From Thermoplasmata archaeon (GTDB taxonomy: Archaea; Thermoplasmatota; Thermoplasmata; Sysuiplasmatales; Sysuiplasmataceae): 64,000 nucleotides of DNA. The notes beneath the pieces are model-generated. The model worked only from the letters and a program-made list of their open reading frames with translations, ran no database searches and had not been told where the DNA came from. The stretch lies in contig JAJZXY010000001.1 in assembly GCA_021806165.1 (NCBI GenBank), forward strand, positions 12,836 to 76,835. Reading direction: 5' to 3'. Each line of letters starts with the position of its first letter. Within the stretch, counting starts at the first letter, position 1. The position numbers were made by a program, and so were the translations under genes. This document shows, piece after piece, positions 1 through 64,000 of this stretch.

Positions 1-2
1 AA

Positions 3-560
3 GGTGCAGAGGACTGCCGTAGCTGCGGAGCAGCCAGGATGAGCAGGCTGAAGGTCGGGCCGGCTGACTTTGTCATGGCGGTGGTGGCATCCGGCAAGGC
101 TCCCTTTGTCCTCGGCGCTATGGAGCGTGCGAAGGGCCGCGGAGCGGGGACAGGTGCAATAGTCAACGTCAGGAATGCTGCCGTGTCACAGTACTGCGGC
201 TTCACCATTGAGCTACTTGTCGGTCCGGAGGTCATTGCCGGCTCGTCAAGGATGAAGGCCGGTATGGCGGAAAAGCTCGTGCTGAATATGATTTCCACCG
301 CCGCATTCGTCAGGCTCGGCAGGGTTTATGGCAACTTGATGGTCGGACTGAAACCGCTCAACAGCAAGATAAGGGAGAGGTCGGTTCGCATTCTTTCCAC
401 GATCACAGGCTCAACACATGATGAAGCCGAAGGGGCGCTCGCAGGTGCGGGCTGGGACATAAGGGTCGCATCGCTCATGCTGCTGAAGGGCCTGGAACCG
501 AAGGAGGCCCGGAGAAGGCTGGAGTCTGCGCAGTGGAGCCTCCGCGCAGCCCTTGGGTGA
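3..560 (+). CDS. murQ: N-acetylmuramic acid 6-phosphate etherase (MurQ), C-terminal part; gene continues upstream of window
   Basis: Frame is open to the window edge. The translation carries the SIS-domain MurQ signature (GAGTGAIVNV, GPEVIAGSSRMKAGMAEKLVLNMIS, GRVYGNLMVGLK). It is co-oriented and near-adjacent to a DUF871/MupG-like gene, as in bacterial murQ operons. Confidence 0.8.
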   Translation, partial: GAEDCRSCGAARMSRLKVGPADFVMAVVASGKAPFVLGAMERAKGRGAGTGAIVNVRNAAVSQYCGFTIELLVGPEVIAGSSRMKAGMAEKLVLNMISTAAFVRLGRVYGNLMVGLKPLNSKIRERSVRILSTITGSTHDEAEGALAGAGWDIRVASLMLLKGLEPKEARRRLESAQWSLRAALG

Positions 561-599
561 CGCTCTGCCTTTCAGGCGCCCTTTGCATGCTGAACCAGT

Positions 600-1691
600 C
601 TAGGGGTAGGGGACAAGCCTGAACTTCTGGAACGGGCGCAGCATTCCAACAAGGCTCCTGTCCTCCTCCAGCACCGTTCCGGTGACATTTATGCGACTGT
701 CTGCGGGCCTCTTCTCCAGCCACACATTGAGCTCCCCTGATCTCCTGAGGTTGTTGTTCCCCTCCCTGTAGTCCACGTTGTCCACGGTGACGGAGTAGGC
801 GGGCCTCTCGACACAGTTGCGCGGCTCTGCCATCCTGTGCAGCTCGTCGTCCTTGAACCTGAATGTGTGGCGCAGCGAGAGAAGCGTCCCCGGCCTGGCC
901 ATCCTTTCGCCTCCGAACATCTGCCACTTCTCATTTTCGGTGGCGCCCGCTTCAGGGACTGCCCTGATCCTGATGTATTCCCTGGATGCAACCTCAGCCA
1001 CGGCATCAAGGTCCCTGTCTGAGGCAAGGGGATCTCCAATGAGCACGGTGTCCATCCCGGGTATGGCGAATAGCTCCTCGGCCGCGCGCTCAGGCGACAT
1101 GTAGCGCTGCGACTCGACAGTAACCCTTGTATGGAGCGCGGATGAGTGCACGAAAGCAAACATGGGCACGCCGTGGGCTGCAAAGGCTGCAGTCTGCTCC
1201 TTCACGAAGTCAAGCGAGATGCCCGACTCGAACCTGGGGTGGTAGTTGAAGCTTGCCTGCATGACCGACGCATCTGCGCCGTGCCTGAACATCTCGTCAA
1301 GGTCGGAAGAGTAGTAATGGCTGCCGTTGATCTCAATCTTCATCCCCGCGCTGTTGTGCGTGATTTCGGCAGCCTCCCTGTTGGAGAAGCCGTCGTCCAG
1401 CCTGAGGGCGGTGACGCCGGCATCCCTGAACGGGGAGAGGTCTTCGAGCGTCGCATGGAAGATCTCCAGGGCCTTAGGCGAAATGTCCGTTACTATCTCC
1501 ATGCCGAGCTCCTTTGCCCTCTTTGCCACCACCGGCATCTCGGCGCTCACCCTTGCAGGATCTGAACCGGGACGCTGCATGCTTGTGAATATCCTCCTGT
1601 AACCCTTCGACGCAGCCTTCTCAATGTATGCAATGTTCTCCTCGACCGTGCTCTCCATTCCCGTGAATATCGAAATTCCTGTGTTTCTCAT
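600..1691 (-). CDS. DUF871 family protein, 6-phospho-N-acetylmuramidase (MupG)-like
   Basis: The N-terminus MRNTGISIFTGMESTVEENIAYIEKAASKGYRRIFTSMQ matches the DUF871/MupG family start (GISIYP...E...YI..A...GF.RIFTSL). It is about 360 aa and sits next to murQ. Confidence 0.65.
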   Translation of the reverse strand: MRNTGISIFTGMESTVEENIAYIEKAASKGYRRIFTSMQRPGSDPARVSAEMPVVAKRAKELGMEIVTDISPKALEIFHATLEDLSPFRDAGVTALRLDDGFSNREAAEITHNSAGMKIEINGSHYYSSDLDEMFRHGADASVMQASFNYHPRFESGISLDFVKEQTAAFAAHGVPMFAFVHSSALHTRVTVESQRYMSPERAAEELFAIPGMDTVLIGDPLASDRDLDAVAEVASREYIRIRAVPEAGATENEKWQMFGGERMARPGTLLSLRHTFRFKDDELHRMAEPRNCVERPAYSVTVDNVDYREGNNNLRRSGELNVWLEKRPADSRINVTGTVLEEDRSLVGMLRPFQKFRLVPYP

Positions 1692-1703
1692 ACAAACACC
1701 CCT

Positions 1704-2714
1704 TTATTCTCCGGCCGGAAGCGCCCTCAGCTCGTGCGAGCCGTCCGACCTTGTCGTTTCAAAATAGTAAATCAGCCTGCCCCTGTGCCTGACCATGTCA
1801 ACATACCTGACAGAGCGCCCACCCTCACCGGACAGGGCGGGCCCGTCTATGGAGAGCCGCTGGAAATTCCTCAGGTCTGAGGTTAGTGCGAGGCCGCACC
1901 TCTCCTCGTAGTTCTCATCAATTCCTGCCGAACCGTCGTAAAATGCAGCGAATCCCCACTCTGTCCTGGCAACTGAGCTTATGCGCGCAGTGCTTGAGTC
2001 CCAGCCAGTTCCCAGTCCGAGCACCTCTCCTTCCCATGAAAAGCGCAGCCCGTCAGCACTCAAAGCCAGACCGCTGTTTGATGTTGTGATGCCGGTTGCA
2101 AATGCGTCAGCCGTTTCGTGGAGTCCCTTCACATCCCTCTTGGGAAGCGGTGCGTAGCTCACGTACATCAGGTAATACCCGCCTGCCTTCAGTATGACCG
2201 GGTCCTTCACACCTGCGGCACCCGCATCGGATGCCTTGAGTACGTTGCGCCTGGATGCGACGTCGATGGACTCCACGCATTCCGACTCTGCAACATCGAT
2301 CTGCCACATGTTTGTCTGCGGGTTCACGTAGCTGAAATAGAACCTGAAGCCGCCATCGGAGGGAACAAGGCAGCTCCTTTCTATGGACGGTGAATTCCCC
2401 AGGCTTCCCTTCTCCAGTTCAAACACGTCCCTGAAAACCAGTCCGTCGGAGCTCCTGGCTATCCTGTTCATAACGCCCCTGCCCTCCCCGCGCGGCCTTC
2501 TGATGCGGTAGGTCAGGAAAACTTCGCCTTCAAATTCAGTTACGGACGGCGCCCCGGTCCAGTAGCCGGGGGCATTTCTTTCCGGTGACCTTACGAGAAC
2601 CGATTTCGAAATATCAAAACGGGGCAAAAATGGCAGATCTCTGGAATTTCTTTGCGACATTCTGTCAGCCATATGATTTACCGTACTTAATGCTAAGGCT
2701 GCTGGAAATTCCAT
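1704..2714 (-). CDS. beta-propeller glycoside-hydrolase-like protein (GH43/GH32/GH130-clan-like), function unassigned
   Basis: It has repeated blade-like segments (DGGFRFYFSYV, GGYYLMYVSYAP, WGFAAFYDGS). There is no signal peptide. An alternative start lies at M15 (about 2672). Confidence 0.35.
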   Translation of the reverse strand: MEFPAALALSTVNHMADRMSQRNSRDLPFLPRFDISKSVLVRSPERNAPGYWTGAPSVTEFEGEVFLTYRIRRPRGEGRGVMNRIARSSDGLVFRDVFELEKGSLGNSPSIERSCLVPSDGGFRFYFSYVNPQTNMWQIDVAESECVESIDVASRRNVLKASDAGAAGVKDPVILKAGGYYLMYVSYAPLPKRDVKGLHETADAFATGITTSNSGLALSADGLRFSWEGEVLGLGTGWDSSTARISSVARTEWGFAAFYDGSAGIDENYEERCGLALTSDLRNFQRLSIDGPALSGEGGRSVRYVDMVRHRGRLIYYFETTRSDGSHELRALPAGE

Positions 2715-2855
2715 TCACAGACCGAACACCTTCCACACCCTTCTCGCCTGCAGTGCGCTAATGCTCCCACCGCACGTTAACTGTGCTTCCTCCTGGATGA
2801 TGCGACGGTTAGGATTATTATTGCATTGGCGATAGCCCCCTCGGCGGCGAATCAG

Positions 2856-4319
2856 ATGAATACGATTGTGGTGGTCACAGACAGCCTGCGCGCGGACTAC
2901 CTGTCCTGCTACGGAAACAGCTGGATCAGTGCGGAGAGCATTGAGAAGTTCAGCAGGAAGGCGACTAAAATCACTCATGCCTACCCGGAGGGGCTGGCCA
3001 CCATTCCCGTAAGGACGGCGCTGCTGACCGGGCGGTATACTCTGCCGTTCAGGGGTTGGCAGGGACTTGAGCGTACGGACGTCCTCCTTCCAGAACTCCT
3101 CTGGGGAAAGGGAATACGCACAGCGCTGATATCGGACACCTACCACATGCACAAGCCCGGGATGGGCTTCGACCGTGGATTCGACGAGGTCAGGTGGATC
3201 AGGGGGCAGGAGTCGGACATGTTCGAGACTGGGGAAGTCCCTGCAGCGGACATAGGCAGGTTTGACAAGCCGCACCCCTCAGACCCCTCGCACGGCAGGC
3301 GGCTGGAGCAGTATTTCAAGAACATATCACGTTTCGACTGGAAGGATGAGAAGGAACATTTCGTTGCCCAGGTTTCGAGCGAGGCTGTCAGGTGGATTGA
3401 TGAGGAGTCGGACAAGGGAGACTTCTTCCTCTGGGTTGACAGTTTCGACCCGCATGAGCCTTGGGATCCGCCCGAGCCGTACTGGAGCATGTATGAGCAT
3501 GTCAAGGGAACTGCAGACGTCATCTCTCCCGTCTACGGCCCGGTTGACGGCTATCTGAGTGAGGATGAGCTTCAGCGCGTGAAATCACTCTACGCAGGAG
3601 AAATCACCATGGTCGACAAGTGGATCGGGAAGATATTCGACGCGATAGAGAGGAAGGGGCTGATGTCGGATACCATGGTCGTCTACCTGTCGGATCACGG
3701 TGAACCTCTGGGGGAGCATGGAATGGTTATGAAGGCAAGGCCATGGCCGTACGAGGAGTTGATTAGAATACCGCTGCTTGTTCACCATCCTGATGGCCCG
3801 ATGGACGGGAGGAGTGTAAAGGGAATGGTGCAGACATGCGATCTGATGCCCACAGTCCTCGACTTCTTTGGAATACCCGGCAAGCTTTCCGCAAACGGCG
3901 AGTCCCAGCCCCCGACACACGGTGAAAGCATGCTCCCGCTCCTTAGCGGAGAGAGCGAAACACTGAGGGATTATGCACTCAGCGGCTACTACAGGAAGTC
4001 ATGGTCAGTTACGGACGGCAGCTGGAAGTATGTCACCTATCTCGAGGAGGAGGCTACAAGGTACCTCGCATGCGACATAACGGAGCGCATGTCGTCTTCA
4101 GGGCGTGATGCAGTTGTCGACCACAGGCGCCCGGAGCTGTACAACCTTGCTGAAGACCCCGGGGAGAATGACAACCTGCTGATCAGGGGCGGCGGCAGTG
4201 CAGCCACCGTCGGCGACAGTCTCGAGCTCGTAATGAGACGCATGGTAGACTCCCTCCAGGCGTACGACAGGGCAGGAACCCCTCCCCATTTCGATTTCCT
4301 GGGCAGACTCATTCAGTGA
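2856..4319 (+). CDS. sulfatase-family (alkaline phosphatase superfamily) protein with Thr at the formylglycine position
   Basis: It shows the sulfatase fold signatures NTIVVVTDSLRAD, LLTGRY and LSDHGEPLGEHG. The canonical C/S-x-P-x-R motif reads T-I-P-V-R (about nt 3000-3014). The ATG at 2856 is preferred over the TTG at 2826 in the track. Confidence 0.7.
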   Translation: MNTIVVVTDSLRADYLSCYGNSWISAESIEKFSRKATKITHAYPEGLATIPVRTALLTGRYTLPFRGWQGLERTDVLLPELLWGKGIRTALISDTYHMHKPGMGFDRGFDEVRWIRGQESDMFETGEVPAADIGRFDKPHPSDPSHGRRLEQYFKNISRFDWKDEKEHFVAQVSSEAVRWIDEESDKGDFFLWVDSFDPHEPWDPPEPYWSMYEHVKGTADVISPVYGPVDGYLSEDELQRVKSLYAGEITMVDKWIGKIFDAIERKGLMSDTMVVYLSDHGEPLGEHGMVMKARPWPYEELIRIPLLVHHPDGPMDGRSVKGMVQTCDLMPTVLDFFGIPGKLSANGESQPPTHGESMLPLLSGESETLRDYALSGYYRKSWSVTDGSWKYVTYLEEEATRYLACDITERMSSSGRDAVVDHRRPELYNLAEDPGENDNLLIRGGGSAATVGDSLELVMRRMVDSLQAYDRAGTPPHFDFLGRLIQ

Positions 4320-4340
4320 GTGGTGCCGGGAGAGTCGGGC

Positions 4341-6257
4341 CTACTCGTCAGTGACATCGCCCTTGAATGTCTTCGGTATGACGAGTTCCTTCCTTCGAAT
4401 CTGGTATTTCGCCTTTGCAGACCTGTGGCTTTTCACGGCCACGTTTCCATCGAAGATATCGAGGGGCACAGAGCCCTCGCACTGCGCAGTCACTTCAATT
4501 CCGAGAATCCTGCAGGCTGCCGGGACCACGTCCGTGAGGAAGATCGGCCTCCTTCTCCTGTACCCCTTCCTGACCCCGTGACCCCTTGCAATGAATGTCG
4601 CGAAATTGGATGAGAATTCAGTTTCGGCGGTCGGAGGCTGTGAACCGTGGTTTGCACCGCCGGTCTTCCACACTATGCGCTTCTCGCCGAGCGTCACCAC
4701 CTCGCTGCCGCTCCAGACATATCCCCTGTCGAAGACAAGCACGATATCTCCCGTCCCGTCTCCGGCAACGCCGGCGACGCTTGCCTCCTCCTTCCTAAGC
4801 ACAGACGCGAAGGGGGAGAGGTCCGTGTCCGGATCCCTTACCGAGAGTATTGCACTGCGCACCTCCTCCCTGAATGCTGTGTAGTCGCCCTCCTCCACTA
4901 TTCCCTCGGGATCCCTCCCCTTCAGGCTTATGTATACATGAGACAGATTCACCACAACCCTAGAGGCGGCAAGGTCGACCTTCGGCGCCCCTCCCGCGAC
5001 GTCTATCTTCATCCACCCCTTCTCCATGAAAAGGTTGCAGAGCGACACCCTGTGGTGGTTGGGTATGTTGCCGTGGTCTGACACCACGACAAAAGCATCC
5101 TCAGGACCGGCGATGGCTAGCAGCTTCCCAGTGAGCTCATCTGCTAGCATGTAGCCCTCGCGAAGCATCTCCACCGCCTTCTCCTCATCAGCTCCTCCCC
5201 CGTAGTCGCCGCCTGTCCTGTCCGCCCGGCCAAGGAATGCGTGCTGCACCGAATCCACATAATGCCAGTGCAGGAAGAACATGGAAACGTCATATCCCTC
5301 CTCCATAAGCCTGAAGCAGCCTGCAATCCAGTCGAACTTGTACCTTGTCTCCTCCAGGAAAGTATCCCTGTCAACCAGGCCGTCCAGGTAGAGCTTTCCC
5401 ACGTCGTCGTTTATGTACGGGCCGAGCCTCCTGACCAGCTCCCTGCCCGTCTCCCCCGGCGAGCAGAAGTCGCTGTCAATGTATATGCTGCTCCTGTAGA
5501 TCCTTGTCACTCTTCCGTCTCCCCCGGGCGCTTTTGGAAGCAGCTTCCACCTGACTGAGGCCCTTCCCGATTCTAGATCGAAATGAAACCATCCGGACCA
5601 TTCACCTTCAGCAAGTTCCGCCTCCTGCCCGCCTGCCTCGATCCTGATCTTGCCTTCACCGTCCATCCTGCTGATCTTCGGGCTGATACCACCCTGGCCG
5701 TGGCTGAACGGCACATCCAGGCGGACTGTTCCGTTGCCATCCCACAGCCCCGCCCACTTCTCCCACCTGCTCTCCCTGCGCTTCTCCCCGGCGCCTATAA
5801 TGTAGACGCAGCATGTGGCAAGGCCAAAGTAATCTCTGTTTGGGCCGTAGAACCAGTCTACATGGTAGATGCCGTCCTGGTCCGAAGGATAGCCTATGTA
5901 GTTGAGCAGAACAGACTTCCTCCCCTGCCTAAGTCCCGCCTCCCAGAGGTACTCGGCCGTGCAGATGGTCGATGTCATGCACTCGTCGAAGTGGTCTTCT
6001 TCAATACCCTCTCCCGGAACGTGCGATCCCCAGAGGAATACGCCGTGCGTCCCCGACCGTGCACCCGTGGAAATGGTGGCCCAATTGGTCGGAGTGAAGA
6101 CAGGCAGGCTTGGTATCGCCTTTGACCATGCTCCATCGTTAATCAGTGCAGAAATGCTGGGCATCCTGCCCTCGGCGATAAACTTCTCCGCGATCTTTGG
6201 TGACATCCCGTCGATGCCTACAAGGTAGAGTTTCTTCCTGCTGCTCATGTGGTTCAA
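4341..6257 (-). CDS. type I phosphodiesterase / nucleotide pyrophosphatase (NPP) family protein, alkaline phosphatase superfamily
   Basis: LYLVGIDGMS and FTPTNWATISTGARSGTHGV resemble the NPP metal-site and Thr-nucleophile region. The protein is 638 aa with a long C-terminal extension. Confidence 0.6.
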   Translation of the reverse strand: MNHMSSRKKLYLVGIDGMSPKIAEKFIAEGRMPSISALINDGAWSKAIPSLPVFTPTNWATISTGARSGTHGVFLWGSHVPGEGIEEDHFDECMTSTICTAEYLWEAGLRQGRKSVLLNYIGYPSDQDGIYHVDWFYGPNRDYFGLATCCVYIIGAGEKRRESRWEKWAGLWDGNGTVRLDVPFSHGQGGISPKISRMDGEGKIRIEAGGQEAELAEGEWSGWFHFDLESGRASVRWKLLPKAPGGDGRVTRIYRSSIYIDSDFCSPGETGRELVRRLGPYINDDVGKLYLDGLVDRDTFLEETRYKFDWIAGCFRLMEEGYDVSMFFLHWHYVDSVQHAFLGRADRTGGDYGGGADEEKAVEMLREGYMLADELTGKLLAIAGPEDAFVVVSDHGNIPNHHRVSLCNLFMEKGWMKIDVAGGAPKVDLAASRVVVNLSHVYISLKGRDPEGIVEEGDYTAFREEVRSAILSVRDPDTDLSPFASVLRKEEASVAGVAGDGTGDIVLVFDRGYVWSGSEVVTLGEKRIVWKTGGANHGSQPPTAETEFSSNFATFIARGHGVRKGYRRRRPIFLTDVVPAACRILGIEVTAQCEGSVPLDIFDGNVAVKSHRSAKAKYQIRRKELVIPKTFKGDVTDE

Positions 6258-6359
6258 CGGGCTGGCGATGTTTTCTTCATAGTAAATGATTTCCAGCGGA
6301 CTCCCCGCCGCACTGGTAACTCATAATAGGAGGCTCCGTCCTCTGGGGGCACCACAGGG

Positions 6360-7988
6360 TTGAACATGACCATAAATGAAAACACTTCGGTAGAGCAGCT
6401 AGGAAAGCTTTTCCAGATATCGCTTCCCGCTGACAGGACGTCCGAATGGGCGAACATAATAAGGGAGGTTGTTCCGGGCAGCATCGTGATTCAGGGCGCC
6501 AACGTTTCCATTGCTTCTGACATAGCCGGATTCGCATGGCGAATACGCTCCATATGCCTGGACGCAGGCATCACCCGGGAGAGATTCCCGCTGATAGGCA
6601 TCACGCAGGAGGGCGGCTGGATCAGCAGGGTCACGGATATTGCAAACAGCCCCGGCAACATGGCACTCGGGGCGGCAGGCAGCGTCACCTCGACCTACGC
6701 CTCCTACCGCGCCATGGCCGAGGAGCTTAGGTCGCTTGGCATAGACTGGGACCTCGCCCCGGTTGTGGATGTGAATACGGAGCCGTCAAACCCTATAATA
6801 GGTGTCAGGTCCTTCGGTGACGATCCGAAGGCGGTATCAGCCCACTCGCTCGCGGCACTCGACGGCCTTGAGGACGGCGGACTGCTTTCGTGCGTGAAGC
6901 ACTTTCCGGGTCACGGGGCGACCAGCTCCGATTCGCACATCACCCTTCCGCGGCTTGATCTGTCCCTTGAAGAACTTGAGCGGTGCGACCTCCTTCCGTA
7001 CAGGGAGAGCATCAGACGGGGCTCAGATTCGATCATGATATCCCATGTTGCATTCCCGGCCATCGAGGGAAGGGGAAGGCTGCTTCCCGCCACCCTGTCG
7101 AAGAAGATCACAACGGGCCTGCTGCGGGAAAGGCTTGGCTATGACGGCCTCGTTGTAACGGATTCCCTCTCAATGTCAGCGGTAGCAGACAATTTCCCGG
7201 CTGAGTCTGTTCCAGTTTCAGCAATCGATGCGGGTGCAGACATACTCGAATGCGCCTCTCCTGAGATGTATATGGTGATGTTTCACTCCCTCCGCAGCGC
7301 AGTTGCGTCCGGAAGGGTGGGAGGTGAAAGGATAGCAAGGAGCATCCGGCGCTTTGACGACCTGAGGCGCACGCATGCAGCCCTGGGAAGGCGAAAGAGA
7401 GGCACAGCCAGATGGAGCAGGCAGGCGCGATACAGCGCAACGCGCGCCTCATTAGTTTCATCGGTAACCCTTGTGGGCAGGAGGATTCGCATGCCTCTTC
7501 TGAAAGGATGCGAGGCAGTGCATTCATTCTATTTCAGCAGGTCGGCAATGCTGGAGGACAGGGGTATCACCGAGGGCAGCAGCCCCCTGTCTCAGATATT
7601 CCGCGAATGGGGATTTACAGGGGGGCGCCACTTTACCGCTCCCAGGAACATTTCCTCCGCGCAGGCAGGGGAGATGTCGCAGCTCGCAGCGGCCCATGCG
7701 GGCAAGAATGATTTCCTGGTGGTGTTCACAAACGACGCACTCGCGTCAAAGCAGACAAAGGGGCGGCGCCCTCAGATAGATTTCACAATGCAGATTCATG
7801 AACTGATGGAGGGGAGGGTAGCGGCCGTGGGCACAGGCACACCATATGAGGCAGAGCTGCTGAAAGGTATCCCGTATGTCTGCGCCTACAGTTTCAGGAA
7901 GGAGGCGCTGTCTGCAGCCGTCGGAGTCCTTGCAGGCGGAATGGCTGCACAGGGGCGGCTGCCTGTGAAGATGCAGGGTGTACAGTGA
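6360..7988 (+). CDS. glycoside hydrolase family 3 beta-N-acetylhexosaminidase (NagZ-like) with C-terminal extension
   Basis: It carries the GH3 N-terminal domain motifs KHFPGHGATSSDSH and GLVVTDSLSM, plus PVVDVNTEPSNPIIGVRSFG. No signal peptide is present. Confidence 0.7.
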   Translation: MNMTINENTSVEQLGKLFQISLPADRTSEWANIIREVVPGSIVIQGANVSIASDIAGFAWRIRSICLDAGITRERFPLIGITQEGGWISRVTDIANSPGNMALGAAGSVTSTYASYRAMAEELRSLGIDWDLAPVVDVNTEPSNPIIGVRSFGDDPKAVSAHSLAALDGLEDGGLLSCVKHFPGHGATSSDSHITLPRLDLSLEELERCDLLPYRESIRRGSDSIMISHVAFPAIEGRGRLLPATLSKKITTGLLRERLGYDGLVVTDSLSMSAVADNFPAESVPVSAIDAGADILECASPEMYMVMFHSLRSAVASGRVGGERIARSIRRFDDLRRTHAALGRRKRGTARWSRQARYSATRASLVSSVTLVGRRIRMPLLKGCEAVHSFYFSRSAMLEDRGITEGSSPLSQIFREWGFTGGRHFTAPRNISSAQAGEMSQLAAAHAGKNDFLVVFTNDALASKQTKGRRPQIDFTMQIHELMEGRVAAVGTGTPYEAELLKGIPYVCAYSFRKEALSAAVGVLAGGMAAQGRLPVKMQGVQ

Positions 7989-8073
7989 GTCTTCGCGCAT
8001 CGCGCCAGTGAGGCAGCTGCAGTTTGACAGATGCCGCTGCGCGTCGAAATTCGATTTCGCCGTCAAAATACCG

Positions 8074-8090
8074 TTTTAGACAATATAAAA
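8074..8090 (+). promoter_or_regulatory. candidate archaeal TATA/BRE promoter upstream of the opp-like operon
   Basis: The AT-rich element ttttagacaatataaaa lies in an otherwise GC-rich intergenic region, about 85-100 bp upstream of the substrate-binding-protein start codon. Confidence 0.25.
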
Positions 8091-8172
8091 TTCACGATCA
8101 ATTGATATAGTAAATGAGTTTACCGGATACGGCGATTACCTGAATAAGAAATTTCTCGCATTCGTCGTCGTT

Positions 8173-9924
8173 GTGCTAATGCTGTCGACTGCCTTTTTTG
8201 TGTCGGCATCGGACCGGGCTACCGCCTCAACATCCACAACATCGACCTCAGGGACACTGACGGTCGGTATTGTTTCACCGGGGGCCATTACAAACCTGAA
8301 TCCTTGGCTAGCCGGTGGCCAGTCCGCTATAACAACCGATCAGCTGAGGGGACTCTTCTACATAACGCTGCTTCTGCAGGCGCCCAACGGGACGCTTATG
8401 CCGCAGCTCGCACAGTCGTGGAGCTCCAACGCCAACGCGACAGTATATACGTTTAACCTGAGACCGAACATGGAATGGTCAGACGGGACCCCGCTCAATG
8501 CAAGCGACGTTGTATTTTCATTCAATGTTCTGCTGCAGAACCCGCTCTTCGACACTCTGAACGGATTCCTGGTGGCATCTCTCATCAAGAAAGTGACGGC
8601 ACTGAACAGCACAGCCGTGCGGTTCACTCTCGTCCACCCGTTCTCCCCGTTCCTGCAGTACGCGGGCCTCGGCAAGTACATAGTGCCGGCCCATGTGTTC
8701 TCGCAGGTTTCCAACCTGTCCAACTACACAGGCTCTGCCAACCCGGTTAGCGATGGGCCGTACATGCTTGTCAACTGGAGCGCAGGTGCAACCGTGCTTC
8801 ACTACAAGGCAAACCCGCACTTCTACCTTGGAAAGCCAAAGATTGAAAACATAGCTGTCGAACTCCTGTCACCCACTGCAAACATACCCGCGCTTCTGCA
8901 GACCGGAGAGATAACGCTCGCACAGCCGACGCCAAGCCAGGTTGCGGGACTTAAGGGTCAGAGCAACATAGGTGTCTCATTCTCGCCGGGTGTATCCATC
9001 CTGAGCACATACTTCGATCCTGCCGGACTCCTCATGTTCGACGATGCGCTGTATCCGTACAACGTGACGCTCGTGAGGCAGGCAATTGCGACAAGCATCA
9101 ACAGGACGCAGATTGTGGATCTCGCACTCAACAGCTACGGAACCGCCGGAAGCCAGGGACAGCTGCCAACCTCGCTGACCCAGTGGATACCGCCCAACCT
9201 GCCCAACTACACGTTCAACCCAGCAAAGGCCAGGGCAATGCTGCAGTCAATCGGGTTCAAGAACGGAACTAACGGCTACCTGGAATTCCCGAACGGGACA
9301 GCCTGGCAGCCCCAGATAATGGACACGGGCGGCTCTGCCAGCAGCGTCGTCAGCGTCATAGTACAGAACCTGAAGGCAGCGGGCATTGATGCCTCGGAGT
9401 CAGTTGTGACGATTGGAAGCATAGTCAAGGGCCTCCAGTACGGCAACTTCGACATGATACTGCTGGGAACCAGCAGGCCACCGATACCCGACTTCGTCCT
9501 GGGCGTATTCGTGACGAACTCCGTGACACCTGTCGGCACACAGGAGCTGGATTACCACGGATGGGCCAGGTGGTCCAACGCGACAGTCTGGAACGACCTG
9601 AACCAGGCCAGGAATGTCAGCAGCTTCACACAGCAGTACAACCTGTATGCAAACGCGCAGCAGATCATGGCGCAGCAGGAACCGCTTGTGACCCTCTACT
9701 ACGCACAGAACATCTGGGCATACTCGAATGCTACGATACACGGCTGGTCCAAGGTGGCCCCTCAGGGATACCAGTTCCCGCAGGCACCGCTCCTGATGGC
9801 CCTTGGCGTGCCGTCCGCCAGCAGCGGCTCCCCCGTGAACACGACTTACCTCGTCATCGGAGTGATTGCGGTGCTCGCCATCATAGGCGTTGCCGTGTAC
9901 GCAGTCAGGAAACGTAAAGGGTAG
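8173..9924 (+). CDS. ABC transporter substrate-binding protein, family 5 (Opp/Dpp-type), archaeal lipid/TM-anchored glycoprotein
   Basis: It has an N-terminal signal-like hydrophobic segment followed by a Ser/Thr-rich linker (TASTSTTSTSGT). The body is SBP family 5 (oligopeptide/dipeptide-binding). Many N-x-S/T sequons are present. The C-terminal TM anchor is VIGVIAVLAIIGVAVYAVRKRKG. The first codon is GTG. Confidence 0.8.
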   Translation: MLMLSTAFFVSASDRATASTSTTSTSGTLTVGIVSPGAITNLNPWLAGGQSAITTDQLRGLFYITLLLQAPNGTLMPQLAQSWSSNANATVYTFNLRPNMEWSDGTPLNASDVVFSFNVLLQNPLFDTLNGFLVASLIKKVTALNSTAVRFTLVHPFSPFLQYAGLGKYIVPAHVFSQVSNLSNYTGSANPVSDGPYMLVNWSAGATVLHYKANPHFYLGKPKIENIAVELLSPTANIPALLQTGEITLAQPTPSQVAGLKGQSNIGVSFSPGVSILSTYFDPAGLLMFDDALYPYNVTLVRQAIATSINRTQIVDLALNSYGTAGSQGQLPTSLTQWIPPNLPNYTFNPAKARAMLQSIGFKNGTNGYLEFPNGTAWQPQIMDTGGSASSVVSVIVQNLKAAGIDASESVVTIGSIVKGLQYGNFDMILLGTSRPPIPDFVLGVFVTNSVTPVGTQELDYHGWARWSNATVWNDLNQARNVSSFTQQYNLYANAQQIMAQQEPLVTLYYAQNIWAYSNATIHGWSKVAPQGYQFPQAPLLMALGVPSASSGSPVNTTYLVIGVIAVLAIIGVAVYAVRKRKG

Positions 9925-9931
9925 ATTTCCG

Positions 9932-18818: not shown

Positions 18819-20075
18819 TCAGCGCAACTCCCTTCTCCACTCCCTGGGCACAACTCGCGTGTATGCCACCTCCTCCGCACCCAGAAATTCGGAAAATCGC
18901 TGTATGGTCTCCCTGAGAAGGGGTGCAGCATGCTCGTCCGCCATGCCAGGCTCCGCATGGACGGAGTTCACGTGAAGAATGCCCCCTTCGATGTCAAGCT
19001 TCGGGTCAATCCTGCCTATGACCCTGTCACCGTTGACAACAGGCAGGACAAACGCACCGAATCTCCTCTTCTCTCTGGGCAGGAACTGCTCATGCACGTA
19101 TTCAAACTGGAAGAGGCGCTTAGTCCACTCCCTTGAACATATCATATTGTCGAAAGGAGCCAGCAGCGACATCCTGGGCTTCCACGCACCTGACTCTATT
19201 ATGGCATGCAGGGGCAGGTCGTCGCAGTGAATGTAAATGTCATCCCTTCCCTTCCATCCCTCCACTTTGACTTTCCTGATTGTTCCATCCTTCAGCAGAC
19301 TCGCAAGCGCACCGCCGATGTCGTTGTATCTTCCCCTTATGAAGTAGTGGTGTATCTCACGTCTGGTGGCGGTGCCAAGCGCCTTGATTGCCCTCTCCGC
19401 TGCCATCTTCTCCATCGCAGCTTGCGGCAGCACCTTCCTTTCAGCCCAAGCGGGCAGGAAATCGCCCGTCAGCCCCCAGATGTTCTGGCCCGCTTCACGT
19501 CCCGCGACCATTACCTCTCCCGCCATGTGGAGGTGGGAAAGCATTGTCGACAGGTCGCTTCCCGGACTCCATTCATCCCCCTTCCTCCTTGTGGATGCGT
19601 AGCTGCCGAATCCTGTGAGCCTTAGCGGGCCGCTGCCAAGCTCCTTAAGCACCCTTTCCCTCAGGGCACGGTGAGATGCCAGGAATTTCCCCGCCCTCTC
19701 CCTTTGAGAGCCCCAGGAGGAAGTAAGTGAATCAGGATAACCTTTCATCAGTGTCAGGTAGAGCGGGTAGTCCTCTGTGAGGACAAGCCAGGCGGTCGGC
19801 GTCCAGTGAAGGAAAATGCTCCTGTCTTCCCAAAGCATCTTCTCCACATCAGCCGTATTGTATCTCCCCAGCCTCGCCCAGAGAGCAATAAGGTGGGATG
19901 GCGCAACAACAGCCACAGGATCCCACTGGACAAAGGCAATGTCCCGGACGGTGGAGATGATGTCATCCCTGCCCGGGCGTGCAGGAAGAGCGCCTGCCAG
20001 ATGCTGCTTGGTCAGTGCAAGGCGGCGTGCAGAGGCAGCAGTGAGCTCAGGCGTGTCTTCCTTCATGGTGCGCAC
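18819..20075 (-). CDS. winged-helix DNA glycosylase-like protein (YcaQ/AlkZ, HTH_42 family)
   Basis: It is about 418 aa. The N-terminus (LSAASARRLALTKQHLAG) and the Q-phi-D motif (AFVQWDPV) are characteristic of YcaQ-type interstrand-crosslink glycosylases. Confidence 0.5.
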   Translation of the reverse strand: MRTMKEDTPELTAASARRLALTKQHLAGALPARPGRDDIISTVRDIAFVQWDPVAVVAPSHLIALWARLGRYNTADVEKMLWEDRSIFLHWTPTAWLVLTEDYPLYLTLMKGYPDSLTSSWGSQRERAGKFLASHRALRERVLKELGSGPLRLTGFGSYASTRRKGDEWSPGSDLSTMLSHLHMAGEVMVAGREAGQNIWGLTGDFLPAWAERKVLPQAAMEKMAAERAIKALGTATRREIHHYFIRGRYNDIGGALASLLKDGTIRKVKVEGWKGRDDIYIHCDDLPLHAIIESGAWKPRMSLLAPFDNMICSREWTKRLFQFEYVHEQFLPREKRRFGAFVLPVVNGDRVIGRIDPKLDIEGGILHVNSVHAEPGMADEHAAPLLRETIQRFSEFLGAEEVAYTRVVPREWRRELR

Positions 20076-20092
20076 TCGGGCGCTGATGGATA

Positions 20093-20731
20093 TTAAGGTT
20101 GCCAGGAGGTGGCTGCAGTCTCTACTGAAGCCTCCTGGAAGTCAGACCTTCCCAGCAGGTATCCGCCGAAGGCGGTCTCCCAGAGGAAGATCGGGTAGTA
20201 GTCCATCCTTTCCACCCCTCCGGGCCCCAGCAGCGCCAGGATTCCAAGGAAGCCGGACAGGAAGGCAAAGAGAGAGACGAATGCAGCCAGGTAGGAAAGC
20301 CTCCTCATCTGGGGTCCCGCCATCCTTCCGCCCAGTATGCAGCCGCCTGCCCCAAGCAGAAGAGTCGAGACCGCCCCGATCTCATGCGCGGCAGGCAGCA
20401 CATTCCATGGGAAAAGCGCGACTGTCATCATGCCGGCGGCTGTTCCGTAGAAGAAGACCGAGTGAATGGGTTTCCTGCGGCCGAAGAGGAGTGCTATCGA
20501 ACTCCACAGCCACAGGACTCCTGCGACGAAGAGGAGTGCATTCCAGTAGTACTCTGTGGGCACCCCCGCACCTCCAAGGTAGCTTATTGCATCCGCGTGT
20601 ATGCTGAATCCGGGATAGAGTGATTCAAACGCTGTGAGGCCAAGGATGATCATTGCGCCTCCGGCAGCAAACCCCATGCCCGGATCCCTGAAGAGCCTGC
20701 CGAGACCGGATGATCTGCCTGGTGCTTCCAT
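20093..20731 (-). CDS. integral membrane protein (about 6 TM), DUF998-like
   Basis: Hydrophobic helices start at MEAPGRSSGLGRLF. The track ORF extends a further 101 aa upstream as a Pro/Ser-rich low-complexity read-through that is antisense to the aminotransferase gene and probably not coding. Confidence 0.4.
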   Translation of the reverse strand: MEAPGRSSGLGRLFRDPGMGFAAGGAMIILGLTAFESLYPGFSIHADAISYLGGAGVPTEYYWNALLFVAGVLWLWSSIALLFGRRKPIHSVFFYGTAAGMMTVALFPWNVLPAAHEIGAVSTLLLGAGGCILGGRMAGPQMRRLSYLAAFVSLFAFLSGFLGILALLGPGGVERMDYYPIFLWETAFGGYLLGRSDFQEASVETAATSWQP

Positions 20732-20850
20732 GGTCCGGCTAAGGACAGCCTGTTGTATTTTACATGTTCCACATGGATCGCACTGATGAAAGCGGCAAGG
20801 GCGCGGCAACTGGTAAAAGGCAGCAGCATCATTGCCCCAGGGGTAGGGCA

Positions 20851-21978
20851 ATGGATGATTCAGACGCACGCAGCTGCCTTCAGACAGCAGAGGGGCAGAT
20901 ATACCTGGCAGCCTGTTCGCACGCCCCGGTGACGAAGGGGCTTCGGAGGGCCATGGAGGGCTACATGTCCGATCTCCTCGAATTCGGGAATCCATGGGAT
21001 CTATGGATGGACAGGGTGGCGGAGGCCAAGTCACTTTTCGCGCGGCTCATTGGGGCAAAACAGGATTCAGTCTTCCCTTCATTTTCAGTCTCCTCTGCAC
21101 TTGCCTCGGTCCTCAGCTCACTCGACTACGGCGGGAGAAGGGGACTCGTTGTAAGCGATATGGAATATCCCACAACCAATTACCTGATGCTTGCCCAGGA
21201 GAGGTTCGGAGCCGAAGTCAGGACCATCAAGAGCAGAAACCACCTGCTGTCACCGGATGACTACTGTGCTGCAGTTGACGGAAGCACGAAGCTCACCAGT
21301 GCGGTACATGTTTCCTCGCTCACCGGCCTCCGCCAGGATATCGGCAGGATATGTTCGATCGCGCACGAGAATGGCTCGCTCTTCTACACGGATGCATACC
21401 AGTCCATGGGCACCATCCCCCTGGATGTCAGGAGCCTTGATGTCGATTTCCTCTCATCCGGAAACCTGAAATTCCTCCTGGGCCTGCCCGGCACCGCTTT
21501 CATGTATGTCCGCGACGGGCTGGTGCAGGAGCTCGAGCCTGCAAGCATAGGCTGGTTTTCACAGAGGGACCCTTTCAGGTTCGGTCCTGAGAAGCTGGAA
21601 TACTCACCGACAGCCGACAGATTCCAGTCAGGGACGCTCAGCATCCCGTCGCTCTACGCGGCTGTCGAAGGAATGAAAACAATTATAGCCGCAGGCCAGG
21701 AGGAAATCTGGCGGAGGATTTCCATGCTTACCTCCAGGGCGATGGATGTCGCCTCCGGCGTGGGGCTGCCATCCCTCACCCCGGAGAGGGCGGAGCAGAG
21801 GGGCGCGATAGTCTCATTCAGGGTGAGGAGGCCGCATGATCTGGAGAATGCGCTGAGGTCCGAAGGGATTATCACATCATCCAGGGGAGAGGGCATCAGG
21901 ATTGCCCCGCACTTCTACAACACGGTGGATGATATTGAAAGGGCGGTAACCAGGATAAGTGAACTGAGGGACGCCTGA
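20851..21978 (+). CDS. class V aminotransferase-fold PLP-dependent enzyme (cysteine desulfurase/IscS-SufS-like)
   Basis: The PLP-lysine region SSGNLKFLLGLPGTAFMYV and IYLAACSHAP are class V signatures. The start is set at MDDSDARS (ATG 20851) so the gene does not overlap the upstream membrane-protein gene. Confidence 0.7.
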   Translation: MDDSDARSCLQTAEGQIYLAACSHAPVTKGLRRAMEGYMSDLLEFGNPWDLWMDRVAEAKSLFARLIGAKQDSVFPSFSVSSALASVLSSLDYGGRRGLVVSDMEYPTTNYLMLAQERFGAEVRTIKSRNHLLSPDDYCAAVDGSTKLTSAVHVSSLTGLRQDIGRICSIAHENGSLFYTDAYQSMGTIPLDVRSLDVDFLSSGNLKFLLGLPGTAFMYVRDGLVQELEPASIGWFSQRDPFRFGPEKLEYSPTADRFQSGTLSIPSLYAAVEGMKTIIAAGQEEIWRRISMLTSRAMDVASGVGLPSLTPERAEQRGAIVSFRVRRPHDLENALRSEGIITSSRGEGIRIAPHFYNTVDDIERAVTRISELRDA

Positions 21979-22056
21979 CATAGGCGCACATCCGCTCGAG
22001 GACAGCAGCAGGATAGCCGAGGAATATTTTTATAACTTGTCCGGTGTCGCCACTGC

Positions 22057-22833
22057 ATGCTCACAGGAGGTAACGCGGCCGGCCTGGCGGCAAGGTGCGC
22101 AGCCGTACTTGCAGCGGTGATTATCGCAGCTTCGGCTGCAGGCACGGCGTCAGCCTCGAATGCCGCCGTCATTCCACTCCGGAGTGAGCTGTCTACGGGC
22201 TCTTTCGTCAACCTCACCATTTCTGCCAACACCACCGTTGTTTCAGCCTCAGGAGGCATGGTGAAGCATGATGTCTCAGGCTACAGCAACTACACGGCGA
22301 CTTCCGTCAACTCCACTTCTTATATCGCAAGGCTGACAAGCGGAGACTACAATCCACCAGAGGGCATCTACAACACAATCACGTTCAACTTCACCGGTCT
22401 TTTCAATGCAACATCCATGTCGGGCGTCCCCATACCATACCTTAACACCACGCTGATTGACAGCCTGAACACAACAAAGGCAGTGAGCTACGGTACCTTC
22501 GACTACCACAGCCGCACAGTTCCGATGGAGAAGGTCAGAGATGGAGTGTTGAAGGAGGGACACTACACTGTCACCAGCCGGGTGGTCGAGTTTGACACAT
22601 ACAGCGGAGTCGTACTGAGCTCGGTGGTGCACCTGGTTTTCAACACGACCGCAGGCGGCGGCGGAGTCCAGTATGTGAATGAAACCGGCACGCTAAACGC
22701 AACCTCATTTGCCATGGGGACGTCCCACGCTCCCGCATCGCTGCCATACCTGCCGATCCTCACAATCGTGGTGATTTCGGCCGCAGCCTCGGGGGCGGCT
22801 GCTGTGATTGTCAGGAGAAGGCGCCACCTCTGA
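22057..22833 (+). CDS. secreted, C-terminally membrane-anchored surface glycoprotein (11 N-x-S/T sequons)
   Basis: It has an Ala-rich signal peptide, 11 N-glycosylation sequons in 258 aa, a C-terminal TM segment (LPILTIVVISAAASGAAAVIV) and a basic tail (RRRRHL). Confidence 0.5.
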   Translation: MLTGGNAAGLAARCAAVLAAVIIAASAAGTASASNAAVIPLRSELSTGSFVNLTISANTTVVSASGGMVKHDVSGYSNYTATSVNSTSYIARLTSGDYNPPEGIYNTITFNFTGLFNATSMSGVPIPYLNTTLIDSLNTTKAVSYGTFDYHSRTVPMEKVRDGVLKEGHYTVTSRVVEFDTYSGVVLSSVVHLVFNTTAGGGGVQYVNETGTLNATSFAMGTSHAPASLPYLPILTIVVISAAASGAAAVIVRRRRHL

Positions 22834-22904
22834 CCCCCGGCCGGCCCGATTCAGGCGCACCGGACAACGGAAGAAAGCACTTTCTACCCCCGGTGTGATC
22901 ATGT

Positions 22905-23618
22905 ATGAGTTGCATGCCAGCAAGAAACACTAGGGCCGGGTACCAGGACGCCTTCTGGAGCAGCCAGTACAGCACCGACCCTGAATTCTTCGGCCGGGTC
23001 GAGAGCCCGTTTTCCCACTGGGCGATGCGCCTGATGAAGCGCGACGGTGTTTCCAGCGCTCTGGAGCTCGGATTCGGATACGGCAGGGATACCGGCTACC
23101 TGCTCGCTTCGGGCATAAGCGTGACGGGCGTGGAGGTTTCGTCAAGGGGGTATGAACTGGCGGCCGAGCGGTTCAGAGGCGTTCCAGGCGTGAGGCTCCA
23201 CCATTCTGATGCTCTGTCCTTCCTGCGCTCCATGGCCGGCGCCAGCATGGACGCAGTCTATTCAAACCTGTTCTTCAACATGCATTTCACCAGGGCAGAA
23301 CACAGGGCGCTTATGCTCGAGATAGAGAGGGTCCTGTCTGAAGGAGGACTCAATCTCTTCTCCGCCAGATCGACGAATGACCCATGGTACGGGAAGGGCA
23401 GGCAAGTCGGACCAGGCACGTTCGACCATTCACCGCAGGGGACGACCATGGTCTACTTCAGCGCCAGGCTTGTTAAAGGCATAACGCCCCCTGGGCTGAA
23501 GACTATCCTCCTGGAGGAGAGGACCGAAGGTGAGGGCGACTTCCCGATATCTGTCCTGTATGTCTGCCAGAAGAGGTCGGCTGTACGCGGGAATGCTGTG
23601 CCTACTCCCCTTCCCTGA
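22905..23618 (+). CDS. class I SAM-dependent methyltransferase
   Basis: Motif I is LELGFGYGRD and the Rossmann-fold spacing is conserved. Confidence 0.7.
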   Translation: MSCMPARNTRAGYQDAFWSSQYSTDPEFFGRVESPFSHWAMRLMKRDGVSSALELGFGYGRDTGYLLASGISVTGVEVSSRGYELAAERFRGVPGVRLHHSDALSFLRSMAGASMDAVYSNLFFNMHFTRAEHRALMLEIERVLSEGGLNLFSARSTNDPWYGKGRQVGPGTFDHSPQGTTMVYFSARLVKGITPPGLKTILLEERTEGEGDFPISVLYVCQKRSAVRGNAVPTPLP

Positions 23619-23649
23619 CCTCGTTTGTCCCGTCTGGAATGAGGCCGTG

Positions 23650-23790
23650 GGAGTCACTGTGCGCCTCGTTGGCGCCTCCCTGTCCTGCGCCTCTGAAAGG
23701 CAGAAGATGGCACCTTTCCTTTCATCCACCCAGTACTTGAGGAATCTGGCGCCGTGCTTGTGCTGCACCTTCAGATCCTCGGCGTGGGCG
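23650..23790 (-). pseudogene. DUF4242-like gene remnant (internal fragment only)
   Basis: The minus-strand translation AHAEDLKVQHKHGARFLKYWVDERKGAIFCLSEAQDREA matches the central block of DUF4242 proteins. It is bounded upstream by a stop and downstream runs antisense into the methyltransferase gene. Confidence 0.3.
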
Positions 23791-23973
23791 CGGCGACGTC
23801 CTCAAGGGTGGCCCTATTCAGATTCTTGTGCACATCGATGTACCTGGGCATAAGGGAGTGAATTCCCGATCGGGGTTAAGATTGTATTTCCATGGTCTCT
23901 CAGTACGGGCGGTGATTGTATCACCCTGTAGGTCGCCCAATGATTTGCACCTGCCCTGCAGGTATGAAATAGG

Positions 23974-24882
23974 ATGAACCCTGTACACGGCGATGCATCC
24001 CGGAACAGGGGAATGGTTCAGTTGAAGCTGGTAAATTACATCTCAGGCGGATCGGGGCACTGCGGACTTGTTGCACCAGAGGGAGTGAGGGAAGTGCACA
24101 TAGGTGGAAGCGATGGCCCGCTTTCTCCCTCCTCTGCGGCCATCCTGCACGGCATTGTTACAGGAAAGCGCGGTATCGGCGAAATGGAATATCCGGCAGC
24201 CCCTCCTGTGGATGAGACGTCGCTCAAGCTTCTTCCATGCATCACAAACCCGGGAAGGGTTCTCTGCGTAGGCCTGAACTACAGGCGGCATGCCGCCGAG
24301 TCAGGCATGCCTGTGCCCGAATTCCCTGTGGTGTTCGGCAAATTCTCAGACTGCGTTGCTGCAAGCGGCGACCCCGTGCCAATTCCGCCGGGTTCATCCA
24401 TGGTCGATTATGAGGCCGAGCTGGGCATCATGATCGGCAGTGACGCTTTCCGTGTGCCGGAACAGGATGCACTGGACAGTGTACTTGGCTACTTCTGTGC
24501 GAATGATGTGTCGGCAAGGGATTTTCAGCTCAGGACTAGCCAGTGGCTGCTCGGCAAGACGTGCGAGAACTTCTGCCCCGTCGGACCGTACATGGTGACG
24601 GCTGACGAAGTCCCGGACCCAGACAGCCTCCGCATAGGCGCATCTCTTAACGGACGTCCAGTCCAGGATTCCAGCACTGGTGACATGATATTCTCCTGCG
24701 CCTCCATAGTCAGCTTCATCTCCGGCCACATCAGGCTGCATCCAGGTGATATCATACTTACCGGGACACCCGAGGGTGTCATACTGGGAAAGCCTGAAGG
24801 GGAGAGGGCATGGCTCAGGCATGGCGACAGCGTATCTGTCACCATCGAGGGACTGGGCACGCTCTCCAATGAATTTGTGTGA
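23974..24882 (+). CDS. fumarylacetoacetate hydrolase (FAH) family protein (2-keto-4-pentenoate hydratase / oxaloacetate decarboxylase-like)
   Basis: VLCVGLNYRRHAAE and DYEAELGIMIG are FAH-family signatures. The start may instead be M14 (about 24013). Confidence 0.8.
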   Translation: MNPVHGDASRNRGMVQLKLVNYISGGSGHCGLVAPEGVREVHIGGSDGPLSPSSAAILHGIVTGKRGIGEMEYPAAPPVDETSLKLLPCITNPGRVLCVGLNYRRHAAESGMPVPEFPVVFGKFSDCVAASGDPVPIPPGSSMVDYEAELGIMIGSDAFRVPEQDALDSVLGYFCANDVSARDFQLRTSQWLLGKTCENFCPVGPYMVTADEVPDPDSLRIGASLNGRPVQDSSTGDMIFSCASIVSFISGHIRLHPGDIILTGTPEGVILGKPEGERAWLRHGDSVSVTIEGLGTLSNEFV

Positions 24883-24883
24883 C

Positions 24884-26776
24884 TCAGCTGCCCCTGGTAG
24901 ACAGGCGGTAATACACCAACGTCCCGTTCCTCGCAGTCAGTGAGTTGTTGACGGCAGCTTCCTTCAGGTAGTAGACTGTTGTCTCTCCTCCGGCTGTTGC
25001 AACGTCCTTCACCACCTTGGTCGTGTATGCATGGTTGTAGGAAAGGCTGCTTATCGAATTCTCGGGTGTCAGCGTCCCCACGAACAGGCCGTTGCCTTCG
25101 ACCTTTGTGTAGCTCCTGTTGTAAGAGTTCATGACTGAAGAGCCATGCTGCGTGTTCGTGTGCATCTTGACGCTCGTTGTGATGAGCCTAACCTGCGTCA
25201 CATTGAAGCCAATGACAATCTGGATAGGATTCGTCAGTATGACATCCTCAATTGCAGTGCCGTTTATCCTGTAGTAAGCATGGATCTTTGCAAGTGCGGT
25301 GGTTGTTGTTCCTTGAGACTTGAATGCACTGTAGTAGGTTGAATTGATGAACTCCCTCAGCGAGAATGTCTGTGAGTACACCAGCCCGGTCCCGTAAGGT
25401 GTGTTTGCTACTATGTTGAAACTCGGGTCATATTCGCTCGAATTGGCAAAGAACGCCACGCTCTGGGTATAGTAGGAGCTCATGCTCGTGGACCCGGCAG
25501 TCGACATTCCGAACGAATGCTGGAACTCCCTGACAGTCTGGCTGTCATTCAGGTAGGCAGCGCTGGCGGGAATGCTCTCTGTTGCCGTGTTTGTCTGAGG
25601 CGTCTGCACGTAGCTGCTGGAATAGCTGAACGTGTTGCTTTCCACCTGCCCGGCAACTGCACCGCCTGTGGTGTTGACCATGAAGTTCAGTGCCACCCTG
25701 ATCCAGAGGTTTTCATCATTGACAACCTGTATTGTGACACTCTGCTTCCCATGCAGGAGTGAGAGGTAGGGGTCGAGCGATATCCTGTGCGGAGGATAGA
25801 GCACTGCGCCAATACCCAGTACGGGCTGCCACAGGAAGAGGTCACCGCCTCCAGTCTGCACATTCGGGTAGGGCTGCACTGTTGCAACGAGCGTGCCGCC
25901 TATGAACACCCTGAACTCCCTGAAGGGGGGCTGCAGCGTATACCAGAATTCGTCATTTCCGTTCTGCTGCTCATAGAGGTTCATGTAGGCGTTCTTGACG
26001 CCGGTGGGGAACTGCACGGCTGTTGTCCGCGAGACGTTGAAGGGTATGGGCACATTGTTGGGGAAAGCATTGGAGGGGGTGGGGAAGTTTGTGGAGTTGA
26101 ACGCGGGTATTACCTGGCTGGGGAACTGTGCCGCAGGACCCTTCATTGTGAATGTGAACCATACAGAGAGGTAGGACGAGTATCCGGGGTTGAACTGGGG
26201 GCAGGTGGTGAACACGCTCTGCTGCCCTGTCAGTATGCTGGCGTACTGCGTCACGTTCTCAGTCACGCTGGTGTTCTCAAGCTCAACCGTGTTACCGGCA
26301 AGTATCTGGACATTGCTGACTGAGACAATGAAGCTTGTATCGAATGGGTTGGACACATACTGGTCAAAGAATGTGACAGTTATTGCAGAGAACCGCCCTG
26401 TGGGGAAGTCTACCTGCCTGGTTACGGATGACGTTGTGGTATGCGAGACAAAGAAGCTGTCCACTGCAACAACCACAGTCTTTCCACCGCCGCTCTGGGG
26501 TATGGGCGGCGCCATACTGCCCCTGACAGGATTGTCGCGGGCAAGGTTGCTTATCCTGCCCGCGTGAAAAGAGCTCCCCTGGGACACTGCCGCCTGAGCG
26601 GATAGGTCGGATATGCTCCCTGAGGATGCATAGGGTGTGGCCGAGGCTGCGGGCCCGGCTGCTGTCGAAACGCCTGCCGAAAGCGTTCCGGATAGCATAA
26701 GCACGGCAACTGCAACGGCAAAAGGCACAAGCAACTTACCAGTTCTGGATGGACCATTTACATCTGACAATTTCAT
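24884..26776 (-). CDS. large secreted surface glycoprotein (S-layer/cell-surface-like), very sequon-rich
   Basis: It has an N-terminal signal/TM (LLVPFAVAVAVLMLSGTLSA) and about 630 aa of Ser/Thr/Asn-rich beta-type sequence with dozens of N-x-S/T sequons. No enzymatic motifs were found. Confidence 0.5.
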   Translation of the reverse strand: MKLSDVNGPSRTGKLLVPFAVAVAVLMLSGTLSAGVSTAAGPAASATPYASSGSISDLSAQAAVSQGSSFHAGRISNLARDNPVRGSMAPPIPQSGGGKTVVVAVDSFFVSHTTTSSVTRQVDFPTGRFSAITVTFFDQYVSNPFDTSFIVSVSNVQILAGNTVELENTSVTENVTQYASILTGQQSVFTTCPQFNPGYSSYLSVWFTFTMKGPAAQFPSQVIPAFNSTNFPTPSNAFPNNVPIPFNVSRTTAVQFPTGVKNAYMNLYEQQNGNDEFWYTLQPPFREFRVFIGGTLVATVQPYPNVQTGGGDLFLWQPVLGIGAVLYPPHRISLDPYLSLLHGKQSVTIQVVNDENLWIRVALNFMVNTTGGAVAGQVESNTFSYSSSYVQTPQTNTATESIPASAAYLNDSQTVREFQHSFGMSTAGSTSMSSYYTQSVAFFANSSEYDPSFNIVANTPYGTGLVYSQTFSLREFINSTYYSAFKSQGTTTTALAKIHAYYRINGTAIEDVILTNPIQIVIGFNVTQVRLITTSVKMHTNTQHGSSVMNSYNRSYTKVEGNGLFVGTLTPENSISSLSYNHAYTTKVVKDVATAGGETTVYYLKEAAVNNSLTARNGTLVYYRLSTRGS

Positions 26777-26876
26777 ACCCCCTCTATAGTCAATGATGAC
26801 AAGTCTGCTATTCTAAACGAGTCTGCAAAGAGGTCCATGAAATAAAAAGATATCGTATTTCGGCGCACGGCCAACG

Positions 26877-27185
26877 TCATACCGCCAGCGGAGCTGTATG
26901 CCGTGCGGTGCCGGCCCTCTCTACGCGGAGGGGCCGGAGGTTCAGTTCATCCCAACCCCTCCAGGAGCCTCCCGGTCCCAGGAGGACCCACATCGGCCCT
27001 GTTGTCAGCCCGGCGACAATAAGGGAGGCGGCGGTCACTATCAGATTCTGGAAGAGGTTGAACCCGGCAGACCAGTAGAGGGCATAAAACATGATGAATA
27101 TGCACACGCCATTATGCCCAGTATCGAAACTGCCACGGTGCTGCGGGTCCTTCGTATCGCCTAAGGCTCTTCCTCCCCTTCTCAC
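26877..27185 (-). CDS. small hypothetical membrane protein (2 TM)
   Basis: An ORF in the gap between the glycoprotein and TspO has two hydrophobic helices (VCIFIMFYALYWSAGF, LIVTAASLIVAGLTTGPMWVLLG). No homology was recognised. Confidence 0.25.
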   Translation of the reverse strand: MRRGGRALGDTKDPQHRGSFDTGHNGVCIFIMFYALYWSAGFNLFQNLIVTAASLIVAGLTTGPMWVLLGPGGSWRGWDELNLRPLRVERAGTARHTAPLAV

Positions 27186-27354
27186 CCCAGAATGTTGTCG
27201 CTTCCTGCACCGGCTCCTTTGCAGCGGTGCCGCTTTCAGCTGTCATTTCTTTCGGGATTCTACTCCACCGGGAGATGAATAAGTGTTGCCTCCATAGCCG
27301 GCTTTCAACAGTTACCCGGAGGGATGCCGGGCATGTCACATCCTCCTTCACAGC

Positions 27355-27838
27355 CTAGGGGTTGAGCCGCACTATTGGAAGGTTGAGCAGCGTGGCGGCT
27401 GTAACCCATGCTATGTATGCAAGCAGCAGGTACCCCGCGCTCCTGTCTATCTCCCTGAATTCCACTATGGTTGCTGCGATGAAGAACCAGAGGAATATGA
27501 TTTCCACAAATCCGGACAGCAGCTCATGCAGGCCGAAGAATATCACTGACCAGAGAACATTCAGGAACAGCTGTATGCCGAAGAGGCCAGAGCAGTTCCG
27601 CCCCACTGGGATTTCCCCTGCCTGTCCATGCCATGTAAATGGCCGGGCCCTTGAGAAATTACAGTGATATCCACATGGGCACGAAGAGCCGGTTTGGAGG
27701 TGTAATCGGGCTCCCGACCAGACCCGCATACCATGAGCCGATCTCGCTGAAGGTGAATATCGATCCGATACCGCCTGCCCCTTCGGTGGTCGCAATGCAT
27801 GCAGCGAGCCTCCACCAGCTTATCCTTCCAATCACCAC
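27355..27838 (-). pseudogene. tspO: TspO/MBR (tryptophan-rich sensory protein) gene disrupted by an in-frame TAA and a frameshift
   Basis: The N-terminal half (GRISWWRLAACIATTEGAGGIGSIFTFSEIGSWYAGLVGSPITPPNRLFVPMWISL*FLKGPAIYMAWTGRGN) is in one frame and contains a TAA at about 27659-27661 where TspO has a conserved Tyr. The C-terminal half (LFGIQLFLNVLWSVIFFGL...LLLAYIAWVTAATLLN) is in the -1 frame after a G-run near 27597-27610. Confidence 0.55.
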
Positions 27839-28032
27839 ATCTGTCTGAAAACCAGTCTATCCCGGAGATGCGGAGTACCCTGCCCAATCAATAGATTATC
27901 CATATTACTGTAAGTATCAAGCTGTCCTCAGACCAGACCCGTGGCATGGGCTACGATGGCTGTCCAGCCGCAGGTCAACATAGTTGACAAGATTTTTATA
28001 AATTCAAGCTTATCTGTGCGTCGTGGTTCATT

Positions 28033-28503
28033 ATGGCACAAGGGAGCGCGCCCTACCAGGCGCCGATGCCTTACGGCGGCCAGTCGGGAGTCAAGTATTG
28101 CGAGAGCTGTGGAACTACAAATGACCTTCAGGCCGCCTACTGCACAAAGTGCGGCGGTGCGGTATTCAGGACCCAGCCTGCTGGAATGCCAGTTTCAAAA
28201 CCAGCTGGAGTAATCATCATCGGAATACTGGAAATCATATTCGCAGCCCTGGCGATACTCTCCGGCCTTTCATTCAGCCTCCTACTGCCTTTCGGCGCTG
28301 TTTTCAGCCTCGTCATAGCCGCCATCGGTGTCATACTCATGATTGCTGCAATTTCACTCTTCTCCGGGCACAACTGGGCGCGCATATTCAACATAGTCAT
28401 CGCCGCCATATCACTTATTGCCTTCCCGGTAGGTACGATAATCGGCGTCATTGTCCTGGTTTACCTCACCCGTCCTCATGTGGTTGCATACTTCAGGACG
28501 TGA
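28033..28503 (+). CDS. zinc-ribbon membrane protein (N-terminal CxxC...CxxC plus 4 TM)
   Basis: CESCGTT...CTKCGG forms a zinc ribbon and is followed by four hydrophobic helices. Confidence 0.5.
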   Translation: MAQGSAPYQAPMPYGGQSGVKYCESCGTTNDLQAAYCTKCGGAVFRTQPAGMPVSKPAGVIIIGILEIIFAALAILSGLSFSLLLPFGAVFSLVIAAIGVILMIAAISLFSGHNWARIFNIVIAAISLIAFPVGTIIGVIVLVYLTRPHVVAYFRT

Positions 28504-28676
28504 AACCGGCCCCGGGCAATCATCACACCAAGCCGCCCCGGCCGTGACCGAATCGTAAAGATGAAACGGCTTCTGTGTGTCATGCCTGGGTTAACTGCTC
28601 TGGCTTGACTCCCCTCTGCGACTTTTCTCGGAGCTAGCCGTAAATACCCGTTACAAAATCCCTTGAAAGGATAGCT

Positions 28677-30344
28677 ATGGCCGATGAAATAAACGTCCTC
28701 TACGTAGACGATGACGTTTACCTTCATGAGCCCTTCAAGATATTCCTGGAGCTCACCGGGGGCATGAGCGTTACCGCAGTTTCAAGCCCTCTGAAAGCGA
28801 TAAGCCTTCTGGATGGAACCGCGTATGATGCCATCGTATCCGACTACCAGATGCCTGAAATGGACGGCATAACATTCCTCAAGACAATCAAGGGAAGGGG
28901 AAACGACCTGCCTTTCGTCCTTTTCACCGGGAGGGGGAGGGAGGAGGTGGTGATTGAGGCGCTGAACGAGGGCGCTGATCACTATCTGCAGAAGGGCGGA
29001 GATCCGCAGTCTCAGTTTGCAATGCTTGTCCATATGCTGAGATTGAGCGTGGAGACACGAACGCAGAGGCAGGCGCTCAATGTACTGAGAAAGAGGCTTG
29101 AGTCGTTCATCAACAACACTTCGGACGCCATATCGATTTTCGACGCCGACGGGAAGGTCCTGACTGTCAATCCTGCATTCGAACGCATGTACGGATGGAC
29201 GGCCGGTGAACTCAGCGGGAACATGCCTCTCCAGATTCCGGGTGATGATGCCGACAGGGTCAGGCGCATAGCAGACCAGGTGGCCAGCACCAGGGAGGCT
29301 GCACACTATTCCAGCACCCGCCAGAGAAAGGACGGGAGCAGGATCGAGGCCGACATCACGCTGTCTGCCATCACCGATGACGAAGGGAGGGTGACCGGTT
29401 TCGCATCCATCTCCAAGGACATCACCGAACTTGTTGAAGTGATGAACGCGATAACAAGCATCAAGGAGGAGTTCAGGGTCATACTGGGCACGATTGGCGA
29501 TGCTGTCATCTCCACCGACGACAGGGGCATTGTGAGGTATCTCAATCCGACAGCCGAAAGGATGCTAGACATCACGCTCGACGAGGCAGTGGGGCAGGAT
29601 ATCAATAAAATTGTAAACCTTGTGAATGAGGGTTCGAGAAGGAAGGTTGAAATACCCTCGGAGAGGGTGATCAGGGATGGGCGCATGGCAGGCCTCGCCA
29701 ACCACGCGGTAATCATATCCGGTAGCGGAAAGGAGTTCTTTGTCTCCGACCTGGCAGCCCCGCTGAGGGATGAGGCGGGGAGACTGATGGGAACAGTTGT
29801 TGTATTCAGGGATATTACAAGCGAGAAGCTCTCCGAGAGGAGGGCATCAGCTATCAACTCCGCCACCAGGCTGCTGTTCCATGCCTCCGGTCTTAACGAG
29901 ACCATGAACAAGGTTCTCACTTCAATATGCACGGAACTGCGCTTCGATGCAGGCATCATCTGGGGCGTGGACATTTCCAGGGAGAGGCTGACCCTACTTG
30001 CAAGGTGGGCCTCTGGGACCATGAAATTCAACAATTCAGAGCATTACATAAGTGAGAAGGCATTCATGCCTGGAGAGGACCTTCCAGGCATGGTCTGGAG
30101 GGGTGCCAACACAATACTTCTGGCAGACACAGGCAATCAGGGGGATGACGGACTGGCGTCCCTGCTGCGCAGGGACGGCATCGCCTCGGTTTACGCCCTT
30201 CCCATATTCGACGAGGATGCTCTCGTGCGCGGAGTTCTTCTTCTCGCCGGCAGGCTGAAGAACGAGCTCGACTCCAGGACGCTCTCGACGCTCCATGACA
30301 TAGGCATCCTGGCCGGGCAGTTCATGGCACGCCACGAGAACTGA
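28677..30344 (+). CDS. response regulator receiver protein with PAS-PAS-GAF sensor domains (no kinase or DNA-binding output)
   Basis: The CheY-like REC domain (VLYVDDD..., phospho-Asp region VSDYQMPEMDG, LFTGRG) is followed by two PAS-like modules (TSDAISIFDADGKVLTVNPAFERMYGW; GDAVISTDDRGIVRYLNP) and a C-terminal GAF-like domain. Confidence 0.8.
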   Translation: MADEINVLYVDDDVYLHEPFKIFLELTGGMSVTAVSSPLKAISLLDGTAYDAIVSDYQMPEMDGITFLKTIKGRGNDLPFVLFTGRGREEVVIEALNEGADHYLQKGGDPQSQFAMLVHMLRLSVETRTQRQALNVLRKRLESFINNTSDAISIFDADGKVLTVNPAFERMYGWTAGELSGNMPLQIPGDDADRVRRIADQVASTREAAHYSSTRQRKDGSRIEADITLSAITDDEGRVTGFASISKDITELVEVMNAITSIKEEFRVILGTIGDAVISTDDRGIVRYLNPTAERMLDITLDEAVGQDINKIVNLVNEGSRRKVEIPSERVIRDGRMAGLANHAVIISGSGKEFFVSDLAAPLRDEAGRLMGTVVVFRDITSEKLSERRASAINSATRLLFHASGLNETMNKVLTSICTELRFDAGIIWGVDISRERLTLLARWASGTMKFNNSEHYISEKAFMPGEDLPGMVWRGANTILLADTGNQGDDGLASLLRRDGIASVYALPIFDEDALVRGVLLLAGRLKNELDSRTLSTLHDIGILAGQFMARHEN

Positions 30345-30686
30345 AAAACTCTCCCGCCCGCTCGCGTCGATGGGATAGAGGAGGGCATCTTCCATGCTGG
30401 CTGAAGTGAACCTGAGGTCTGTATCAGGCATGAATGCCTGCGATCCTGCCTCATTCTATGCACCCGGTTCCGATCCTATGGATGTGAACCGGCCATATGC
30501 TCCATCCCCGGGACTGCATTGTGTTCAGCGACATCCCACTCCTACAGTTCGGTCTTATGGCCGAAAACACGCGCGACACACGTTCTACGGGGAGCAGCTC
30601 AGTAAGGCCGCTGCCGCACCAGCCTGAATTTCAGGCCGCACAGCGGATAAATAGCCGCACCCCCTTCGCGTGGACGTGGTCTGAAA

Positions 30687-30983
30687 ATGCACTATCTCGT
30701 CTTCTACAACTTTGTTGACGGCTATCTTGAAAAGCGCGGCCCCTTCAGAAGAGCGCATCTTGAGATGGTCAGGGAATACGCCGACAATGGTTCACTCCTC
30801 CTTGCAGGAGCTCTAGCAGACCCCGCAGACAGCGCTGTCCTGGTCTTCAGGGGGCCGACGGAGGAGTCTGCAGAGTCGTTCGTGAAGAATGATCCGTACG
30901 TTATCAACGGTCTGGTGACTTCTTGGCATATGCGCAAGTGGATGACAGTGGTGGGTGACGGCGCTCCCTTCCCGAGCCTCTGA
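30687..30983 (+). CDS. YciI-like protein
   Basis: It is 98 aa, and MHYLVFYNF...RRAHLEM...LLLAGALADP matches the YciI/Dabb-fold family pattern. Confidence 0.6.
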   Translation: MHYLVFYNFVDGYLEKRGPFRRAHLEMVREYADNGSLLLAGALADPADSAVLVFRGPTEESAESFVKNDPYVINGLVTSWHMRKWMTVVGDGAPFPSL

Positions 30984-31099
30984 TTTATTCAGATATCTGT
31001 GCCCCCTCCAGTGCAAACCATGCAATGGTGCAGAACAGGGCCGCATAGTGTGCAGCGACTCCCGGAGACTCCAGGCTGGCATTCAGCAGTGGGGATGTG

Positions 31100-31960
31100 T
31101 ACAGCTCAGCTGTTGCGTGTATCCCCGGGGGTTATGTTCCCTATCTTGTAGAATTTCACCGCGGACGAGGGATGTACGATGCTCTGGACAACAGGTGCAC
31201 CAGGGCTCTCTGTACCTGTCGATACAGGGAGGCCCGAAACCAGGGGGTTCCCCGCGCCTGCCCCCGCTATGCAGCCCGACTGGCCTTTGCCCGGGAGCAG
31301 CGAAAGCACTCGGGACTGGCCGAAGAAGAGTGAAACAACGGACGAGACTGCGTCATCGCTATGCACACCACAAAGGCGCCGCGGGGGCCGCTATCAGCTA
31401 ACTCCTGGCGGCAGAGCCTATTGCAAGGACGACAGAGACCCACACGGCAGTGCTCATAAGGCGCCTGCAAGGAGCGCAGGCGTAAGGTAGAGCCTCTCGT
31501 GCGGGCCGTATGTCATCGTCCCTCCTACTACATCAGCCAGTATCAGCACCGTGTAAGCAGGCACTAGCGTAATCAGCGCAGCTGAAAGCTTTGCGAGGAA
31601 GACCTCGGTCCCGGAAACTGGCTTTGTCAGGAGGGACACTATGCTTCCGCTCTCAAACTCGCCTGAAATGCTGTTCATGACAGCGACAGGAGCAAAGAAG
31701 AAAAAGAAGAGGGACAGGTTCGCCGAGTTTATCACGTGGTCCGGGCTCGCTGCCACCGCCCCCGAACGTAGTTTGAAAGGATGGGTGTCAGCGCCAGCAG
31801 GAGTATGCTCAGCCCCAGAGCTGCCAGCAGCATTGCAAGGAACTTTTTCTTCCTCAGGTTCCAGAGCAGCCCGTACCTGAAAACAGTGCCCACGCGCATC
31901 GGCATGCCGCCTGAATGCACCTCCGCCCGGGCGGTCAACGGTCATTCCCCCTTCCCGCAC
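31100..31960 (-). pseudogene. ABC-2 type transporter permease gene, fragmented across frames
   Basis: The N-terminal piece MRVGTVFRYGLLWNLRKKKFLAMLLAALGLSILLLALTPIL is in one frame. The conserved block NSISGEFESGSIVSLLTKPVSGTEVFLAKLSAALITLVPAYTVLILADVVGG is in another frame and is preceded by non-homologous read-through. A poly-purine/T-run (FFFFF, about 31690-31712) lies at the junction. Confidence 0.4.
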
Positions 31961-31986
31961 CCCCGACGAGCCTTACGAATATGCCT

Positions 31987-32687
31987 TCAGGCCCACTGCC
32001 CCTCGTGTTCATTCCCAGTATCAAGCCTCCATGGCCCGTGATTTCCCTGGAGGCGATTGGCCTGATGTCTTCGCTGGCGCATGGTGGCATGGCCGCACAC
32101 CTGCTCCACCTCGTTGAGAAGGTGCGATGACATGTATATTGTCATACCCTCGCGGGCCATCCCTTTCACAAGGTCCCTGACCTCCACCATGCCGGTAGTG
32201 TCAGGCCCCTGGCTCGTTTCGTCAAGTATTACCGTCTCAGGATCATTCAGAAGGGCCTGCGCAATGGCGAGCCTCTGCTGCATCCCCCTGCTCTATTTCC
32301 CGATCAGCTCCCGCTCCCTGCCTGCAAGACCAACCATCCGCAGGAGTTCAGGTATCTGCTCCTTTCTCTGCCCCCCACTCATACCGCAGATCCTGCCATA
32401 AATGTCAAGGATTCGTATGCCTTCAGATGCTTTGGAAACTTTGGCAGCTCAGGCATGTAACCCACCCTGAGCCTTGTTTATGGCCTGTCAACGCCAGCAT
32501 CCATTCCCAGCATCACGACCGTCCCGCCATCGGCCCGGAGCAGCCCGACAAGCACCTTGATAGTGGTAGTCTTCCCCGCCTGGTTGGGTCCGAGGAAGCT
32601 GTGCTCAGTTCCCCTCTAGACCGTGATACTCAGACTGTCAACCGAGGTCAGGCTGCCGTACCTCTTGGTCAGATTCCTGACTTCCAT
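31987..32687 (-). pseudogene. ABC transporter ATP-binding protein gene with multiple in-frame stops and a 3' frameshift
   Basis: The minus-strand translation is MEVRNLTKRYGSLTSVDSLSITV*RGTEHSFLGPNQAGKTTTIKVLVGLLRADGGTVVMLGMDAGVDRP*TRLRVGYMPELPKF...GSAV*...SGGMQQRLAIAQALLNDPETVILDE...SSHLLNEVEQVC. At least four stops (TAG, TAA, TGA, TGA) interrupt an otherwise collinear ABC ATPase. The Walker A is degenerate (GPNQAGKT). Confidence 0.6.
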
Positions 32688-32797
32688 GGCGTAATCCATT
32701 ATGACATGACAAACGGTTTTTACGATGCGGTGTGCGGATTAACGTTGGGTCTATACTCCCCTCATCCCGGCACGGGGGGCGTGTGTGGTGCAGGCAG

Positions 32798-33886
32798 TCA
32801 GATGCTTGTGAACTTCCTGGGCCCCGATGAAAAGTCGAACGCCTCAAGCAGTGGGTTGGCAGCCGCATCCCTGCCGGTCAGCGGTGTGAGGCCGTACCTG
32901 CTTTCTATGAACCTGAGTATGGACGTGTGGTCATTCACTGTGCTGTCCACCATTCCCTTCCTTGCATACGGGGATATGACAAGGCATGGAACCCTGAACC
33001 CGTAACCGTATTCATCCACCCGGGGTGGAGGGACATGGTCGTAGAAGCCGCCATAATCATCCCACGTCACAAATATTGCACACCTGTCCCAGTAGGGGCT
33101 GGCGCCCACGCTGTTTACTATGCTGTCCGCAACAGAGTCCTGCCCTTCGGCAACGTTCTTTGGGGGGTGCTCGTCCCCTCCAGGGGCACCGATCACCCAT
33201 GACACCTGCGGCAGCCTGCCGGCCGCCACATCCTTTGCAAATTCCTGGGCGGGGGCGAATCTGCCGCGAAGGCCAGCCTTCCTGATGTAGGAGAAGCTCT
33301 CGTACCATTTCGTAAAGCCGTATACCTTCCACGTTATGCCGGAGCTGTCAAGCTGTTCGAAAACAGGAGGGAAATCAATGACTTCGGGAACATTGTCGTC
33401 TTTCAGCCCTCCCGCAGTTCCTGCGACAAGGTAGAGGTGGTTCGGGGCGCTTTCGCTCATCACCGATGTGAAATACCTGTCGCACAGGACATATTCGCGC
33501 GCGGCGGCCCAGTAGCGCGGCAGGTCGGTGCCGTCAAAATAGCACATAGTCTGCGCGCTTCCCTCTGAGTAGATGAAACCGTCCATCCTGCCGCCGTCAT
33601 AGTCGGCGTGGGCGGCATTCCAGTTGTGGCTCATGTCCCTCGGCGTCAGCGTGCTGCTGTGGAAGGGTGCCCCGCACTCCGCCGATCCCTTTGCCAGGGG
33701 CAGGCATATGCTGCCGGATAATCCGTCCGCGCCGGGAAAGGCGCCGAAATAGTTGTCGAATGTATGGTTCTCCTGCAGCACCACGACTGTCCTGTCGATG
33801 TGTGACTGCCCGTCTGCGGCCGCCGAAGCCGCTGAATTCACAGCCGCCCTTCCCCCGGCAGAAACCCTCCCGGATGCGGAAGCCAT
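32798..33886 (-). CDS. phosphoesterase family protein (phospholipase C / acid phosphatase AcpA family)
   Basis: [15 protein letters not shown] is the hallmark N-terminal motif of the PLC/AcpA phosphoesterase family. An Ala/Ser-rich signal-like N-terminus is present. Confidence 0.7.
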
Positions 33887-33931
33887 CCCACTGATATTGG
33901 TCGGGCTGCCTATATTATATCATCGTCTTCC

Positions 33932-35050
33932 GTGTCACAGGAAATGGTGCGGGCATTCGGAGCAGCCTTCCTCTTCTCCAACAGCGCTGCCATCCTGACC
34001 TACGCCTTCTCTTCAAACGAAAGGAGCATGGCTTTTGGCATAAACCAGGTGTCAACTGTTGTCGGATGGGTTACAGGCCTGATCCTCGGCGGCTTCCTAA
34101 CAACCCTTCTTGGATGGCGTTCCATATTCTGGGTCAACATACTGATAGGCATATTCGCCACAGTCTGGTCCCACTACAGGCTCAGGGAGATGGCCGAGCT
34201 CGAAGGCAGGTCCGGAATAGATTTCAGCGGCAACATAGCATTCGCAGGCAGCCTGTCCCTGCGGCTCCTTGGTGTCACAGCCTATTCCCTTGGCGCCCTC
34301 GCAGCAGAAACATCCTCCATAATGATGACAGGAGGGGGCGCCATGCTCCTTCTCTTCTTCCTGCTTGAAAAGAGGGTGAAGCACCCCATGTTTAACCTTA
34401 CACTGTTCAGGATAGGGCTGCTCATGGCAGGCAATCTTGCAATCTTCCTCAATGCGCTCTCGCGCGGCGCAGTCACCCTCGCGCTCGCCTTCTAACTGCA
34501 GGGGCCAAGCATGAGACTGGGCCCTTTGCAGGCAGGCATATTCCTGATACCCATCTCCGCGTCACTTGTCGCCTTCGGACCTGTGAGCGGCATACTATCG
34601 GACCGTTTCGGCGCAAGGTGGATTTCCACCGTCTGCCCTGTTGTCTCATCCGCCGGTTTCCTCGACCTGACACTGACCCTGGGAAGGACCATAACGTTCC
34701 CGGCCATTTCGCCGGCACTGGAGCTTGTCGGCAGCGGCACGGGCATATTCGCATCCCCGAACAGGTCATCCATCATGAATTCCGTCCCGGCCATCAGGCG
34801 CGGCATCGCGTCGGGAGTCAGCACAGCGCTGTTCAATGTGGGCATGACGTCCATCATGGGCCCTGCATTCCTCATAATGACAAGGACCACGCCGCTTCCC
34901 GTGCTTGAGCAGATATTCGTGAGTGCAACCCCCTCAGGCAGCTTCTCCTTCCTGGATTTCATCAATTCCATCGACCTTGTGCTCTATCAGTCAACTGCCT
35001 TCCTGCTGGTGGCAATCATCCCGTCCATCCTGAGGGATAGGGGGAGGTAA
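33932..35050 (+). pseudogene. MFS transporter (DHA2/EmrB-like) gene, 5'-truncated and interrupted by one in-frame TAA
   Basis: Translation begins inside the transporter (GWRSIFWVNILIG is the TM5 region), so TM1-4 are absent; the convergent phosphoesterase gene ends only 45 bp upstream. A TAA at 34493-34495 splits ...TLALAF*LQGPSMRLGPLQAGIFLIP... within a single reading frame. Confidence 0.6.
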
Positions 35051-35100
35051 GGGAGACGCGCACAGGCGCAAGGTCCGGCAATGTTCACTGAGGGCCGGTA

Positions 35101-35565
35101 TCACTTGAATGAGAATGAGATGCTGAAGCCGATTCCGGCAGGGAGACCTGCTGAGACGCTGATGCTCCAGCCGTCAAGCTGCAGGGGGCCGGCAAACAGC
35201 TCAATGTCCTCTAGCAGCCTCCCGAGCATCCAGTCGAATGCATTCTTCAGCGTCCTGTGCTCCCTGAGCTTCCTGTCCCTCATGTACGACTGGAACTCGC
35301 TGAGTCTCGATCCTATGGCCGCCGATGCGCGGACCATGGCCGTCCTCCCCTCCCCCACGGCTCTCCTGCCCGCATCCTGGACCTTCATCCCCTCCACGCT
35401 CCTCGCCATGAGGTCCTCGAAGTCCCTCAGCTCCGCAGCCGCCGCGTCAAGGACCGCCCTGAGCGACCTGTGGTCCATGAAGCTCAGCAGAGAGGTGTCC
35501 CTCAACCTGTCAAGCGCCTCGGCTATCCCCTCATACGAACGGTCCGGGTCAGGACTGCCTTCCAT
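35101..35565 (-). CDS. hypothetical protein
   Basis: The 154-aa ORF has a charged helical N-region and a hydrophobic C-terminal tail (GWSISVSAGLPAGIGFSISFSFK). No family was recognised. Confidence 0.3.
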   Translation of the reverse strand: MEGSPDPDRSYEGIAEALDRLRDTSLLSFMDHRSLRAVLDAAAAELRDFEDLMARSVEGMKVQDAGRRAVGEGRTAMVRASAAIGSRLSEFQSYMRDRKLREHRTLKNAFDWMLGRLLEDIELFAGPLQLDGWSISVSAGLPAGIGFSISFSFK

Positions 35566-35682
35566 CCTGCATCATAATCCCGGCGGCAGGCTGGAATCGG
35601 CCGCTCACCGCCGCTTCAGCTGAAGCATAGCGCCTGCGCCGTATATAGAAAATCTCTTATCGTAACAGGACATCGCACGGCC

Positions 35683-36819
35683 ATGGCAGCCATAGTTTCC
35701 GCCGGATTTGCCAGATTCGGCAAGCGGAAGGACAGTATTATGGACATAGCGGCCGAGTCCGCGATGCCCGTTGTCCGCAGTCACAGGGACGAAATTGATT
35801 TTGCGCTTGTGTCGAACTGCTATTCGGGGGAATTCAACGGCATTTCGGGCATAAACAATCTTCTCACGACATACCTCTCAATGGATGCGGTTCCATCGAT
35901 ACGCATTGACAACACCAGCGGGAGCGGCGGTGCGGCGCTATTCACAGCCGTCTCTCTCGTCGAGTCGGGCAGGGCACGCTGCGTGCTGCTGACAGGCGTG
36001 GAGAAGATGTCGGAGCGCCCGACGAAAGAGGTCACCAGGATAATCTCGTCCCTGCTGGGTGACAGGGAGAAGGCAGCGGGCCCCTCCCTTCCCTCCTTTG
36101 CAGGCCTCCTGACAACCCTTTACATGCGCGAATTCGCAGCCACGAGGGAATCCATAGCGCAGGTCGCAGTCAAGAACCACAGGAACGGAGCTCTCAACCC
36201 GAATGCACACATACAGAAGGTGCTGACGCTGGAGCAGGTGCTCCAGTCAAATGTAATCATTGACCCTCTCCGCCTCTTTGAGATCAGCCCGATAAGCGAC
36301 GGCGCAGTATCGCTTCTTGTCGTCCCGGACCCGGAGGCACCAAGCTTCACCGACAAACCTGTCCATGTGAAGGGGATAGGAATGTCTTCAGAGAGCTCCC
36401 ACCTTACAGCGCGCGAAACGCTGACAGATATGCCTTCCGTGAGGCGGGCCGGCGAAATTGCCAGGCGGGAATCCGGCATTGACAGGCCCGACCTCGCTGA
36501 ACTGCACGACATGGCGACTGTGCTGGAAATAGTCGAGATGGAGTCGCTGGGCTTCTACCCCAGGGGCGAAGGATGGAAGGCGGTCTTGGAGGGGAAGACC
36601 GAAATAGGCGGGGAGCTGCCTGTGAACACCAGCGGCGGACTCAATTCCAAGGGCCACCCGATAGGTGCAAGCGGCGTTGCGCAGGCTGCCGAAGTGTACC
36701 TGCAGCTGACCGGCGGCGCCGGCGGGCGCCAGGTCAGGGACGCGCGCACCGGCATGGCTGTGAGCATGGCAGGCTTCGGCAATTCAGCCACAGCGGCAAT
36801 GATGGGGTTGGAGAAATGA
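35683..36819 (+). CDS. thiolase-like protein (archaeal acetyl-CoA C-acetyltransferase / SCP-x-type thiolase)
   Basis: The thiolase fold (VLLTGVEKMS, C-terminal GHPIGASGVAQAAEVYLQLTGGAG, NTSGGLNSKG) is present and the gene is followed by a DUF35-type partner. Confidence 0.75.
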   Translation: MAAIVSAGFARFGKRKDSIMDIAAESAMPVVRSHRDEIDFALVSNCYSGEFNGISGINNLLTTYLSMDAVPSIRIDNTSGSGGAALFTAVSLVESGRARCVLLTGVEKMSERPTKEVTRIISSLLGDREKAAGPSLPSFAGLLTTLYMREFAATRESIAQVAVKNHRNGALNPNAHIQKVLTLEQVLQSNVIIDPLRLFEISPISDGAVSLLVVPDPEAPSFTDKPVHVKGIGMSSESSHLTARETLTDMPSVRRAGEIARRESGIDRPDLAELHDMATVLEIVEMESLGFYPRGEGWKAVLEGKTEIGGELPVNTSGGLNSKGHPIGASGVAQAAEVYLQLTGGAGGRQVRDARTGMAVSMAGFGNSATAAMMGLEK

Positions 36820-37034
36820 ACGTTTTCAGATGCACAGGTTGCGGCGCGGAGCTGTTCGAACGCAGGGCCTCATGCCCCTCATGCTTCGGTGAATCATTCG
36901 AAGAGGTCGATGCTGGAGAGCCGGAGGCGATCGTCTCCTCCCGCCTCACCGTGACCCCCGAGGGATTTGCCGATTCATACGACCTGTTCATAGGGAAGCT
37001 CGGGAAGGCCAGGGCGATATACAGGAAGGAGTAG
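36816..37034 (+). CDS. DUF35-like zinc-ribbon protein (thiolase partner), short form lacking the OB-fold
   Basis: MNVFRCTGCGAELFERRASCPSCFG has a C4 zinc ribbon and the start overlaps the thiolase stop (ATGA). It is only 72 aa, whereas DUF35 proteins are usually about 130 aa. Confidence 0.45.
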   Translation: MNVFRCTGCGAELFERRASCPSCFGESFEEVDAGEPEAIVSSRLTVTPEGFADSYDLFIGKLGKARAIYRKE

Positions 37035-37041
37035 GGGCAGC

Positions 37042-38706
37042 TCATCCTGTCCCGGAGGGCAGCCCTTCCAGGTATCGTTCCGCAGCCTCGCGCCCGGATA
37101 CCATTGCAGCCAGCAGGTCGTACTGCCTTCCCTCCATTATTGAAACATCTGGCGTACCTTCAGGCTGCCCGAACCTGACACCTGCCTCCTCAGCCATCTT
37201 CATGTATGCTGCAGCCCGGGCCCTGTCCAGGCTGCGCAGGCTCCCCTCCGTCATCAGGACGCTTCCCCCGGCCGCAGCTTGGAGAGCATCATCATGGTGC
37301 CTGTAGATGCACGAATCCACGCACAGGCCCCAGCCCATCGGCAGCGGGGGATATTCCCTGTCGGGGAGGCAGTACAGGCCCTTCCCTTCGTACCTGCTCC
37401 CGAGCTCCACCTTCACGCCAAGCCGGTCAAGCTCCTCCCTGTAGTATTCGATGAGCCTGGAAAACTCAGCCTTCTTTGGCAGATCAGTGATGTCAAGGAG
37501 CTGCCCGCCTATGCCGTCCCTGATGTCATGGATGGTTACGCTGAGCCCTGCCTTCGCGGCAGCTATCGCAGCCTCCATGCCCTTGACTCCCGCCCCGGCG
37601 ATATGCACGCTCCCCTCGGCCGCTGGTACACTGCGTGTGACCGCCTCAGGCCCGGTTTCGGGGTTGACAGTGCACCTCACCTCTCCAAAACTTATGTCCC
37701 GGCAGGCCTGGTTGCACCTGATGCAGGGCCGCAGCGGTCCGGCTTCACCAGTGACCTTCGCCGCGAAACTAGGGTCTGCGAGCATCCCCCTGCCCACGGC
37801 AACGAAATCCGCCTTCTCAAGCACCGCCTCCGCCTCCTCCCTGCTTGTGACCGAGCCTACCACCATGCTCCTGACAGACGGCCTGCGCGGAAGCCTGGCT
37901 GCTATGTGCGTCCTTGCCCCGTAGAATGATATGGATGAGCCCGGAGGTGCAAACCTTCCGGCCGAGAAATGGACGTAGTCGACACCCCTAAGGGCCTCGG
38001 CAACCGCGAGGCCGTACTCTGGCCCGTATCCCCCCGCATCATCCTCGTACAGGCTGAGCCTTATTCCAAGGACGCCGTCGACCTCCTCCCTGACCGCATC
38101 TATAACCTCCTGCGCGAAGCGGAGCCTCCCCTCCATACTGCCGCCGTAGCGGTCTGTCCTCCTGTTGAGCGCCGGTGAAAGGAATTCCTGAATCAGGTAG
38201 CCGTGTGCGCCGTGGAGTTCCACGCCGTCGAAATTGGCAAGCATCGCCCTCCCGGATGCGCTGGCAAAGCCCGCCACCACCGAGTCGATATCCTCCGCTG
38301 TCATCTCCGTCGGCGTCCTTCCCATGTAGTCGACGGCGGACGGTGCAAAGGGCTCCCTCTCCCCTCCGCCAAGCGCCTTTCCTCCAGCGTGTACCAGCTG
38401 GGTGAATATGTGCGCTCCGTGCCTGTGCACTCTTTCAGTGAGTCTCCTCAGCCTGGGCACGAGGTCGTCGCTGTACATTCCCATCTGGTTCCTCGAGCCG
38501 CGCGAGTTGACCCTGTCTATGCAGGTGTATTCAGTGATGACCAGTGCAGCACCCCCTTTCGCCCTGGCCTCCAGGTATGCAATGTGGTTCTCTCCCGTGC
38601 TTCCGTCCTGGTTGCACAGGTTGGAAATCATGGGCGCCATTACCACCCTGTTCTTCAGTGTGAGTCCGCCTATTTCCCCGGGGGTGGACAGTGATATTCT
38701 CTGCAT
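37042..38706 (-). CDS. Old Yellow Enzyme-family FMN oxidoreductase fused to FAD/NAD(P)-binding domain (2,4-dienoyl-CoA reductase / NADH oxidase-like)
   Basis: The OYE TIM-barrel N-terminus is MQRISLSTPGEIGGLTLKNRVVMAPM...LHGAHGYLIQEFLSP...RTDRYGG. It has a Cys cluster (RCNQAC...C) and a C-terminal GAGVKG Rossmann. The start is set at M23 of the track ORF. Confidence 0.75.
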   Translation of the reverse strand: MQRISLSTPGEIGGLTLKNRVVMAPMISNLCNQDGSTGENHIAYLEARAKGGAALVITEYTCIDRVNSRGSRNQMGMYSDDLVPRLRRLTERVHRHGAHIFTQLVHAGGKALGGGEREPFAPSAVDYMGRTPTEMTAEDIDSVVAGFASASGRAMLANFDGVELHGAHGYLIQEFLSPALNRRTDRYGGSMEGRLRFAQEVIDAVREEVDGVLGIRLSLYEDDAGGYGPEYGLAVAEALRGVDYVHFSAGRFAPPGSSISFYGARTHIAARLPRRPSVRSMVVGSVTSREEAEAVLEKADFVAVGRGMLADPSFAAKVTGEAGPLRPCIRCNQACRDISFGEVRCTVNPETGPEAVTRSVPAAEGSVHIAGAGVKGMEAAIAAAKAGLSVTIHDIRDGIGGQLLDITDLPKKAEFSRLIEYYREELDRLGVKVELGSRYEGKGLYCLPDREYPPLPMGWGLCVDSCIYRHHDDALQAAAGGSVLMTEGSLRSLDRARAAAYMKMAEEAGVRFGQPEGTPDVSIMEGRQYDLLAAMVSGREAAERYLEGLPSGTG

Positions 38707-38761
38707 CGGAAGAGGACAATCCCAATTCTTATCTGAACTTTTTGACACGCGCCACAGTGCC

Positions 38762-40003
38762 CTACTTTCCAAAGGCAGCCCGCTCTTCGAGGAGTCGCTT
38801 TATCTCATCCTCCCCGAAACCTAGCTCCGCGAGCACCTGGGTTGTATGCTCTCCTAGCACCGGCGGAGGGAGCCTGAGCGTTCCAGGAGTTCCGCTCATG
38901 GCAAAAGGAGTCCCGATGCTCCTGAATGCGCCGTAAGCTGGATGGACCATCTCCGCAATCATTCCCCTTGCCTTCACCTGCGGATCCTTCTCGACGTCGC
39001 TCATGCCGATTATGGGTGCGGCGGGTATGCCTGCGCCCTCTAGCCTCCTCAGCGCCTCCGATGTGCTCATCGATGCGAAGCGCGGCTCAAGCCTTGAATT
39101 CAGGTGCTTCCTGTTCTTCACCCTCTGCGGGTTCTTCTCAAGCAGCGGATCGGCTGTCAGCTCAGGCATATCCATTGCGCTGCAGAAGTCACCCCACAGC
39201 TTCTCGCTTCCCACTGCCACAGCTATGTACCCGTCGGATGTGGCATAGACCTGGTAGGGGGCAATGCTCGCATGGGCTGATCCGAGCCTCTCGGGATTCT
39301 TTCCAGTCGCGAAATAACCCGTGGCCTGGTGGGTGAGCGTGAGCATGTTCGCATCGAGCATCGAAAGGTCGATGTACTGTCCCCTGCCGGTCACACCCCT
39401 GCTGAACAGGGCTGAGAGCACCGCTATGGCCGCGAAGAGGCCCGCTGTAATGTCTGTGATGGGCACTCCGAACTTGACCGGTGGCCTGCCCTCCTCCCCC
39501 GTCAGCGACATCAGTCCGCTGGTTGCAAGCACGGTGAGATCGAAGCCAGGCTTTGAACTGTAGGGGCCCGTCTGGCCAAAGCCTGATATGCTGCAGTAGA
39601 CCATCCTTCCGTTGCGCTCCGACAGCGTTTCATAATCCACCCCGAGCTTCCTGGCGACCCCCGGCCTGAAGTTCTCTACAACGACGTCCGCCTTCTCCGC
39701 GAGCCTTGCAAGCACTTCCGCGCACCCCTCCTTCCTCAGGTCCAGCGCCACGCTGCGCTTGTTCCTGTTTGCGCTCATGAAGTAGGTCGACATGCCTTTT
39801 ACTTCAGGAGGGGCCCAAAGCCTGGTGTCGTCGCCCTTCTCCGGCTCCACCTTTATCACATCCGCTCCAAGATCCCCGAGGAGCATTGTGCAGAACGGAC
39901 CGGACATCGCCCTGCTGAAATCCAGAACACTTATTCCTGAGAGCGCCCCATCCTTCGGTTCATTCGCCGGCGGCATGTGTGCGGTCATCTTATGCACCTT
40001 CAT
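38762..40003 (-). CDS. CoA-transferase family III (CaiB/BaiF) protein
   Basis: LSGISVLDFSRAMSGPFCTMLLGDLGADVIKVE...GDDTR is the canonical family III N-terminus. Confidence 0.85.
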   Translation of the reverse strand: MKVHKMTAHMPPANEPKDGALSGISVLDFSRAMSGPFCTMLLGDLGADVIKVEPEKGDDTRLWAPPEVKGMSTYFMSANRNKRSVALDLRKEGCAEVLARLAEKADVVVENFRPGVARKLGVDYETLSERNGRMVYCSISGFGQTGPYSSKPGFDLTVLATSGLMSLTGEEGRPPVKFGVPITDITAGLFAAIAVLSALFSRGVTGRGQYIDLSMLDANMLTLTHQATGYFATGKNPERLGSAHASIAPYQVYATSDGYIAVAVGSEKLWGDFCSAMDMPELTADPLLEKNPQRVKNRKHLNSRLEPRFASMSTSEALRRLEGAGIPAAPIIGMSDVEKDPQVKARGMIAEMVHPAYGAFRSIGTPFAMSGTPGTLRLPPPVLGEHTTQVLAELGFGEDEIKRLLEERAAFGK

Positions 40004-40024
40004 AACTGTTTTCGCTTCACCGCG

Positions 40025-40420
40025 TCAATCCCCCGATTCGAACTTGTCAGGGAGGAGAGATTCAACCTTCACCCTGACAGGCCTGCCATCCCTTTCTATT
40101 ATGACAGATGCACCGGGCCCGTAGTCGCTCAGGAGCTCCCTGCACATACCGCATGGCGAAACCACATGCACATCCTGGGGTGCTCCATCCTCCCCCGGCG
40201 AAATCACGGCCACGATTGTGTCTACCATGTCCCTGCTCCTGCTCCCCATCTCCCCTATGGCCACCGCCTCGGCGCAGAGCGCTATCCTTGCCACGTTTGC
40301 CTCGACATGCACTGCAGTTTACACAACCCCGCCGTTGCTCAGGAGGGCCACACCCAACTGGTGTCTGTCCTTGAGGTACATACTGCCTATGACCGCGCGT
40401 ACCTCAGAAACAGGTCTCAT
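40025..40420 (-). pseudogene. cdd: cytidine deaminase gene interrupted by a single in-frame TAA
   Basis: The minus-strand translation is MRPVSEVRAVIGSMYLKDRHQLGVALLSNGGVV*TAVHVEANVARIALCAEAVAIG...VSPCGMCRELL...ESLLPDKF. It is a collinear Cdd with the CAE and PCGxCRE zinc motifs. The TAA (about 40319-40321) sits where Cdd has a conserved aromatic (Tyr/Phe) residue. The downstream 95-aa ORF starts at GTG. Confidence 0.6.
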
Positions 40421-40529
40421 GTCGCCTTTGCCAAGTTCTGCCCGCATAACATCCGCTGGCAGGTAGGCAACTGCAGGTGTTAAACTATGCCGAAGTGAAA
40501 TGCGGGTAAGAGCCGACTGTGCAGGCTTC

Positions 40530-40545
40530 GCATACGTTTATTAGG
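40530..40545 (+). promoter_or_regulatory. candidate TATA box upstream of kdpF
   Basis: acgtTTATTAgg lies about 37 bp upstream of the kdpF ATG and resembles the element upstream of the tRNA-Leu gene (gTTTATTAtg). Confidence 0.3.
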
Positions 40546-40578
40546 GGGCTCCGACTCATTCGGCGCGCGAGGATAGAG

Positions 40579-40671
40579 ATGCTGCCCGCCGGTTACATCG
40601 TGGTGGCTGTCTTCGTAGCAGCCATGCTCGGTTACCTCACTTACGCCTTACTGCGCATAGAGCAGTTCTAG
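40579..40671 (+). CDS. kdpF: potassium-transporting ATPase subunit F (KdpF), 30 aa
   Basis: This ORF is absent from the track. MLPAGYIVVAVFVAAMLGYLTYALLRIEQF is a single TM helix with the KdpF-like GYL.YAL...E.F ending. It lies immediately upstream of kdpA. Confidence 0.6.
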   Translation: MLPAGYIVVAVFVAAMLGYLTYALLRIEQF

Positions 40672-40686
40672 GGAGCAACGCAAGCG

Positions 40687-42375
40687 ATGGAGTTCATCGA
40701 ATTCGCTCAAATGGCATTCCTGGTCGTTGTAATACTTGTGGTGTCCTATTATCTTGGCATATACATGGGACGCATCTACCTTGGGAAGAGATCGTTCCTG
40801 GACAGGTATTTCGGCCCTCTCGAAAACGGCCTCTACAGGCTCATGGGCATAAACCCGAGGCACGAGATGGACTGGAAGGAATATCTGAAGGCGTTCCTCC
40901 TGACAAATGCGGCGCTTGGCATCATCGCCTTTCTTGTTCTCTTTTTCCAGCAGTCCCTTCCACTCAATCCGGACCACGTGGGCTCCCTACCCCCTCTACT
41001 GGATTTTGCCACAGCCGCGTCCTTTCTGACAAACACTAACCTGCAGCACTACACGGGCGAGCTGCAGCTCAGCTACTTCTCACAGATGGGTGCCATCACA
41101 TTCCTCATGTTCACATCCGCAGCCGCGGGCATAGTTGTTGCAGTGGCCATGATAAGGGGGATAGTGAACCAGAACGGCACGCTCGGGAACTTCTACAGGG
41201 ATTTCACAATAACCATCACAAGGGTGCTGCTACCGATAAGCATCGTCGAGGCGCTGATATTCGTCTACCTTGGAATACCGCAGACATATCAGGGGGCAGT
41301 TGTCGCGCACACCATCAACATGGGGGCGCAGACCATATTCAGGGGACCCGTGGCCAGCCTTGAGGCGATAAAATTCCTGGGAACCAACGGCGGTGGCTTC
41401 TACGGTGCCGATTCCGCCTACCCGTTTGAGAACCCGACCGCCCTCAGTGCCTACCTCCAGCTCATAACGGAGGCATCCATCCCCTTCGGGCTAATCTTCT
41501 CCTACGGCCACATGGTGAGGAATCCAAGGCAGGCGCGAATGCTCGTCACCGTCACGATGGGCCTCTTCCTCGTCGGGCTCGCAATTGCCCTCTTTGCCGA
41601 ATCAGGCCCCAACGCCCTGCTGCACGGCCTGCCTATAAACCAGGTGGCAGGAAACTGGGCAGGGAAGGAGAGCCGCTTTTCGGTGGCAGAGTCCACATTC
41701 AGCCTGATACTCAACACCTACACCCAGACAGGGGCGCCGATGGTGGCTCTGAACCAGATGAGCCCTCTTTCGGTTGCCAGCGCCATGTTTGGAATGGAGG
41801 TCCAGGGCTCTCCCGGGGGCGCCGGCACAGGGCTGATGAACCTTCTTGTCTACGTCGTACTTGCAGTCTTCATCTCGGGTCTCATGGTCGGCAGGACCCC
41901 CGAGTTCCTGGGCAAGAAGATATCGACCGGTGTAATGAAGTATTCAGTTATTTTCATAATGATACATCCAATAATAATATTGGCTCCCGTCGCCATCTCC
42001 GTCATGTCCGGTTTTGCATCCCTCTCCTCGCTGCCGCCCAACGAGGCTTTCACGGCCCTCCTCTATGAGTTCACAAGTGCGGCTGCCAACAACGGCTCAT
42101 CCTTCGGCTACCTGCTCACGCAGCAGAACACAAGCTTCTTTCTTGCCATGGAGTCCATCGTGATGCTGACAGGCAGATTCGCGCCAATAACCCTTGCACT
42201 TGCAATCGCGGGCGTCATGTCTTCGACAAAGCCGCTCACCCAGACGAAGTCACTTGCGGTCATGGATGACCCCATATTCGCCGTCTTCCTCTTCCTGTTC
42301 ATAATAGTGCTGAGCGCCCTTCTCTTCCTTCCCGTTCTTGCGCTGGGGCCGCTTGCCGGCTACCTGGGGGGATAG
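40687..42375 (+). CDS. kdpA: potassium-transporting ATPase subunit A (KdpA)
   Basis: The full-length KdpA pattern is present (N-terminal MEFIEFAQMAFLVVVILVVSYYLG, selectivity-filter-like TNGGGF and NNGS segments). Confidence 0.95.
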   Translation: MEFIEFAQMAFLVVVILVVSYYLGIYMGRIYLGKRSFLDRYFGPLENGLYRLMGINPRHEMDWKEYLKAFLLTNAALGIIAFLVLFFQQSLPLNPDHVGSLPPLLDFATAASFLTNTNLQHYTGELQLSYFSQMGAITFLMFTSAAAGIVVAVAMIRGIVNQNGTLGNFYRDFTITITRVLLPISIVEALIFVYLGIPQTYQGAVVAHTINMGAQTIFRGPVASLEAIKFLGTNGGGFYGADSAYPFENPTALSAYLQLITEASIPFGLIFSYGHMVRNPRQARMLVTVTMGLFLVGLAIALFAESGPNALLHGLPINQVAGNWAGKESRFSVAESTFSLILNTYTQTGAPMVALNQMSPLSVASAMFGMEVQGSPGGAGTGLMNLLVYVVLAVFISGLMVGRTPEFLGKKISTGVMKYSVIFIMIHPIIILAPVAISVMSGFASLSSLPPNEAFTALLYEFTSAAANNGSSFGYLLTQQNTSFFLAMESIVMLTGRFAPITLALAIAGVMSSTKPLTQTKSLAVMDDPIFAVFLFLFIIVLSALLFLPVLALGPLAGYLGG

Positions 42376-42376
42376 G

Positions 42377-44407
42377 ATGCTCAGCGAGGCAAAGAAGCAG
42401 GCAAGGAGGTACAGGCGCATCGCGGTCATAGGGTCGTTCACAGGATTCCTGCCCACCAGGGCTGCGCGCAATCCGGTGATGTTCGTAGTATACCTGAGCA
42501 CCGTGCTCATGGGACTTGTCACACTTCTTCCATGGCTCTTCGGGGGCATGCTTGGAGGCTACAACTTCGACTTCTACCTTGAAATAACAGTCATCCTCCT
42601 CCTTACACTGTGGTTCGCCAATTTCTCAGAGGCGCTTGCTGACGCCCAGGGAAAGGCCAACGCCGAATCGCTCAAGGGCCTCCGTTCGGAGACTGAGGCA
42701 AGGAGGATTGATTCGGAAGGGGCTGCGCGCACCGTCATGAGCAGCGAGCTGCGGAAGGGTGACCTCATCCTGCTGAAGGAGGGGGACACAGTCCCCATCG
42801 ACAGCCAGGTCGTCGAGGGGGCGGTCGTCGTAAACGAATCCATGATGACAGGCGAATCTGAACCGCAGGTGAAGGAGACGGGCGGGGACAAGGACTCTGT
42901 ACTCGGCGGGACAATCATACTCTCGGGCGAGGCGAAGGCCCGCGTCAGCAATGATCCAGGCGCCACCTTCCTTGACCAGATGATCAACCTGGTGGAAGGC
43001 GCCAACAGGCAGAAGACGCAGAATGAAATCGCTCTCACACAGCTTCTGATCACACTGAGCATCGTGCTTATAGTGGTGATCACGACGCTCATTCCAATAT
43101 CCGGTTTCTTCAGGTTTGCAGTTGACATAGGTGCGCTCGTCGCCCTGCTCATATGCCTCCTGCCGACTACCATAGGTGCACTCCTCCCCTCGATCAGGAT
43201 TGCAGGTGTAAACCGCGTTGTCAGATACAATGTCATTGCAAAGAGCGGGAAGGCGGTGGAGACCGCCGGTGACCTCGATGTCCTACTGCTTGACAAGACC
43301 GGGACAATAACGATGGGCAACAGGGTTGCCACCAGGATCATTCCTGCCAGGGGCAAGGATGAGAAGGAGGTGCTCCTGACTGCATACATCTCCTCAGCAC
43401 TCGATACCACACCAGAGGGTGTGTCGACAATGCGGCTGGCATATGCCAGGGGCGCCAGGCTCGACAAGCAGGTCATTTCCGAGCTTAAGCCTGTGAAGTT
43501 CACTGCAGAAACCAGGATGAGCGGCTCGGACATGCCCGACGGGACGAGTGTGAGGAAGGGCTCCGTCGAGGCGATGGAGCGCGCAGGCACATCAGTGCCT
43601 GAGGACATAAGGCGAAAGGTTCATGACGCCTCAATGGAAGGCTCAACCCCTCTCCTCCTGACAAAGAACGGGGAGATAGAGGGGCTGATAGTCCTGCAGG
43701 ATATAGTGAAACCGGGTATTGATGCGAGGATCGCCGAGCTGAAGAACATGGGCATCAGGACCATCATGGTCACGGGTGACAATTTCCTGACCGCGCAGAG
43801 CATTGCCAAGAAGGTGGGGGTCGACGAATTCAGGGCGGAGGCGACCCCGAAGGACAAGATGGAGATAATAGCAAGGGAGCAGTCGAAGAACCACCTGATA
43901 GCCATGACCGGTGACGGCTCGAATGACGCTCCCGCCCTTGCACAGGCGGATGTGGGTCTTGCAATGAACTCGGGAACGGCTGTCGCCAAGGATGCTGCAA
44001 ACATGGTGGACCTCGACTCCGATCCCACCAAGCTCATCGAAGTCGTTGCACTCGGCAAGCAGCTCCTGATCACACGCGGCGCGCTGACCACCTTCAGCAT
44101 CACGAACGACGTAGCGAAGTATTTTGCAATCATACCGGCAATGTTCTCCTCCCTCCTCCCGTCCCTCGACGTCCTCAATATACTGCAGATTTACCCTGCG
44201 CCGCTTGCAGTCCTCTCGACTCTGGTGTTCAATGCAATAATCATACCGCTGCTCATTCCGGTTGCAATGAGGGGAGTGCGCTTCCAGGCAACCGATGCAC
44301 CCACGCTGCTGAGGAGGAACATGCTCCTCTACGGCCTGGGCGGCCTCCTCTCCGCGTTCATAGGTATAAAGCTCATAGCAATGTTTCTGGGGTTGTTCTA
44401 TGTCTGA
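42377..44407 (+). CDS. kdpB: potassium-transporting ATPase subunit B (KdpB, P-type ATPase)
   Basis: P-type motifs DKTGTIT, MTGDGSNDAPALAQADVGLAM and TGES are present. The start is set at the ATG 1 nt after the kdpA stop; the track ORF starts earlier inside kdpA. Confidence 0.95.
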   Translation: MLSEAKKQARRYRRIAVIGSFTGFLPTRAARNPVMFVVYLSTVLMGLVTLLPWLFGGMLGGYNFDFYLEITVILLLTLWFANFSEALADAQGKANAESLKGLRSETEARRIDSEGAARTVMSSELRKGDLILLKEGDTVPIDSQVVEGAVVVNESMMTGESEPQVKETGGDKDSVLGGTIILSGEAKARVSNDPGATFLDQMINLVEGANRQKTQNEIALTQLLITLSIVLIVVITTLIPISGFFRFAVDIGALVALLICLLPTTIGALLPSIRIAGVNRVVRYNVIAKSGKAVETAGDLDVLLLDKTGTITMGNRVATRIIPARGKDEKEVLLTAYISSALDTTPEGVSTMRLAYARGARLDKQVISELKPVKFTAETRMSGSDMPDGTSVRKGSVEAMERAGTSVPEDIRRKVHDASMEGSTPLLLTKNGEIEGLIVLQDIVKPGIDARIAELKNMGIRTIMVTGDNFLTAQSIAKKVGVDEFRAEATPKDKMEIIAREQSKNHLIAMTGDGSNDAPALAQADVGLAMNSGTAVAKDAANMVDLDSDPTKLIEVVALGKQLLITRGALTTFSITNDVAKYFAIIPAMFSSLLPSLDVLNILQIYPAPLAVLSTLVFNAIIIPLLIPVAMRGVRFQATDAPTLLRRNMLLYGLGGLLSAFIGIKLIAMFLGLFYV

Positions 44408-45011
44408 CAGGGAGGAACGTGTGCCGCACCTGCGCGCAGTCGCTGTAATGTCAATTGTGTTTTTCGCGCTGCTCGGTTTCGCCTACCCGGGCTTCGTGGC
44501 CGTTGTCTCGCACGGCATAGGACTTGGATACCAGGCCAACGGAAGCCTGATCAGCCAGAACGGGACGGTCATAGCGTCAAAGTTCATAGGTGAGAACTTT
44601 TCAGCCCCCTACTACTTCTGGCCGCGCGTCTCATCGGTGAACTACAACAGCAGCAACGGATCCGGCGGGGAGGCTATTGGCATAATGACGCAGCAGTTCT
44701 ACAATGAGACAAGGAACTACACGCTCTACCTCCTCAGCACCGGTCATGTTCCCAACGGCACATACGTGCCGGGGAATGGCGTCGAACCCTCAGGATCAGG
44801 TTTTGACCCCGACATCTCACTTGGCTTTGCCAGGTTCCAGCTTCCGCGTGTCGCCTACTACTCCCACCTCAACCTCACACTGCTCGAGAAGCTGGTGGAG
44901 AAGTACACAACATACCCTTACCTGGGCTTCATAGGAAGCACCTATGTTAACGTGGTTCAGCTGGACATAGCGCTCCACGGCATACTCGTGGGCAACGGGA
45001 CGATCAGCTGA
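44400..45011 (+). CDS. kdpC: potassium-transporting ATPase subunit C (KdpC)
   Basis: It has an N-terminal TM followed by the KdpC core (ANGSLISQNGTVIASKFIGENF...YFWPRVS). It overlaps the kdpB end by 8 nt and contains several N-x-S/T sequons. Confidence 0.85.
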   Translation: MSDREERVPHLRAVAVMSIVFFALLGFAYPGFVAVVSHGIGLGYQANGSLISQNGTVIASKFIGENFSAPYYFWPRVSSVNYNSSNGSGGEAIGIMTQQFYNETRNYTLYLLSTGHVPNGTYVPGNGVEPSGSGFDPDISLGFARFQLPRVAYYSHLNLTLLEKLVEKYTTYPYLGFIGSTYVNVVQLDIALHGILVGNGTIS

Positions 45012-45072
45012 CAGGGGGTGGCATTTGCCGCGTTAAGTTGAATAATCATGAAACTGTAATGTTACCTGTTCT

Positions 45073-45930
45073 ATGAAGGAAACTGCAGAGCAGTCACAGG
45101 TTCGCGATCCGCCCGACAGGCATGACGGAAGGCTGAAGTTCCAGAAGATACTGGTTCCGACAGACTCCAGGGAGACGGCCGAGCTCACCATTCCGCTCGC
45201 CAAGCGGCTCCTCTATGCCGGGGGGGAGATAGTGACTCTCAACATAATCGACACCACTTTCCCGCTTGAGGTCATCGACAAGTGGAAGAAGAGCACAAGG
45301 ATATCGATAGCAGCGGTGGAGGCGGGCTACAGGCACGAGGTGACTGTGACACCCGAGGTGAAGAATGCACGCTCAATCGTCAACTGCATTCTGGAGGAGA
45401 TATCCATCCGGGACATAGGGCTTCTCATGTTTGTAATCAATCCACACGAGGGAAAGAGGAGCTTCAGGTTCGGGAGCAAGACAAGGAGCCTTGCGCGCAG
45501 CGCAACCTGCAGCGTCCTGATGCTCAACAAGCTGACGCTCGGCATGCATCGCAGGCCGGGGGGAAAGATGCTCGTTGCGATAAAGGGCGACGACGAGGGG
45601 AGGGAGGTTCTCAGCCTCGCGAAGACGCTCTCGGACGAGCTCGGCGGCCTGCCGATAATACAGTACAGGATGCCGGACGGCAAGAAGGTGAGGAAGAGGG
45701 CCGAGGGCCAGCAGGGGGCTGGAGAGTACAGGACGTTTGCCAAGGTCTACTACGGGAGCAAGGTGGCAGACGCGATACTCGGCGAGCTGGCGAAGGACAG
45801 GTACTCACTGGTCCTCATATCGTCCAACATATCCAGGTCAGCCCTCCCATTCTATTCCGGCGGTGCGTTCGAGTTCCTTATGAAGAACGCTCCATGCCCC
45901 GTGATGATATACAGGAAGGTCGTCAGCTGA
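45073..45930 (+). CDS. tandem universal stress protein (two UspA domains), KdpQ-like accessory gene of the kdp operon
   Basis: It has two USP-like halves (FQKILVPTDSRETAE...; KMLVAIKGDDEGREV...ISSNISRS...) and sits directly downstream of kdpC on the same strand. Confidence 0.7.
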   Translation: MKETAEQSQVRDPPDRHDGRLKFQKILVPTDSRETAELTIPLAKRLLYAGGEIVTLNIIDTTFPLEVIDKWKKSTRISIAAVEAGYRHEVTVTPEVKNARSIVNCILEEISIRDIGLLMFVINPHEGKRSFRFGSKTRSLARSATCSVLMLNKLTLGMHRRPGGKMLVAIKGDDEGREVLSLAKTLSDELGGLPIIQYRMPDGKKVRKRAEGQQGAGEYRTFAKVYYGSKVADAILGELAKDRYSLVLISSNISRSALPFYSGGAFEFLMKNAPCPVMIYRKVVS

Positions 45931-47524
45931 AGGCCCGCGACAGCGCATCGTCGACGGAGTAGACAAGCTTCCCTCCTACAACGGTGGCGGCCACGCCGGG
46001 CGGGGTTGTCATTCCGGTCGAGGGCGTACCTGCAAGGAAGACCATGTCTGCCGCCGCACCAGGCTCGAGCATTCCAAGCACACCCTCCTCGCCGTCTGCA
46101 GCCGCGGCAGCGGAGGTGTACATTTTCAGTGCATCGTCAAGTCCCACTGCCTCTCCCCCGGTCAGGCCTGCCATCGGTGACCCGTCGTGCCCTCCCCTGT
46201 CCATGGCGGCAATTATGCCCGTCCACGGGTCAAGGGGCTCGACGGGCGCGTCGCTGGAGCCGGCCAACACAAGGCCGTCCTCAAGCATGGAGAGGAACAT
46301 GTAGCAGTCCCTGCACCTTTCACCGAGCCTTGCAGGCAGCCACCAGTCGCTGACAAGGAAATGCGGCTGCACAACAATTACAGGTCTCTGGCCCCTGAGC
46401 ATTTCCCTGACAGGACCGGGAGTCAGAGCAGCGTGCTCCAGCCTGAATCCCGTAACGCCGGGTCCCGCCGCCCTTGCGCTCCTGAGGGCCGCCATCACAC
46501 CTTCATCTCCAATCGCATGCACTGCAGCCTGCAGGCCACTCTCCGCCGCCTTCCTGATCAGCGCCTCCATTTCCTTCTCCTCCGTCAGGCGAAGGCCGCG
46601 TGTATCCATGTCGCTGTAGGATGAGGAGAGGAGAGCGGTCCGCGCACCGAATGCCCCGTCGGCAAAAAGCTTGATGCCGCATATGCGCACCATCCCGCCT
46701 TTTTCCCCGCGTTCCATCCTTCCCGCACCTGACTCGAATGCTTCCCTGGACAGGAAGAATCTCACCCTGCACCTGAGCAGTCCCTCCCTCTCAAGTGCCT
46801 TCACCGCCCTTATCTCGTCAATGTCGGCATTGACGGCCGTCAGAGTTGTGAGTCCTCGCGTCACTGCATAGTCGGCGGCCGCCTTCACCGCGCTTCCGAT
46901 CAGCGGCCGCACCAGCTTCTCCTCAAGCGGCGCAATGTGCAGCTTCACGGCGTTGTCGTAGAAGAGTCCGTCCGGATTCCCGGCATCATCCCTGCCAATC
47001 ATGCCCCCGGGCGGATCCGGCGTCCCTGCATCCACGCCGGCCATTTCCAGCACCCTGGAATTGACCACCGCCACATGAGTGCAGAACCTGTAGAGTATCA
47101 TAGGGCGGTGCGCTTCCGCCCTGTCAAGATCTGCTGCCGAAGGGTATCTGCGCTCCTTGAAGAGCTCCTGGTCCCAGCCGGACGAAACGGCGAAACCATG
47201 CTCTGCAGCCATGGCCGCACCCCTTCCTGCCATTTCCGAAATGCTGCCGCTCCCCCTCAGGTCATGTGAGATGATGCCAAGCCCGGTGGCGGAGAGGTGC
47301 ATGTGCGCATCTATCAGCCCGGGGATTACAGGCCCGCCGCTGTATTCCACCCTGCGCGGGCAGCTGAACCTCTTCTCGGCCTCACCGGCGTCTCCCGCAA
47401 AGAGTATCTTACCCCCGCCTGCAACGACAGCACCAACCTCCCTGGTGCCAGTCATAATCCTCCCTGCGACCAGCAGGTCCGCCCCGATGCCCCCTGGCTT
47501 CGATTCAGTACCTGTCATACTCAA
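45923..47524 (-). CDS. amidohydrolase family protein (metal-dependent amidohydrolase 3)
   Basis: LLVAGRIMTG...PGLIDAHMHL is the metal-binding HxH region, and the protein is a large amidohydrolase-3-type. Confidence 0.75.
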   Translation of the reverse strand: MSMTGTESKPGGIGADLLVAGRIMTGTREVGAVVAGGGKILFAGDAGEAEKRFSCPRRVEYSGGPVIPGLIDAHMHLSATGLGIISHDLRGSGSISEMAGRGAAMAAEHGFAVSSGWDQELFKERRYPSAADLDRAEAHRPMILYRFCTHVAVVNSRVLEMAGVDAGTPDPPGGMIGRDDAGNPDGLFYDNAVKLHIAPLEEKLVRPLIGSAVKAAADYAVTRGLTTLTAVNADIDEIRAVKALEREGLLRCRVRFFLSREAFESGAGRMERGEKGGMVRICGIKLFADGAFGARTALLSSSYSDMDTRGLRLTEEKEMEALIRKAAESGLQAAVHAIGDEGVMAALRSARAAGPGVTGFRLEHAALTPGPVREMLRGQRPVIVVQPHFLVSDWWLPARLGERCRDCYMFLSMLEDGLVLAGSSDAPVEPLDPWTGIIAAMDRGGHDGSPMAGLTGGEAVGLDDALKMYTSAAAAADGEEGVLGMLEPGAAADMVFLAGTPSTGMTTPPGVAATVVGGKLVYSVDDALSRAFS

Positions 47525-48548
47525 CGCCGTACTGCGTCAGCACCACTCCATCCCCCTTTTCCACATGGCCGATGACACCTGCCCTGAGACCGCTGTCTTC
47601 GAGCGTCCTGGCTGCATCATCCCCATCCCCCCTGGCTGCCACCATTATGAAACCAGTCCCCATATTGAACGTCTGGAACATCTCGGCGCTCTCCACTCCC
47701 CCGAGGTCTGAGAGGAAGCCGAAGATCTTTGGAACTGTCGGCAGAGAGTCGATAGAGAACCTAACACCCCTCTTGAGCCTGAGTATGTTCCTGAAGCCTC
47801 CTCCGGTTATGTTTGCCATGCCGCGTATCCTGTGCCTCTTCAGCGCCTTCAGCACAGGCCTGACATAGATCTGCGTGGGTCTGAGCAGCTCCCTGCCAAG
47901 TGTCGTCCCGCCGAACCTCTCCCCTGTCGATGTGCCTGTCTCCCTGAGCAGCTTCCTTACCAGTGTGAATCCGTTAGAATGCAGGCCGCTGCTCGCAACC
48001 CCTATGATTTCATCTCCCGGCATGATGCCCCTGCCTGTGACAAGGCTCTTCCTGTCAACAGCGCCGAGGCAGCTGGCGGAAATGTCAATCTCCTTCACCA
48101 TGTCCACCAGCACCGCAACCTCCCCCCCGACGATCTCTGCCCCCGCCGCCGAAGCTCCCGCATTGAGCCCCCTGCCTATGCTGGATGCGATGGAAGTATC
48201 GGGTGCCGGGAGCGCGATGTAGTCAACGAGGGCCAGAGGCTCTGCCCCGACGCATATGGTATCATTGGCGTTCATCGCCACGCAGTCGATGCCGACTGTA
48301 TCCCATATTCCCATTTCCCTTGCAAGCTGCAGCTTAGATCCAACGCCGTCCGTTCCCAGGGTCAGGTACATGTTTCCGAACGGCACCGCGGACGTAAAGT
48401 GGCCGGAGCCGACGGGTGATTTTCCGCCCCTCCTCCTGTATTTCAGCTCGGACACAAGCAGCTCTATGAATCTCGACTTGAGGTCAATGTCAACACCGGA
48501 ATCCCTGTAGGTGATGCCGCTCATCGGACTGTTATCAACTCCTGTCAA
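47505..48548 (-). CDS. purM: phosphoribosylformylglycinamidine cyclo-ligase (AIR synthase, PurM)
   Basis: ITYRDSGVDID...GHFTS...GTDGVGSKLQLA...VGIDCVAMNANDTICVGAEPLALVDYIAL are PurM-family signatures. Confidence 0.8.
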   Translation of the reverse strand: MTGVDNSPMSGITYRDSGVDIDLKSRFIELLVSELKYRRRGGKSPVGSGHFTSAVPFGNMYLTLGTDGVGSKLQLAREMGIWDTVGIDCVAMNANDTICVGAEPLALVDYIALPAPDTSIASSIGRGLNAGASAAGAEIVGGEVAVLVDMVKEIDISASCLGAVDRKSLVTGRGIMPGDEIIGVASSGLHSNGFTLVRKLLRETGTSTGERFGGTTLGRELLRPTQIYVRPVLKALKRHRIRGMANITGGGFRNILRLKRGVRFSIDSLPTVPKIFGFLSDLGGVESAEMFQTFNMGTGFIMVAARGDGDDAARTLEDSGLRAGVIGHVEKGDGVVLTQYGVEYDRY

Positions 48549-48564
48549 TAAACCCTTTCACAGC

Positions 48565-49173
48565 TCACGGGTAGGGTATGAGACCGTTCATCGAGAATTC
48601 CTTCCTTAGTCTGTCGGCCGAGGTGAACAGAATCGACTGTATCCCCCTCTCGCCTGCCGCCCTGACGTTATCCCTCCTGTCATCCACGAAAAGTGTGTCA
48701 CTGGCTGGCACGCCCGCCCTCTTCAGCGCTATGTCAAAGAAGGCCGGGTCGGGCTTGGCGACCGAATAGGCGTACGAGAGGACCGCATCGTCGAAGAGTG
48801 CGTCCATCCCCCTCCTGCCTGAAATGATGTTCCAGGTGTATTCCGGCATGTTGCTCAGGGCTATGATGCGGATTCCGTTCCTCCTCCTCACATCTGAGAG
48901 GAGGGAGCAGACATCCTCCCTGAGCATCAGGCTTGTCTCGTGCATGGACTCGAAATCACCGAATGAGAGGGGGATCTGCAGGGATGCGATGACATTGGCA
49001 TGGAAGCGCCTGAAGTCATTCCTTCCGAGATCCAGGTCCACCGCCTCCTCTGTCAGCACGGAGAGCGAGCGCTTCTCCGGCACACCGAACCTCTTCTTCA
49101 GCGCTGCAGCCATCACCCTGTAGGGGTTGTCACAGCAGACACCCCCGATGTCGGCGAAAATCACCCTCTTCAT
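48565..49173 (-). CDS. HAD-superfamily hydrolase
   Basis: Motif I is FADIGGV, motif II is IIALSN, and a lysine plus DD motif III (LFVDDRRDN) are present. Confidence 0.6.
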   Translation of the reverse strand: MKRVIFADIGGVCCDNPYRVMAAALKKRFGVPEKRSLSVLTEEAVDLDLGRNDFRRFHANVIASLQIPLSFGDFESMHETSLMLREDVCSLLSDVRRRNGIRIIALSNMPEYTWNIISGRRGMDALFDDAVLSYAYSVAKPDPAFFDIALKRAGVPASDTLFVDDRRDNVRAAGERGIQSILFTSADRLRKEFSMNGLIPYP

Positions 49174-49321
49174 CTATTCAGCTCCGGGCACTCCTGAAAT
49201 TCAAGATTGATTGCACAGATATTACCTTCATCTTTCGCTTATAAGCCGGTTTGCAGCATTTTCCTCAAAGCGATATTCAACCGGGAAGCTTGAAATATTT
49301 TCCTACTGGCTTTTTGATTCC

Positions 49322-49810
49322 ATGGCAAATGCCCACCGGATTCTCAGCGACCTGTACAGGGGGGAATCCGAGACGCTCAACGGCTTTGCCGCCGGCCTCT
49401 CCCTTCTTGCCCTTTCAATCACTGTTTCATTCGTGCCTGTGTCAAAGCTGCCTCCCGTCCCCTTCCTGCAGCTGCTCCTTGGCAACTATGCCCTGATGGT
49501 CGCATCTGGGATGTCAGCAGGATGCATACTGCTCGTCCGTTCCACGCTCTCATACTCCGGGGAGAGGATGCACCCCATGATGCTATTCGCCCTCGCAGCA
49601 CTCGCGTCCGCTGCTGCATCGTATGCGGCGGCAGGTTACGCAGCCGGTTACTACAGCGGCGCTGTCAGCGCCTCCCCGCTCAACCCCTCGGTAATGCTTG
49701 CCATAGCCCTTTCCGGCGCCTCCATCTTCGTGATGGCGCACACTGCAAGGGTGCTGTTTATCCACAGGTTCTCCTCTCCTGCGCCTGCAGCAGCGGAGCA
49801 GAGAAGCTGA
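49322..49810 (+). CDS. hypothetical membrane protein (about 5 TM)
   Basis: It is an Ala/Ser-rich polytopic membrane ORF. The start was chosen at MANAHRIL inside the longer track ORF 49211..49810. Confidence 0.3.
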   Translation: MANAHRILSDLYRGESETLNGFAAGLSLLALSITVSFVPVSKLPPVPFLQLLLGNYALMVASGMSAGCILLVRSTLSYSGERMHPMMLFALAALASAAASYAAAGYAAGYYSGAVSASPLNPSVMLAIALSGASIFVMAHTARVLFIHRFSSPAPAAAEQRS

Positions 49811-49861
49811 GCGGGCCGACAGCTTTATTCTGCATGCATCCAGTCCGGTACCCGGGACATT

Positions 49862-50467
49862 TTGACAAAACGATGGATGAAGGAGAGGAAGAACGACAGG
49901 TACTATGTCAAGGCAAAGCGCGAACACTACAGGAGCAGGGCCGCATACAAGCTCCTCCAGCTCCAGGAGAAATTCGGCATACTGTTCGCGGGCATGAGAT
50001 GTGTTGATCTCGGTGCAGCCCCGGGCGGTTGGCTGCAGGTTGAACAGGAGATCGCAGGACCCGGGGGAAGGGTGCTTGGCATAGACCTGGCGACCATAAG
50101 ACCGGTAGAGGGCGTTACACTCCTGAAGGGGGATGTGACCTCGCCCGCAACAGCTGCGAAGTTGCTGGATGCGGCTGGAGGGAAGGTGGATGTGCTGCTC
50201 TCAGACATGTCACCCGACATAAGCGGCAACTACTCTCTCGACCATGCCAGATCCGTTGACCTTGTCAGGACCGCCCTCGCTCTTGCCCGGCTGCTCCTGA
50301 AGGAAGGGGGCAGCATGGCCGTCAAGCTCTTCGACGGCGAGCTGACGCACGAACTGCTGGAGGATATGAAGCGCTCCTTCGGGAGCGTGAGGGTTTCGAA
50401 GCCCGAGGCCAGCCGGAAGCAGAGCTCCGAGATCTACATAGTGGCCGGGGATTTTTTCAGCCGCTGA
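49862..50467 (+). CDS. rlmE: 23S rRNA (uridine-2'-O)-methyltransferase RlmE/FtsJ (RrmJ)
   Basis: YRSRAAYKLLQLQEKFGI...VDLGAAPGGWLQV...VLSDMSP match the FtsJ family. Confidence 0.9.
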   Translation: MTKRWMKERKNDRYYVKAKREHYRSRAAYKLLQLQEKFGILFAGMRCVDLGAAPGGWLQVEQEIAGPGGRVLGIDLATIRPVEGVTLLKGDVTSPATAAKLLDAAGGKVDVLLSDMSPDISGNYSLDHARSVDLVRTALALARLLLKEGGSMAVKLFDGELTHELLEDMKRSFGSVRVSKPEASRKQSSEIYIVAGDFFSR

Positions 50468-50749
50468 GGCACAGCCCGAAAGCGGCTTCCCCTGCGGCAG
50501 CCGCAAACCCCATGCCGAACTGCGTAAGCCTGCCGGGTCTGTCAAAATCCAAGCAGGTGCGGTCGCTCCTTTCGGCTATGCGCAGGTAGCCGCGCGCCCT
50601 TTCTACATCCGCACCCGGTCCCGGCGAGGCAATGGCATCCCTTGCACGGTCAGTCAGCCTCCACATACTGTTCTTCGCCTCGCTCCCCTCCCAGGTTGGG
50701 AACGAATGGTCATGCGCCCAGCTCGTCTCGCATATGTGCCCAGCCGCCC

Positions 50750-51626
50750 GCTCTAAACCACGCGGGAGGCTTCGCCGAGCGTGGCGGTCCTCAGCCCCGA
50801 GCTTCCAGCGAGCGGGCGGCAGAGTGCCGATAGGTGGTCCGCACCGTTCATCCAGTTTTCGCCGTCAGGCGCGATAACCACGCAGCGGAGCCCCCTCCTG
50901 TCCGCCAGCATTGACAGCATCTCCCTTTCCATGACCCGGGCTTCTCCATGGGCGGGGAGAGTGAAAATGCATTTGAAATCCAATTGTCCCTGAATAACAG
51001 GAGCGGCCCTCCCCGAAGCTTGAATGGCATGCCTCCGCCCTCCCCCGCGGAGAGCGCACTTCCGTCAAGGACGGTGTAACTGAACCAGGCCTTTCCGGCC
51101 GCGGCGGCTGCATCGGACGAGAATGCGTACTCGGGGGACCACAATTCAGCCACATTCCTTCCGCCGTAGCCAGCTGTCTCCTCCATCCCTGCCTTCAGCT
51201 GCCGGGCCAGGTCGTCAGCAAGACCATGCCTGGCTAGAAGGGGCATTATGCGATGATAGTGAAGCTGGGAAATTATCCCGATGTTGCAGCCGTTGTCTCC
51301 CTGTATCCCCTGAGCAGGCGGGAGCTGTTTTCCGCCTGCTCATCCACATCCACATTCTCAATCCCGGGCCCAACGGAATACCCGCGTGGGGCTGCGACCT
51401 GCCAATGCCTGAGGAGCGTCGGGCTCAGGTTGTAATTGGCTCTGTAGTGCACATTACTCGTTATGGTGTCGAGATGCCTCTTGTAGTTGCGGGCATTGTC
51501 GAAAAGCGAGCTGAACTGGAAGCATCCGTCCCTGTCGATATACCATGGCTGGTGGTGATGGAACACCACCGAGACGAGCATCCCGTCCATTTTATCCGCC
51601 GGTATAAAAAAATTCAGGAAGTACAT
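50750..51626 (-). pseudogene. glycoside hydrolase family 57 gene broken by frameshifts
   Basis: The N-terminal 117 aa (LVSVVFHHHQPWYIDRDG...ANYNLSPTLL) are in one frame. The nucleophile-region piece (NVAELWSPEYAFS...FSYTVLDG) is in a second frame starting before 51246. Further fragments lie in a third frame (50753..50983). The 3' boundary is uncertain. Confidence 0.5.
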
Positions 51627-51654
51627 AGCGTTTGGTCAGCAGATGCGCAAACAG

Positions 51655-52140
51655 TCACTCAGCCCCGCCACGCATGGCGTAAAGCCTCCTCCTGATTTCG
51701 TCGAGGTCCGGCAGGTTCGCTGCAGACTCGGTGGACCAGACATACCTGATCCTCCTTTCCCTGTCCACAATGAACACCGATCTCTTTGCCGCACCCTTCA
51801 GGCCGAGGAAGTCGTCGTATGCCACCCCGTACAGCCTCGCCACGCTGTGGTCGTAGTCGGAGAGGAGGTCAAATGTTATCCTGTTGGCCTTCCTGAATGC
51901 CTCGTGGGTGAAGTGGCTGTCGCCGCTAATCCCAACGACCCGGGCATCAAGCTGGCCGAATTCGCTCAAGCCGTCCCTGAACATGCAGAGCTCGTTGGTG
52001 CAGACCGACGAGAAGTCCCCGGGGTAGAAAGCCAGTACAACGGTGCCGCCGGCCGTCAGCTCGTCGAGTGAAACAAAGCTGTCCCTGGATCTCGGCAGGC
52101 TGAAACCGGGCGCGATGTCTCCCTCCCTAAGGGGTGTCAT
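51655..52140 (-). CDS. peroxiredoxin (Bcp/AhpC-TSA family)
   Basis: VVLAFYPGDFSSVCTNE contains the peroxidatic Cys motif. The start is set at MTPLREGDIAPGF. Confidence 0.8.
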   Translation of the reverse strand: MTPLREGDIAPGFSLPRSRDSFVSLDELTAGGTVVLAFYPGDFSSVCTNELCMFRDGLSEFGQLDARVVGISGDSHFTHEAFRKANRITFDLLSDYDHSVARLYGVAYDDFLGLKGAAKRSVFIVDRERRIRYVWSTESAANLPDLDEIRRRLYAMRGGAE

Positions 52141-52193
52141 CTGTTGCATCCGGCCCATCAATCCCCGTATGTTAGTTAAGGATTGTTCTGCGC

Positions 52194-53153
52194 TCACTGC
52201 CTGCCGCTCTGTGCCGACTTCAGTGCTGTCACAGTCTTCATCACGGTGCGCAGCATCTCGCTGCGCACAGGCTCCTCGTACTGCGACTCGGACTGGATGT
52301 CTATGCTTATCACATAACCGGAGGCCGTTGTTTCGGAGACGAGCACCACGGGCTCGGTCCCGGGCATGACTTCCTTCAGCCTGGCTATATCCCTGACGAC
52401 AGCATCTATCACGACGGCCGGGTCCAGACTCCTGTCAACCTCGTACTTGGCCCTGACCTTCATCCTCCCTCTTCTCGAATTTACGAGTATGAGCGCCTGG
52501 ATGAATATGCCGGCTGGAACCTTGATCAGCCTTCCATCGTCCATAACCATGTCCACGTAGAGGAAGCCGACGTAGTCGACCGTGCCTGTGAAGCCGCTGA
52601 CAAGGAAGTCGCTGGAATAGAACTTGGGCGGGTAGGAAGGGGCAAGCACGCCGAACTGCCACGTTGAGAATGTGATGCGCTCCCCTGCAGACACGGGCCT
52701 TGCGAGCACAAGGACAAGCCCGGCGAAGAAGTTGGCCAGCACCGTCTGCGATGCGAGCCCGAGCACAATGGCCGTGAAGGCGCTTCCGACGATGAGTCCC
52801 TGGAGGTCAAGGTGGAGTGTTCCGAAGACAGCGAAGGCCAGGACCAGGTAGGCAATCAGCGTAAACGAGTATTTTATCGGCACTGCCTTGGCCATGCCTA
52901 TCCTCGGCACCAGCACATCCATTATCACCCGTCCAAGCAGGGTGATGAGTGCATATCCTGCTGCAAGCACCACGACGGCGACTATGGTGGACTGGTAGCT
53001 GACAAGCTGAGTCGAGTACTGCTTCAGTATGAAATCATTGAGAATCAGGTTGAAGGCGTAGAGCAGCGCAGCAACGACAAGCACCATGAGCGCCACACCC
53101 CCAAGAGTGTGCCTCCTCCCTCCGCGAGCAGATCCATCGTCCGCCATGTCCAT
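52194..53153 (-). CDS. mechanosensitive ion channel (MscS family)
   Basis: Three N-terminal TM helices are followed by the MscS beta-domain (GERITFSTWQFGVL..., VDYVGFLYVDMVMDDGRLIKVPAG). Confidence 0.8.
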   Translation of the reverse strand: MDMADDGSARGGRRHTLGGVALMVLVVAALLYAFNLILNDFILKQYSTQLVSYQSTIVAVVVLAAGYALITLLGRVIMDVLVPRIGMAKAVPIKYSFTLIAYLVLAFAVFGTLHLDLQGLIVGSAFTAIVLGLASQTVLANFFAGLVLVLARPVSAGERITFSTWQFGVLAPSYPPKFYSSDFLVSGFTGTVDYVGFLYVDMVMDDGRLIKVPAGIFIQALILVNSRRGRMKVRAKYEVDRSLDPAVVIDAVVRDIARLKEVMPGTEPVVLVSETTASGYVISIDIQSESQYEEPVRSEMLRTVMKTVTALKSAQSGRQ

Positions 53154-53244
53154 CCCACGAAGTCAAACATTACCGCAACTTATCCTTTCCCCTCGCTCCC
53201 CCCTCAGTCTGCAATGCAAACATTTAAGGGAGCATGCTGCTCTC

Positions 53245-53523
53245 ATGCGGAAAGCAAGGGTGTTGGATTTGCCGTCTGAGAAGGAAACCCAGTTCGAGAG
53301 GCTTTGGGAGGGCGAAACCCCCTCCGGGAAGAACGAGTCAAAGGCGCTGCAGTTCAGGCAGAAGATGACCATGGCGCTCATACAGAAGAAGGCTCAGGTC
53401 ACCAAGGAGAATGCAAAGGCCTACTGGATGGGGACACTCCGTTCACTCGCCGAACCGGCACAACCCGAGGGCGGGGATTACAGGTCAAGGGGGCCAGACC
53501 GCCAGGGCGGAAGAAGAAGGTAG
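53245..53523 (+). CDS. hypothetical small basic protein
   Basis: The ORF MRKARVLDLPSEKETQFERLWEG...KKAQVTKENAKAYW was not recognised. The upstream part of the track ORF is antisense to MscS. Confidence 0.25.
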   Translation: MRKARVLDLPSEKETQFERLWEGETPSGKNESKALQFRQKMTMALIQKKAQVTKENAKAYWMGTLRSLAEPAQPEGGDYRSRGPDRQGGRRR

Positions 53524-53610
53524 GCGGCCAGCGTACCGATCCGCACCGTGGATAATACGACTGATCACTTTTTATAAGCGGCGCGTCGTTGTTATCCGAA
53601 GAGTGGCAAG

Positions 53611-53730
53611 TTGACTGAAAAGGAAAGACTCAGGATGCGTTATCTCCTGAAATCTGTTCTGAACGTGGACATACAGGCTATTGCCGACAGGACTGTCAGG
53701 GACATGGACTACCAGGTCCTTTACTACTGA
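53611..53730 (+). CDS. possible small ORF (about 39 aa)
   Basis: (L)TEKERLRMRYLLKSVLNVDIQAIADRTVRDMDYQVLYY sits in a 230-bp gap with a TTG or internal ATG start. Support is weak. Confidence 0.15.
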   Translation: MTEKERLRMRYLLKSVLNVDIQAIADRTVRDMDYQVLYY

Positions 53731-53773
53731 GCCCATATCCCTCTAAATGGTTTGCCGGGGATTCCCCCCGGAT

Positions 53774-54232
53774 TCAGGCATGCGCCGGAGCCGCCTTCAG
53801 CTGCACGAACTTTGTCGTGTAGAAGCGGAGGTGCAGAAGCGCGACGCCGTGCGCACCGTCATGCCCCGCTATTATCACGTAGTTTCCGTTCTGAAGGTTG
53901 AAGTACGCTGCGCCGTTGGAGCCCGTAACTGCTTTCGCCACCGGTGTCAGCGTTATTGTTATGTTTCCGCCGGCATCCGTCGTGTGCGAAATGCTGTACA
54001 CTGTGACGTTCGCATCCTGCACCGCGATCCTGTGCCCGTTGACCTGGGCCCATACGACAACCTCGAGATATTCTCCGTTGATCTGCCCCTGAGTCACAGA
54101 CGGAGACGCGCCCGGTGCAGCCGCTTCAACCATGCTGACAGCTGCGATGCCGCCGATCGCAAGCAGTGCGATCAGGGATATCGCAAGCAGCTTCTTCCTG
54201 CCCGACTTGTTGCTCTTCTGTGGTGTTTCCAT
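53774..54232 (-). CDS. secreted/membrane-anchored hypothetical protein (beta-sandwich-like)
   Basis: The start was chosen at METPQKSNKSGRKKLLAISLIALLAIGGIAAVSMVEA (a signal/anchor). The remainder is beta-rich with two sequons. Confidence 0.35.
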   Translation of the reverse strand: METPQKSNKSGRKKLLAISLIALLAIGGIAAVSMVEAAAPGASPSVTQGQINGEYLEVVVWAQVNGHRIAVQDANVTVYSISHTTDAGGNITITLTPVAKAVTGSNGAAYFNLQNGNYVIIAGHDGAHGVALLHLRFYTTKFVQLKAAPAHA

Positions 54233-54349
54233 TTCTGTCCACCTGCACCACCGATTGACCACCTTTAATATATCGAAAAGGAATGTGCGGTCTGTACGAA
54301 TCGTACGTAAAAAGGGATAGGATCCCGCTGGTTTCATGCAGCTGGTAAC

Positions 54350-54979
54350 ATGTTAGACTCTTTCGACGTTCTGCAGGCGGTTCTTTCCGCAGTGACTCTC
54401 ATGGTGGCGGCGATGGTATCTTACAGGGCATTCAGGGGATACTCGGTTGCGAAAAACCTCAACCTGCTCCTTCTTGCGTCAGGTTTCCTCCTGCTCTGCA
54501 TATACTTCCTATTCTCGGCCCTGGGTTCTCTCGGACAGGCCTCGAGGACCTTTCCGCCTGACAGGGTACTGGGACGCTACTTTGCCATCTACTTCATTCA
54601 GGTGCTCGCCTACATGCTCGTCATGCTTGCCTACGTGGTGAAGCCGAAGGCGGAGGAGATACTGCCTGCCACGGCGCTCGCGGTGCTCTCCTTCACATTC
54701 GAACTGTTCATTGTGCTGCTGCTCCTTGTCGTGGTCGTCAGCGTCTGGTCCGTCTACCGCAGGACTCCGACCTCTTCCACCGCGCTTGTACTGGCGAGCT
54801 TCATGGTACTGTTCATGGTGCACCTGGTGACCGCCCTGCTCCTGTTCGCTCCGCGCTTACTTGCCGCGGGCACAATCTACTACTCGGTAACGCAGATGAT
54901 TTCGTTCGCGCTCCTGTTCATGGCCATCGGAAGGCATGCTGGAAAATCCGAAATACGGGGGACGGCAGGCAGTGCCTGA
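54350..54979 (+). CDS. hypothetical integral membrane protein (6 TM)
   Basis: Six evenly spaced hydrophobic helices are present. No motif was recognised. Confidence 0.4.
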   Translation: MLDSFDVLQAVLSAVTLMVAAMVSYRAFRGYSVAKNLNLLLLASGFLLLCIYFLFSALGSLGQASRTFPPDRVLGRYFAIYFIQVLAYMLVMLAYVVKPKAEEILPATALAVLSFTFELFIVLLLLVVVVSVWSVYRRTPTSSTALVLASFMVLFMVHLVTALLLFAPRLLAAGTIYYSVTQMISFALLFMAIGRHAGKSEIRGTAGSA

Positions 54980-55253
54980 GACCTCATACAGGTCCAAGGC
55001 GCGGATCTTCGCCGACATCCTGAGGGCTGTCGCCGAGGAGAAGGAGACAAGGCCCACACATGTGCTCTACAAGGCGAACCTCTCGTATGACAGGATGACG
55101 AAGTACCTGTCGATGCTGGAGGAGAACGGCCTGGTAGAGAGGAACAGCGAGGGTGACAGGACATACTATACCATAACAGACAGGGGGCGCTACTTCCTCC
55201 AGGAGTTCAGGAGGGTTGAAGAATTCACAACAGCATTCGGACTGAGGCTTTAG
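54969..55253 (+). CDS. winged-helix transcriptional regulator (archaeal wHTH)
   Basis: RIFADILRAVAEEKETRPTHVLYKANLSYDRMTKYLSMLEENGLVER is a wHTH. A GTG start overlapping the upstream stop is assumed; the track gives 54936. Confidence 0.5.
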   Translation, partial: AVPETSYRSKARIFADILRAVAEEKETRPTHVLYKANLSYDRMTKYLSMLEENGLVERNSEGDRTYYTITDRGRYFLQEFRRVEEFTTAFGLRL

Positions 55254-55254
55254 C

Positions 55255-55482
55255 ATGAATTACCGCGTGGAACTGCGCCTGGAGCTCGGCCCTCAGGCCG
55301 GGGCTATACACTCGGCGGTGGAGATGGACAACGGCGTCTACATCAGCTCTGAGGTCAGGGGGGAGGTGGTGACCGCCCAGGCAGAATCGGCCACTCTTCC
55401 CGGCCTGCTGAGGACGGTTGACGACTTCATTTCATGCCTTCAGGTTGCTGAGAGGACAGTGAGGAGTTCCTCCCCTCCCTGA
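55255..55482 (+). CDS. KEOPS complex subunit Pcc1-like protein
   Basis: It is 75 aa, and MNYRVELRLELGPQAGAIHSAVEMDNG...LPGLLRTVDDFISCLQVAERTV has the Pcc1/CTAG-family spacing. Its 3' end overlaps the convergent tgtA by about 55 nt. Confidence 0.4.
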   Translation: MNYRVELRLELGPQAGAIHSAVEMDNGVYISSEVRGEVVTAQAESATLPGLLRTVDDFISCLQVAERTVRSSSPP

Positions 55483-57370
55483 TATCCACCGCGACGCCCT
55501 TTCCGAACGAGAGCATTTCCTCCCTCCTCAGAAGCGCCCTTCCCACTGCAAGGAGCGTGTCGTTCCCGTCAACTACAATGCATTCATTACCGGGGAGTAT
55601 TCCGTCGTCCGCCTCCGCGACGAATCGTGTAAAGAGGCTCCTGCCGGACGAGACGAACGGCACTGCGTCCGGGAGGCACACAACCCTCATTGCAGGAGGG
55701 GGCAGTGCGCCGTGCAGTATCTCGCCGCCATGGAACTTGAGCGAGAAAAGGCCGTCCTCCGTCCTGAAGAAGAGTATCTGCCTTCCTTCCGAGGATATGC
55801 CCCTGAGCTTCCCTGTGTTCCGCGAGCGCGCATATTCCATCCTTCCGGCAAGGAGCGCACGCGCTGCGCCGGGACCGAACTGGTACTCGCACACCGCCCT
55901 GGCCTGATCCGCGCTGCTCTCCCTCGCCTGCTGCCTCCCGTTCCTCCTCCACTTCCCCTCCACCGTTCTCACAGCAGAGTAGCCGAACCTTGCAGCATAC
56001 TCTCCCGGTTTTTCAGCAGCGCGGACCGATGCGGAGTACGAAGACTGGGAGAGGGGGTAGGTTTCGGTGAGAGCAAGTGGGAAGATGCCAAGCGGAGTCA
56101 GGGAAGCAGCATCCTCATCGGGCGCGCGGGAGGTCGAATCGAAATGCGTGAAGTACTGTCTCTCGCCTGTTATGATGGCCACCTTGTCTCCGGAACCGGG
56201 TCTCACGGCGCCCGCCCTTTCGGCGAATCTTGATGCATCCGGCCTTGAAGCTGTAAGCGAGTCCACGAAGCCTATGCCCGACTTTCTGGACAGCGGCTCG
56301 AACCTTTCCAGATACCGCCTGTGGGAGAGCACCCTTGCAAACGCGTCAAACAGCTGGGGGTCTCCCCTGGCCCTTGACTCGACAAGATTCCAGAGGCTTC
56401 CATCGTGTATCGCCTGCCTGATCCTCGCAATTTCCGACGAGAGTGTGTAGAGATTGTGCTTCGCAAGGTTCAGCACTCGCTCATCCGCTTCCATTCCCCT
56501 GAGCTCATCTGCCGTTGCGGACGTGCAGACGGGGCAGGTGCACCAGCTGTGCCTTATTTCCGCGAGGTTGAAACTCCCCTCGGGAAACATCATCCTCCCG
56601 TCGTAGGCGTACTTGACGTAGGAGGCTGAATCGAAAATGTCGCATCCCAGCAGCACGGCCAGAGGCAGCATCTGCGGGTGACCTGCCCCAAACAGGTGCA
56701 CCGGCCTGCCGGGGGCAAGCCCCTTCTTTGAAGCCACAATGACATCCGCAAGCTCGCCGAACCTGTGCCCTTCCATCAGAGGGACGACGCCGCCGATAGA
56801 GAAGTAGTCGGCACCGGTCGAGCTAATCTCCCTGGCAGCCTGTTCGCGAAGGTCGGGGTAGATGCCGCCCTGCACCGTTGCGGCAATGAGGCTTCCGCCT
56901 CCTCCCGCAGACGCAGCCTTCGCGGCCCTGGCGCTGGTCGTGGCTACGGCCTCGGCCGCCTTCTCCCTGGTGAAGTCAGGCTCGGAGAATACGTCGAACA
57001 CTGTCGCGACATCGCTTCCTATGCTCTTCTGGAATGCGACAATACCTGCTGGGTCGACAGACACGTCGGAGTACACATGTGTCTGGAACGTTCCGCTGTC
57101 GGTCATCACCGGGCCGTCGTAACCCAGTATGCCGTGCACCCCCTCCCTGACGGCCCTTTCCCTGAGCCCCTCAGTCCTTGATATTATGTATGAATTTGTT
57201 ATGACCATCTGTGTCCCGAACAGCCTTCGCATTTCGGTTGCGCCGAGGAGCTTCCTGTTCGGGTTTATCACCGGAAGCAGCGCAGGCGTCTCAACCACAC
57301 CGTGCCCTGTTTCAAGCCTGCAAATGCGGGCAAGCCCGTCGCGTTCCAGAAGCTCAAAATCACCTTTCAT
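55427..57370 (-). CDS. tgtA: archaeosine tRNA-guanine transglycosylase (ArcTGT) with C-terminal PUA domain
   Basis: The TIM-barrel TGT N-terminus (ICRLETGHGVVETPALLPVINPN...ITNSY) has zinc Cys ligands (CTCPVC). The long C-terminal extension is typical of archaeal TgtA. Confidence 0.9.
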   Translation of the reverse strand: MKGDFELLERDGLARICRLETGHGVVETPALLPVINPNRKLLGATEMRRLFGTQMVITNSYIISRTEGLRERAVREGVHGILGYDGPVMTDSGTFQTHVYSDVSVDPAGIVAFQKSIGSDVATVFDVFSEPDFTREKAAEAVATTSARAAKAASAGGGGSLIAATVQGGIYPDLREQAAREISSTGADYFSIGGVVPLMEGHRFGELADVIVASKKGLAPGRPVHLFGAGHPQMLPLAVLLGCDIFDSASYVKYAYDGRMMFPEGSFNLAEIRHSWCTCPVCTSATADELRGMEADERVLNLAKHNLYTLSSEIARIRQAIHDGSLWNLVESRARGDPQLFDAFARVLSHRRYLERFEPLSRKSGIGFVDSLTASRPDASRFAERAGAVRPGSGDKVAIITGERQYFTHFDSTSRAPDEDAASLTPLGIFPLALTETYPLSQSSYSASVRAAEKPGEYAARFGYSAVRTVEGKWRRNGRQQARESSADQARAVCEYQFGPGAARALLAGRMEYARSRNTGKLRGISSEGRQILFFRTEDGLFSLKFHGGEILHGALPPPAMRVVCLPDAVPFVSSGRSLFTRFVAEADDGILPGNECIVVDGNDTLLAVGRALLRREEMLSFGKGVAVDIREGRNSSLSSQQPEGMK

Positions 57371-57457
57371 GGACGATATCCAGCAGGAGTGCGCAGATTT
57401 ATATTAAACGGTCAGCCATGGCAAGTGAATTAAGCGATAAGTGCGTAGGGAATTGAC

Positions 57458-58393
57458 ATGAAAGCACTGGTGGTTGGAGGAACAGGTTTCATGGGCATGA
57501 GGCTGGTGTCGCACCTGCTCAGGGAGGGCGACGAGGTGACTCTCCTGACATCAGGAAGGAGGCCAAGCCCTTTCGGAGACGACGTCAGCATGGTCATGGC
57601 GGATGTGTTCGACAGGAAGTCATTCACCTCGGCAGTGGCAGATCTGGGGTATTTCGACATACTGTTCGACCAGCTCTGCTTCGATGCTGTTGACGCAAGG
57701 CTCATCGTGGACAACTTCTCGGGAAGGATCGGGCGGTGCATCATTGTTTCGAGCGGCGCAGTCTACCGCGACACGGGGACGCCTGTCCATGTGGGCGAGT
57801 TCACCGAAGAGGAATTCGATCCAACCTCCCATGTGCCTGGAGCGGGAGGCATGAACGAAGTGGGTTATGCAGAGGGGAAGAGGAATGCTGAGGCATACCT
57901 GTTCCAGAATGCACCGTTCCCGGTGGCTGCCGCCAGGTTCCCTGTGGTGATAGGGCATGACGACACCACCCTCAGATTCCAGGATTGCGTGGGAAGCATC
58001 ATGTCAGGTGTGAAGGTCGTCATACCCCCCGGCGGGGGAAGGCGCAATTTCATCTGGGTGGACGATGCAGGAAGGTTTCTCCACTGGCTTGGCGCCACCG
58101 GGAAGACCGGTGCGTACAATGGAGCCTCCGTCAAGGCTGTGACTGCGGTGGAGATTGCTGAAAGGATGGCTGCAGTTGTAGGCAGGAACGTGCATGTCGA
58201 GCTGGCCGAATCTGCTTCAAAGTATCCTTTCTACTACACCCCTGCCGATGCCCTCATATCGCCAGCCCGCGCTGTTTCGGAAGGATTCACATTCACCCAG
58301 TTCGAGAAGTGGTTTGACCAGGAGGTCAAGAAGGCGGCGGAGGGGAAGGGGTCGGACGTCACTTTCATGGACATCATCAGCCAGAAGAAGTGA
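57458..58393 (+). CDS. NAD-dependent epimerase/dehydratase (extended SDR)
   Basis: MKALVVGGTGFMG is the Rossmann motif, and there is a YxxxK-type region. Confidence 0.8.
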   Translation: MKALVVGGTGFMGMRLVSHLLREGDEVTLLTSGRRPSPFGDDVSMVMADVFDRKSFTSAVADLGYFDILFDQLCFDAVDARLIVDNFSGRIGRCIIVSSGAVYRDTGTPVHVGEFTEEEFDPTSHVPGAGGMNEVGYAEGKRNAEAYLFQNAPFPVAAARFPVVIGHDDTTLRFQDCVGSIMSGVKVVIPPGGGRRNFIWVDDAGRFLHWLGATGKTGAYNGASVKAVTAVEIAERMAAVVGRNVHVELAESASKYPFYYTPADALISPARAVSEGFTFTQFEKWFDQEVKKAAEGKGSDVTFMDIISQKK

Positions 58394-58800
58394 ATATGCG
58401 GCGGGGGTCAGTTGCGGCTGTTAATTATTATAACCGGAACATATTCTTTGCAGGAATGTCAGAATTAACACCGATCCTGCTCACTGCATTCGCAGCTCTC
58501 TTCTTTTTCCTCCCGGGGATGGCTGCAATCTTCGCCTTCTCCGGGAAGGGCAGCGCATACAGGAGGGACAGCCTGCACTTCATCACCGCCTCACTGGGCC
58601 TGAGCACGAGCATCACCATCATGGCGGTGCTGGCGGCGATCATAGCTTCGGGAGCCTCACACACCCCATTCCAGTTTTACGCGGTGCCGGCTGCTCTTGC
58701 ACTACTCACCTGCGCCTTCCTCGCCTATGCGGCGCTCAGCGGACGCCTGAGCCGGGAGAGCGCTCGCGATCCGCCCGTGGGAGGCGGCGGTTCACCATGA
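58390..58800 (+). CDS. small hypothetical membrane protein (3 TM)
   Basis: It has hydrophobic helices. The start is possibly at the internal MSELTPILL (about 58456). Confidence 0.3.
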   Translation: MNMRRGSVAAVNYYNRNIFFAGMSELTPILLTAFAALFFFLPGMAAIFAFSGKGSAYRRDSLHFITASLGLSTSITIMAVLAAIIASGASHTPFQFYAVPAALALLTCAFLAYAALSGRLSRESARDPPVGGGGSP

Positions 58801-59168
58801 GGCATGATGACAGATTCAACTACAAGCTGGTCGTGGTAGTCAGGACAGATCTCAGGCTTTCAGCCGGCAAGCTGGCGGTCCAGGTTGCACATGCGGCTGT
58901 CAGCTGCTCCCTCCTCTCGAAGGAGAGGGAGAAGCGCGTCTTTGACGCATGGTACGGGGAGGGCCAGAAGAAGGTTGTTGTCAAGGTGAAGAGTCTTGAG
59001 GAACTCTACTTCCTCAGGGATGCGGCTAGGGCAAGGGGGCTGACGAGCAGCCTTGTTGCCGACGCCGGCCTGACAGAAGTGCCTGCTGGAACGGTGACAT
59101 GCCTCGGCATAGGCCCGGCAGCCGACGTCGACATCGACCCGGTCACGGGCGATCTGGCGCTGATGTGA
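58797..59168 (+). CDS. pth2: peptidyl-tRNA hydrolase, archaeal/eukaryotic type (Pth2)
   Basis: YKLVVVVRTDLRLSAGKLAVQVAHAAVSC...GLTEVPAGTVTCLGIGPA is the Pth2 family. Confidence 0.9.
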   Translation: MRHDDRFNYKLVVVVRTDLRLSAGKLAVQVAHAAVSCSLLSKEREKRVFDAWYGEGQKKVVVKVKSLEELYFLRDAARARGLTSSLVADAGLTEVPAGTVTCLGIGPAADVDIDPVTGDLALM

Positions 59169-59169
59169 A

Positions 59170-59742
59170 TTGAAGAAGCAGCCGCGGGCGGCAGCATTCG
59201 ACGACGGCAAATTCTCATTCAGGAAGGGGAGGGTTGTCCTGGCAGGCGTGATCGTGCGCCTCCCTTCCTACGTCGAGGGGGCAATGCTGACAGACTGCGA
59301 GATCGACGGCAGGGACGCCGGAAGCAGCGTGATCCGCGCCATCTCCAACTCAAGGCTCAGGGAGCAGGTGAGAGTGATATTGCTGGACGGAATTGCCGCG
59401 GGCGGATTCAATATCTACGACCTGGACTGGATAAGCTCATCGACAGGGCTTCCCGTGATAAGCGTGACAAGGAGGCCACCCGACATCGGGGCCATGGAAC
59501 GTGCGCTCAGGAAGCACTTCAGCGACTGGGAGGAGAGGCTTGAGCTGGTGAGGCGGTACGCCCCCAGGCGCATAGGCAGGCCCGGGCTGGCAGTCTACTC
59601 AAGGGGCGTGGGCCTGACAGAGGACGAGGAGGCGGAGCTGCTCCTGGCATCCATCGTCAGGGGCAACTACCCCGAACCACTGCGCCTAGCGCACATATTC
59701 GCCGGGGCCACATCCGCCGGGGAATCGCGTGGAAAGGCCTGA
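59170..59742 (+). CDS. DUF99 (UPF0215) family protein, EndoV-like fold
   Basis: AAFDDGKFSF...VLAGVIVR...EGAMLTDCEIDGRDAG...ILLDGIAAGGFNIYD...PVISVTRR...PEPLRLAHIFA matches DUF99. It is adjacent to pth2, as is common in archaea. Confidence 0.8.
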   Translation: MKKQPRAAAFDDGKFSFRKGRVVLAGVIVRLPSYVEGAMLTDCEIDGRDAGSSVIRAISNSRLREQVRVILLDGIAAGGFNIYDLDWISSSTGLPVISVTRRPPDIGAMERALRKHFSDWEERLELVRRYAPRRIGRPGLAVYSRGVGLTEDEEAELLLASIVRGNYPEPLRLAHIFAGATSAGESRGKA

Positions 59743-61263
59743 CTACGCTCCCCCGCTCTCGCTCATCGTCTCCTTCAGCCTGCTCTCTGTGTCTATCTGG
59801 GCCTTCTGCAGCCTGTCGCTGTAATCGATGAATACGCTCTTCAGCTCTGTAAACTCCTCTATCGCGGAGGAGCCCGCCTCCCTGCCGCCCGTGCCCGTGT
59901 TCTTGACGCCACCGAACGGGAGGTGTATCTCAGCTCCTATTGTAGGCGCGTTGATGTATGTGATGCCGCTCTCAAGCTGCCTTATTGCCTGGAATGCCCT
60001 GTTCACGTCCATGGTGTATATCGCGGAGCTCAGACCGTACTGGACGCCGTTGGCAACTGAAACAGCCTCCGCGTAATCCTTCACCTTTATCACCGACAGC
60101 ACTGGCCCGAATATCTCCTCTGTGCTTATCCTCGAGCCGTGTCTGGTCTCAATCATTGTGGGCTGGATGTAGTTGCCCCGGGCGTATTCCCCGTCCTCCA
60201 GGGAGCCGCCTCCGGCGATGACGTGGCCGTCCTCCTTTCGTCCTATGTCGATGTAGCCCATTATGGATTCCTTCGCCTTCCTGTTTATCACCGGGCCCAT
60301 GTCGACCGACTCATCCGAGGGGTTGCCAACGCGCAGCTTCTCCACCCTGGCCGCAAGCATCTCCGTGATCTTCCCGAAGACACTTTCGTGTACTATCAGC
60401 CTGCTTGTGGCAGTGCACCGCTGTCCCGAGGTGCCGAATGCACCGAACAGCACACCCTCGACAGCAAGGTCAAGGTTTGCATCGTCCATCACTATGACAG
60501 GGTTCTTGCCTCCGAGCTCGAGATGGACCTGTATGAGCCTTCTTGCCCCGGCGGTATACACCTCCCTCCCTGTCGCAACTCCGCCCGTAAACGAGATTGC
60601 CCTTATCGAGGGATGGTTTATCAGAGGACTGCCCACCTCTGCACCTGTTCCAGGAACAAGGTTGATCACGCCTGGAGGGAAGCCGGCCTCGCTGATCATT
60701 TCCACAAATCTTGCAGCGCAGTATGGCGTGTCGGTGGCTGGCTTCAGCACCACTGAACACCCTGAAATCAGCGCCGCCCCCATCTTCCACGACGGTATGG
60801 ATACTGGGAAGTTCCAGGGCGTTATCATTCCTACCGGGCCCTTTGGCAGCCTGACGGTCAGGTTGAACTTGTCCGGCAGCTCGGACGGGGTGGTTTCGCC
60901 AAACATCCTCCTGCCCTCGCCTGCCATGTACTTGAAGAAGTCGATTGCCTCCTGCACCTCCCCCCTCCCTTCGCTGAGTATCTTTCCCATCTCCCGGGTG
61001 ACGAGGGATGCGAGCTCCTCCTTACCTCTTTCGAGGGCGAGAGCGGCCCTGAGCAGCACTTCCCCCCTCATGGGGGCCGGCATCTCCTTCCAGACCCTGT
61101 ATCCCCTGACTGCTGAAGCGACAGCCCTGTCCACATCTGCAGCATTCCCGCGCGCGAATCTTGCAAGCACCTCCCCGGTGGCGGGGTTGACCGTTTCAAA
61201 AAACTCCTTTCCCGACGCGTCGTTCCATTTGCCGTCTATGAATATGCCGAACTCCTTCACCAT
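59743..61263 (-). CDS. NAD(P)+-dependent aldehyde dehydrogenase
   Basis: The ALDH glutamate and cysteine active-site regions (LELGGKNP; FGTSGQRCTATSRLIV) and FTGGVATG are present. The start is set at MVKEFGIFIDGKW. Confidence 0.9.
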   Translation of the reverse strand: MVKEFGIFIDGKWNDASGKEFFETVNPATGEVLARFARGNAADVDRAVASAVRGYRVWKEMPAPMRGEVLLRAALALERGKEELASLVTREMGKILSEGRGEVQEAIDFFKYMAGEGRRMFGETTPSELPDKFNLTVRLPKGPVGMITPWNFPVSIPSWKMGAALISGCSVVLKPATDTPYCAARFVEMISEAGFPPGVINLVPGTGAEVGSPLINHPSIRAISFTGGVATGREVYTAGARRLIQVHLELGGKNPVIVMDDANLDLAVEGVLFGAFGTSGQRCTATSRLIVHESVFGKITEMLAARVEKLRVGNPSDESVDMGPVINRKAKESIMGYIDIGRKEDGHVIAGGGSLEDGEYARGNYIQPTMIETRHGSRISTEEIFGPVLSVIKVKDYAEAVSVANGVQYGLSSAIYTMDVNRAFQAIRQLESGITYINAPTIGAEIHLPFGGVKNTGTGGREAGSSAIEEFTELKSVFIDYSDRLQKAQIDTESRLKETMSESGGA

Positions 61264-61329
61264 TCTACCATCATCCTTTGACCACAACTATCCCGCATGC
61301 CATAAATTAAACGATCCCATCCGGTGAAG

Positions 61330-61337
61330 TTTATTAT
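61330..61337 (+). promoter_or_regulatory. TATA box of the tRNA-Leu gene
   Basis: TTTATTAT is centred about 29 bp upstream of tRNA position +1, the canonical archaeal spacing. Confidence 0.4.
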
Positions 61338-61362
61338 GCCCCCCGTCATCCTGACGGATCAT

Positions 61363-61460
61363 GCGGGAGTAGCTAAGCTCGGCCAACAGCGCAGGACTTA
61401 AGATACGATTGAGAAATTCTGTCCCGCAGGGGTCCGTGGGTTCGAATCCCTCCTCCCGCA
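61363..61460 (+). tRNA. tRNA-Leu (anticodon UAA) with a 13-nt intron between positions 37 and 38
   Basis: Folded by hand. The acceptor is GCGGGAG/CTCCCGC (7/7 pairs). The D-arm is GCTA...CAGC with a GG loop. The anticodon stem is CAGGA/TTCTG (one G-U) and the loop is CTTAAG|A, anticodon TAA at about 61399-61401. The intron is ATACGATTGAGAA (about 61403-61415). The long variable arm CCC-GCAG-GGG marks a class II tRNA. The T-arm GTGGG-TTCGAAT-CCCTC has the GGTTCGAATCC consensus. The discriminator is A and CCA is not encoded. Confidence 0.8.
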
Positions 61461-61527
61461 TTCACACCGCTGATACTGTCCGCCGGCGGAGGAGGATTAA
61501 TCCGTCGAAAGACGATATGCACCATCC

Positions 61528-62022
61528 ATGCCTGCACTTGAATCGCATGAAATCACTGTGATAGGCAGGGTGCACACAGCCTCCACCCCTGACGGGATAA
61601 GGGAAATGCCGAAGTGCATTCCGTCGGAGATAGAGGTATTTCCCGAATTCGAGGAGGGGCTGGACGGCATAGAGGGTTTTTCCCACATTTTCGTGATATG
61701 CTACTTCGACAGGCTGCGGCGTGAGCAGAAGGGAGTCATGAAGGTGAAGCCGAGGAGGCTTCTCAGGTTCGGCCTTTCGGAGGATGAACTACCTCTCCTT
61801 GGCGTCTTCTCCCTCGACTCGCCCTCAAGGCCCAACCCTCTCGGCCTCTCCCTGGCCAGCCTTGCAGGACGGGAGGGAAGGCGGCTCAAGGTGAATGGGC
61901 TGGACTGCTTCGACGGCACGCCCGTCGTGGACATCAAGCCATACCAGCCCTCATACAGGCCGGAATCGTTCAACATCCCCGCATGGCACCGTGAGCTGCA
62001 CGGCAAGCTGGAGCGAACGTGA
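61528..62022 (+). CDS. trmO: tRNA (adenine37-N6)-methyltransferase TrmO / TsaA-like (YaeB family)
   Basis: VIGRVHT...FSHIFVICYFD...PNPLGLSLASL...NGLDCFDGTPVVDIKPY are UPF0066/TrmO-family signatures. Confidence 0.8.
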   Translation: MPALESHEITVIGRVHTASTPDGIREMPKCIPSEIEVFPEFEEGLDGIEGFSHIFVICYFDRLRREQKGVMKVKPRRLLRFGLSEDELPLLGVFSLDSPSRPNPLGLSLASLAGREGRRLKVNGLDCFDGTPVVDIKPYQPSYRPESFNIPAWHRELHGKLERT

Positions 62023-62338
62023 GGCAGCCATCCGGGGTTATGATCCCTCTTCAGCAGCATATATTGTCCCGGTGTGCGCAAACAGGCCTTCGGCCGTGAT
62101 TTCGCCGCCCTTTCCATGCGGATGCTCGGATAAATCGACTCGCTGCCGACGTGGAACGTTCCACCTCCGTGGGGAGGCCCGTTACTTATGACAGTTCCAT
62201 CGTAGTTCGGCACGGCAGCCCACGGACCACGCTTTCAGACGTGGGGCATGGAGGCCCGGCCGCCACAGCCGCCAGGAAAACATTCTCCGCTCCCTCCTGA
62301 CGACCAGTATTTCTATATGGAGCGCCTCTCAGGAGGCG

Positions 62339-62887
62339 ATGGGCAGGCCTATTGTCAGGGAAGGGTCCGGCATCTCTCTCGGCATCCTTGAGAGGTCTGA
62401 TATTCCACAGCTGTATGCTGAGTTCAACACTCCTGATGTAAGGCGGTACCTGACAGGAAGAGAGCGGGCTGTCTCACTTGAAGCAGCATACCAGATGTAT
62501 GACAGTGCGCAGAAGGACACTTCAACAATGACGTATGCAGTGGCCGTCAACGCGCTGAGAGGGAAGGGAAGCTCCGATCTTGCTGGAACGGTGGCACTGA
62601 ACCACATAGACTGGGCAAACAGGCGCGCCGAGGTGGCGTACATCCTGTTCAGAAAATACTGGGGAAAGGGGTACGGCACCGAAGCACTCTCGCTTGCGGT
62701 CATGCAGGCCTTCTGGACGCTGAACCTCAGGAAGCTCACAGCAACAGTCTGCAGGCCAAACAGGCCATCGGTAAAGGTGCTTGAGAAGAACGGCTTTCGC
62801 AAGGCTGTCACATTTACAAATCATGTATATGTCGAGCATGAAGGGTACGTTGACGAGTTCATCTATGAATTGTTCAGGCAGGAATGA
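62339..62887 (+). CDS. GNAT family N-acetyltransferase (RimJ/RimL-like), paralog 1
   Basis: The acetyl-CoA binding motif is FRKYWGKGYGTEAL. This paralog is about 45-50% identical to the next gene. Confidence 0.8.
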   Translation: MGRPIVREGSGISLGILERSDIPQLYAEFNTPDVRRYLTGRERAVSLEAAYQMYDSAQKDTSTMTYAVAVNALRGKGSSDLAGTVALNHIDWANRRAEVAYILFRKYWGKGYGTEALSLAVMQAFWTLNLRKLTATVCRPNRPSVKVLEKNGFRKAVTFTNHVYVEHEGYVDEFIYELFRQE

Positions 62888-63097
62888 CTGAGCAGGGGCG
62901 GGAACCGGGGGCGAGAGCATGAAGTCTCCCGGCCGCAGTCCGCTTTCCGCCCTCAGAGGTGTGGAAACAAGGACAGCGGTCAGGGCGGAATGTGAAGGAA
63001 AGACAGGCAGGGAGAGGTACTTAGACTATGTGCTGAAAAGGAGTGAAGGGCTCCGACCTCCGGATTCCTTTTTAATGCGCACTCCCTACCCGTTTCC

Positions 63098-63658
63098 ATG
63101 GGCAGGCCCATTCTCAGGAGAGGGAAGAGCGTGTCTCTCGGAATACATGTCAGGGAGGAGATTCCAGAAATGTACTCGGAGTTTGCCGACTTCGAAGTGC
63201 AGAGGTTCCTGGGGAGGCCGGACAGGCTCTACACTCTCGATTCGGAATACGAATGGTTCGAGTCCATTCCGAAAAAAGAGGACATGAGGGTGCTTGCCAT
63301 CCTCCTCAACAGGAAAAACTCTTCGGGGCGGCAGGGTCATGACCACCTGCTTATTGGTAACATCGGCATCCATCTCATTGACCGGGTAAGCTCGAAGGCT
63401 GAGATCGGCTACCTGCTGTTCAGGAAATACTGGGGCAGGGGGTATGGCACGGAGGCTGTTTCTCTTGTGGTGGATTATGCCTTCCAGACGCTCAATCTCA
63501 GGAAGCTCACAGCGCGCGTTTTTGAGCCGAATGGTGCTTCCTCCGCAGTGCTGATGAAGAACGGCTTCAGGCTCGCGGGCAGGCTCAGGGAGCACCAGTA
63601 CATCAATTCCATCGGATATGTGGATGAGCTGTACTACGAGCTTCACCGCGGCAGCTGA
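63098..63658 (+). CDS. GNAT family N-acetyltransferase (RimJ/RimL-like), paralog 2
   Basis: FRKYWGRGYGTEAV is present, and the protein is collinear with the preceding paralog from MGRPI(V/L)R to the C-terminus. Confidence 0.8.
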   Translation: MGRPILRRGKSVSLGIHVREEIPEMYSEFADFEVQRFLGRPDRLYTLDSEYEWFESIPKKEDMRVLAILLNRKNSSGRQGHDHLLIGNIGIHLIDRVSSKAEIGYLLFRKYWGRGYGTEAVSLVVDYAFQTLNLRKLTARVFEPNGASSAVLMKNGFRLAGRLREHQYINSIGYVDELYYELHRGS

Positions 63659-63887
63659 CGGACTCGCCTGCCACTTGGAGTGTGAGATATTGTCACTGTT
63701 CCTTCCGGCTTCAGTGCGCACTGTCAGGGATAGGGTGTGCGACCTCCCCGCCCAGTTCAGTCCTGCGAAACCTATTTATGCAAAATCATTTTGCTAGGAG
63801 TCGAGTCGGCCGCTGATACATAACCCCATTATGTTCTTTCGGCGGAACGTGGCCGCACCCGCGCCACTGCCAACCAGAGGAATCTTA

Positions 63888-64000
63888 ATGCCACGAGGAA
63901 TGAACACAGCAAGGAAGCTCAGCGGAACCCGCAAGCGGTTCAGGTGGAGCGAAAAGGCGTACAAGAAGAGAATACTTCATCTCAAGGAGAAATCCGACCC
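63888..64000 (+). CDS. rps12: 30S ribosomal protein uS12 (S12/S23e type), N-terminal part; continues beyond window
   Basis: This ORF is absent from the track (it is too short). MPRGMNTARKLSGTRKRFRWSEKAYKKRILHLKEKSDP matches the archaeal uS12 N-terminus (AARKL...RKKFRWSD..YKKR.L.LKEK.DPL). Confidence 0.7.
   Translation, partial: MPRGMNTARKLSGTRKRFRWSEKAYKKRILHLKEKSD

Follow-up and report, generated by a model that had tools for sequence, protein, structure and literature searches.

The window, by which the whole analysed 64-kb stretch of DNA from a Thermoplasmatota archaeon is meant, carries on its plus strand an intact open reading frame (2856..4319, ATG start, 487 aa) encoding a sulfatase-fold protein with threonine at the nucleophile position. 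An in-frame TTG is present upstream at 2826, and the homologues begin at the ATG, not at the TTG. In a Pfam search the protein matched PF00884 (Sulfatase; E 4e-40, residues 2-340) and, as a second family, SGSH_C (E 3e-10). Its AF2 model is a confident one (pLDDT 89.9, pTM 0.91) and matched S1 sulfatases with a Foldseek probability of 1.00, placing the protein in the sulfatase (alkaline-phosphatase-like) fold. Signal peptide and transmembrane segment are both absent, the N-terminus being beta-strand 1 (MNTIVVVTDS), and the lack of a signal peptide makes a cytoplasmic protein the best reading of the sequence.

The gene is embedded in a cluster that begins at the window edge with the MurNAc-6-P etherase MurQ (<1-560, plus strand, cut by the window start; NF003915, 5e-57) and a MupG-like 6-phospho-N-acetylmuramidase (600-1691, minus strand; PF19200, 6e-59, and PF05913). 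Convergent with the Thr-type gene lies the gene for an NPP-like protein of 638 aa (4341..6257, minus strand), for which a sequence search returned no solved homologue; the Thr nucleophile ascribed to it in the preliminary description was borne out by its PF01663 match and the motif T-P-T-N-W...T-G...H-G. It is followed by a NagZ-type GH3 beta-N-acetylhexosaminidase (6360..7988, plus strand; PF00933, 9e-68), which bears the motif KHFPGHG....DSH and scored 1e-43 with NF003740, under the cutoff of that model. The remainder of the cluster (8173..16684) comprises an SBP_5 protein with an Opp-type ABC importer (8173-13743, plus strand), an S12 D-peptidase/beta-lactamase-family protein (13765-14811, minus strand) and a DUF3604 protein (14816-16684, minus strand). 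An 11-mer recurs in the promoters of the cluster, is absent upstream of the Thr-type gene and is inconsistent in orientation. The locus shows a Thermoplasmatota archaeon equipped with a muropeptide catabolic cluster of bacterial style that has a gap at the phosphorylation step: no kinase or PTS was seen in the window cluster even though MurQ and MupG need 6-phosphorylated substrates. The window starts right at MurQ, and a kinase could be encoded immediately beyond that edge.

The feature that sets the protein apart is the peptide T49-I-P51-V-R53 (3000..3014, plus strand; ACC ATT CCC GTA AGG), located where sulfatases carry the C/S-x-P-x-R motif. This substitution, the central point of the preliminary description, was confirmed both in the sequence, where T-I-P-V-R was read and a pattern scan for C/S-x-P/A-x-R gave no match, and in HMMER alignments to solved sulfatases, which place Thr49 in register with the Cys/Ser precursor of formylglycine (FGly; C-G-S-S-R in 4upl, also 7oz8). 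Thr49 (codon 3000-3002) and Arg53 (codon 3012-3014) are invariant in the clade described below, Pro51 is kept in ~90% of its members, and Thr49 is presumed from the alignments to act as nucleophile and metal ligand. The other putative ligands are Asp9, the equivalent of PAS Asp13 (Asp9-Ser10, 2880..2885), and the pair Asp280 and His281 of the D-H-G motif, ligands 3 and 4, which together with Lys293, the PAS Lys375 equivalent, spans 3693..3734 on the plus strand. All are invariant, so that an Asp/nucleophile/Asp/His metal site (D9, T49, D280, H281) is present throughout the clade. Also invariant or nearly so is the peptide D195-S-F-D-P-H200-E-P-W203 (3438..3464, plus strand), a clade signature in which His200 corresponds to PAS His211. 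The conservation of these ligands along with Arg53, His200 and Lys293 suggests that the protein is probably an active enzyme, with an active site probably under selection for catalysis.

Two further positions depart from the canonical pattern. Position 10, the equivalent of PAS Asp14, is Ser or Thr in the clade versus Asp or Gln in the aligned canonical Cys sulfatases. In the segment D94-T-Y-H97-M-H99 (3135..3152, plus strand), which follows the PS00149 register with His97 at the place of His115, the column of the sulfate-binding Lys, a Lys in the canonical sulfatases of the multiple alignment, is occupied by an Asp that is invariant in the clade (G86-I-R-T-A-L-I-S-D94-T-Y-H97). Asp94 is the probable equivalent of PAS Lys113, on which the HMMER alignments to 4upi and 5g2v agree, while the alignment to 7oz8 puts the gap elsewhere. 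The PS00149 signature itself (G-Y-x-[ST]-x3-G-K-...-[WY]-H) is failed by the protein, and a strict match was obtained for one of the five SulfAtlas S1 signatures, namely 'Ca-binding 2' (DTMVVYLSDHG). Its metal motif 2 (D-[NHQ]-G) is matched, whereas in metal motif 1 (D-[DQ]) D9 is followed by Ser10. The assertion that every sulfatase hallmark is present was therefore overstated. With Asp in place of Lys at position 94, the pocket is less positively charged, contrary to what a phosphate dianion as ligand would lead one to expect; Asp94 might hold a second metal, serve as general base or contact an amino or ammonium group.

Threonine at this position is the rule among the relatives. It was found in ~220 bacterial and archaeal relatives down to 30% identity, in every one of the 120 homologues that ranked best in the database (40-97% identity, from independent samples), in 100 of 101 clade members across 88 genomic loci, in 123 of 138 full-length representatives of 50%-identity clusters, and in a protein of 97% identity that occurs in an independent data set. 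The clade, defined here by T-x-P-x-R plus D-x-F-D-P-H-E-P-W, Ser/Thr10, Asp94, D-H-G and Lys293, all of which occur in the window protein (Thr49, Arg53 and Ser10 among them), amounts to ~750 clusters at 50% identity, and the D-x-F-D-P-H-E-P-W peptide, used as a pattern, retrieved 597 confirmed relatives from genome contigs. It has invariant residues of its own (E45, W68, E80, R116, D195, D198, E201, W203, Y246, D254 and W256) and is spread over many bacterial and archaeal phyla, mostly in sugar-utilisation loci, and its members go by the names 'sulfatase' or 'arylsulfatase A-like enzyme' in, for example, Poribacteria, Planctomycetota, Bathyarchaeia and Desulfovibrionaceae of the gut, Bilophila among them. 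A rough NJ tree places inside the Thr clade a small subclade of Cys type (C-M-P-A-R-R) that shares Asp94 and Ser/Thr10, which suggests that one pocket can work either with Thr or with a Cys that possibly forms FGly, and leaves some room for sulfatase-like chemistry in the clade. Pro51 is replaced in ~10% of the Thr-type representatives and in none of the Cys-type ones, and a single degenerate member, P0152, carries P/A/H at active-site positions (1 of 138 representatives).

Literature searches brought up no account of a sulfatase-like clade with T-x-P-x-R, NCBIfam holds no model specific to it, and searches of the PDB by sequence, profile and fold gave no Thr-type relative, the matches all being Cys/Ser enzymes of 17-21% identity. 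The T-x-P-x-R/DPHEPW clade is distinct and previously undescribed, and the window gene belongs to a large and widespread branch of the sulfatase family, with Thr at the nucleophile position, that has apparently escaped study.

The nearest folds belong to the phosphonate monoester hydrolases (PMHs) and PMH-like arylsulfatases (RlPMH 2vqr, BcPMH 2w8s, ArPMH 4uph, SpAS2 4upl and EfAS 9koq), with Foldseek E values of 1e-24 to 1e-26, TM scores of 0.63-0.69 and 17-21% identity. These enzymes share with the window protein the two-domain sulfatase fold, a single-metal Asp/nucleophile/Asp/His site instead of the Asp/Asp/Asp/Asn Ca site, an Arg at nucleophile +4, the His of P-H-x-P and the downstream Lys. 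They are likewise soluble and devoid of a signal peptide, and they hydrolyse phosphodiesters and phosphonates promiscuously, but use FGly derived from Cys and a G-K-x-H Lys where the window protein has Thr49 and Asp94. The D/D/H metal ligand set has been reported for EfAS, PMHs and SpAS2, and the nucleophile of the Mn-dependent EfAS is Cys61/FGly (PMC12421950), which rules out EfAS as a characterised Thr-type relative. The best PDB profile matches (E 2e-48 to 3e-43) were S1 FGly carbohydrate sulfatases such as BT1918 (S1_46, 7oz8) and the S1_11 GlcNAc-6-sulfatases BT4656 and BT3177 (5g2v/7p24). They have PF00884 and PF16347 in common with the window protein and lie in loci resembling those of the Thr clade, with glycoside hydrolases and sugar importers. 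However, they are secreted rather than cytoplasmic, and they feature the C/S-x-P-x-R, Lys113 and D-[DQ] that are lacking in the window protein, which fails four of the five SulfAtlas signatures.

Known Thr-type members of the superfamily are more remote. The phosphoethanolamine transferases (EptA/MCR), LtaS and YejM combine a Thr nucleophile with a sulfatase-type fold, as the window protein does, and catalyse phosphoryl (phosphodiester) transfer at a single metal whose ligands are Thr, Asp, His and one acidic side chain. Nonetheless, in these transferases and in OpgB the periplasmic or extracellular catalytic domain is preceded by an N-terminal multi-pass membrane domain, which the window protein does not have, and the nucleophile motif of the Thr-type PF00884 transferases reads T-x-N-x-E according to SulfAtlas (PMC5066984). 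EptA/LtaS-type matches were local, confined to residues ~240-340 around D-H-G (E 4e-8 to 1e-2), versus a full-length match to arylsulfatase PRK13759 (E 3e-46), and the hits to the NCBIfam models for Thr-type transferases were local and scored 15-32 bits, where the cutoffs stand at 500-1250 bits. Architecture and scores rule out membership of this group (EptA/MCR, LtaS, OpgB, YejM), and the Thr of the window clade arose independently, inside the arylsulfatase/PMH branch. NPPs (nucleotide pyrophosphatase/phosphodiesterases, PF01663) belong to the same superfamily, have phosphodiesterase chemistry and are enzymes that also employ a Thr nucleophile, but their two-zinc core with Asp/His/His ligands is missing in the window protein, whose Lys293 and His200 occupy sulfatase-type positions. 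As the PF01663 match was local (1.6e-7, residues 161-282), far weaker than that of PF00884, membership of the NPPs was rejected as well. The resemblance to Thr-type enzymes on which the preliminary description drew holds for the Thr itself, while FGly arylsulfatases and PMHs are much closer and NPPs and EptA/LtaS gave short local matches only. A phosphoesterase or phosphotransferase would still be the most reasonable inference by analogy, given the conserved metal site, the Thr and the established chemistry of the alkaline phosphatase superfamily.

Among close orthologues (63-78% identity), the NagZ-type GH3 gene was always adjacent, as seen in L001, L089/L090 and L092; the adjacency covers four independent orthologue contexts plus the window. 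The L001 locus contains a 76% orthologue with a 68%-identical NPP-like copy nearby, and is the only orthologue locus in which the NPP-like gene is kept. For the clade as a whole, a conserved link to MurQ, MupG, the NPP-like gene or GH3 was ruled out, the GH3 gene being kept only at identities of at least 63%. The MurNAc-type cluster that had been proposed is thus real in the window, where MurQ and MupG were confirmed, but its link to the Thr-type gene is window-specific, with GH3 alone conserved in orthologues. A DUF3604 gene directly follows the Thr-type gene in L003-L005 and is found nearby in L038. In the wider clade the neighbours are GH127, GH2, GH38, GH123, PIG-L, heparinase-like proteins and further sulfatases, indicative of varied glycan-utilisation loci. 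Clustering of the neighbours in 88 loci, with a crude ORF caller that also took antisense ORFs in GC-rich loci, yielded lineage-specific partners only: a sigma-54 activator, a TRAP SBP and thioredoxin-reductase-like genes in Desulfovibrionaceae, and GFO_IDH_MocA, an epimerase and an enolase-superfamily gene in other lineages. As a counter-point to a phosphoesterase, the neighbourhoods of the wider clade are carbohydrate-sulfatase-like and the best PDB profile matches are GlcNAc sulfatases.

FGly enables sulfatases to break the sulfo-enzyme intermediate, and to our knowledge all characterised superfamily members with a Ser/Thr nucleophile (AP, NPP, PhnA, EptA/MCR, LtaS and phosphopentomutase) transfer phosphoryl groups. 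Threonyl peptides are reportedly oxidised to the ketone by anSMEs in vitro, and the protein could still be a sulfatase if Thr49 were converted to such a ketone (2-amino-3-oxobutyrate), the hydrate of which mimics FGly, or if another route, for example a metal-activated water, were taken. Consistent with this, the rest of the maturation motif is kept (T-x-P-x-R-x-x-x-x-T-G), the nested C-M-P-A-R subclade has the same pocket residues, clade neighbourhoods and best profile matches resemble those of carbohydrate sulfatases, and many hosts are anaerobes with radical-SAM maturases. However, ketone hydrates are disfavoured, Asp stands at the place of the sulfate-binding Lys, Pro51 is lost in Thr-type but never in Cys-type members, and no anSME-like or radical-SAM maturase recurs within 7 kb of the Thr-type genes or is encoded in the 64-kb window. 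Moreover, FGly has never been observed to form from Thr, whose oxidation would yield a ketone (PMC5066984), and the loss of the FGly precursor, as originally noted, stands. Canonical Cys sulfatases in the same loci are distant paralogues (22-28% identity) and one of them adjoins a radical-SAM/SPASM maturase; such coexistence indicates that the Thr does not serve to make up for a lack of maturation. Sulfatase activity by whatever route is accordingly considered quite improbable, and a ketone cofactor made from Thr49 to mimic FGly barely credible. Equally hard to credit is a catalytically dead sulfatase relic with a binding or regulatory role only: the loss of the canonical nucleophile and of one sulfate-binding Lys would fit it, but Thr49, Arg53, His200, Lys293 and the remaining three metal ligands stay invariant over hundreds of sequences of 30-45% overall identity drawn from many phyla, and decay is as rare as the one case of P0152. 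An error of sequencing or assembly at the Thr codon (a true TGC or TCN) or a pseudogene has a negligible chance. ACC is indeed one substitution away from TCC (Ser), but the intact reading frame and the Thr found across homologues and loci, the near-identical independent protein included, refute it.

A more serious rival is a phosphosugar mutase or phosphotransferase acting through phospho-Thr49, as in phosphopentomutase or iPGM, which could convert GlcNAc-1-P, a product that NagZ-type GH3 enzymes can release when they work as phosphorylases, into GlcNAc-6-P and back, or phosphorylate MurNAc-containing sugars without a PTS or kinase. Such an activity would suit a cytoplasmic protein in a cluster where 6-phosphorylated substrates are needed and no kinase or PTS is visible, Thr/Ser mutases exist in the superfamily, and the gene is repeatedly in tight adjacency to a NagZ-type GH3 with the Asp-His dyad motif; GH3 N-acetylglucosaminidases with a His acid/base are said to be glycoside phosphorylases. 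On the other hand, known mutases of the superfamily are built around a core with two metals, carry the phosphotransferase or cap function in a domain apart and show no specific similarity to the window protein, the closest structural relatives are all hydrolases, the GH3 link is missing in the wider clade and a kinase may sit just beyond the window edge upstream of MurQ. Taken together, a mutase is deemed unlikely.

With moderate confidence, the protein is instead assigned as a cytoplasmic, divalent-metal-dependent hydrolase of amino-sugar phosphate esters, built on the arylsulfatase/PMH scaffold with Thr49 as nucleophile, and not an FGly sulfatase. A single metal ion on Asp9, Thr49, Asp280 and His281 would lower the pKa of the Thr hydroxyl, and the resulting alkoxide would attack the phosphorus of a phosphate mono- or diester positioned by Arg53, His200, Lys293 and His97, giving a phospho-Thr or phosphodiester-Thr intermediate that water may then hydrolyse. 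The partner in the archaeon and its relatives would be the NagZ-type GH3, joined in the window by MurQ, MupG, the Opp importer and the D-peptidase, and these partners point to likely removal or cleavage of phosphate esters on imported GlcNAc/MurNAc wall fragments. From the gene neighbourhood, an amino-sugar phosphate ester is the likely substrate. A candidate is the phosphodiester joining wall polymers to MurNAc O-6, cleavage of which would provide MurNAc-6-P for MupG and MurQ.

A bolder version holds that a natural switch from FGly to Thr on a sulfatase/PMH scaffold created a dedicated phosphodiesterase, by which an archaeon without a wall of its own obtains MurNAc-6-P from a teichoic-acid-type linkage to MurNAc O-6, possibly with the adjacent NPP-like enzyme joining in the cleavage. 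It is decidedly unlikely as a whole; if true, it would constitute a PTS- and kinase-independent route for an archaeon feeding on Gram-positive cell walls.

PF00884 proteins of the Thr clade are counted as sulfatases in genome annotation and sulfatase censuses. As a clade of ~750 clusters is unable to make FGly, a sizeable share of what is predicted as sulfatase capacity in sediments, sponges and guts probably has another function, with phosphate-ester hydrolysis as the likeliest. The clade also offers a natural experiment in nucleophile exchange: it unites the FGly/Cys and Thr states on a promiscuous scaffold that is the best studied of its kind, and the exchange is coupled to the replacement of Lys by Asp in the anion pocket.

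The Thr-type gene (2856-4319, + strand) is an unbroken ORF encoding a 487-aa protein that lacks an export signal; an in-frame TTG lies at 2826, 5′ of its ATG, and the homologues all start at ATG, with M-N-x-I. Pfam assigned residues 2-340 to PF00884 Sulfatase (E 4e-40) and recognized an SGSH_C C-terminal domain. The top NCBIfam model was arylsulfatase PRK13759 (3e-46, full length, far under the equivalog cutoff), and the models of known Thr-type enzymes (EptA/MCR, LtaS and YejM) covered just the short D-H-G region. As the codons at nt 3000-3014 (ACC ATT CCC GTA AGG) encode T-I-P-V-R and HMMER alignments placed Thr49 on the formylglycine (FGly)-precursor Cys/Ser of solved sulfatases, the preliminary description was correct in reporting Thr at this position.

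A sequencing error at the Thr codon was refuted by the occurrence of Thr in all 120 best matches from a 5.8-billion-protein collection (40-97% identity, many independent samples; consensus E-G-L-P-T-[LIV]-P-[TV]-R-T-A-x-[FW]-T-G) and in 100 of the 101 clade members from 88 loci, the other one bearing Ser. The window gene is an ordinary member of the Thr clade, a large, uncharacterised group in which a familiar scaffold carries both a swapped nucleophile and a remodelled anion pocket. At least 597 relatives were confirmed in GTDB species genomes by scanning for the clade peptides DPHEPWDP and the YAGE motif, and when 1.84 billion cluster representatives were searched exhaustively with HMMER, 758 reached E <= 1e-30; the best 138 full-length representatives comprise 123 with Thr, 14 with Cys (C-M-P-A-R-R) and one degenerate. 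Canonical Cys sulfatases sharing loci with clade members are just 22-28% identical, and a radical-SAM/SPASM maturase adjoins one of them. The hosts include Poribacteria, Planctomycetota, Armatimonadota, Chloroflexota and Desulfobacterota (among them Bilophila wadsworthia ATCC 49260, Maridesulfovibrio and Mailhella, with frequent tandem paralogues) among the bacteria, and Bathyarchaeia, Thermoprotei, Hadarchaeota and Brockarchaeota among the archaea. A divergent Thr-type subclade in Desulfovibrionaceae (D-T-L-Q-F-N, Y-D-T-P-P-M-R-L-P), likewise often in tandem, was found at loci L063 (three copies), L082 (four copies), L073, L075 and, in Bilophila, L062, L066 and L068. Genes nearby encode sigma-54 activators, a TRAP-type SBP, a thioredoxin-reductase-like flavoprotein and, in Bilophila, a large anion-permease-like membrane protein.

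Residues invariant or nearly so in the clade are D9, S/T10, R12, D14, E45, T49, P51, R53, T58, G59, W68, E80, D94, H97, H99, R116, G117, D195, D198-P-H200-E-P-W203, Y246, D254, W256, D280-H281-G282 and K293. Strong purifying selection acts on the metal site and the Thr. The kept metal ligands D9, T49, D280 and H281 constitute a set of the phosphonate monoester hydrolase (PMH)/SpAS2/EfAS type (PMC12421950), and the sulfatase/PMH-type positions R53 (Arg after the nucleophile), H200 (His211 equivalent) and K293 (Lys375 equivalent) are also retained. The earlier claim of "every sulfatase hallmark" was nevertheless too strong, since in the PS00149 register (G86-x-x-T-x3-S-D94-T-Y-H97) Asp94 occupies a column that holds Lys when canonical sulfatases are aligned to the clade, Ser/Thr replaces the second Asp/Gln of metal motif 1, and only one of the five SulfAtlas S1 signatures gives a strict match. 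Asp94 is graded as the probable equivalent of the sulfate-binding Lys113 because one of three HMMER alignments (7oz8) puts the gap near residue 94 elsewhere.

In a rough NJ tree, the Cys-type representatives (P0153, P0161, P0178, P0204, P0205, P0220, P0227, P0228, P0242, P0243, P0246, P0253, P0258 and P0268; motifs G-S-x-P-C-M-P-A-R-R, T-D-H-Y-H and D-x-F-D-P-H-E-P-F) are seemingly nested in the Thr clade. As they share Asp94 and Ser/Thr10 with it, the nucleophile seems to switch between Thr and Cys inside one pocket type.

The AlphaFold2 model, built from an alignment of 46 sequences, was confident (pLDDT 89.9, pTM 0.91). Its best PDB matches (TM-scores 0.63-0.69, identity 17-21%) were all FGly enzymes, namely EfAS (9koq), BT1918_S1_46 (7oz8), an S1_7 ulvan sulfatase (6hhm), SpAS2 and SpAS1 (4upl, 4upi) and phosphonate monoester hydrolases (4uph, 2vqr, 2w8s), so the predicted fold places the protein in the arylsulfatase/PMH branch, outside the LtaS/EptA and NPP branches. 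The PMH/SpAS2/EfAS group is nearest in architecture, and NPP/EptA/LtaS would be nearest in nucleophile chemistry by analogy; membership of either was rejected because their defining features fail. Thr-type PF00884 members as such are already known, and the nearest literature statement is that PF00884 seeds with Thr in another motif, T-x-N-x-E, are not sulfatases (SulfAtlas, PMC5066984). For the T-x-P-x-R clade, no description, curated model or solved structure was found in the literature, model collections and PDB; it bears on sulfatase censuses and on nucleophile-evolution studies.

The gene lies in a muropeptide-catabolism-like cluster (1-16684), a good context for it, and its placement in a MurNAc-like cluster beside an NPP-like gene was borne out. 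The cluster comprises MurQ (<1-560, +, cut by the window edge), a MupG-like gene (600-1691, -), a 336-aa protein of unassigned function (1704-2714, -), the Thr-type gene, the NPP-like gene (4341-6257, -), a NagZ-type GH3 (6360-7988, +; KHFPGHG....DSH), an SBP_5/Opp-type ABC importer with a membrane-anchored SBP_5 (8173-13743, +), an S12 D-peptidase/beta-lactamase-family protein (13765-14811, -) and DUF3604 (14816-16684, -). No sugar kinase or PTS to make the 6-phosphorylated MupG/MurQ substrates was seen in 1-16684. Such a bacterial-style cluster stands here in a Thermoplasmatota archaeon without its own peptidoglycan; the paper characterising MupG assumed that archaeal MupG-like proteins serve another function (PMC6262408).

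The association between cluster and Thr-type gene is only partly conserved. GH3 adjoins Thr-type orthologues of 63-78% identity (L001, L089/L090, L092), and L001, whose contig carries the 76% orthologue and encodes GatD/GatE, also holds NPP-like (68% identity) and GH18-like genes. In the wider clade, Thr-type genes co-occur with glycan-degrading enzymes in varied sugar-utilisation loci (GH127, GH2, GH38, GH123, PIG-L, GFO_IDH_MocA, AP_endonuc_2, ABC sugar importers, other sulfatases, DUF3604). In L003-L005, DUF3604 (11371-13317) overlaps the Thr-type stop codon, suggesting translational coupling; DUF3604, for which sequence searches gave no solved homologue, is likewise found close to Thr-type genes in L038 (about 1559-3802) and in the window.

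Sulfate elimination in sulfatases requires the FGly hydrate, so a sulfatase reaction would stall at a sulfo-Thr intermediate. The SulfAtlas authors argue likewise for Thr-containing PF00884 sequences, adding that formation of FGly from Thr has never been observed (PMC5066984). From these arguments we infer the function of the protein and lean, somewhat beyond even chances, towards a phospho(di)esterase whose substrates would be phosphate esters of amino-sugar fragments imported by the cell. Speculatively, the substrate could be the GlcNAc-1-P-6-MurNAc linkage of wall polymers, cleavage of which would yield 6-phospho-MurNAc substrates for MupG and MurQ without a PTS.

The tight pairing with GH3 and the missing kinase could instead point to a phosphosugar mutase or phosphotransferase, which we hold unlikely, as the structural relatives are all hydrolases and a kinase may be hidden beyond the window edge. 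The kept x-P-x-R context, the sulfatase-like neighbourhoods and the nested Cys-type subclade, which shares the Asp94/Ser10 pocket, speak for a sulfatase nonetheless, working via a Thr-derived ketone or another route. This is more improbable still, given the Lys-to-Asp change, the loss of Pro51 in ~10% of Thr-type and no Cys-type representatives, and the lack of a recurrent maturase gene near Thr-type genes. With the catalytic set invariant in the clade, an inactive relic is barely credible.

Several further features were observed in the window. The 336-aa protein matched nothing in Pfam or NCBIfam and gave only a marginal GH43 arabinanase-like hit; a homologue of 40% identity is encoded at about 20474 of L020, a Bacillota MAG locus in which two sulfatase genes of Thr type and two of Cys type also lie. 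The 11-mer ATAGTAAATGA occurs at 6279-6289, between the divergent NPP-like and GH3 genes, and at 8107-8117, upstream of SBP_5, with one-mismatch copies at 1764-1774 (~75 nt upstream of MupG) and 26786-26796 (four matches against 0.25 expected). It was not found upstream of the Thr-type gene; it may mark a regulon or form part of promoters. Only 10 nt separate the last copy from the start of a gene for a PNGase A-like protein (24884-26776, -; PF12222, 4e-16), whose presence in an archaeon is consistent with a glycan- or glycoprotein-scavenging lifestyle. A third predicted phosphoesterase of the window (32798-33886, -) belongs to the PF04185 'Phosphoesterase family' (E 8e-80), of phospholipase C/acid phosphatase AcpA type. 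Three features point to an uncultured Thermoplasmatota archaeon as the source of the window: the GatD/GatE genes on the contig of the 76% orthologue, an archaeosine tRNA-guanine transglycosylase encoded in the window, whose best named relatives are from Thermoplasmatota (54%) and Methanomassiliicoccales (50%), and a tRNA. Rfam recognised this tRNA at 61363-61460 (+; 39.5 bits over 98 nt), whereas ARAGORN, run in bacterial mode, missed it; it probably carries an archaeal-type intron.

Follow-up and report, generated by a model that had tools for sequence, protein, structure and literature searches.

A cluster of eight pseudogenes occupies ~28 kb of the genome of an uncultured Thermoplasmata archaeon, at six places between 23.6 and 51.6 kb of the window (the whole 64,000-nucleotide stretch of DNA analyzed). 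There is good reason to consider these true pseudogenes, i.e., dispensable, vertically inherited accessory genes that have been inactivated in one Thermoplasmata lineage and are drifting toward deletion, and we hold this reading with high confidence. The counterparts of all eight are intact in the closest relatives. The genes lost comprise two efflux systems, the TspO stress sensor and its small neighbor, a nickel-binding DUF4242 protein, a cytidine deaminase, and a GH57 enzyme. They were disabled by the loss of single bases in short runs, by nonsense substitutions, and by two larger deletions, of which one removed 0.46 kb from the 5′ part of the MFS transporter gene and the other ~150 nt from the ABC ATPase gene. 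The first-pass annotation had listed six disrupted genes in this interval and regarded their density as unusual. All six are present at or near the positions assigned to them, the count being a slight underestimate, and the density is borne out.

Within the flagged stretch, 8 of 28 gene-like sequences (29%) are broken, as opposed to none of the ~50 genes in 56 kb of flanking DNA, which include genes for a 1052-aa EF-2 and a 647-aa TGT. Together, these segments represent 84 kb of a 225-kb contig and contain 78 genes, 10% of which are broken. The chance that eight random genes among the 78 would all land inside the 28-gene span is 0.002. The syntenic region of the sister species has no broken gene among ~45 (Fisher p = 2e-4 for the comparison with this stretch). 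The background frequency of pseudogenes in prokaryotes is 1–5% (Liu, Harrison, Kunin & Gerstein 2004, Genome Biol 5:R64; PMC522871), and at a background of 5% the probability of at least eight in 28 is 5e-5. The pseudogene density of the flagged stretch therefore exceeds chance. No further recognizable remnants were found in the four larger gaps scanned (16.66–17.05, 26.76–27.37, 30.33–30.70, and 53.14–53.79 kb).

The assignment as pseudogenes is based on family homology over most of the length of each gene (Pfam matches on frame-joined translations), on disabling lesions identified by comparison with an intact orthologue in the corresponding genomic location (in L005/L020, L102–L105, or L115), and on the reproducibility of the lesions in as many as four assemblies, one of them from a second strain. 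Comparison of the orthologous loci in relatives yields intact syntenic orthologues in every case. For DUF4242, TspO, and the small neighbor of TspO, these reside in contigs of a sister lineage (L104/L105 and L102/L103) with 91–94% nucleotide identity. For the ABC ATPase and permease, the MFS transporter, the cytidine deaminase, and the GH57 enzyme, they are found in a more distant sister species (L005/L020). This distant sister affords the only intact comparison for the ABC, MFS, and GH57 genes (~53–74% amino acid identity), and the timing of their loss is loosely bracketed.

Table 1. The eight pseudogenes, with positions numbered from the first nucleotide of the window.
Pseudogene	Position	Strand	Lesions or basis of delimitation
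DUF4242 / SCO4226-like nickel-binding protein	23602..23851	-	full length, 83 codons, two 1-bp deletions
101-aa hypothetical membrane protein adjoining TspO	26942..27246	-	three indels
TspO/MBR (tryptophan-rich sensory protein)	27349..27886	-	nonsense and 1-bp deletions
ABC-2 type exporter permease	30985..31938	-	at least four frame changes, at least one in-frame stop
ABC-2 (DrrA/GldA-like) ATPase	31935..32699	-	alignment to intact 314-aa orthologue (L005)
DHA2-family (EmrB-like) MFS efflux transporter	33941..35050	+	5′ deletion and nonsense
Cytidine deaminase	40025..40447	-	single premature TAA (40319-40321), no other lesion
Small GH57 glycoside hydrolase	50457..51581	-	three frame changes

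The DUF4242 gene had been described as a remnant but is instead complete apart from the loss of two single bases, at ~23791 (GCCGCCGCC to GCCG-CGCC) and ~23666 (GGG to GG). Its frame-corrected translation matches Pfam PF14026 over positions 1–71 of 76 and is 82% identical to the intact 83-aa protein P0127. In the sister-lineage contigs L104 and L105, P0127 is encoded between FAH and methyltransferase genes, which is also the context here, and the nucleotide alignment to that lineage (93.5–94% identity) contains exactly two 1-bp gaps. The sequence is identical across L114–L117.

The small gene beside TspO harbors 1-bp deletions at ~27139 and ~27106 and a 1-bp insertion at ~26955, as judged by nucleotide and three-frame alignment; in the sister contigs L102 and L103, TspO is followed downstream by an intact gene of 101 aa. 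No gene is called at this locus in any of the assembly annotations, and it is also absent from the initial list of broken genes. TspO itself had been credited with an in-frame TAA and one frameshift. The TAA stands (TAC to TAA at 27659–27661), while the single frameshift is replaced by two 1-bp deletions (~27613 and ~27586) and probably a third (C5 to C4) ~10 nt before the ancestral stop. Once joined, its frames match Pfam PF03073 over positions 2–143 of 145 and are 83% identical to P0007, an intact 179-aa protein in a syntenic sister contig. In GCA_027345105.1, ERZ27237490, SRR13235777, and SRR7275281, the gene is annotated merely as an 83-aa fragment.

The ABC-2 pair was reported as an ATPase with in-frame stops accompanied by a shattered permease, and both are present in that state. 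Three stops can be placed in the ATPase, namely TAG at 32616–32618 (CAG in the orthologue), TAA at 32478–32480, and TAG at 32293–32295 (TAC in the orthologue), in addition to at least two frame changes, one of which lies near 32406–32445, and the loss of ~50 codons near 32080–32114. The Walker A motif GPNGAGKT has become GPNQAGKT (G to Q), and the Walker B/D-loop region is degraded. The reconstructed ATPase retains a match to Pfam ABC_tran (PF00005), and its orthologue is named through NCBIfam. When the intact 317-aa permease of L005 is used in a tblastn search, the pieces fall in frames -2, -1, and -2, with one stretch readable only in the third frame. Annotation presents the permease as fragments of 163, 93, 68, and 51 aa with weak ABC2_membrane matches.

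The MFS transporter was noted to lack TM1–4 and to carry a TAA, and both defects are confirmed. A deletion, the junction of which can be located, has removed the promoter region and codons 1–101 (~0.46 kb relative to the sister), and a TAC to TAA change at 34493–34495 is common to all assemblies. What remains is 74% identical to residues 103–466 of the intact 484-aa orthologue in L005 and matches Pfam MFS_1 (PF07690) over profile positions 96–343 of 347. Within the species, the gene has accumulated 10 SNPs in 1.1 kb (~0.9%), compared with a background of ~0.25%.

The GH57 gene, as first reported, is split over all three frames, with changes at ~51300, ~50935, and ~50735. A tblastn search with the intact 378-aa P0001 recovers four pieces in frames -3, -2, -1, and -3, and comparison with PF03065 proteins gives 99% coverage and 53% identity. 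Its conserved motifs are degraded, with YHPIMPLL changed to YHRIMPLL and SDYTYWDF to SDRTCLDF. In L020 and L021, P0001 is flanked by peroxiredoxin and FtsJ genes, and the broken gene is situated likewise. Its sequence is identical in the GCA_027345105.1, ERZ27237490, and SRR13235777 contigs.

The premature TAA in the cytidine deaminase gene arose most recently of all the lesions, and the species still carries both alleles. In strain SRR7275281 (L115), the same codon is TAT (Tyr), and an intact 140-aa ORF results that exceeds the NCBIfam cut-off for cytidine deaminase (NF005314). The frame-joined translation of the broken allele matches Pfam PF00383, and L020 encodes an intact 146-aa orthologue. 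The two alleles differ by 22 nonsynonymous and 6 synonymous codons, compared with 3 and 13, respectively, in the adjacent CoA-transferase gene.

Decay is graded, being most advanced in the ABC pair, followed by GH57, TspO with its neighbor, DUF4242 together with MFS, and finally the deaminase. Apart from the deaminase stop, the lesions are fixed across strains. That gene loss is real and ongoing, as first proposed, is supported by the recurrence of the lesions in separate assemblies and a second strain and by the deaminase stop that is still polymorphic. The accompanying suggestion of relaxed selection on transport and carbohydrate functions is upheld in part. The affected genes do encode efflux transporters, a stress sensor, and a sugar-active enzyme, and the dN/dS values of DUF4242 and TspO (0.42–0.44) exceed those of well-conserved neighbors (0.14–0.15). 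The codon differences between the two deaminase alleles and the raised SNP density of the MFS gene fit relaxed constraint as well. However, relaxed selection is only partly demonstrated, because the pseudogene values are below 1 and overlap those of some intact hypothetical genes (0.41–0.48).

The likely course of events is that this lineage came under weaker selection for efflux, stress, and sugar functions, with the usual prokaryotic deletion bias now erasing the genes concerned. The lesions may cluster because the stretch holds non-essential, rearrangement-prone genes, situated between a cell-wall/peptide scavenging cluster and housekeeping/translation genes, both of which would be kept by selection.

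The alternative that survives best is that the window samples a pseudogene-rich genome (a load of at least 10%) undergoing genome-wide reductive evolution, the lineage being in an early phase of host restriction or niche narrowing. The local and 84-kb densities both exceed the prokaryotic background (PMC522871), the sister species has an unbroken counterpart region, and four sister genes (a proC-like, a redoxin, and two LUD-domain genes) have disappeared here without trace. Yet all eight pseudogenes fall in one 28-kb stretch, with none in the flanks. The 84 kb contain no IS elements, and their gene lists include no transposase or integrase families; the GC content is steady (55–61%; 0.54–0.62 throughout), and the gene for the mismatch endonuclease NucS (Pfam PF01949, Endo_dU) is intact. 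The 84 kb show neither IS expansion nor a GC drop nor any sign of repair-gene loss. A reduced or host-dependent lifestyle, raised in the first-pass annotation, finds no support in this region, the flanks of which retain large intact catabolic and housekeeping sets; the extensive, unbroken set of scavenging genes points to a free-living heterotrophic lifestyle. It is unlikely, though not negligibly so, that the species, unlike its sisters (91–94% nucleotide identity; family level), is starting a genome-wide reduction after a recent bottleneck or niche restriction. If it were, it would join a small number of archaeal lineages observed while their genomes decay, and the intact genomes of its sisters would allow each loss to be dated.

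Failed horizontal transfers, i.e., foreign genes that arrived recently and never gained a use, have been suggested as the source of a large fraction of prokaryotic pseudogenes (Liu et al. 2004; PMC522871), and the region is rearranged relative to the sister species. This origin is very unlikely here. In sister lineages, each of the eight genes has an orthologue in the same syntenic place, which marks them as vertically inherited, and the GC and GC3 contents of the broken genes are typical of the genome.

The stops and frameshifts could also be artifacts of sequencing or assembly, or stem from a chimeric consensus in which strains were mixed, considering that the source is a metagenome-assembled genome and that several lesions involve the loss of a single base. 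Mis-assembly or a low-quality consensus, which had been left open at first, is effectively refuted. GCA_027345105.1, the source Thermoplasmata assembly with a relationship to Ca. Sysuiplasmataceae, and ERZ27237490 match the window with 2 SNPs in 21 kb and have all lesions in common, while the SRR13235777 contigs are identical over 20687–36225 and differ by 1 SNP over 48797–61442. SRR7275281, a separate strain with 99.5% nucleotide identity (~0.5% divergent), has the same lesions in five genes or gene sets (DUF4242, the 101-aa gene, TspO, ABC, and MFS), and of the genes compared (GH57 excepted) only the deaminase is intact. Every comparable lesion is identical, base for base, in up to four assemblies, although several of these may come from related samples of one site, SRR7275281 alone being clearly distinct as a strain. 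Runs of 1–3 bases, rather than long homopolymers, are the sites of the deletions, and nonsense substitutions are also present, in agreement with the original view that homopolymer error is an improbable cause. Several genes combine multiple lesions with missense changes in catalytic motifs. Systematic consensus error, of which similar breakage across the assembly would have been a sign, is excluded because the ~50 genes in the 56 kb of flanks are intact.

Least probable of all, and nearly refuted, is that the genes still work because in-frame TAA or TAG codons are read as an amino acid (e.g., Tyr) or because the frameshifts are programmed. At four of the six premature stops (TspO, MFS, cytidine deaminase, and the ABC stop at 32295), the orthologue does have a Tyr codon, and the deaminase has no second lesion; Tyr codons, however, account by estimate for roughly a fifth of all single-step changes to a stop, making this a small-number coincidence (~p = 0.02, post hoc). 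Recoding is excluded because TAA terminates 3 of 70 intact genes; TAG terminates 11 of 70, and both are thus ordinary terminators. One TAA stop precedes the MupG start by 12 nt, and the Pfam match of MupG starts from the first profile position. In-frame TAA codons are absent from the intact conserved genes, reading TAA as sense produces no sensible merger of intact genes, and TspO, MFS, and ABC carry further disabling lesions. The one tRNA gene in the window (Rfam, 61363–61460) does not have a suppressor anticodon.

The cluster is best described as an ordinary loss of dispensable genes that is packed unusually densely, a known phenomenon rather than a new mechanism. In the metagenome-assembled genome and the same-species assemblies, the eight loci should be marked as pseudogenes, in place of the current strings of short “hypothetical” ORFs or seemingly functional TspO, ABC, MFS, and deaminase fragments. 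The case illustrates how a single uncultured Thermoplasmata lineage has lost functions related to efflux, stress sensing, and sugars. The series of sister species, sister lineage, and second strain orders the losses in time, with the deaminase caught while still polymorphic. The bias toward deletion by which prokaryotic genomes stay compact is neatly exemplified here.

In-frame stops within recognizable Thermoplasmata genes also occur in the Methanomassiliicoccales, another order of the class, which read TAG as pyrrolysine, a residue used by methylamine methyltransferase families. Here, by contrast, TAA predominates among the codons, TAA and TAG each act as a normal terminator, and the affected genes carry extra frameshifts and belong to none of those families. 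Single-base deletions that switch the reading frame are likewise shared with phase-variable contingency loci, which switch by slippage in simple repeats. Here, the deletions lie in 1–3-base runs, several per gene, and are not reversible switches, because they are invariant across strains.

Host-restricted bacteria such as Mycobacterium leprae and recent insect endosymbionts (e.g., Sodalis) exhibit reductive genome evolution, and the likeness extends to inactivation by small deletions and nonsense changes, to lineage-fixed lesions, and to intact copies in sisters. Their decay differs from that seen here, which is confined to one stretch with intact flanks, in 84 kb that show no IS expansion, GC drop, or sign of lost repair genes. 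A close resemblance also exists to ordinary prokaryotic pseudogenes from relaxed selection, in which known families are disabled by frameshifts and premature stops to graded extents (Liu et al. 2004) and for which ABC and MFS transporters rank among the families most often affected (PMC522871). The cluster departs from that pattern in its local density, far above the 1–5% background, and in the derivation of all its members from vertically inherited syntenic genes rather than from failed transfers.

The stretch between 23.6 and 51.6 kb harbors an unusual local density of pseudogenes, as the first-pass annotation had claimed: 8 of its 28 gene-like sequences are broken, as opposed to none of the ~50 in the flanks and none of the ~45 in the syntenic region of a sister species (Fisher p = 2e-4). 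Taking 5% as the background rate, the probability of at least 8 in 28 is 5e-5, and P(≥8) across all 78 genes seen is 0.04. Eight random genes would fall within a 28-gene span with a probability of 0.002, which becomes 0.013 once operon partners are pooled to give six events. A greedy ORF map gives the same picture, with long ORFs densely packed at 1–23.6 kb and 52–64 kb and several shattered zones between. The eight genes represent lineage-specific decay of dispensable accessory genes.

Broken genes and other features of the window, adjoining DNA, and sister loci
Feature	Position	Strand	Lesions or remarks
DUF4242/SCO4226-like	23602-23851	-	Two 1-bp deletions (~23791, ~23666)
101-aa gene beside TspO	26942-27246	-	1-bp deletions at ~27139 and ~27106; 1-bp insertion at ~26955
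TspO	27349-27886	-	TAC to TAA at 27659-27661; 1-bp deletions at ~27613 and ~27586; probably a third 1-bp deletion near the end
ABC permease	30985-31938	-	At least 4 frame changes; at least 1 in-frame stop
ABC ATPase	31935-32699	-	CAG to TAG at 32618; TAA at 32480 (Gly in the orthologue); TAC to TAG at 32295
MFS	33941-35050	+	~0.46 kb deleted (upstream region and codons 1-101); TAC to TAA at 34493
Cytidine deaminase	40025-40447	-	Single TAT to TAA at 40319-40321
GH57	50457-51581	-	Three frame changes, each consistent with net -1; conserved motifs degraded
Sites of four absent genes	35050-35683, 52150-52200		Sister species: L005 7837-8670, 9234-9869; L020 6642-9301
Phosphoesterase	32798-33886		Not counted as broken
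Amidohydro_3 gene	45923-47524		Absent from sister
Divergent tract	39009-40530		1.5 kb, window versus second strain
SNP-dense non-coding DNA	30373-30596		PAS response regulator to YCII gene
tRNA	61363-61460	+	98 nt
EF-2 with intein	L110 (right-hand extension contig) 11876-15034		1052 aa; ~2 kb beyond the window's right end

Lesions were checked by three-frame translations, codon listings, and Pfam scans of frame-joined translations, which return SCO4226-like/DUF4242, TspO_MBR, ABC_tran, dCMP_cyt_deam_1, MFS_1 (matched from profile position 96), and GH57. Their orthologues are identified as a SCO4226-type nickel-binding protein, TspO, a DrrA/GldA-like ABC-2 exporter, an EmrB-like DHA2 efflux pump, cytidine deaminase, and a small GH57. 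All six broken genes named in the first-pass annotation are thus present and their families verified, while the total rises to eight; the 101-aa gene beside TspO had not been listed. The DUF4242 gene, previously described as a remnant, is full length apart from its two 1-bp deletions. The ABC ATPase carries, in addition to its stops, one frame change, a deletion of ~50 codons, a Gly to Gln replacement in Walker A, and a degraded Walker B region. Among the finely mapped indels, all but one are deletions, a spectrum in keeping with the known bias of prokaryotic genomes toward deletions.

A six-frame Pfam scan of four among the larger intergenic gaps (16.66–17.05, 26.76–27.37, 30.33–30.70, and 53.14–53.79 kb) found no remnants. 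The 101-aa gene, which lies inside one of these gaps, has no Pfam family and was detected solely via a sister contig. The phosphoesterase was considered as a ninth, 5′-truncated gene and rejected. The longest ORF at the sister-species locus L005 exceeds it by 39 aa, but the additional N-terminus there is unconserved and is probably an over-extended ORF, and in the window the gene has an ATG of its own.

Comparison with orthologous loci yields intact syntenic counterparts of all eight broken genes across sister lineages. Within the species-representative collection, the genomes closest to the window are Thermoplasmata MAGs, led by “Candidatus Sysuiplasmataceae archaeon Bin_127” (JBJKPR010000003.1; thiolase 83% identical), which is collinear with the window over ~29–59 kb across three loci (L005, L020, and L021). 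It encodes an ABC ATPase of 314 aa, a permease of 317 aa, an MFS protein of 484 aa, a cytidine deaminase of 146 aa, and a GH57 of 378 aa, the last flanked by peroxiredoxin and FtsJ genes in both genomes. Contigs of a closer sister lineage (L102–L105, from SRR31012008, SRR31012007, and SRR31309758; 91–94% nucleotide identity) harbor intact DUF4242 (83 aa), TspO (179 aa), and the 101-aa gene, each in the gene context that the window shows. A scan of JGI metagenomes anchored on the FAH protein provided no useful orthologous loci; its best match is just 54% identical, indicating that no close relatives are present there. The gene content is archaeal, including archaeosine TGT, PTH2, NucS, and EF-2 with an intein (Pfam Intein_splicing). 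The syntenic orthologues of all eight genes, together with a broken-gene composition typical of the genome, reject the alternative that these are failed transfers of foreign origin.

Recoding, in which in-frame TAA would be decoded as sense or as Tyr, is likewise rejected. When ORFs were re-derived with TAA as sense, just the MFS halves and a gene pair upstream of MupG merged; 70 intact genes end in TGA (56), TAG (11), or TAA (3), and the sole tRNA gene in the window is no suppressor. One TAA terminator lies 12 nt before the MupG start, and because the Pfam match of MupG covers the profile from position 1 onward, this TAA is a true stop. The tRNA itself is recognized by Rfam (39.5 bits) and missed by ARAGORN in its default mode; in intron mode it is called as tRNA-Leu(AAG) containing a non-canonically placed 16-nt intron, an anticodon assignment that is uncertain. 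A Tyr codon of the orthologue is replaced in four of the six premature stops (27659-27661, 32293-32295, 34493-34495, and 40319-40321; TAC/TAT to TAA/TAG), and TGA, the terminator of 80% of the intact genes, is not among the six. This pattern probably arises from transversions at TAY codons in a small sample.

The assemblies agree closely. GCA_027345105.1 contig DAHWIL010000019.1 and ERZ27237490 contig k141_507504 (a name that points to short-read MEGAHIT assembly) each differ from the window by 2 SNPs over 21 kb, at 34482 and 34487, both within the MFS pseudogene. SRR13235777 Logan contigs match the window over 20687–36225, these two positions included, and differ once (52950) over 48797–61442. 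A contig of SRR7275281 (L115) represents a different strain, ~0.5% divergent, which has the DUF4242, 101-aa gene, TspO, ABC, and MFS lesions in common with the window; its cytidine deaminase is intact (140 aa), with TAT in place of the window's TAA. Mis-assembly or a low-quality consensus, the artefact that the first-pass annotation had allowed for, is refuted by lesions that are base-for-base the same in up to four assemblies and the second strain, by deletions that sit in runs of 1–3 bases, and by 56 kb of flanking DNA whose ~50 genes are intact, among them ORFs of 1052, 676, and 647 aa. The alternative that it had favored, real gene loss, is right, given the recurrence of the lesions and the intact orthologues in sisters.

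Several comparisons give signs of relaxed constraint on the broken genes. Against the sister lineage, dN/dS is 0.42–0.44 for DUF4242 and TspO and 0.14–0.15 for FAH, the PAS response regulator, and a zinc-ribbon membrane protein; two intact hypothetical genes likewise reach 0.41–0.48, overlapping the DUF4242 and TspO values. Between the two deaminase alleles (window and L115) there are 22 nonsynonymous and 6 synonymous codon differences, and in the adjoining CoA-transferase 3 nonsynonymous and 13 synonymous. The divergent tract, which takes in the deaminase with its upstream region and the 5′ portion of the CoA-transferase, is ~4.5% different between the strains as opposed to ~0.25% elsewhere, and has the look of either a recombinational import or a long-standing polymorphism around the deaminase. 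The MFS pseudogene and non-coding DNA carry the highest density of within-species SNPs. Outside the deaminase tract, the top between-strain density is found in the non-coding DNA that separates the PAS response regulator from the YCII gene, where ~220 bp contain 10 SNPs and a single 1-bp indel.

Judged by lesion number, which gives the relative age of inactivation, the ABC pair was lost first, followed by GH57, then TspO and its neighbor, and then DUF4242 and MFS. The cytidine deaminase is the youngest inactivation, still segregating. Neither the window nor its flanks show any trace of four genes of the sister, which encode a proC-like reductase, a redoxin of 211 aa, and two LUD-domain (LutB/LutC-like) proteins; their absence is compatible with completed deletions, the direction of change being unpolarised without an outgroup. 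Conversely, the Amidohydro_3 gene of the window is missing from the sister.

The most likely basis of the clustering is the location of non-essential genes. The middle stretch is also the portion rearranged relative to the sister, and the right flank carries housekeeping and translation genes. The left flank (1–16700 and 10 kb upstream on contig L106) is a large, coherent, intact archaeal gene set that, from Pfam names alone, looks like a cluster for scavenging bacterial cell-wall fragments (muropeptides) and peptides. It comprises MupG, AnmK, two MurQ-like SIS proteins, two GH3 (NagZ-like) enzymes, an NlpC/P60 peptidase, an MR_MLE epimerase, beta-lactamase-fold proteins, glucosamine-6-P isomerase, sulfatase and phosphodiesterase genes, and an Opp-type peptide ABC importer. 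The earlier proposal of a host-dependent or generally reduced lifestyle is unsupported, with no indication of it anywhere in these 84 kb.

Lineage-specific gene decay is an already known phenomenon. In published surveys, pseudogenes amount to 1–5% in most prokaryotes, and ABC and MFS transporters are among the most often affected families (PMC522871).

Follow-up and report, generated by a model that had tools for sequence, protein, structure and literature searches.

Prokaryotic unitary pseudogenes are known in which a single stop codon interrupts a gene that is intact in a close relative, with a dN/dS of about 1 and damaged genes in the neighbourhood. An in-frame stop at a position where homologs have a sense codon is shared by stop-codon reassignments: TAA is read as Tyr in mitochondrial code 14, and TAG is read as Pyl in Methanosarcinales and in Methanomassiliicoccales, the latter belonging to the Thermoplasmatota. 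Where a Tyr codon has been turned into a stop, near-cognate readthrough by tRNA-Tyr would insert the original residue. Such readthrough of UAA and UAG has been described for yeast and for human systems, not for archaea, and in human cells it is modulated by the level of tRNA-Tyr (PMC8136774).

The gene discussed here belongs to the homotetrameric cytidine/blasticidin-S deaminase family (PF00383; NF005314, PRK06848), with which it shares a length of about 140 residues, the motifs CAE and PCGxCRE and an alpha-beta-beta-alpha-beta core. We use Cdd as a family name; judged from sequence, the substrate, cytidine or a nucleoside antibiotic, is putative, and the true substrate of Cdd proteins of the NF005314 type may be other than cytidine. 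The gene lies in a stretch of 64,000 nucleotides from a Thermoplasmata archaeon, called the window in the following, and carries one TAA within its reading frame. We conclude that it is very probably an ordinary, neutrally drifting unitary nonsense pseudogene.

The Cdd locus

Translation of the minus strand of 40025–40450 gives a frame with one internal stop only, beginning with an ATG at 40445–40447 (Table 1). The preliminary description had let the gene extend from 40025 to 40420; the first of these ends is correct, while the start codon lies beyond the second. With X in place of the stop, the product scores 137.9 bits against the NCBIfam profile NF005314 ("cytidine deaminase", curated cutoff 131), matching it from end to end (residues 6–138 on profile positions 4–136 of 139), and 37.7 bits against Pfam PF00383 (cutoff 25). 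Because of these two matches the collinearity with the family is far above chance, and the earlier observation of a single frame with one TAA and both zinc motifs is confirmed. The gene is flanked by a family-III CoA-transferase gene (38762–40003) and by kdpF-kdpABC (from 40580).

Table 1. Features of the window considered in this study. Positions count from the first base of the window.
Feature	Position	Strand	Remarks
Cytidine/blasticidin-S-deaminase-family gene (Cdd), very probable pseudogene	40025–40447	minus	140 codons plus TGA terminator, collinear with the family
Premature ochre TAA of Cdd, codon 43	40319–40321	minus	"tta" on the plus strand
CAE zinc/catalytic motif, residues 58–60	40268–40276	minus	columns invariant in homolog alignments
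PCGMCRE zinc motif, residues 98–104	40136–40156	minus	columns invariant in homolog alignments
N-terminal 42-codon fragment of Cdd	40322–40447	minus	alpha-1 and beta-1 only
Residual 95-codon ORF of Cdd, GTG start at codon 46	40025–40312	minus	zinc ligands kept
TspO pseudogene	27355–27870	minus	TAC to TAA at 27659–27661 and three 1-nt deletions
EmrB/QacA-type (DHA2) MFS transporter remnant	33932–35050	plus	5' truncation and TAA at 34493–34495
ABC-2-type ATPase pseudogene	31990–32700	minus	TAG 32616–32618, TAA 32478–32480, TAG 32293–32295
Fragmented ABC-2 permease	31454–31990	minus	downstream of the ABC-2 ATPase pseudogene
SCO4226-like remnant	about 23600–23850	minus	two frameshifts
GH57 glycoside hydrolase	about 50460–51626	minus	frameshifts; split over three frames
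TAA terminator of an intact 336-aa gene	1704–1706	minus	genuine; at the shared C-terminus of homologs
Intron-containing tRNA-Leu(UAA)	61363–61460	plus	Rfam; anticodon loop CUUAAGA, long variable arm

The best match among solved structures is the blasticidin-S deaminase of Aspergillus (1WN5/2Z3J, E = 1e-10); the structures of the B. subtilis and human CDAs are weaker matches, with E values of about 1e-6 to 1e-7. The subfamily NF005314 has an H-V-E-A motif at the place where CDAs have N-I-E-N. Among 14 outgroup proteins, the alignment column of codon 43 contains Phe six times, Tyr three times, Ile three times and another residue twice. Thus, the position had been described correctly as aromatic with regard to the nearest ortholog, which has Tyr, but it is not a strictly aromatic position of the family.

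For the structural context an AlphaFold model of the intact ortholog from a sister strain (see below) was used, with a mean pLDDT of 85 and a pTM of 0.81. The model consists of helix alpha-1 (residues 7–22), strands beta-1 (30–37) and beta-2 (42–48), the helix of the CAE motif (59–70), beta-3 (75–82), the helix of the PCGMC motif (100–109) and strands beta-4 and beta-5 (114–127). The stop at codon 43 falls within beta-2, so that the alpha/beta core is not covered by an uninterrupted ORF, and other invariant or near-invariant residues of the family have been replaced in five changes specific to the window. Because the TAA breaks the ORF of the core, the locus is classed as a pseudogene of the family and not as a functional member. 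The residual ORF that begins with GTG lacks alpha-1, beta-1 and most of beta-2, and from the model we infer that neither this remnant nor the short N-terminal product would fold or work.

Comparison with the sister strain

All close comparisons depend on contigs from two samples, the Logan contigs L002 (SRR31012007) and L169 (SRR31012008), which have about 93% DNA identity to the window and are taken as a sister strain. In both samples the Cdd locus contains an intact gene for 140 residues with TAT (Tyr) as codon 43, and its protein (P0001) is 84% identical to that of the window. When the two are compared, the lesion is a change of Tyr43 from TAT to TAA, in which the third base of the codon, T, has become A. 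Hence, the claim that Cdd was inactivated by a stop replacing a Tyr codon is borne out by the intact sister gene. With the repaired Cdd as query, no close relative was found in the GTDB species genomes or in JGI metagenome contigs; the best matches of these scans have identities of 53% (a Ca. Sysuiplasmataceae MAG) and 49%.

Between window and sister strain, Cdd differs by 7 synonymous and 24 nonsynonymous substitutions (dS 0.074, dN 0.080), corresponding to an omega of 1.08; the estimate is based on only 31 substitutions in all and on one close relative. The neighbouring KdpA shows 35 synonymous and 5 nonsynonymous substitutions (dS 0.088, dN 0.004, omega 0.045), and the first 530 codons of KdpB show 39 and 4, respectively (dS 0.107, dN 0.0033, omega 0.031). 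The contrast between Cdd and kdp in synonymous and nonsynonymous substitutions is highly significant (Fisher p = 1.8e-11). Within Cdd, dN/dS amounts to 1.6 on the N-terminal side of the stop and to 0.79 downstream of it. The DNA identity to the sister strain is 92.4% for Cdd compared with 96.7% and 98.3% for its flanks.

The 23 amino-acid differences between the two Cdd proteins were polarised with the 14 outgroups. Fifteen are derived in the window and three in the sister strain (binomial p = 0.0075 for this asymmetry), the remaining five being ambiguous. The changes derived in the window include L12P and A16V, at residues conserved in all 14 outgroups, H30Q and K125R (conserved in 13 of 14), and G53A (12 of 14). 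According to these sequence comparisons, Cdd has evolved neutrally in the lineage of the window, and has done so over more or less the entire period after the sister strain split off. The gene had been regarded as otherwise intact, with a single clean lesion; this view cannot be maintained in the light of a dN/dS of about 1 and about 15 lineage-specific replacements. Since the gene has collected about 20 substitutions per 423 bases, one nonsense change and no indel are unremarkable. Cdd thus presents both a lesion relative to an intact close ortholog and a dN/dS relaxed relative to its neighbours, as pseudogenes do.

Other decayed loci in the window

The TspO gene of the window is spread over three frames. 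Relative to the intact sister gene of 179 residues, its deletions lie within 27606–27618, 27578–27592 and 27355–27368. Homopolymer sequencing errors were considered as the source of the frameshifts and rejected, since two of the three deletions lie outside homopolymers. The TAA of TspO replaces the Tyr of the motif W-T/I-S/T-L-Y of homologs, where the sister strain has TAC. The preliminary description had located a TAA at this Tyr (given as W-T-I-L-Y) and had proposed a change from TAY to TAA in both genes; the sister codons, TAT in Cdd and TAC in TspO, agree with this. The omega of TspO is 0.46, compared with 0.14–0.15 for its neighbours.

The remnant of the MFS transporter lacks about 99 N-terminal residues in comparison with homologs of 484 residues. 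Its TAA stands at a Tyr that is conserved in 10 of 11 homologs, and several otherwise invariant residues have been replaced as well. The window differs from two public assemblies of the same strain (GCA_027345105.1 and ERZ27237490, see below) at positions 34482, 34487 and 52950 only. The first two of these changes are nonsynonymous and lie 11 and 6 bases upstream of the TAA of the MFS remnant, where the window encodes LALAF before the stop, the public assemblies LVLSF before the stop, and the consensus of homologs reads LVLVFY. Strain mixture, a consensus artefact or gene conversion may have caused this cluster of two differences.

Besides its three stops, the ABC-2-type ATPase pseudogene has one or more frameshifts, and its Walker A motif is degraded (GPNQAGKT); the stops occupy positions that are variable in homologs, where Tyr is not conserved. 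Together with the further loci of Table 1, at least six loci among the about 70 genes of the window have decayed, roughly one in ten. Cdd and TspO are intact in the sister strain, which suggests that accessory genes were recently lost in a wave in the strain of the window, with Cdd as an ordinary case. With TspO, the MFS transporter, the ABC-2 exporter, GH57, the SCO4226-like protein and Cdd all dead, the window is a modest lead for a study of genome streamlining in Thermoplasmata.

Further remnants were sought in gaps between genes. No match was obtained in a six-frame Pfam scan of 16650–17050, nor in scans of 26750–27380 (four of six frames) and 53120–53800 (plus strand only).

Intact homologs of Cdd, TspO and the MFS transporter occur on one contig of a Ca. 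Sysuiplasmataceae MAG (JBJKPR010000003.1, 67,603 bp), with identities of 53% (P0003), 58% (P0143) and 74% (P0251), respectively. The three genes may have been linked ancestrally in the clade. The nearest named relatives of the genes of the window in general are found in Ca. Sysuiplasmataceae and Thermoplasmata MAGs. Together with the genes for ArcTGT, Pth2 and Endo_dU (endonuclease V-like) and the intron-containing tRNA, they identify the organism as an archaeon of the class Thermoplasmata. About 3 kb past the 3' end of the window an EF-2 gene with an intein (PF14890, Intein_splicing; 1052 residues, contig L167, 17516–20674) comes after the genes of the ribosomal proteins S12 and S7.

Assignment of TAA in this genome

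In-frame TAAs were searched for by translating the window with TAA as a sense codon, followed by inspection of regions with short or missing ORFs. A listing of ORFs that share a frame and are separated by a single stop yielded 205 pairs and was too noisy in DNA with 57–58% GC. An in-frame TAA inside a recognisable gene was found at four places, namely in Cdd, TspO, the MFS remnant and the ABC-2 ATPase, all of which are decayed. No internal TAA was found in the 49 intact genes of the window (16,860 codons, 562 of them for Tyr). The 62 real terminators of the window comprise 48 TGA, 11 TAG and three TAA, and none of the three TAA terminators belongs to a highly conserved gene. One of them ends the gene for a protein of 336 residues, whose alignments with more than 100 homologs (about 300–345 residues) reach query residues 330–334 and the C-termini of the homologs; a DUF998 gene is also terminated by TAA. 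Because the 49 intact genes are free of internal TAA and TAA ends the 336-aa gene at its conserved C-terminus, TAA acts as a stop in this genome, and where it occurs in frame inside a gene, that gene is dead.

The 336-aa protein, which has no Pfam family, is encoded on the minus strand in the same frame as a MupG-like 6-phospho-N-acetylmuramidase (600–2714), with the TAA and four codons between them. A readthrough fusion of the 1704–2714 gene with MupG was considered and rejected, since the homologs of about 320 residues end at the TAA and none of them is fused.

ARAGORN detected tRNAs neither in the window nor in its neighbouring loci and missed the intron-containing tRNA-Leu. This tRNA was considered as an ochre suppressor and rejected: with the anticodon UAA and a long variable arm it is a tRNA-Leu, which reads UUA. 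No suppressor tRNA with the anticodon UUA was found in the 68 kb examined, where the tRNA-Leu(UAA) is the sole tRNA.

Recurrence of Tyr-to-TAA changes

The expected frequency of Tyr-to-TAA changes was estimated with a chance model based on the codon usage of intact genes, with a transition/transversion rate ratio of 1–4 and a GC-to-AT bias of 1–2. In this model a random nonsense mutation is of the Tyr-to-TAA type with a probability of 0.08–0.13. At least three such changes among about seven premature stops correspond to a nominally significant p of about 0.014–0.048, for a pattern picked after the fact and in a tiny sample. The premature stops at 27659, 32293, 32478, 32616, 34493 and 40319 comprise four TAA, two TAG and no TGA; about 22% TGA would be expected, and its absence is mildly odd, but so few stops do not permit an interpretation.

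The ratio of transitions to transversions is 45:38 in kdp and about 8:9 among the derived changes of Cdd, and transversions are simply common in this lineage. As far as resolved, the base changes behind the stops differ: in Cdd a T has been replaced by A, in TspO a C. Cytosine deamination accounts for neither of them, and 8-oxoG for that of TspO only. Consequently, the idea that oxidative or deamination damage had acted as a shared bias on both genes is not supported: the change in Cdd fits neither process, and in the ABC-ATPase pseudogene the stops are TAG, TAA and TAG.

Discussion

The history of the locus would have begun with an ancestor in which a working gene for a deaminase of the tetrameric cytidine/blasticidin-S type, 140 residues long, lay between the kdpFABC operon and the CoA-transferase gene. 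Selection on this gene would have been lost in the lineage of the window at about the time when the sister strain, with its gene intact, split off. Neutral drift would then have brought about 15 replacements and the nonsense change from TAT (Tyr43) to TAA. Translation would now end after 42 residues, and the GTG-initiated remnant of 95 residues would keep the zinc ligands, with a broken core. Presumably, the deaminase had become dispensable as part of the wider recent loss of accessory genes. We infer the order of these events, with constraint lost before the stop arose. Given the MAG source and the near-identical assemblies, the stop may be polymorphic in the population, and it could in principle be leaky and yield some full-length Cdd, as the Cys and Glu ligands are intact and indels are lacking.

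A different meaning of the TAA would be that it is read as Tyr, be it through a reassignment throughout the genome or through a tRNA-Tyr that suppresses ochre codons, which would render Cdd, TspO and the MFS transporter full-length at those codons. The TAAs of these three genes indeed all stand at Tyr positions, TAA is rare as a terminator (3 of 62), and Methanomassiliicoccales as relatives within the Thermoplasmatota recode TAG to Pyl. However, the genes concerned have decayed independently of the TAA, TspO by its three deletions of 1 nt, the MFS transporter by its missing N-terminal residues and Cdd by an omega of about 1, whereas the intact genes with their 562 Tyr codons contain none. Moreover, TAA closes the 336-aa gene precisely where its homologs have their conserved C-terminus, the fourth TAA, in the ABC-ATPase pseudogene, lies in frame with two TAGs at sites where no Tyr is conserved, and the only tRNA in the 68 kb examined is a tRNA-Leu. 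We regard such a reading of TAA as barely credible. The preliminary description had been right to dismiss recoding, although its argument that conserved genes nearby end with TAA is thin, with three TAA terminators of 62 and none of them in a highly conserved gene. Recoding is rejected more strongly here because the other TAA-bearing genes are frameshifted or truncated, the 49 intact genes are clean and TAA occurs at a conserved C-terminus. That instead the shortened GTG-initiated protein is the functional product of Cdd is extremely improbable, even though the predicted ORF of 95 residues with the zinc site does exist as previously described, with CAE and PCGMCRE kept, and gene callers list the remnant as a protein of 89–95 residues (P0002 and P0121, "dCMP_cyt_deam"). 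The elements of the deaminase core that it lacks according to the model, a length of at least 123 residues in all 120 homologs among the matches listed, save this genome's own fragment, and a dN/dS downstream of the stop that carries no signature of a constrained protein speak against it.

The TAA might also be an artefact of assembly or consensus, or a minority allele, with TAT and a functional gene in the dominant genome. The sequence stems from a MAG, and the other assemblies with the same TAA, the MAG GCA_027345105.1 (contig DAHWIL010000019.1) and the ENA assembly ERZ27237490, agree with each other at 100% of the positions compared and probably share reads. They differ from the window at three sites only in about 63,000 compared bases, and all three assemblies may be derived from one set of reads. 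Yet the base is the same in all three versions, the contigs are 195–225 kb long, the same strain contains several other pseudogenes with multiple lesions, and the 15 lineage-specific replacements together with an omega of about 1 show, without recourse to the stop, that constraint was lost. We therefore consider an artefact or minority allele very unlikely. A further possibility would add to the pseudogene reading rather than replace it: the recurrence of Tyr-to-TAA changes could be non-random, owing either to an N-to-A mutational signature at third positions or to preferential survival of alleles with an ochre at Tyr, in which near-cognate readthrough by tRNA-Tyr restores a low level of wild-type protein. 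The p value given above, the absence of premature TGA and the frequent transversions, as in kdp, are in line with it. Against it stand the tiny sample, selected after the pattern had been noticed, the different base changes in Cdd and TspO, the TAG stops in the ABC pseudogene, and the other disabling lesions of TspO and the MFS transporter, which leakiness would not rescue. On balance, non-randomness seems unlikely, and a real strain-level excess of TAY-to-TAA alleles produced by the N-to-A signature or by tRNA-Tyr readthrough rescue is distinctly doubtful. If readthrough were the cause, this would be a first sign that UAA is appreciably leaky in an archaeon of the Thermoplasmata.

The interpretation as a nonsense pseudogene has practical consequences. 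The 89–95 aa protein call is to be treated as the fragment of a dead gene and should be left out when the pyrimidine salvage of this lineage is reconstructed. The result poses no challenge to the genetic code. As a matter of method, one close relative can be sufficient to separate a gene with a single stop from a case of recoding, by way of dN/dS in comparison with neighbouring genes and of the polarity of replacements.

Relation to known systems

Unlike the members of the deaminase family, the Cdd of the window is interrupted at codon 43 and carries the derived replacements L12P, A16V, H30Q, G53A and K125R. With stop-codon reassignments it has in common the in-frame stop at a sense codon of homologs, found here three times at Tyr; in contrast to them, the TAAs of the window occur only in genes that have decayed independently, and TAA still terminates intact genes. 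Near-cognate readthrough by tRNA-Tyr differs from the present case in that two of the three genes with a TAA at Tyr are beyond rescue by it.

From the unitary pseudogenes of prokaryotes there is no substantive difference: single stop, intact close ortholog, dN/dS of about 1 and damaged neighbours are all found here, the host being an uncultured member of the Thermoplasmata known only from MAGs. For an archaeon, these 64 kb have an apparently high density of pseudogenes. Cdd itself is a fresh instance of a well-known kind, the nonsense pseudogene.

Follow-up and report, generated by a model that had tools for sequence, protein, structure and literature searches.

The region between positions 40,579 and 45,930 of the window, the whole 64-kb stretch of DNA that was analysed, holds the full set of genes for KdpFABC, a K+ uptake pump of high affinity that is driven by ATP. 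Directly downstream lies a gene for a tandem universal stress protein (USP), which is evolutionarily locked to kdpC across Thermoplasmata and other Thermoplasmatota in the seven loci read. On balance, we favour the reading that this is a KdpFABC pump with a Kdp-dedicated tandem-USP regulator, acting by protein–protein contact and with no KdpD/KdpE relay. The regulatory role of the USP is what we infer from the comparisons set out below; the functional replacement of KdpDE implied in the initial annotation goes beyond them.

Organization of the kdp Operon

Five open reading frames lie head to tail on the plus strand between 40,579 and 45,930, in the order kdpF, kdpA, kdpB, kdpC and the USP gene. 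The initial annotation had called the operon kdpFABC, and all four subunit genes were identified in that order. KdpA, the channel-like K+-translocating subunit (562 aa; 40,687–42,375, plus strand), matches Pfam PF03814 (E 2.7e-179, 597 bits) and TIGR00680 (498 bits against a cut-off of 388). KdpB, the P-type ATPase subunit, matches TIGR01497 (829 bits against a cut-off of 528), and the catalytic motifs DKTGT, TGES, TGDN and GDGSNDAP are all visible in its translation. The open frame of kdpB begins with a TTG at 42,338; the start common to relatives is the ATG at 42,377, where their KdpB alignments begin with a 1-nt kdpA–kdpB gap, and from which the product has 676 aa (42,377–44,407, plus strand). 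KdpC (203 aa; 44,400–45,011, plus strand) consists of one N-terminal helix and a soluble domain. It is recognized by PF02669 (E 4.6e-42, 144 bits against a cut-off of 24), falls under the cut-offs of the NCBIfam equivalog models (122.5 against 152.6) and is 32% identical to E. coli KdpC. The intergenic distances are 15 nt (kdpF–kdpA), 1 nt (kdpA–kdpB) and −8 nt (kdpC overlaps the kdpB stop by 8 nt), tight enough for kdpFABC to form one transcription unit. A spacer of 61 nt separates kdpC from the USP gene (285 aa; 45,073–45,930, plus strand), whose final 8 nt are shared with a convergent amidohydrolase gene.

The first gene, kdpF (40,579–40,671, plus strand), encodes the single-helix subunit MLPAGYIVVAVFVAAMLGYLTYALLRIEQF of 30 aa. 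Profiling of this peptide with HMMs, as proposed in the initial annotation, did find KdpF matches, but all of them below cut-off: the NCBIfam KdpF models give only sub-threshold matches (E 4e-4 to 6e-3), and TIGR02115 scores 17.2 bits against a cut-off of 26.85. Comparison with relatives and with E. coli nonetheless establishes a genuine mini-gene. An equivalent 30-aa frame lies just 5′ of kdpA in all six related loci that cover the region, with 63–93% identity (L008 was left out, as its sequence ends before the kdpF region), and the nucleotide differences pile up on the third codon position (for instance, 2/2/9 and 2/4/15). When E. coli KdpF was compared with the window by tblastn, kdpF was the sole match (46% identity over 28 aa, E 0.002). 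The mini-gene had been described as missed by gene calling; it is real but not new, since a gene of 30 aa that faintly matches the KdpF family of Pfam is already among the gene calls of L004.

KdpC carries ten N-X-S/T sequons, which take up 10 of its 13 Asn residues. Shuffling of the sequence gives an expectation of 1.8 ± 1.3, none of 2000 shuffles reached 10, and the density of 4.9 sequons per 100 aa compares with at most 0.6 in neighbouring proteins. The enrichment pointed out in the initial annotation is thus confirmed, although two or three of the sequons are family motifs also found in E. coli KdpC. The extracellular, sequon-rich domain is probably N-glycosylated, and its enrichment in sequons makes KdpC a clean candidate for a transporter subunit that is N-glycosylated in an archaeon.

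Linkage of the Tandem USP to kdpC

Relatives of the USP lie directly 3′ of kdpC in all seven loci read (P0009, P0012, P0015, P0016, P0017, P0018 and P0021), at protein identities of about 20–62%, so that the link between USP and kdp put forward in the initial annotation is borne out by conserved synteny. The synteny sample was seeded by USP homologues and covers kdp operons with a USP rather than every kdp operon of Thermoplasmatota. The genes that flank the kdp–USP cluster vary from locus to locus. Because all seven relatives adjoin kdpC while their other neighbours differ, the USP can be regarded as a Kdp-linked accessory gene. The gap between kdpC and the USP gene is 3–76 nt in relatives, and the gaps of 3–14 nt in the more distant lineages indicate co-transcription there. 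All named members of the USP cluster are Thermoplasmata or Thermoplasmatota proteins from MAGs, and public records label the proteins of the family only “universal stress protein.” In a search of 1.8 billion proteins, full-length matches with E below about 1e-18 were Kdp-linked in every case examined, and a third homology search with an extended alignment brought no further family members. Outside Kdp, the nearest relatives are tandem USP modules that are fused to an APC amino-acid permease (P0023, P0160, P0061 and P0118) or, in P0025, encoded beside one.

By its predicted fold, the gene product is a free-standing, cytoplasmic tandem USP of the UspE/Rv2623 class. Domain 1 spans about residues 20–152 (nt 45,130–45,528) and domain 2 about residues 165–281 (nt 45,565–45,915). 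The N-terminal half is above the Pfam cut-off for Usp (PF00582, residues 23–151), whereas the C-terminal half scores 19.6 bits against a cut-off of 24; the two UspA domains of the initial annotation are correct by predicted structure. The AlphaFold2 model (pLDDT 76.7, pTM 0.79) contains two alpha/beta domains, with low-confidence loops at residues 128–132 and 204–215. Its top Foldseek matches in the PDB are full-length tandem USPs (4R2K, 3OLQ, 3CIS, 3LOQ, 5CB0 and 3AB7; E 4e-10 to 1e-7), and its structural neighbours also include TeaD, from the TeaABC transporter, and the C-terminal regulatory domains found in cation-chloride cotransporters.

None of the 16 Kdp-linked family members has the canonical ATP motif G-x2-G-x9-G-[ST] in either domain, while the same expression recovered the motif in control tandem USPs; its only remnant is the final G-S in domain 1 (FRFGSKT). 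No Walker A motif is present in any Kdp-linked member. The c-di-AMP motif SxS-x20-FTAxY, defined for S. aureus KdpD (PMC4686210), has no match in the family, also with a relaxed pattern. Residues that the family does conserve include W71 and the FRFGSKTR loop. The possibility that the USP is a fragment of KdpD was considered and rejected, as it has no similarity to E. coli KdpD (tblastn; USP-family HMM 0.1 bits). It has no match to PF02702, the N-terminal domain of KdpD, and no specific similarity to the USP domain of that protein.

Candidate Promoter Elements and Transcription

A TATA-like box, TTTATTA (40,537–40,543, plus strand), was read from the sequence 36 nt 5′ of the kdpF ATG. TTTATTA or TTTAATTA occurs at this place in five of six aligned lineages, among them L004, whose KdpA is 68% identical. 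Between the box and the kdpF start lies a conserved element, GACTCATTCG (40,553–40,562, plus strand), a candidate operator or initiation-region element that in the window sits within a small inverted repeat, CCGA-CTCAT-TCGG. Its core, ACTCATTCG, is invariant in the window, L006, L007, L009 and L004, and the flanking bases diverge. A role of GACTCATTCG as a regulon-wide motif was rejected, given one exact match in the window and five at no more than one mismatch, against 3.9 expected.

The spacer between kdpC and the USP gene holds a second conserved TATA-like motif and candidate internal promoter, GTTAAGTTGAATAATCA (45,032–45,048, plus strand), which ends 24 nt 5′ of the USP ATG. It occurs once in the window, is conserved in the window, L006, L007 and L009, and is recognizable as TAAATTGAATTA in L001 at an equal distance from the ATG. 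Genome-wide, an A+T peak and TATA-like words are found at −40 to −25 from ATG starts. With this motif in its 61-nt spacer, the USP gene may also have its own promoter in this lineage. Independent transcription of the USP, which the initial annotation had listed as an argument against its own proposal, is to judge by the spacer a live possibility. No terminator was found between kdpC and the USP gene in a scan for bacterial-type promoters and terminators, whose models are uninformative for an archaeon. Rfam returned no c-di-AMP riboswitch or other known RNA element between 40,300 and 45,200 (E up to 1), and one tRNA only for the whole window at the gathering threshold.

Possible Modes of Action of the USP

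In the mechanism that we favour, the kdp operon would be driven by an archaeal TATA-type promoter, and an archaeal regulator would act at the conserved element GACTCATTCG. Expression of the USP in this lineage would probably have two sources, read-through from kdpC and a promoter of its own in the spacer. A KdpD/KdpE-type kinase relay would take no part; instead, the tandem USP would work by protein–protein contact and not by phosphotransfer or DNA binding. Its most likely action, purely by conjecture, would be to dock on the cytoplasmic part of KdpB and tune the activity of the pump, the role ascribed to USP modules that are fused to other transporters or lie beside them. Several observations count against this mechanism: the spacer motif suggests that the USP can be transcribed alone, its C-terminal domain is sub-threshold and its model has low-confidence loops. 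In addition, KdpQ of Halobacterium, the one studied analogue, is reported to act on transcription and not on the pump (PMC8303175).

The last point leads to the alternative that survives best, in which the USP resembles KdpQ and raises kdp transcription (positive autoregulation) through a DNA-binding partner, leaving the pump untouched; we regard it as possible but doubtful. On pNRC200, the annotation places kdpF, kdpA, kdpB and kdpC in this order and after them VNG_RS11195, a “universal stress protein” of 272 aa; PMC8303175 names this gene kdpQ and ascribes to its product a positive autoregulation of Kdp. Order, length and two-USP architecture match between kdpFABCQ and the window, and the kdpF promoter contains a conserved operator-like element. 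By hhalign, the Thermoplasmatota and KdpQ families are colinear over both domains (98.4%, E 4.6e-15, 247 columns), a result that any pair of tandem USP families would be expected to give. Conversely, the USP has no DNA-binding domain, and its closest relatives outside Kdp are attached to transporters and not to transcription factors. The two families are also not mutual closest relatives by HMMs in both directions: with the window-family HMM, the KdpQ family scores 14–27 bits (H. salinarum KdpQ, 22) against 40–55 for generic tandem USPs and ranks behind about 160 other sequences, and with the KdpQ HMM, the window USP scores 12.9 bits and generic tandem USPs as high or higher. A shared mechanism can thus not be assumed from orthology. 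BLASTP matches KdpQ and the window USP over 63 aa (E 2e-4). Judged by these scores, the window USP is not demonstrably an orthologue of KdpQ and is no closer to it than to other tandem USPs. The resemblance to kdpFABCQ noted in the initial annotation holds for gene order and tandem-USP architecture, but specific sequence relatedness to KdpQ is not seen in the HMM scores. Searches aimed at finding KdpQ by similarity (USP by tblastn against PLSDB plasmids) gave chance-level matches only, and a KdpC search against plasmids gave bacterial records only; KdpQ was located by reading pNRC200 directly.

It is also conceivable that the USP is a neighbour of kdp and nothing more, a general stress protein transcribed from its own promoter and without a specific part in K+ uptake. 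There are many USP genes, often uncharacterized, the records use only the general name, and the 61-nt spacer has its conserved TATA-like motif at a position typical of the genome. Nevertheless, adjacency to kdpC persists in all seven loci from about 80% down to about 20–28% protein identity while the surrounding genes change, the distant lineages have kdpC gaps of 3–14 nt, and the clade with E below about 1e-18 is Kdp-linked in every case examined, which makes this reading improbable.

The initial annotation stated that no sensor kinase or response regulator is present, and this holds for the 64-kb window, in which neither a histidine kinase nor a response regulator was found and tblastn searches with E. 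coli KdpD and KdpE had no match below E 0.5. Nor do the gene calls of ten related loci, read over 12–21 kb around the operon, include a KdpD or KdpE. Two-component systems are very scarce in Thermoplasmata genomes, which also counts against a KdpDE pair elsewhere. A significant fraction of Archaea are without any form of KdpD (Silberberg et al., 2024, PMC11018627). Control from elsewhere in a genome searched over 64 kb, through a KdpD/KdpE pair or a short KdpD serine kinase, with the USP as an auxiliary as UspC is for E. coli KdpD, has a parallel in Nitrosotalea devanaterra, where kdpD adjoins kdpABC (PMC4836417), but in view of these results it is hardly to be expected.

Implications for Kdp Control in Archaea

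K+ uptake underlies the inside-positive membrane potential of acidophiles, so the regulation of the Kdp pump is physiologically central. The host here is an acid-loving Thermoplasmata archaeon. To our knowledge, the only studied archaeal case of Kdp control without KdpD/KdpE is Halobacterium KdpQ. The Thermoplasmatota loci provide a second, sequence-distinct tandem USP family linked to kdpC, and with it a comparative handle on KdpDE-free control through conserved USP residues, promoter elements and transporter-fused relatives. A bolder generalization, which we put forward as speculation and think rather unlikely, is that tandem USPs are a dedicated kinase-free Kdp control subunit that acts on KdpB in KdpD-less archaea and that was recruited to kdpC at least twice independently (Halobacteria KdpQ and Thermoplasmatota) from transporter-docking USP modules. 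If this were true, and with the USP domain of bacterial KdpD taken into account, the sensing partner that recurs with Kdp in both domains of life would be the USP fold rather than the histidine kinase.

Comparison With Known Systems

The closest counterpart in layout is kdpFABCQ of H. salinarum, which has the same order on one strand (kdpF, kdpA, kdpB, kdpC and a tandem USP), a USP of similar kind (272 aa against 285 aa in the window, both without the canonical ATP motif) and, as in the window, no adjacent kdpDE. The two differ in that kdpQ overlaps the kdpC stop by 1 nt, whereas the window has a 61-nt spacer with a promoter-like motif. The H. salinarum operon is plasmid-borne (pNRC200/pHS3) in an extreme halophile of neutral pH, whereas that of the window lies in a chromosome-like context in a Thermoplasmata archaeon of acid environments. 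Because kdpFABC with a tandem USP is already known from Halobacterium, the Thermoplasmatota case is a modest extension and not a new type of system.

E. coli K-12 (kdpFABC–kdpDE) has homologues of all four pump subunits, encoded in the same order, and a USP-fold module is associated with both systems. In E. coli, however, the USP is one domain within the 894-aa sensor kinase KdpD, which is followed by KdpE, whereas the window lacks the N-terminal kinase domain of KdpD, its transmembrane/GAF/histidine kinase part and any response regulator. The c-di-AMP-regulated short KdpD, made of KdpD-N and Usp only (e.g., in Deinococcus geothermalis), is like the window USP in being soluble, containing USP, lacking a kinase relay and being encoded with kdp (Silberberg et al., 2024, PMC11018627); the window USP differs in having two USP domains and no KdpD-N, Walker A or SxS-x20-FTAxY.

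USP-fold proteins encoded with a membrane transporter are also known from TeaD of TeaABC (PDB 3HGM) and from Rv2623 with the ABC transporter Rv1747. In the APC-permease-fused tandem USPs and the C-terminal domains of cation-chloride cotransporters, the USP fold is joined to the transporter itself. All of these share with the window USP its fold and the pairing of a USP module with a membrane transporter. TeaD and Rv2623 bind ATP through the canonical motif that is absent from the window USP. Finally, the partner of the window USP is a P-type ATPase complex, whereas those of TeaD, Rv2623 and the permease type are secondary or ABC transporters.

Pump genes and operon organization

The locus is a complete Kdp pump operon together with a tandem universal stress protein (USP) gene that is evolutionarily tied to the pump. 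Five consecutive + strand open reading frames fill positions 40579–45930 of the window: kdpF, kdpA, kdpB, kdpC and, at 45073–45930, the gene for a 285-aa USP. The products of kdpA (40687–42375, +), kdpB (42377–44407, +) and kdpC (44400–45011, +) all match Pfam and NCBIfam models, the first two above the equivalog cut-off and KdpC above the Pfam cut-off. The open frame of kdpB starts at a TTG at 42338, the alignment of relatives begins at the ATG at 42377, and KdpB carries the P-type ATPase motifs DKTGT, TGES, TGDN and GDGSNDAP. Gaps of 15 nt (kdpF–kdpA), 1 nt (kdpA–kdpB) and −8 nt (kdpB–kdpC) give the packing that would be expected for a single transcript.

The initial annotation had proposed kdpF (40579–40671, +; 30 codons within a longer GTG-started frame) as an overlooked gene before kdpA, and the proposal holds. 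KdpF HMM matches to the 30-aa ORF are all sub-threshold. Each of the six related loci that span this region has the ORF just 5′ of kdpA (63–93% identity), nucleotide differences between loci fall mainly at third codon positions, and the sole match of E. coli KdpF (annotated K-12 record) in the window is the kdpF site, at 46% identity. These three independent lines establish kdpF as a real gene. It is a correct catch but not a discovery, as it is already called in at least one relative: the gene calls of L004, a related locus in another genome, contain a gene of 30 aa that weakly matches the KdpF model of Pfam.

The N-glycosylation sequons that had been noted in the extracytoplasmic domain of KdpC are likewise substantiated. 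Ten of its 13 asparagines lie within N-X-S/T, against 1.8 ± 1.3 in shuffled sequences (none of 2000 as high as 10); sequons are about 10 times as dense as in neighbouring proteins, and most positions are retained in relatives. Part of this signal is inherited, since four sequons are present in E. coli KdpC too, two or more of them in conserved family motifs (QANGS and QNFT); the excess beyond these motifs is real. In KdpFABC structures the KdpC soluble domain faces the periplasm, and the enrichment fits an extracytoplasmic topology in a wall-less acidophile.

The Kdp-linked USP family

Pfam recognizes one Usp domain in the USP (residues 23–151), and the C-terminal half alone scores 19.6 bits against a cut-off of 24. 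AlphaFold2, run with 14 family members, predicts two beta-alpha-beta domains with a short helix between them (pLDDT 76.7, pTM 0.79). The PDB entries that match this model best are tandem USPs over their full length (UspE/YdaA, Rv2623, Archaeoglobus 3LOQ and TTHA0350); next come the C-terminal domains of cation-chloride cotransporters, which resemble tandem USPs. The predicted fold and these matches therefore bear out the two UspA domains of the initial annotation and the label “tandem USP,” with the second half sub-threshold in Pfam. The ATP motif G-x2-G-x9-G[ST] is found in neither domain, and the USP contains neither a Walker A motif nor SxS-x20-FTAxY, which binds c-di-AMP in S. aureus KdpD (PMC4686210). 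Trp71 (45283–45285) is invariant in the Kdp-linked USPs of Thermoplasmatota (16/16), and its aligned counterpart in the family of KdpQ, the Kdp-associated USP of Halobacterium salinarum, is the likewise invariant Trp58. The loop FR[FL]GSK[TS]R (residues 131–138; 45463–45486), conserved in the Sysuiplasmataceae-type subfamily only, resembles the LFGRKTD loop in KdpQ domain 2. Both may be interaction or ligand sites.

In a one-genome-per-species scan, the USP is found in Thermoplasmata MAGs only, including Candidatus Sysuiplasmataceae and Ca. Sysuiplasma superficiale. A word-indexed search recovers 14 homologues, and a full HMM search across 1.8 billion representative sequences gives few distant full-length relatives (E 1e-29 to 1e-18), beyond which scores drop to the generic-USP level. 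One entry, P0198, is identical to the window USP and is encoded on a contig of 225,708 bp; JBJKPR01, JAKAPY01 and JAGVSJ01 are further candidate carriers of the locus. Named members of the clusters are all Thermoplasmata or Thermoplasmatota archaea, annotated just as “universal stress protein.” Genomic context was examined for seven relatives ranging from ~62% to ~20–28% identity (P0009, P0012, P0015, P0016, P0017, P0018 and P0021). In 7/7, the USP gene directly succeeds kdpC in the same orientation, 3–76 nt apart from it; this sample began from USP homologues and so gives no measure of Thermoplasmatota kdp operons without a USP. Genes flanking the kdp–USP block vary by locus (for example amidohydrolase, purM, TP-methylase, PP2C phosphatase and ABC transporter genes). 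In the next clade out, the gene for P0025 adjoins an amino-acid permease gene, and P0023, P0160, P0061 and P0118 are permease–tandem-USP fusions. Given this permease linkage and the constant kdpC synteny, the Kdp-linked USPs form a distinct clade from within the transporter-associated tandem USPs.

One soil Thermoplasmata contig (L018) has a 40-aa ORF without family match called between kdpC and the USP (3295–3417). In one distant relative, from a Thermoplasmatota MAG (GCA_027379155.1, locus L014), a PP2C-type Ser/Thr phosphatase gene (6817–7467) follows the Kdp-linked USP by 15 nt. Serine phosphorylation switches bacterial KdpB off. This gene is of interest for that reason and because PMC7693658 reports that a Sulfolobus USP stimulates a PP2A phosphatase.

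Candidate promoter and transcription signals

Two elements upstream of kdpF are conserved across relatives, a TTTATTA box (40537–40543) and GACTCATTCG (40553–40562); both are kept even at ~68% protein identity, whereas flanking bases are not. Lying between the TATA box and the start codon, GACTCATTCG would suit a repressor site or an initiation-region element, and elsewhere in the window it is not repeated above chance. A further motif, GTTAAGTTGAATAATCA (45032–45048), stands out by conservation in the 61-nt kdpC–USP spacer: it is conserved in close relatives and recognizable in the related locus L001, at the same 23–24 nt from the USP ATG. In 31 long ORFs of the window that begin with ATG, both A+T content and the frequency of TATA-like words are highest at −40 to −25 relative to the start codon, so GTTAAGTTGAATAATCA sits at the usual promoter position in the host genome, pointing to a putative leaderless or short-leader USP transcript. 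No oligo-T or hairpin terminator is found between kdpC and the USP gene. In our reading, the Sysuiplasmataceae USP would be expressed by read-through plus an internal promoter, and in distant lineages with a kdpC–USP gap of 3–14 nt it would be a plain operon member. The USP gene and a convergent amidohydrolase gene (45923–47524, −) share 8 nt at their 3′ ends (45923–45930), which leaves no room for a terminator between the two.

Regulators and flanking genes

The absence of a sensor kinase and response regulator, as first claimed, stands within the 64-kb window, where E. coli KdpD and KdpE as queries find nothing (best E 0.5). In the stretches inspected around the kdp operon of related loci, no kinase or receiver genes are called. 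Many archaea are entirely without KdpD (PMC11018627), although some ammonia-oxidizing archaea possess it (PMC4836417). The neighbours of kdp in the window have metabolic or housekeeping roles: thiolase, OYE-type flavoprotein oxidoreductase and CoA-transferase genes upstream, and amidohydrolase, purM, HAD hydrolase, FtsJ-type methyltransferase and tRNA-guanine transglycosylase genes downstream of the USP.

Three other features were observed. An MscS-type mechanosensitive channel gene (52194–53153, −; PF00924, E 5e-8) lies downstream of the kdp cluster at a distance of about 6 kb; it is another osmotic-homeostasis gene, with no sign of linkage to kdp. Divergent from kdpF, a cytidine/deoxycytidylate deaminase-like gene (40025–40447, −; PF00383, E 2e-9) is broken by an in-frame TAA at 40319–40321; related loci L006 and L007 have an unbroken orthologue at the same position, in which that codon specifies His or Phe. 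The interruption reflects either recent pseudogene formation or a mistake in the assembly. An Rfam tRNA of 98 nt (61363–61460, +; 39.5 bits) is unreported by ARAGORN in default mode, and its extra length suggests an archaeal intron-containing tRNA.

Comparison with Halobacterium kdpFABCQ

The likeness to the Halobacterium layout, noted in the initial annotation, is confirmed by the pNRC200 annotation, in which kdpF, kdpA, kdpB and kdpC are followed by a 272-aa universal stress protein (VNG_RS11195), and by papers on kdpQ. PMC8303175 gives this locus the name kdpQ and describes it as a positive autoregulator of Kdp, PMC7002104 mentions the kdpFABCQ cluster, and PMC4299497 recounts mapped operator and BRE-TATA elements of the H. 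salinarum kdp promoter. The arrangements differ in that kdpQ overlaps kdpC by one base, whereas a 61-nt spacer separates kdpC from the USP gene in the window.

We infer that the USP regulates Kdp specifically and does so without kinase chemistry. The main alternative to direct action on the pump is a KdpQ-style effect on transcription; the USP has no DNA-binding part, however, and the proteins closest to it are physically joined to transporters. Direct contact of the USP with the pump is favoured on both grounds.

The comparisons do not bear out orthology of the USP and KdpQ. BLASTP aligns only 63 residues (E 2e-4, pairwise). Profile–profile alignment of the two families is colinear and significant, but this is also true of tandem USPs generally, and HMM scoring in both directions places many unrelated tandem USPs ahead of either family. 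The nearest neighbours of KdpQ among the sequences compared are the tandem USPs P0045 and P0047, then transporter-linked USPs including P0026, P0030 and P0023. The two Kdp-linked families have either diverged very far from each other or come from two separate placements of a tandem USP behind kdpC. The locus adds a new member, at family level, to a layout known from Halobacterium; it is not a new kind of system, and it merits modest follow-up.
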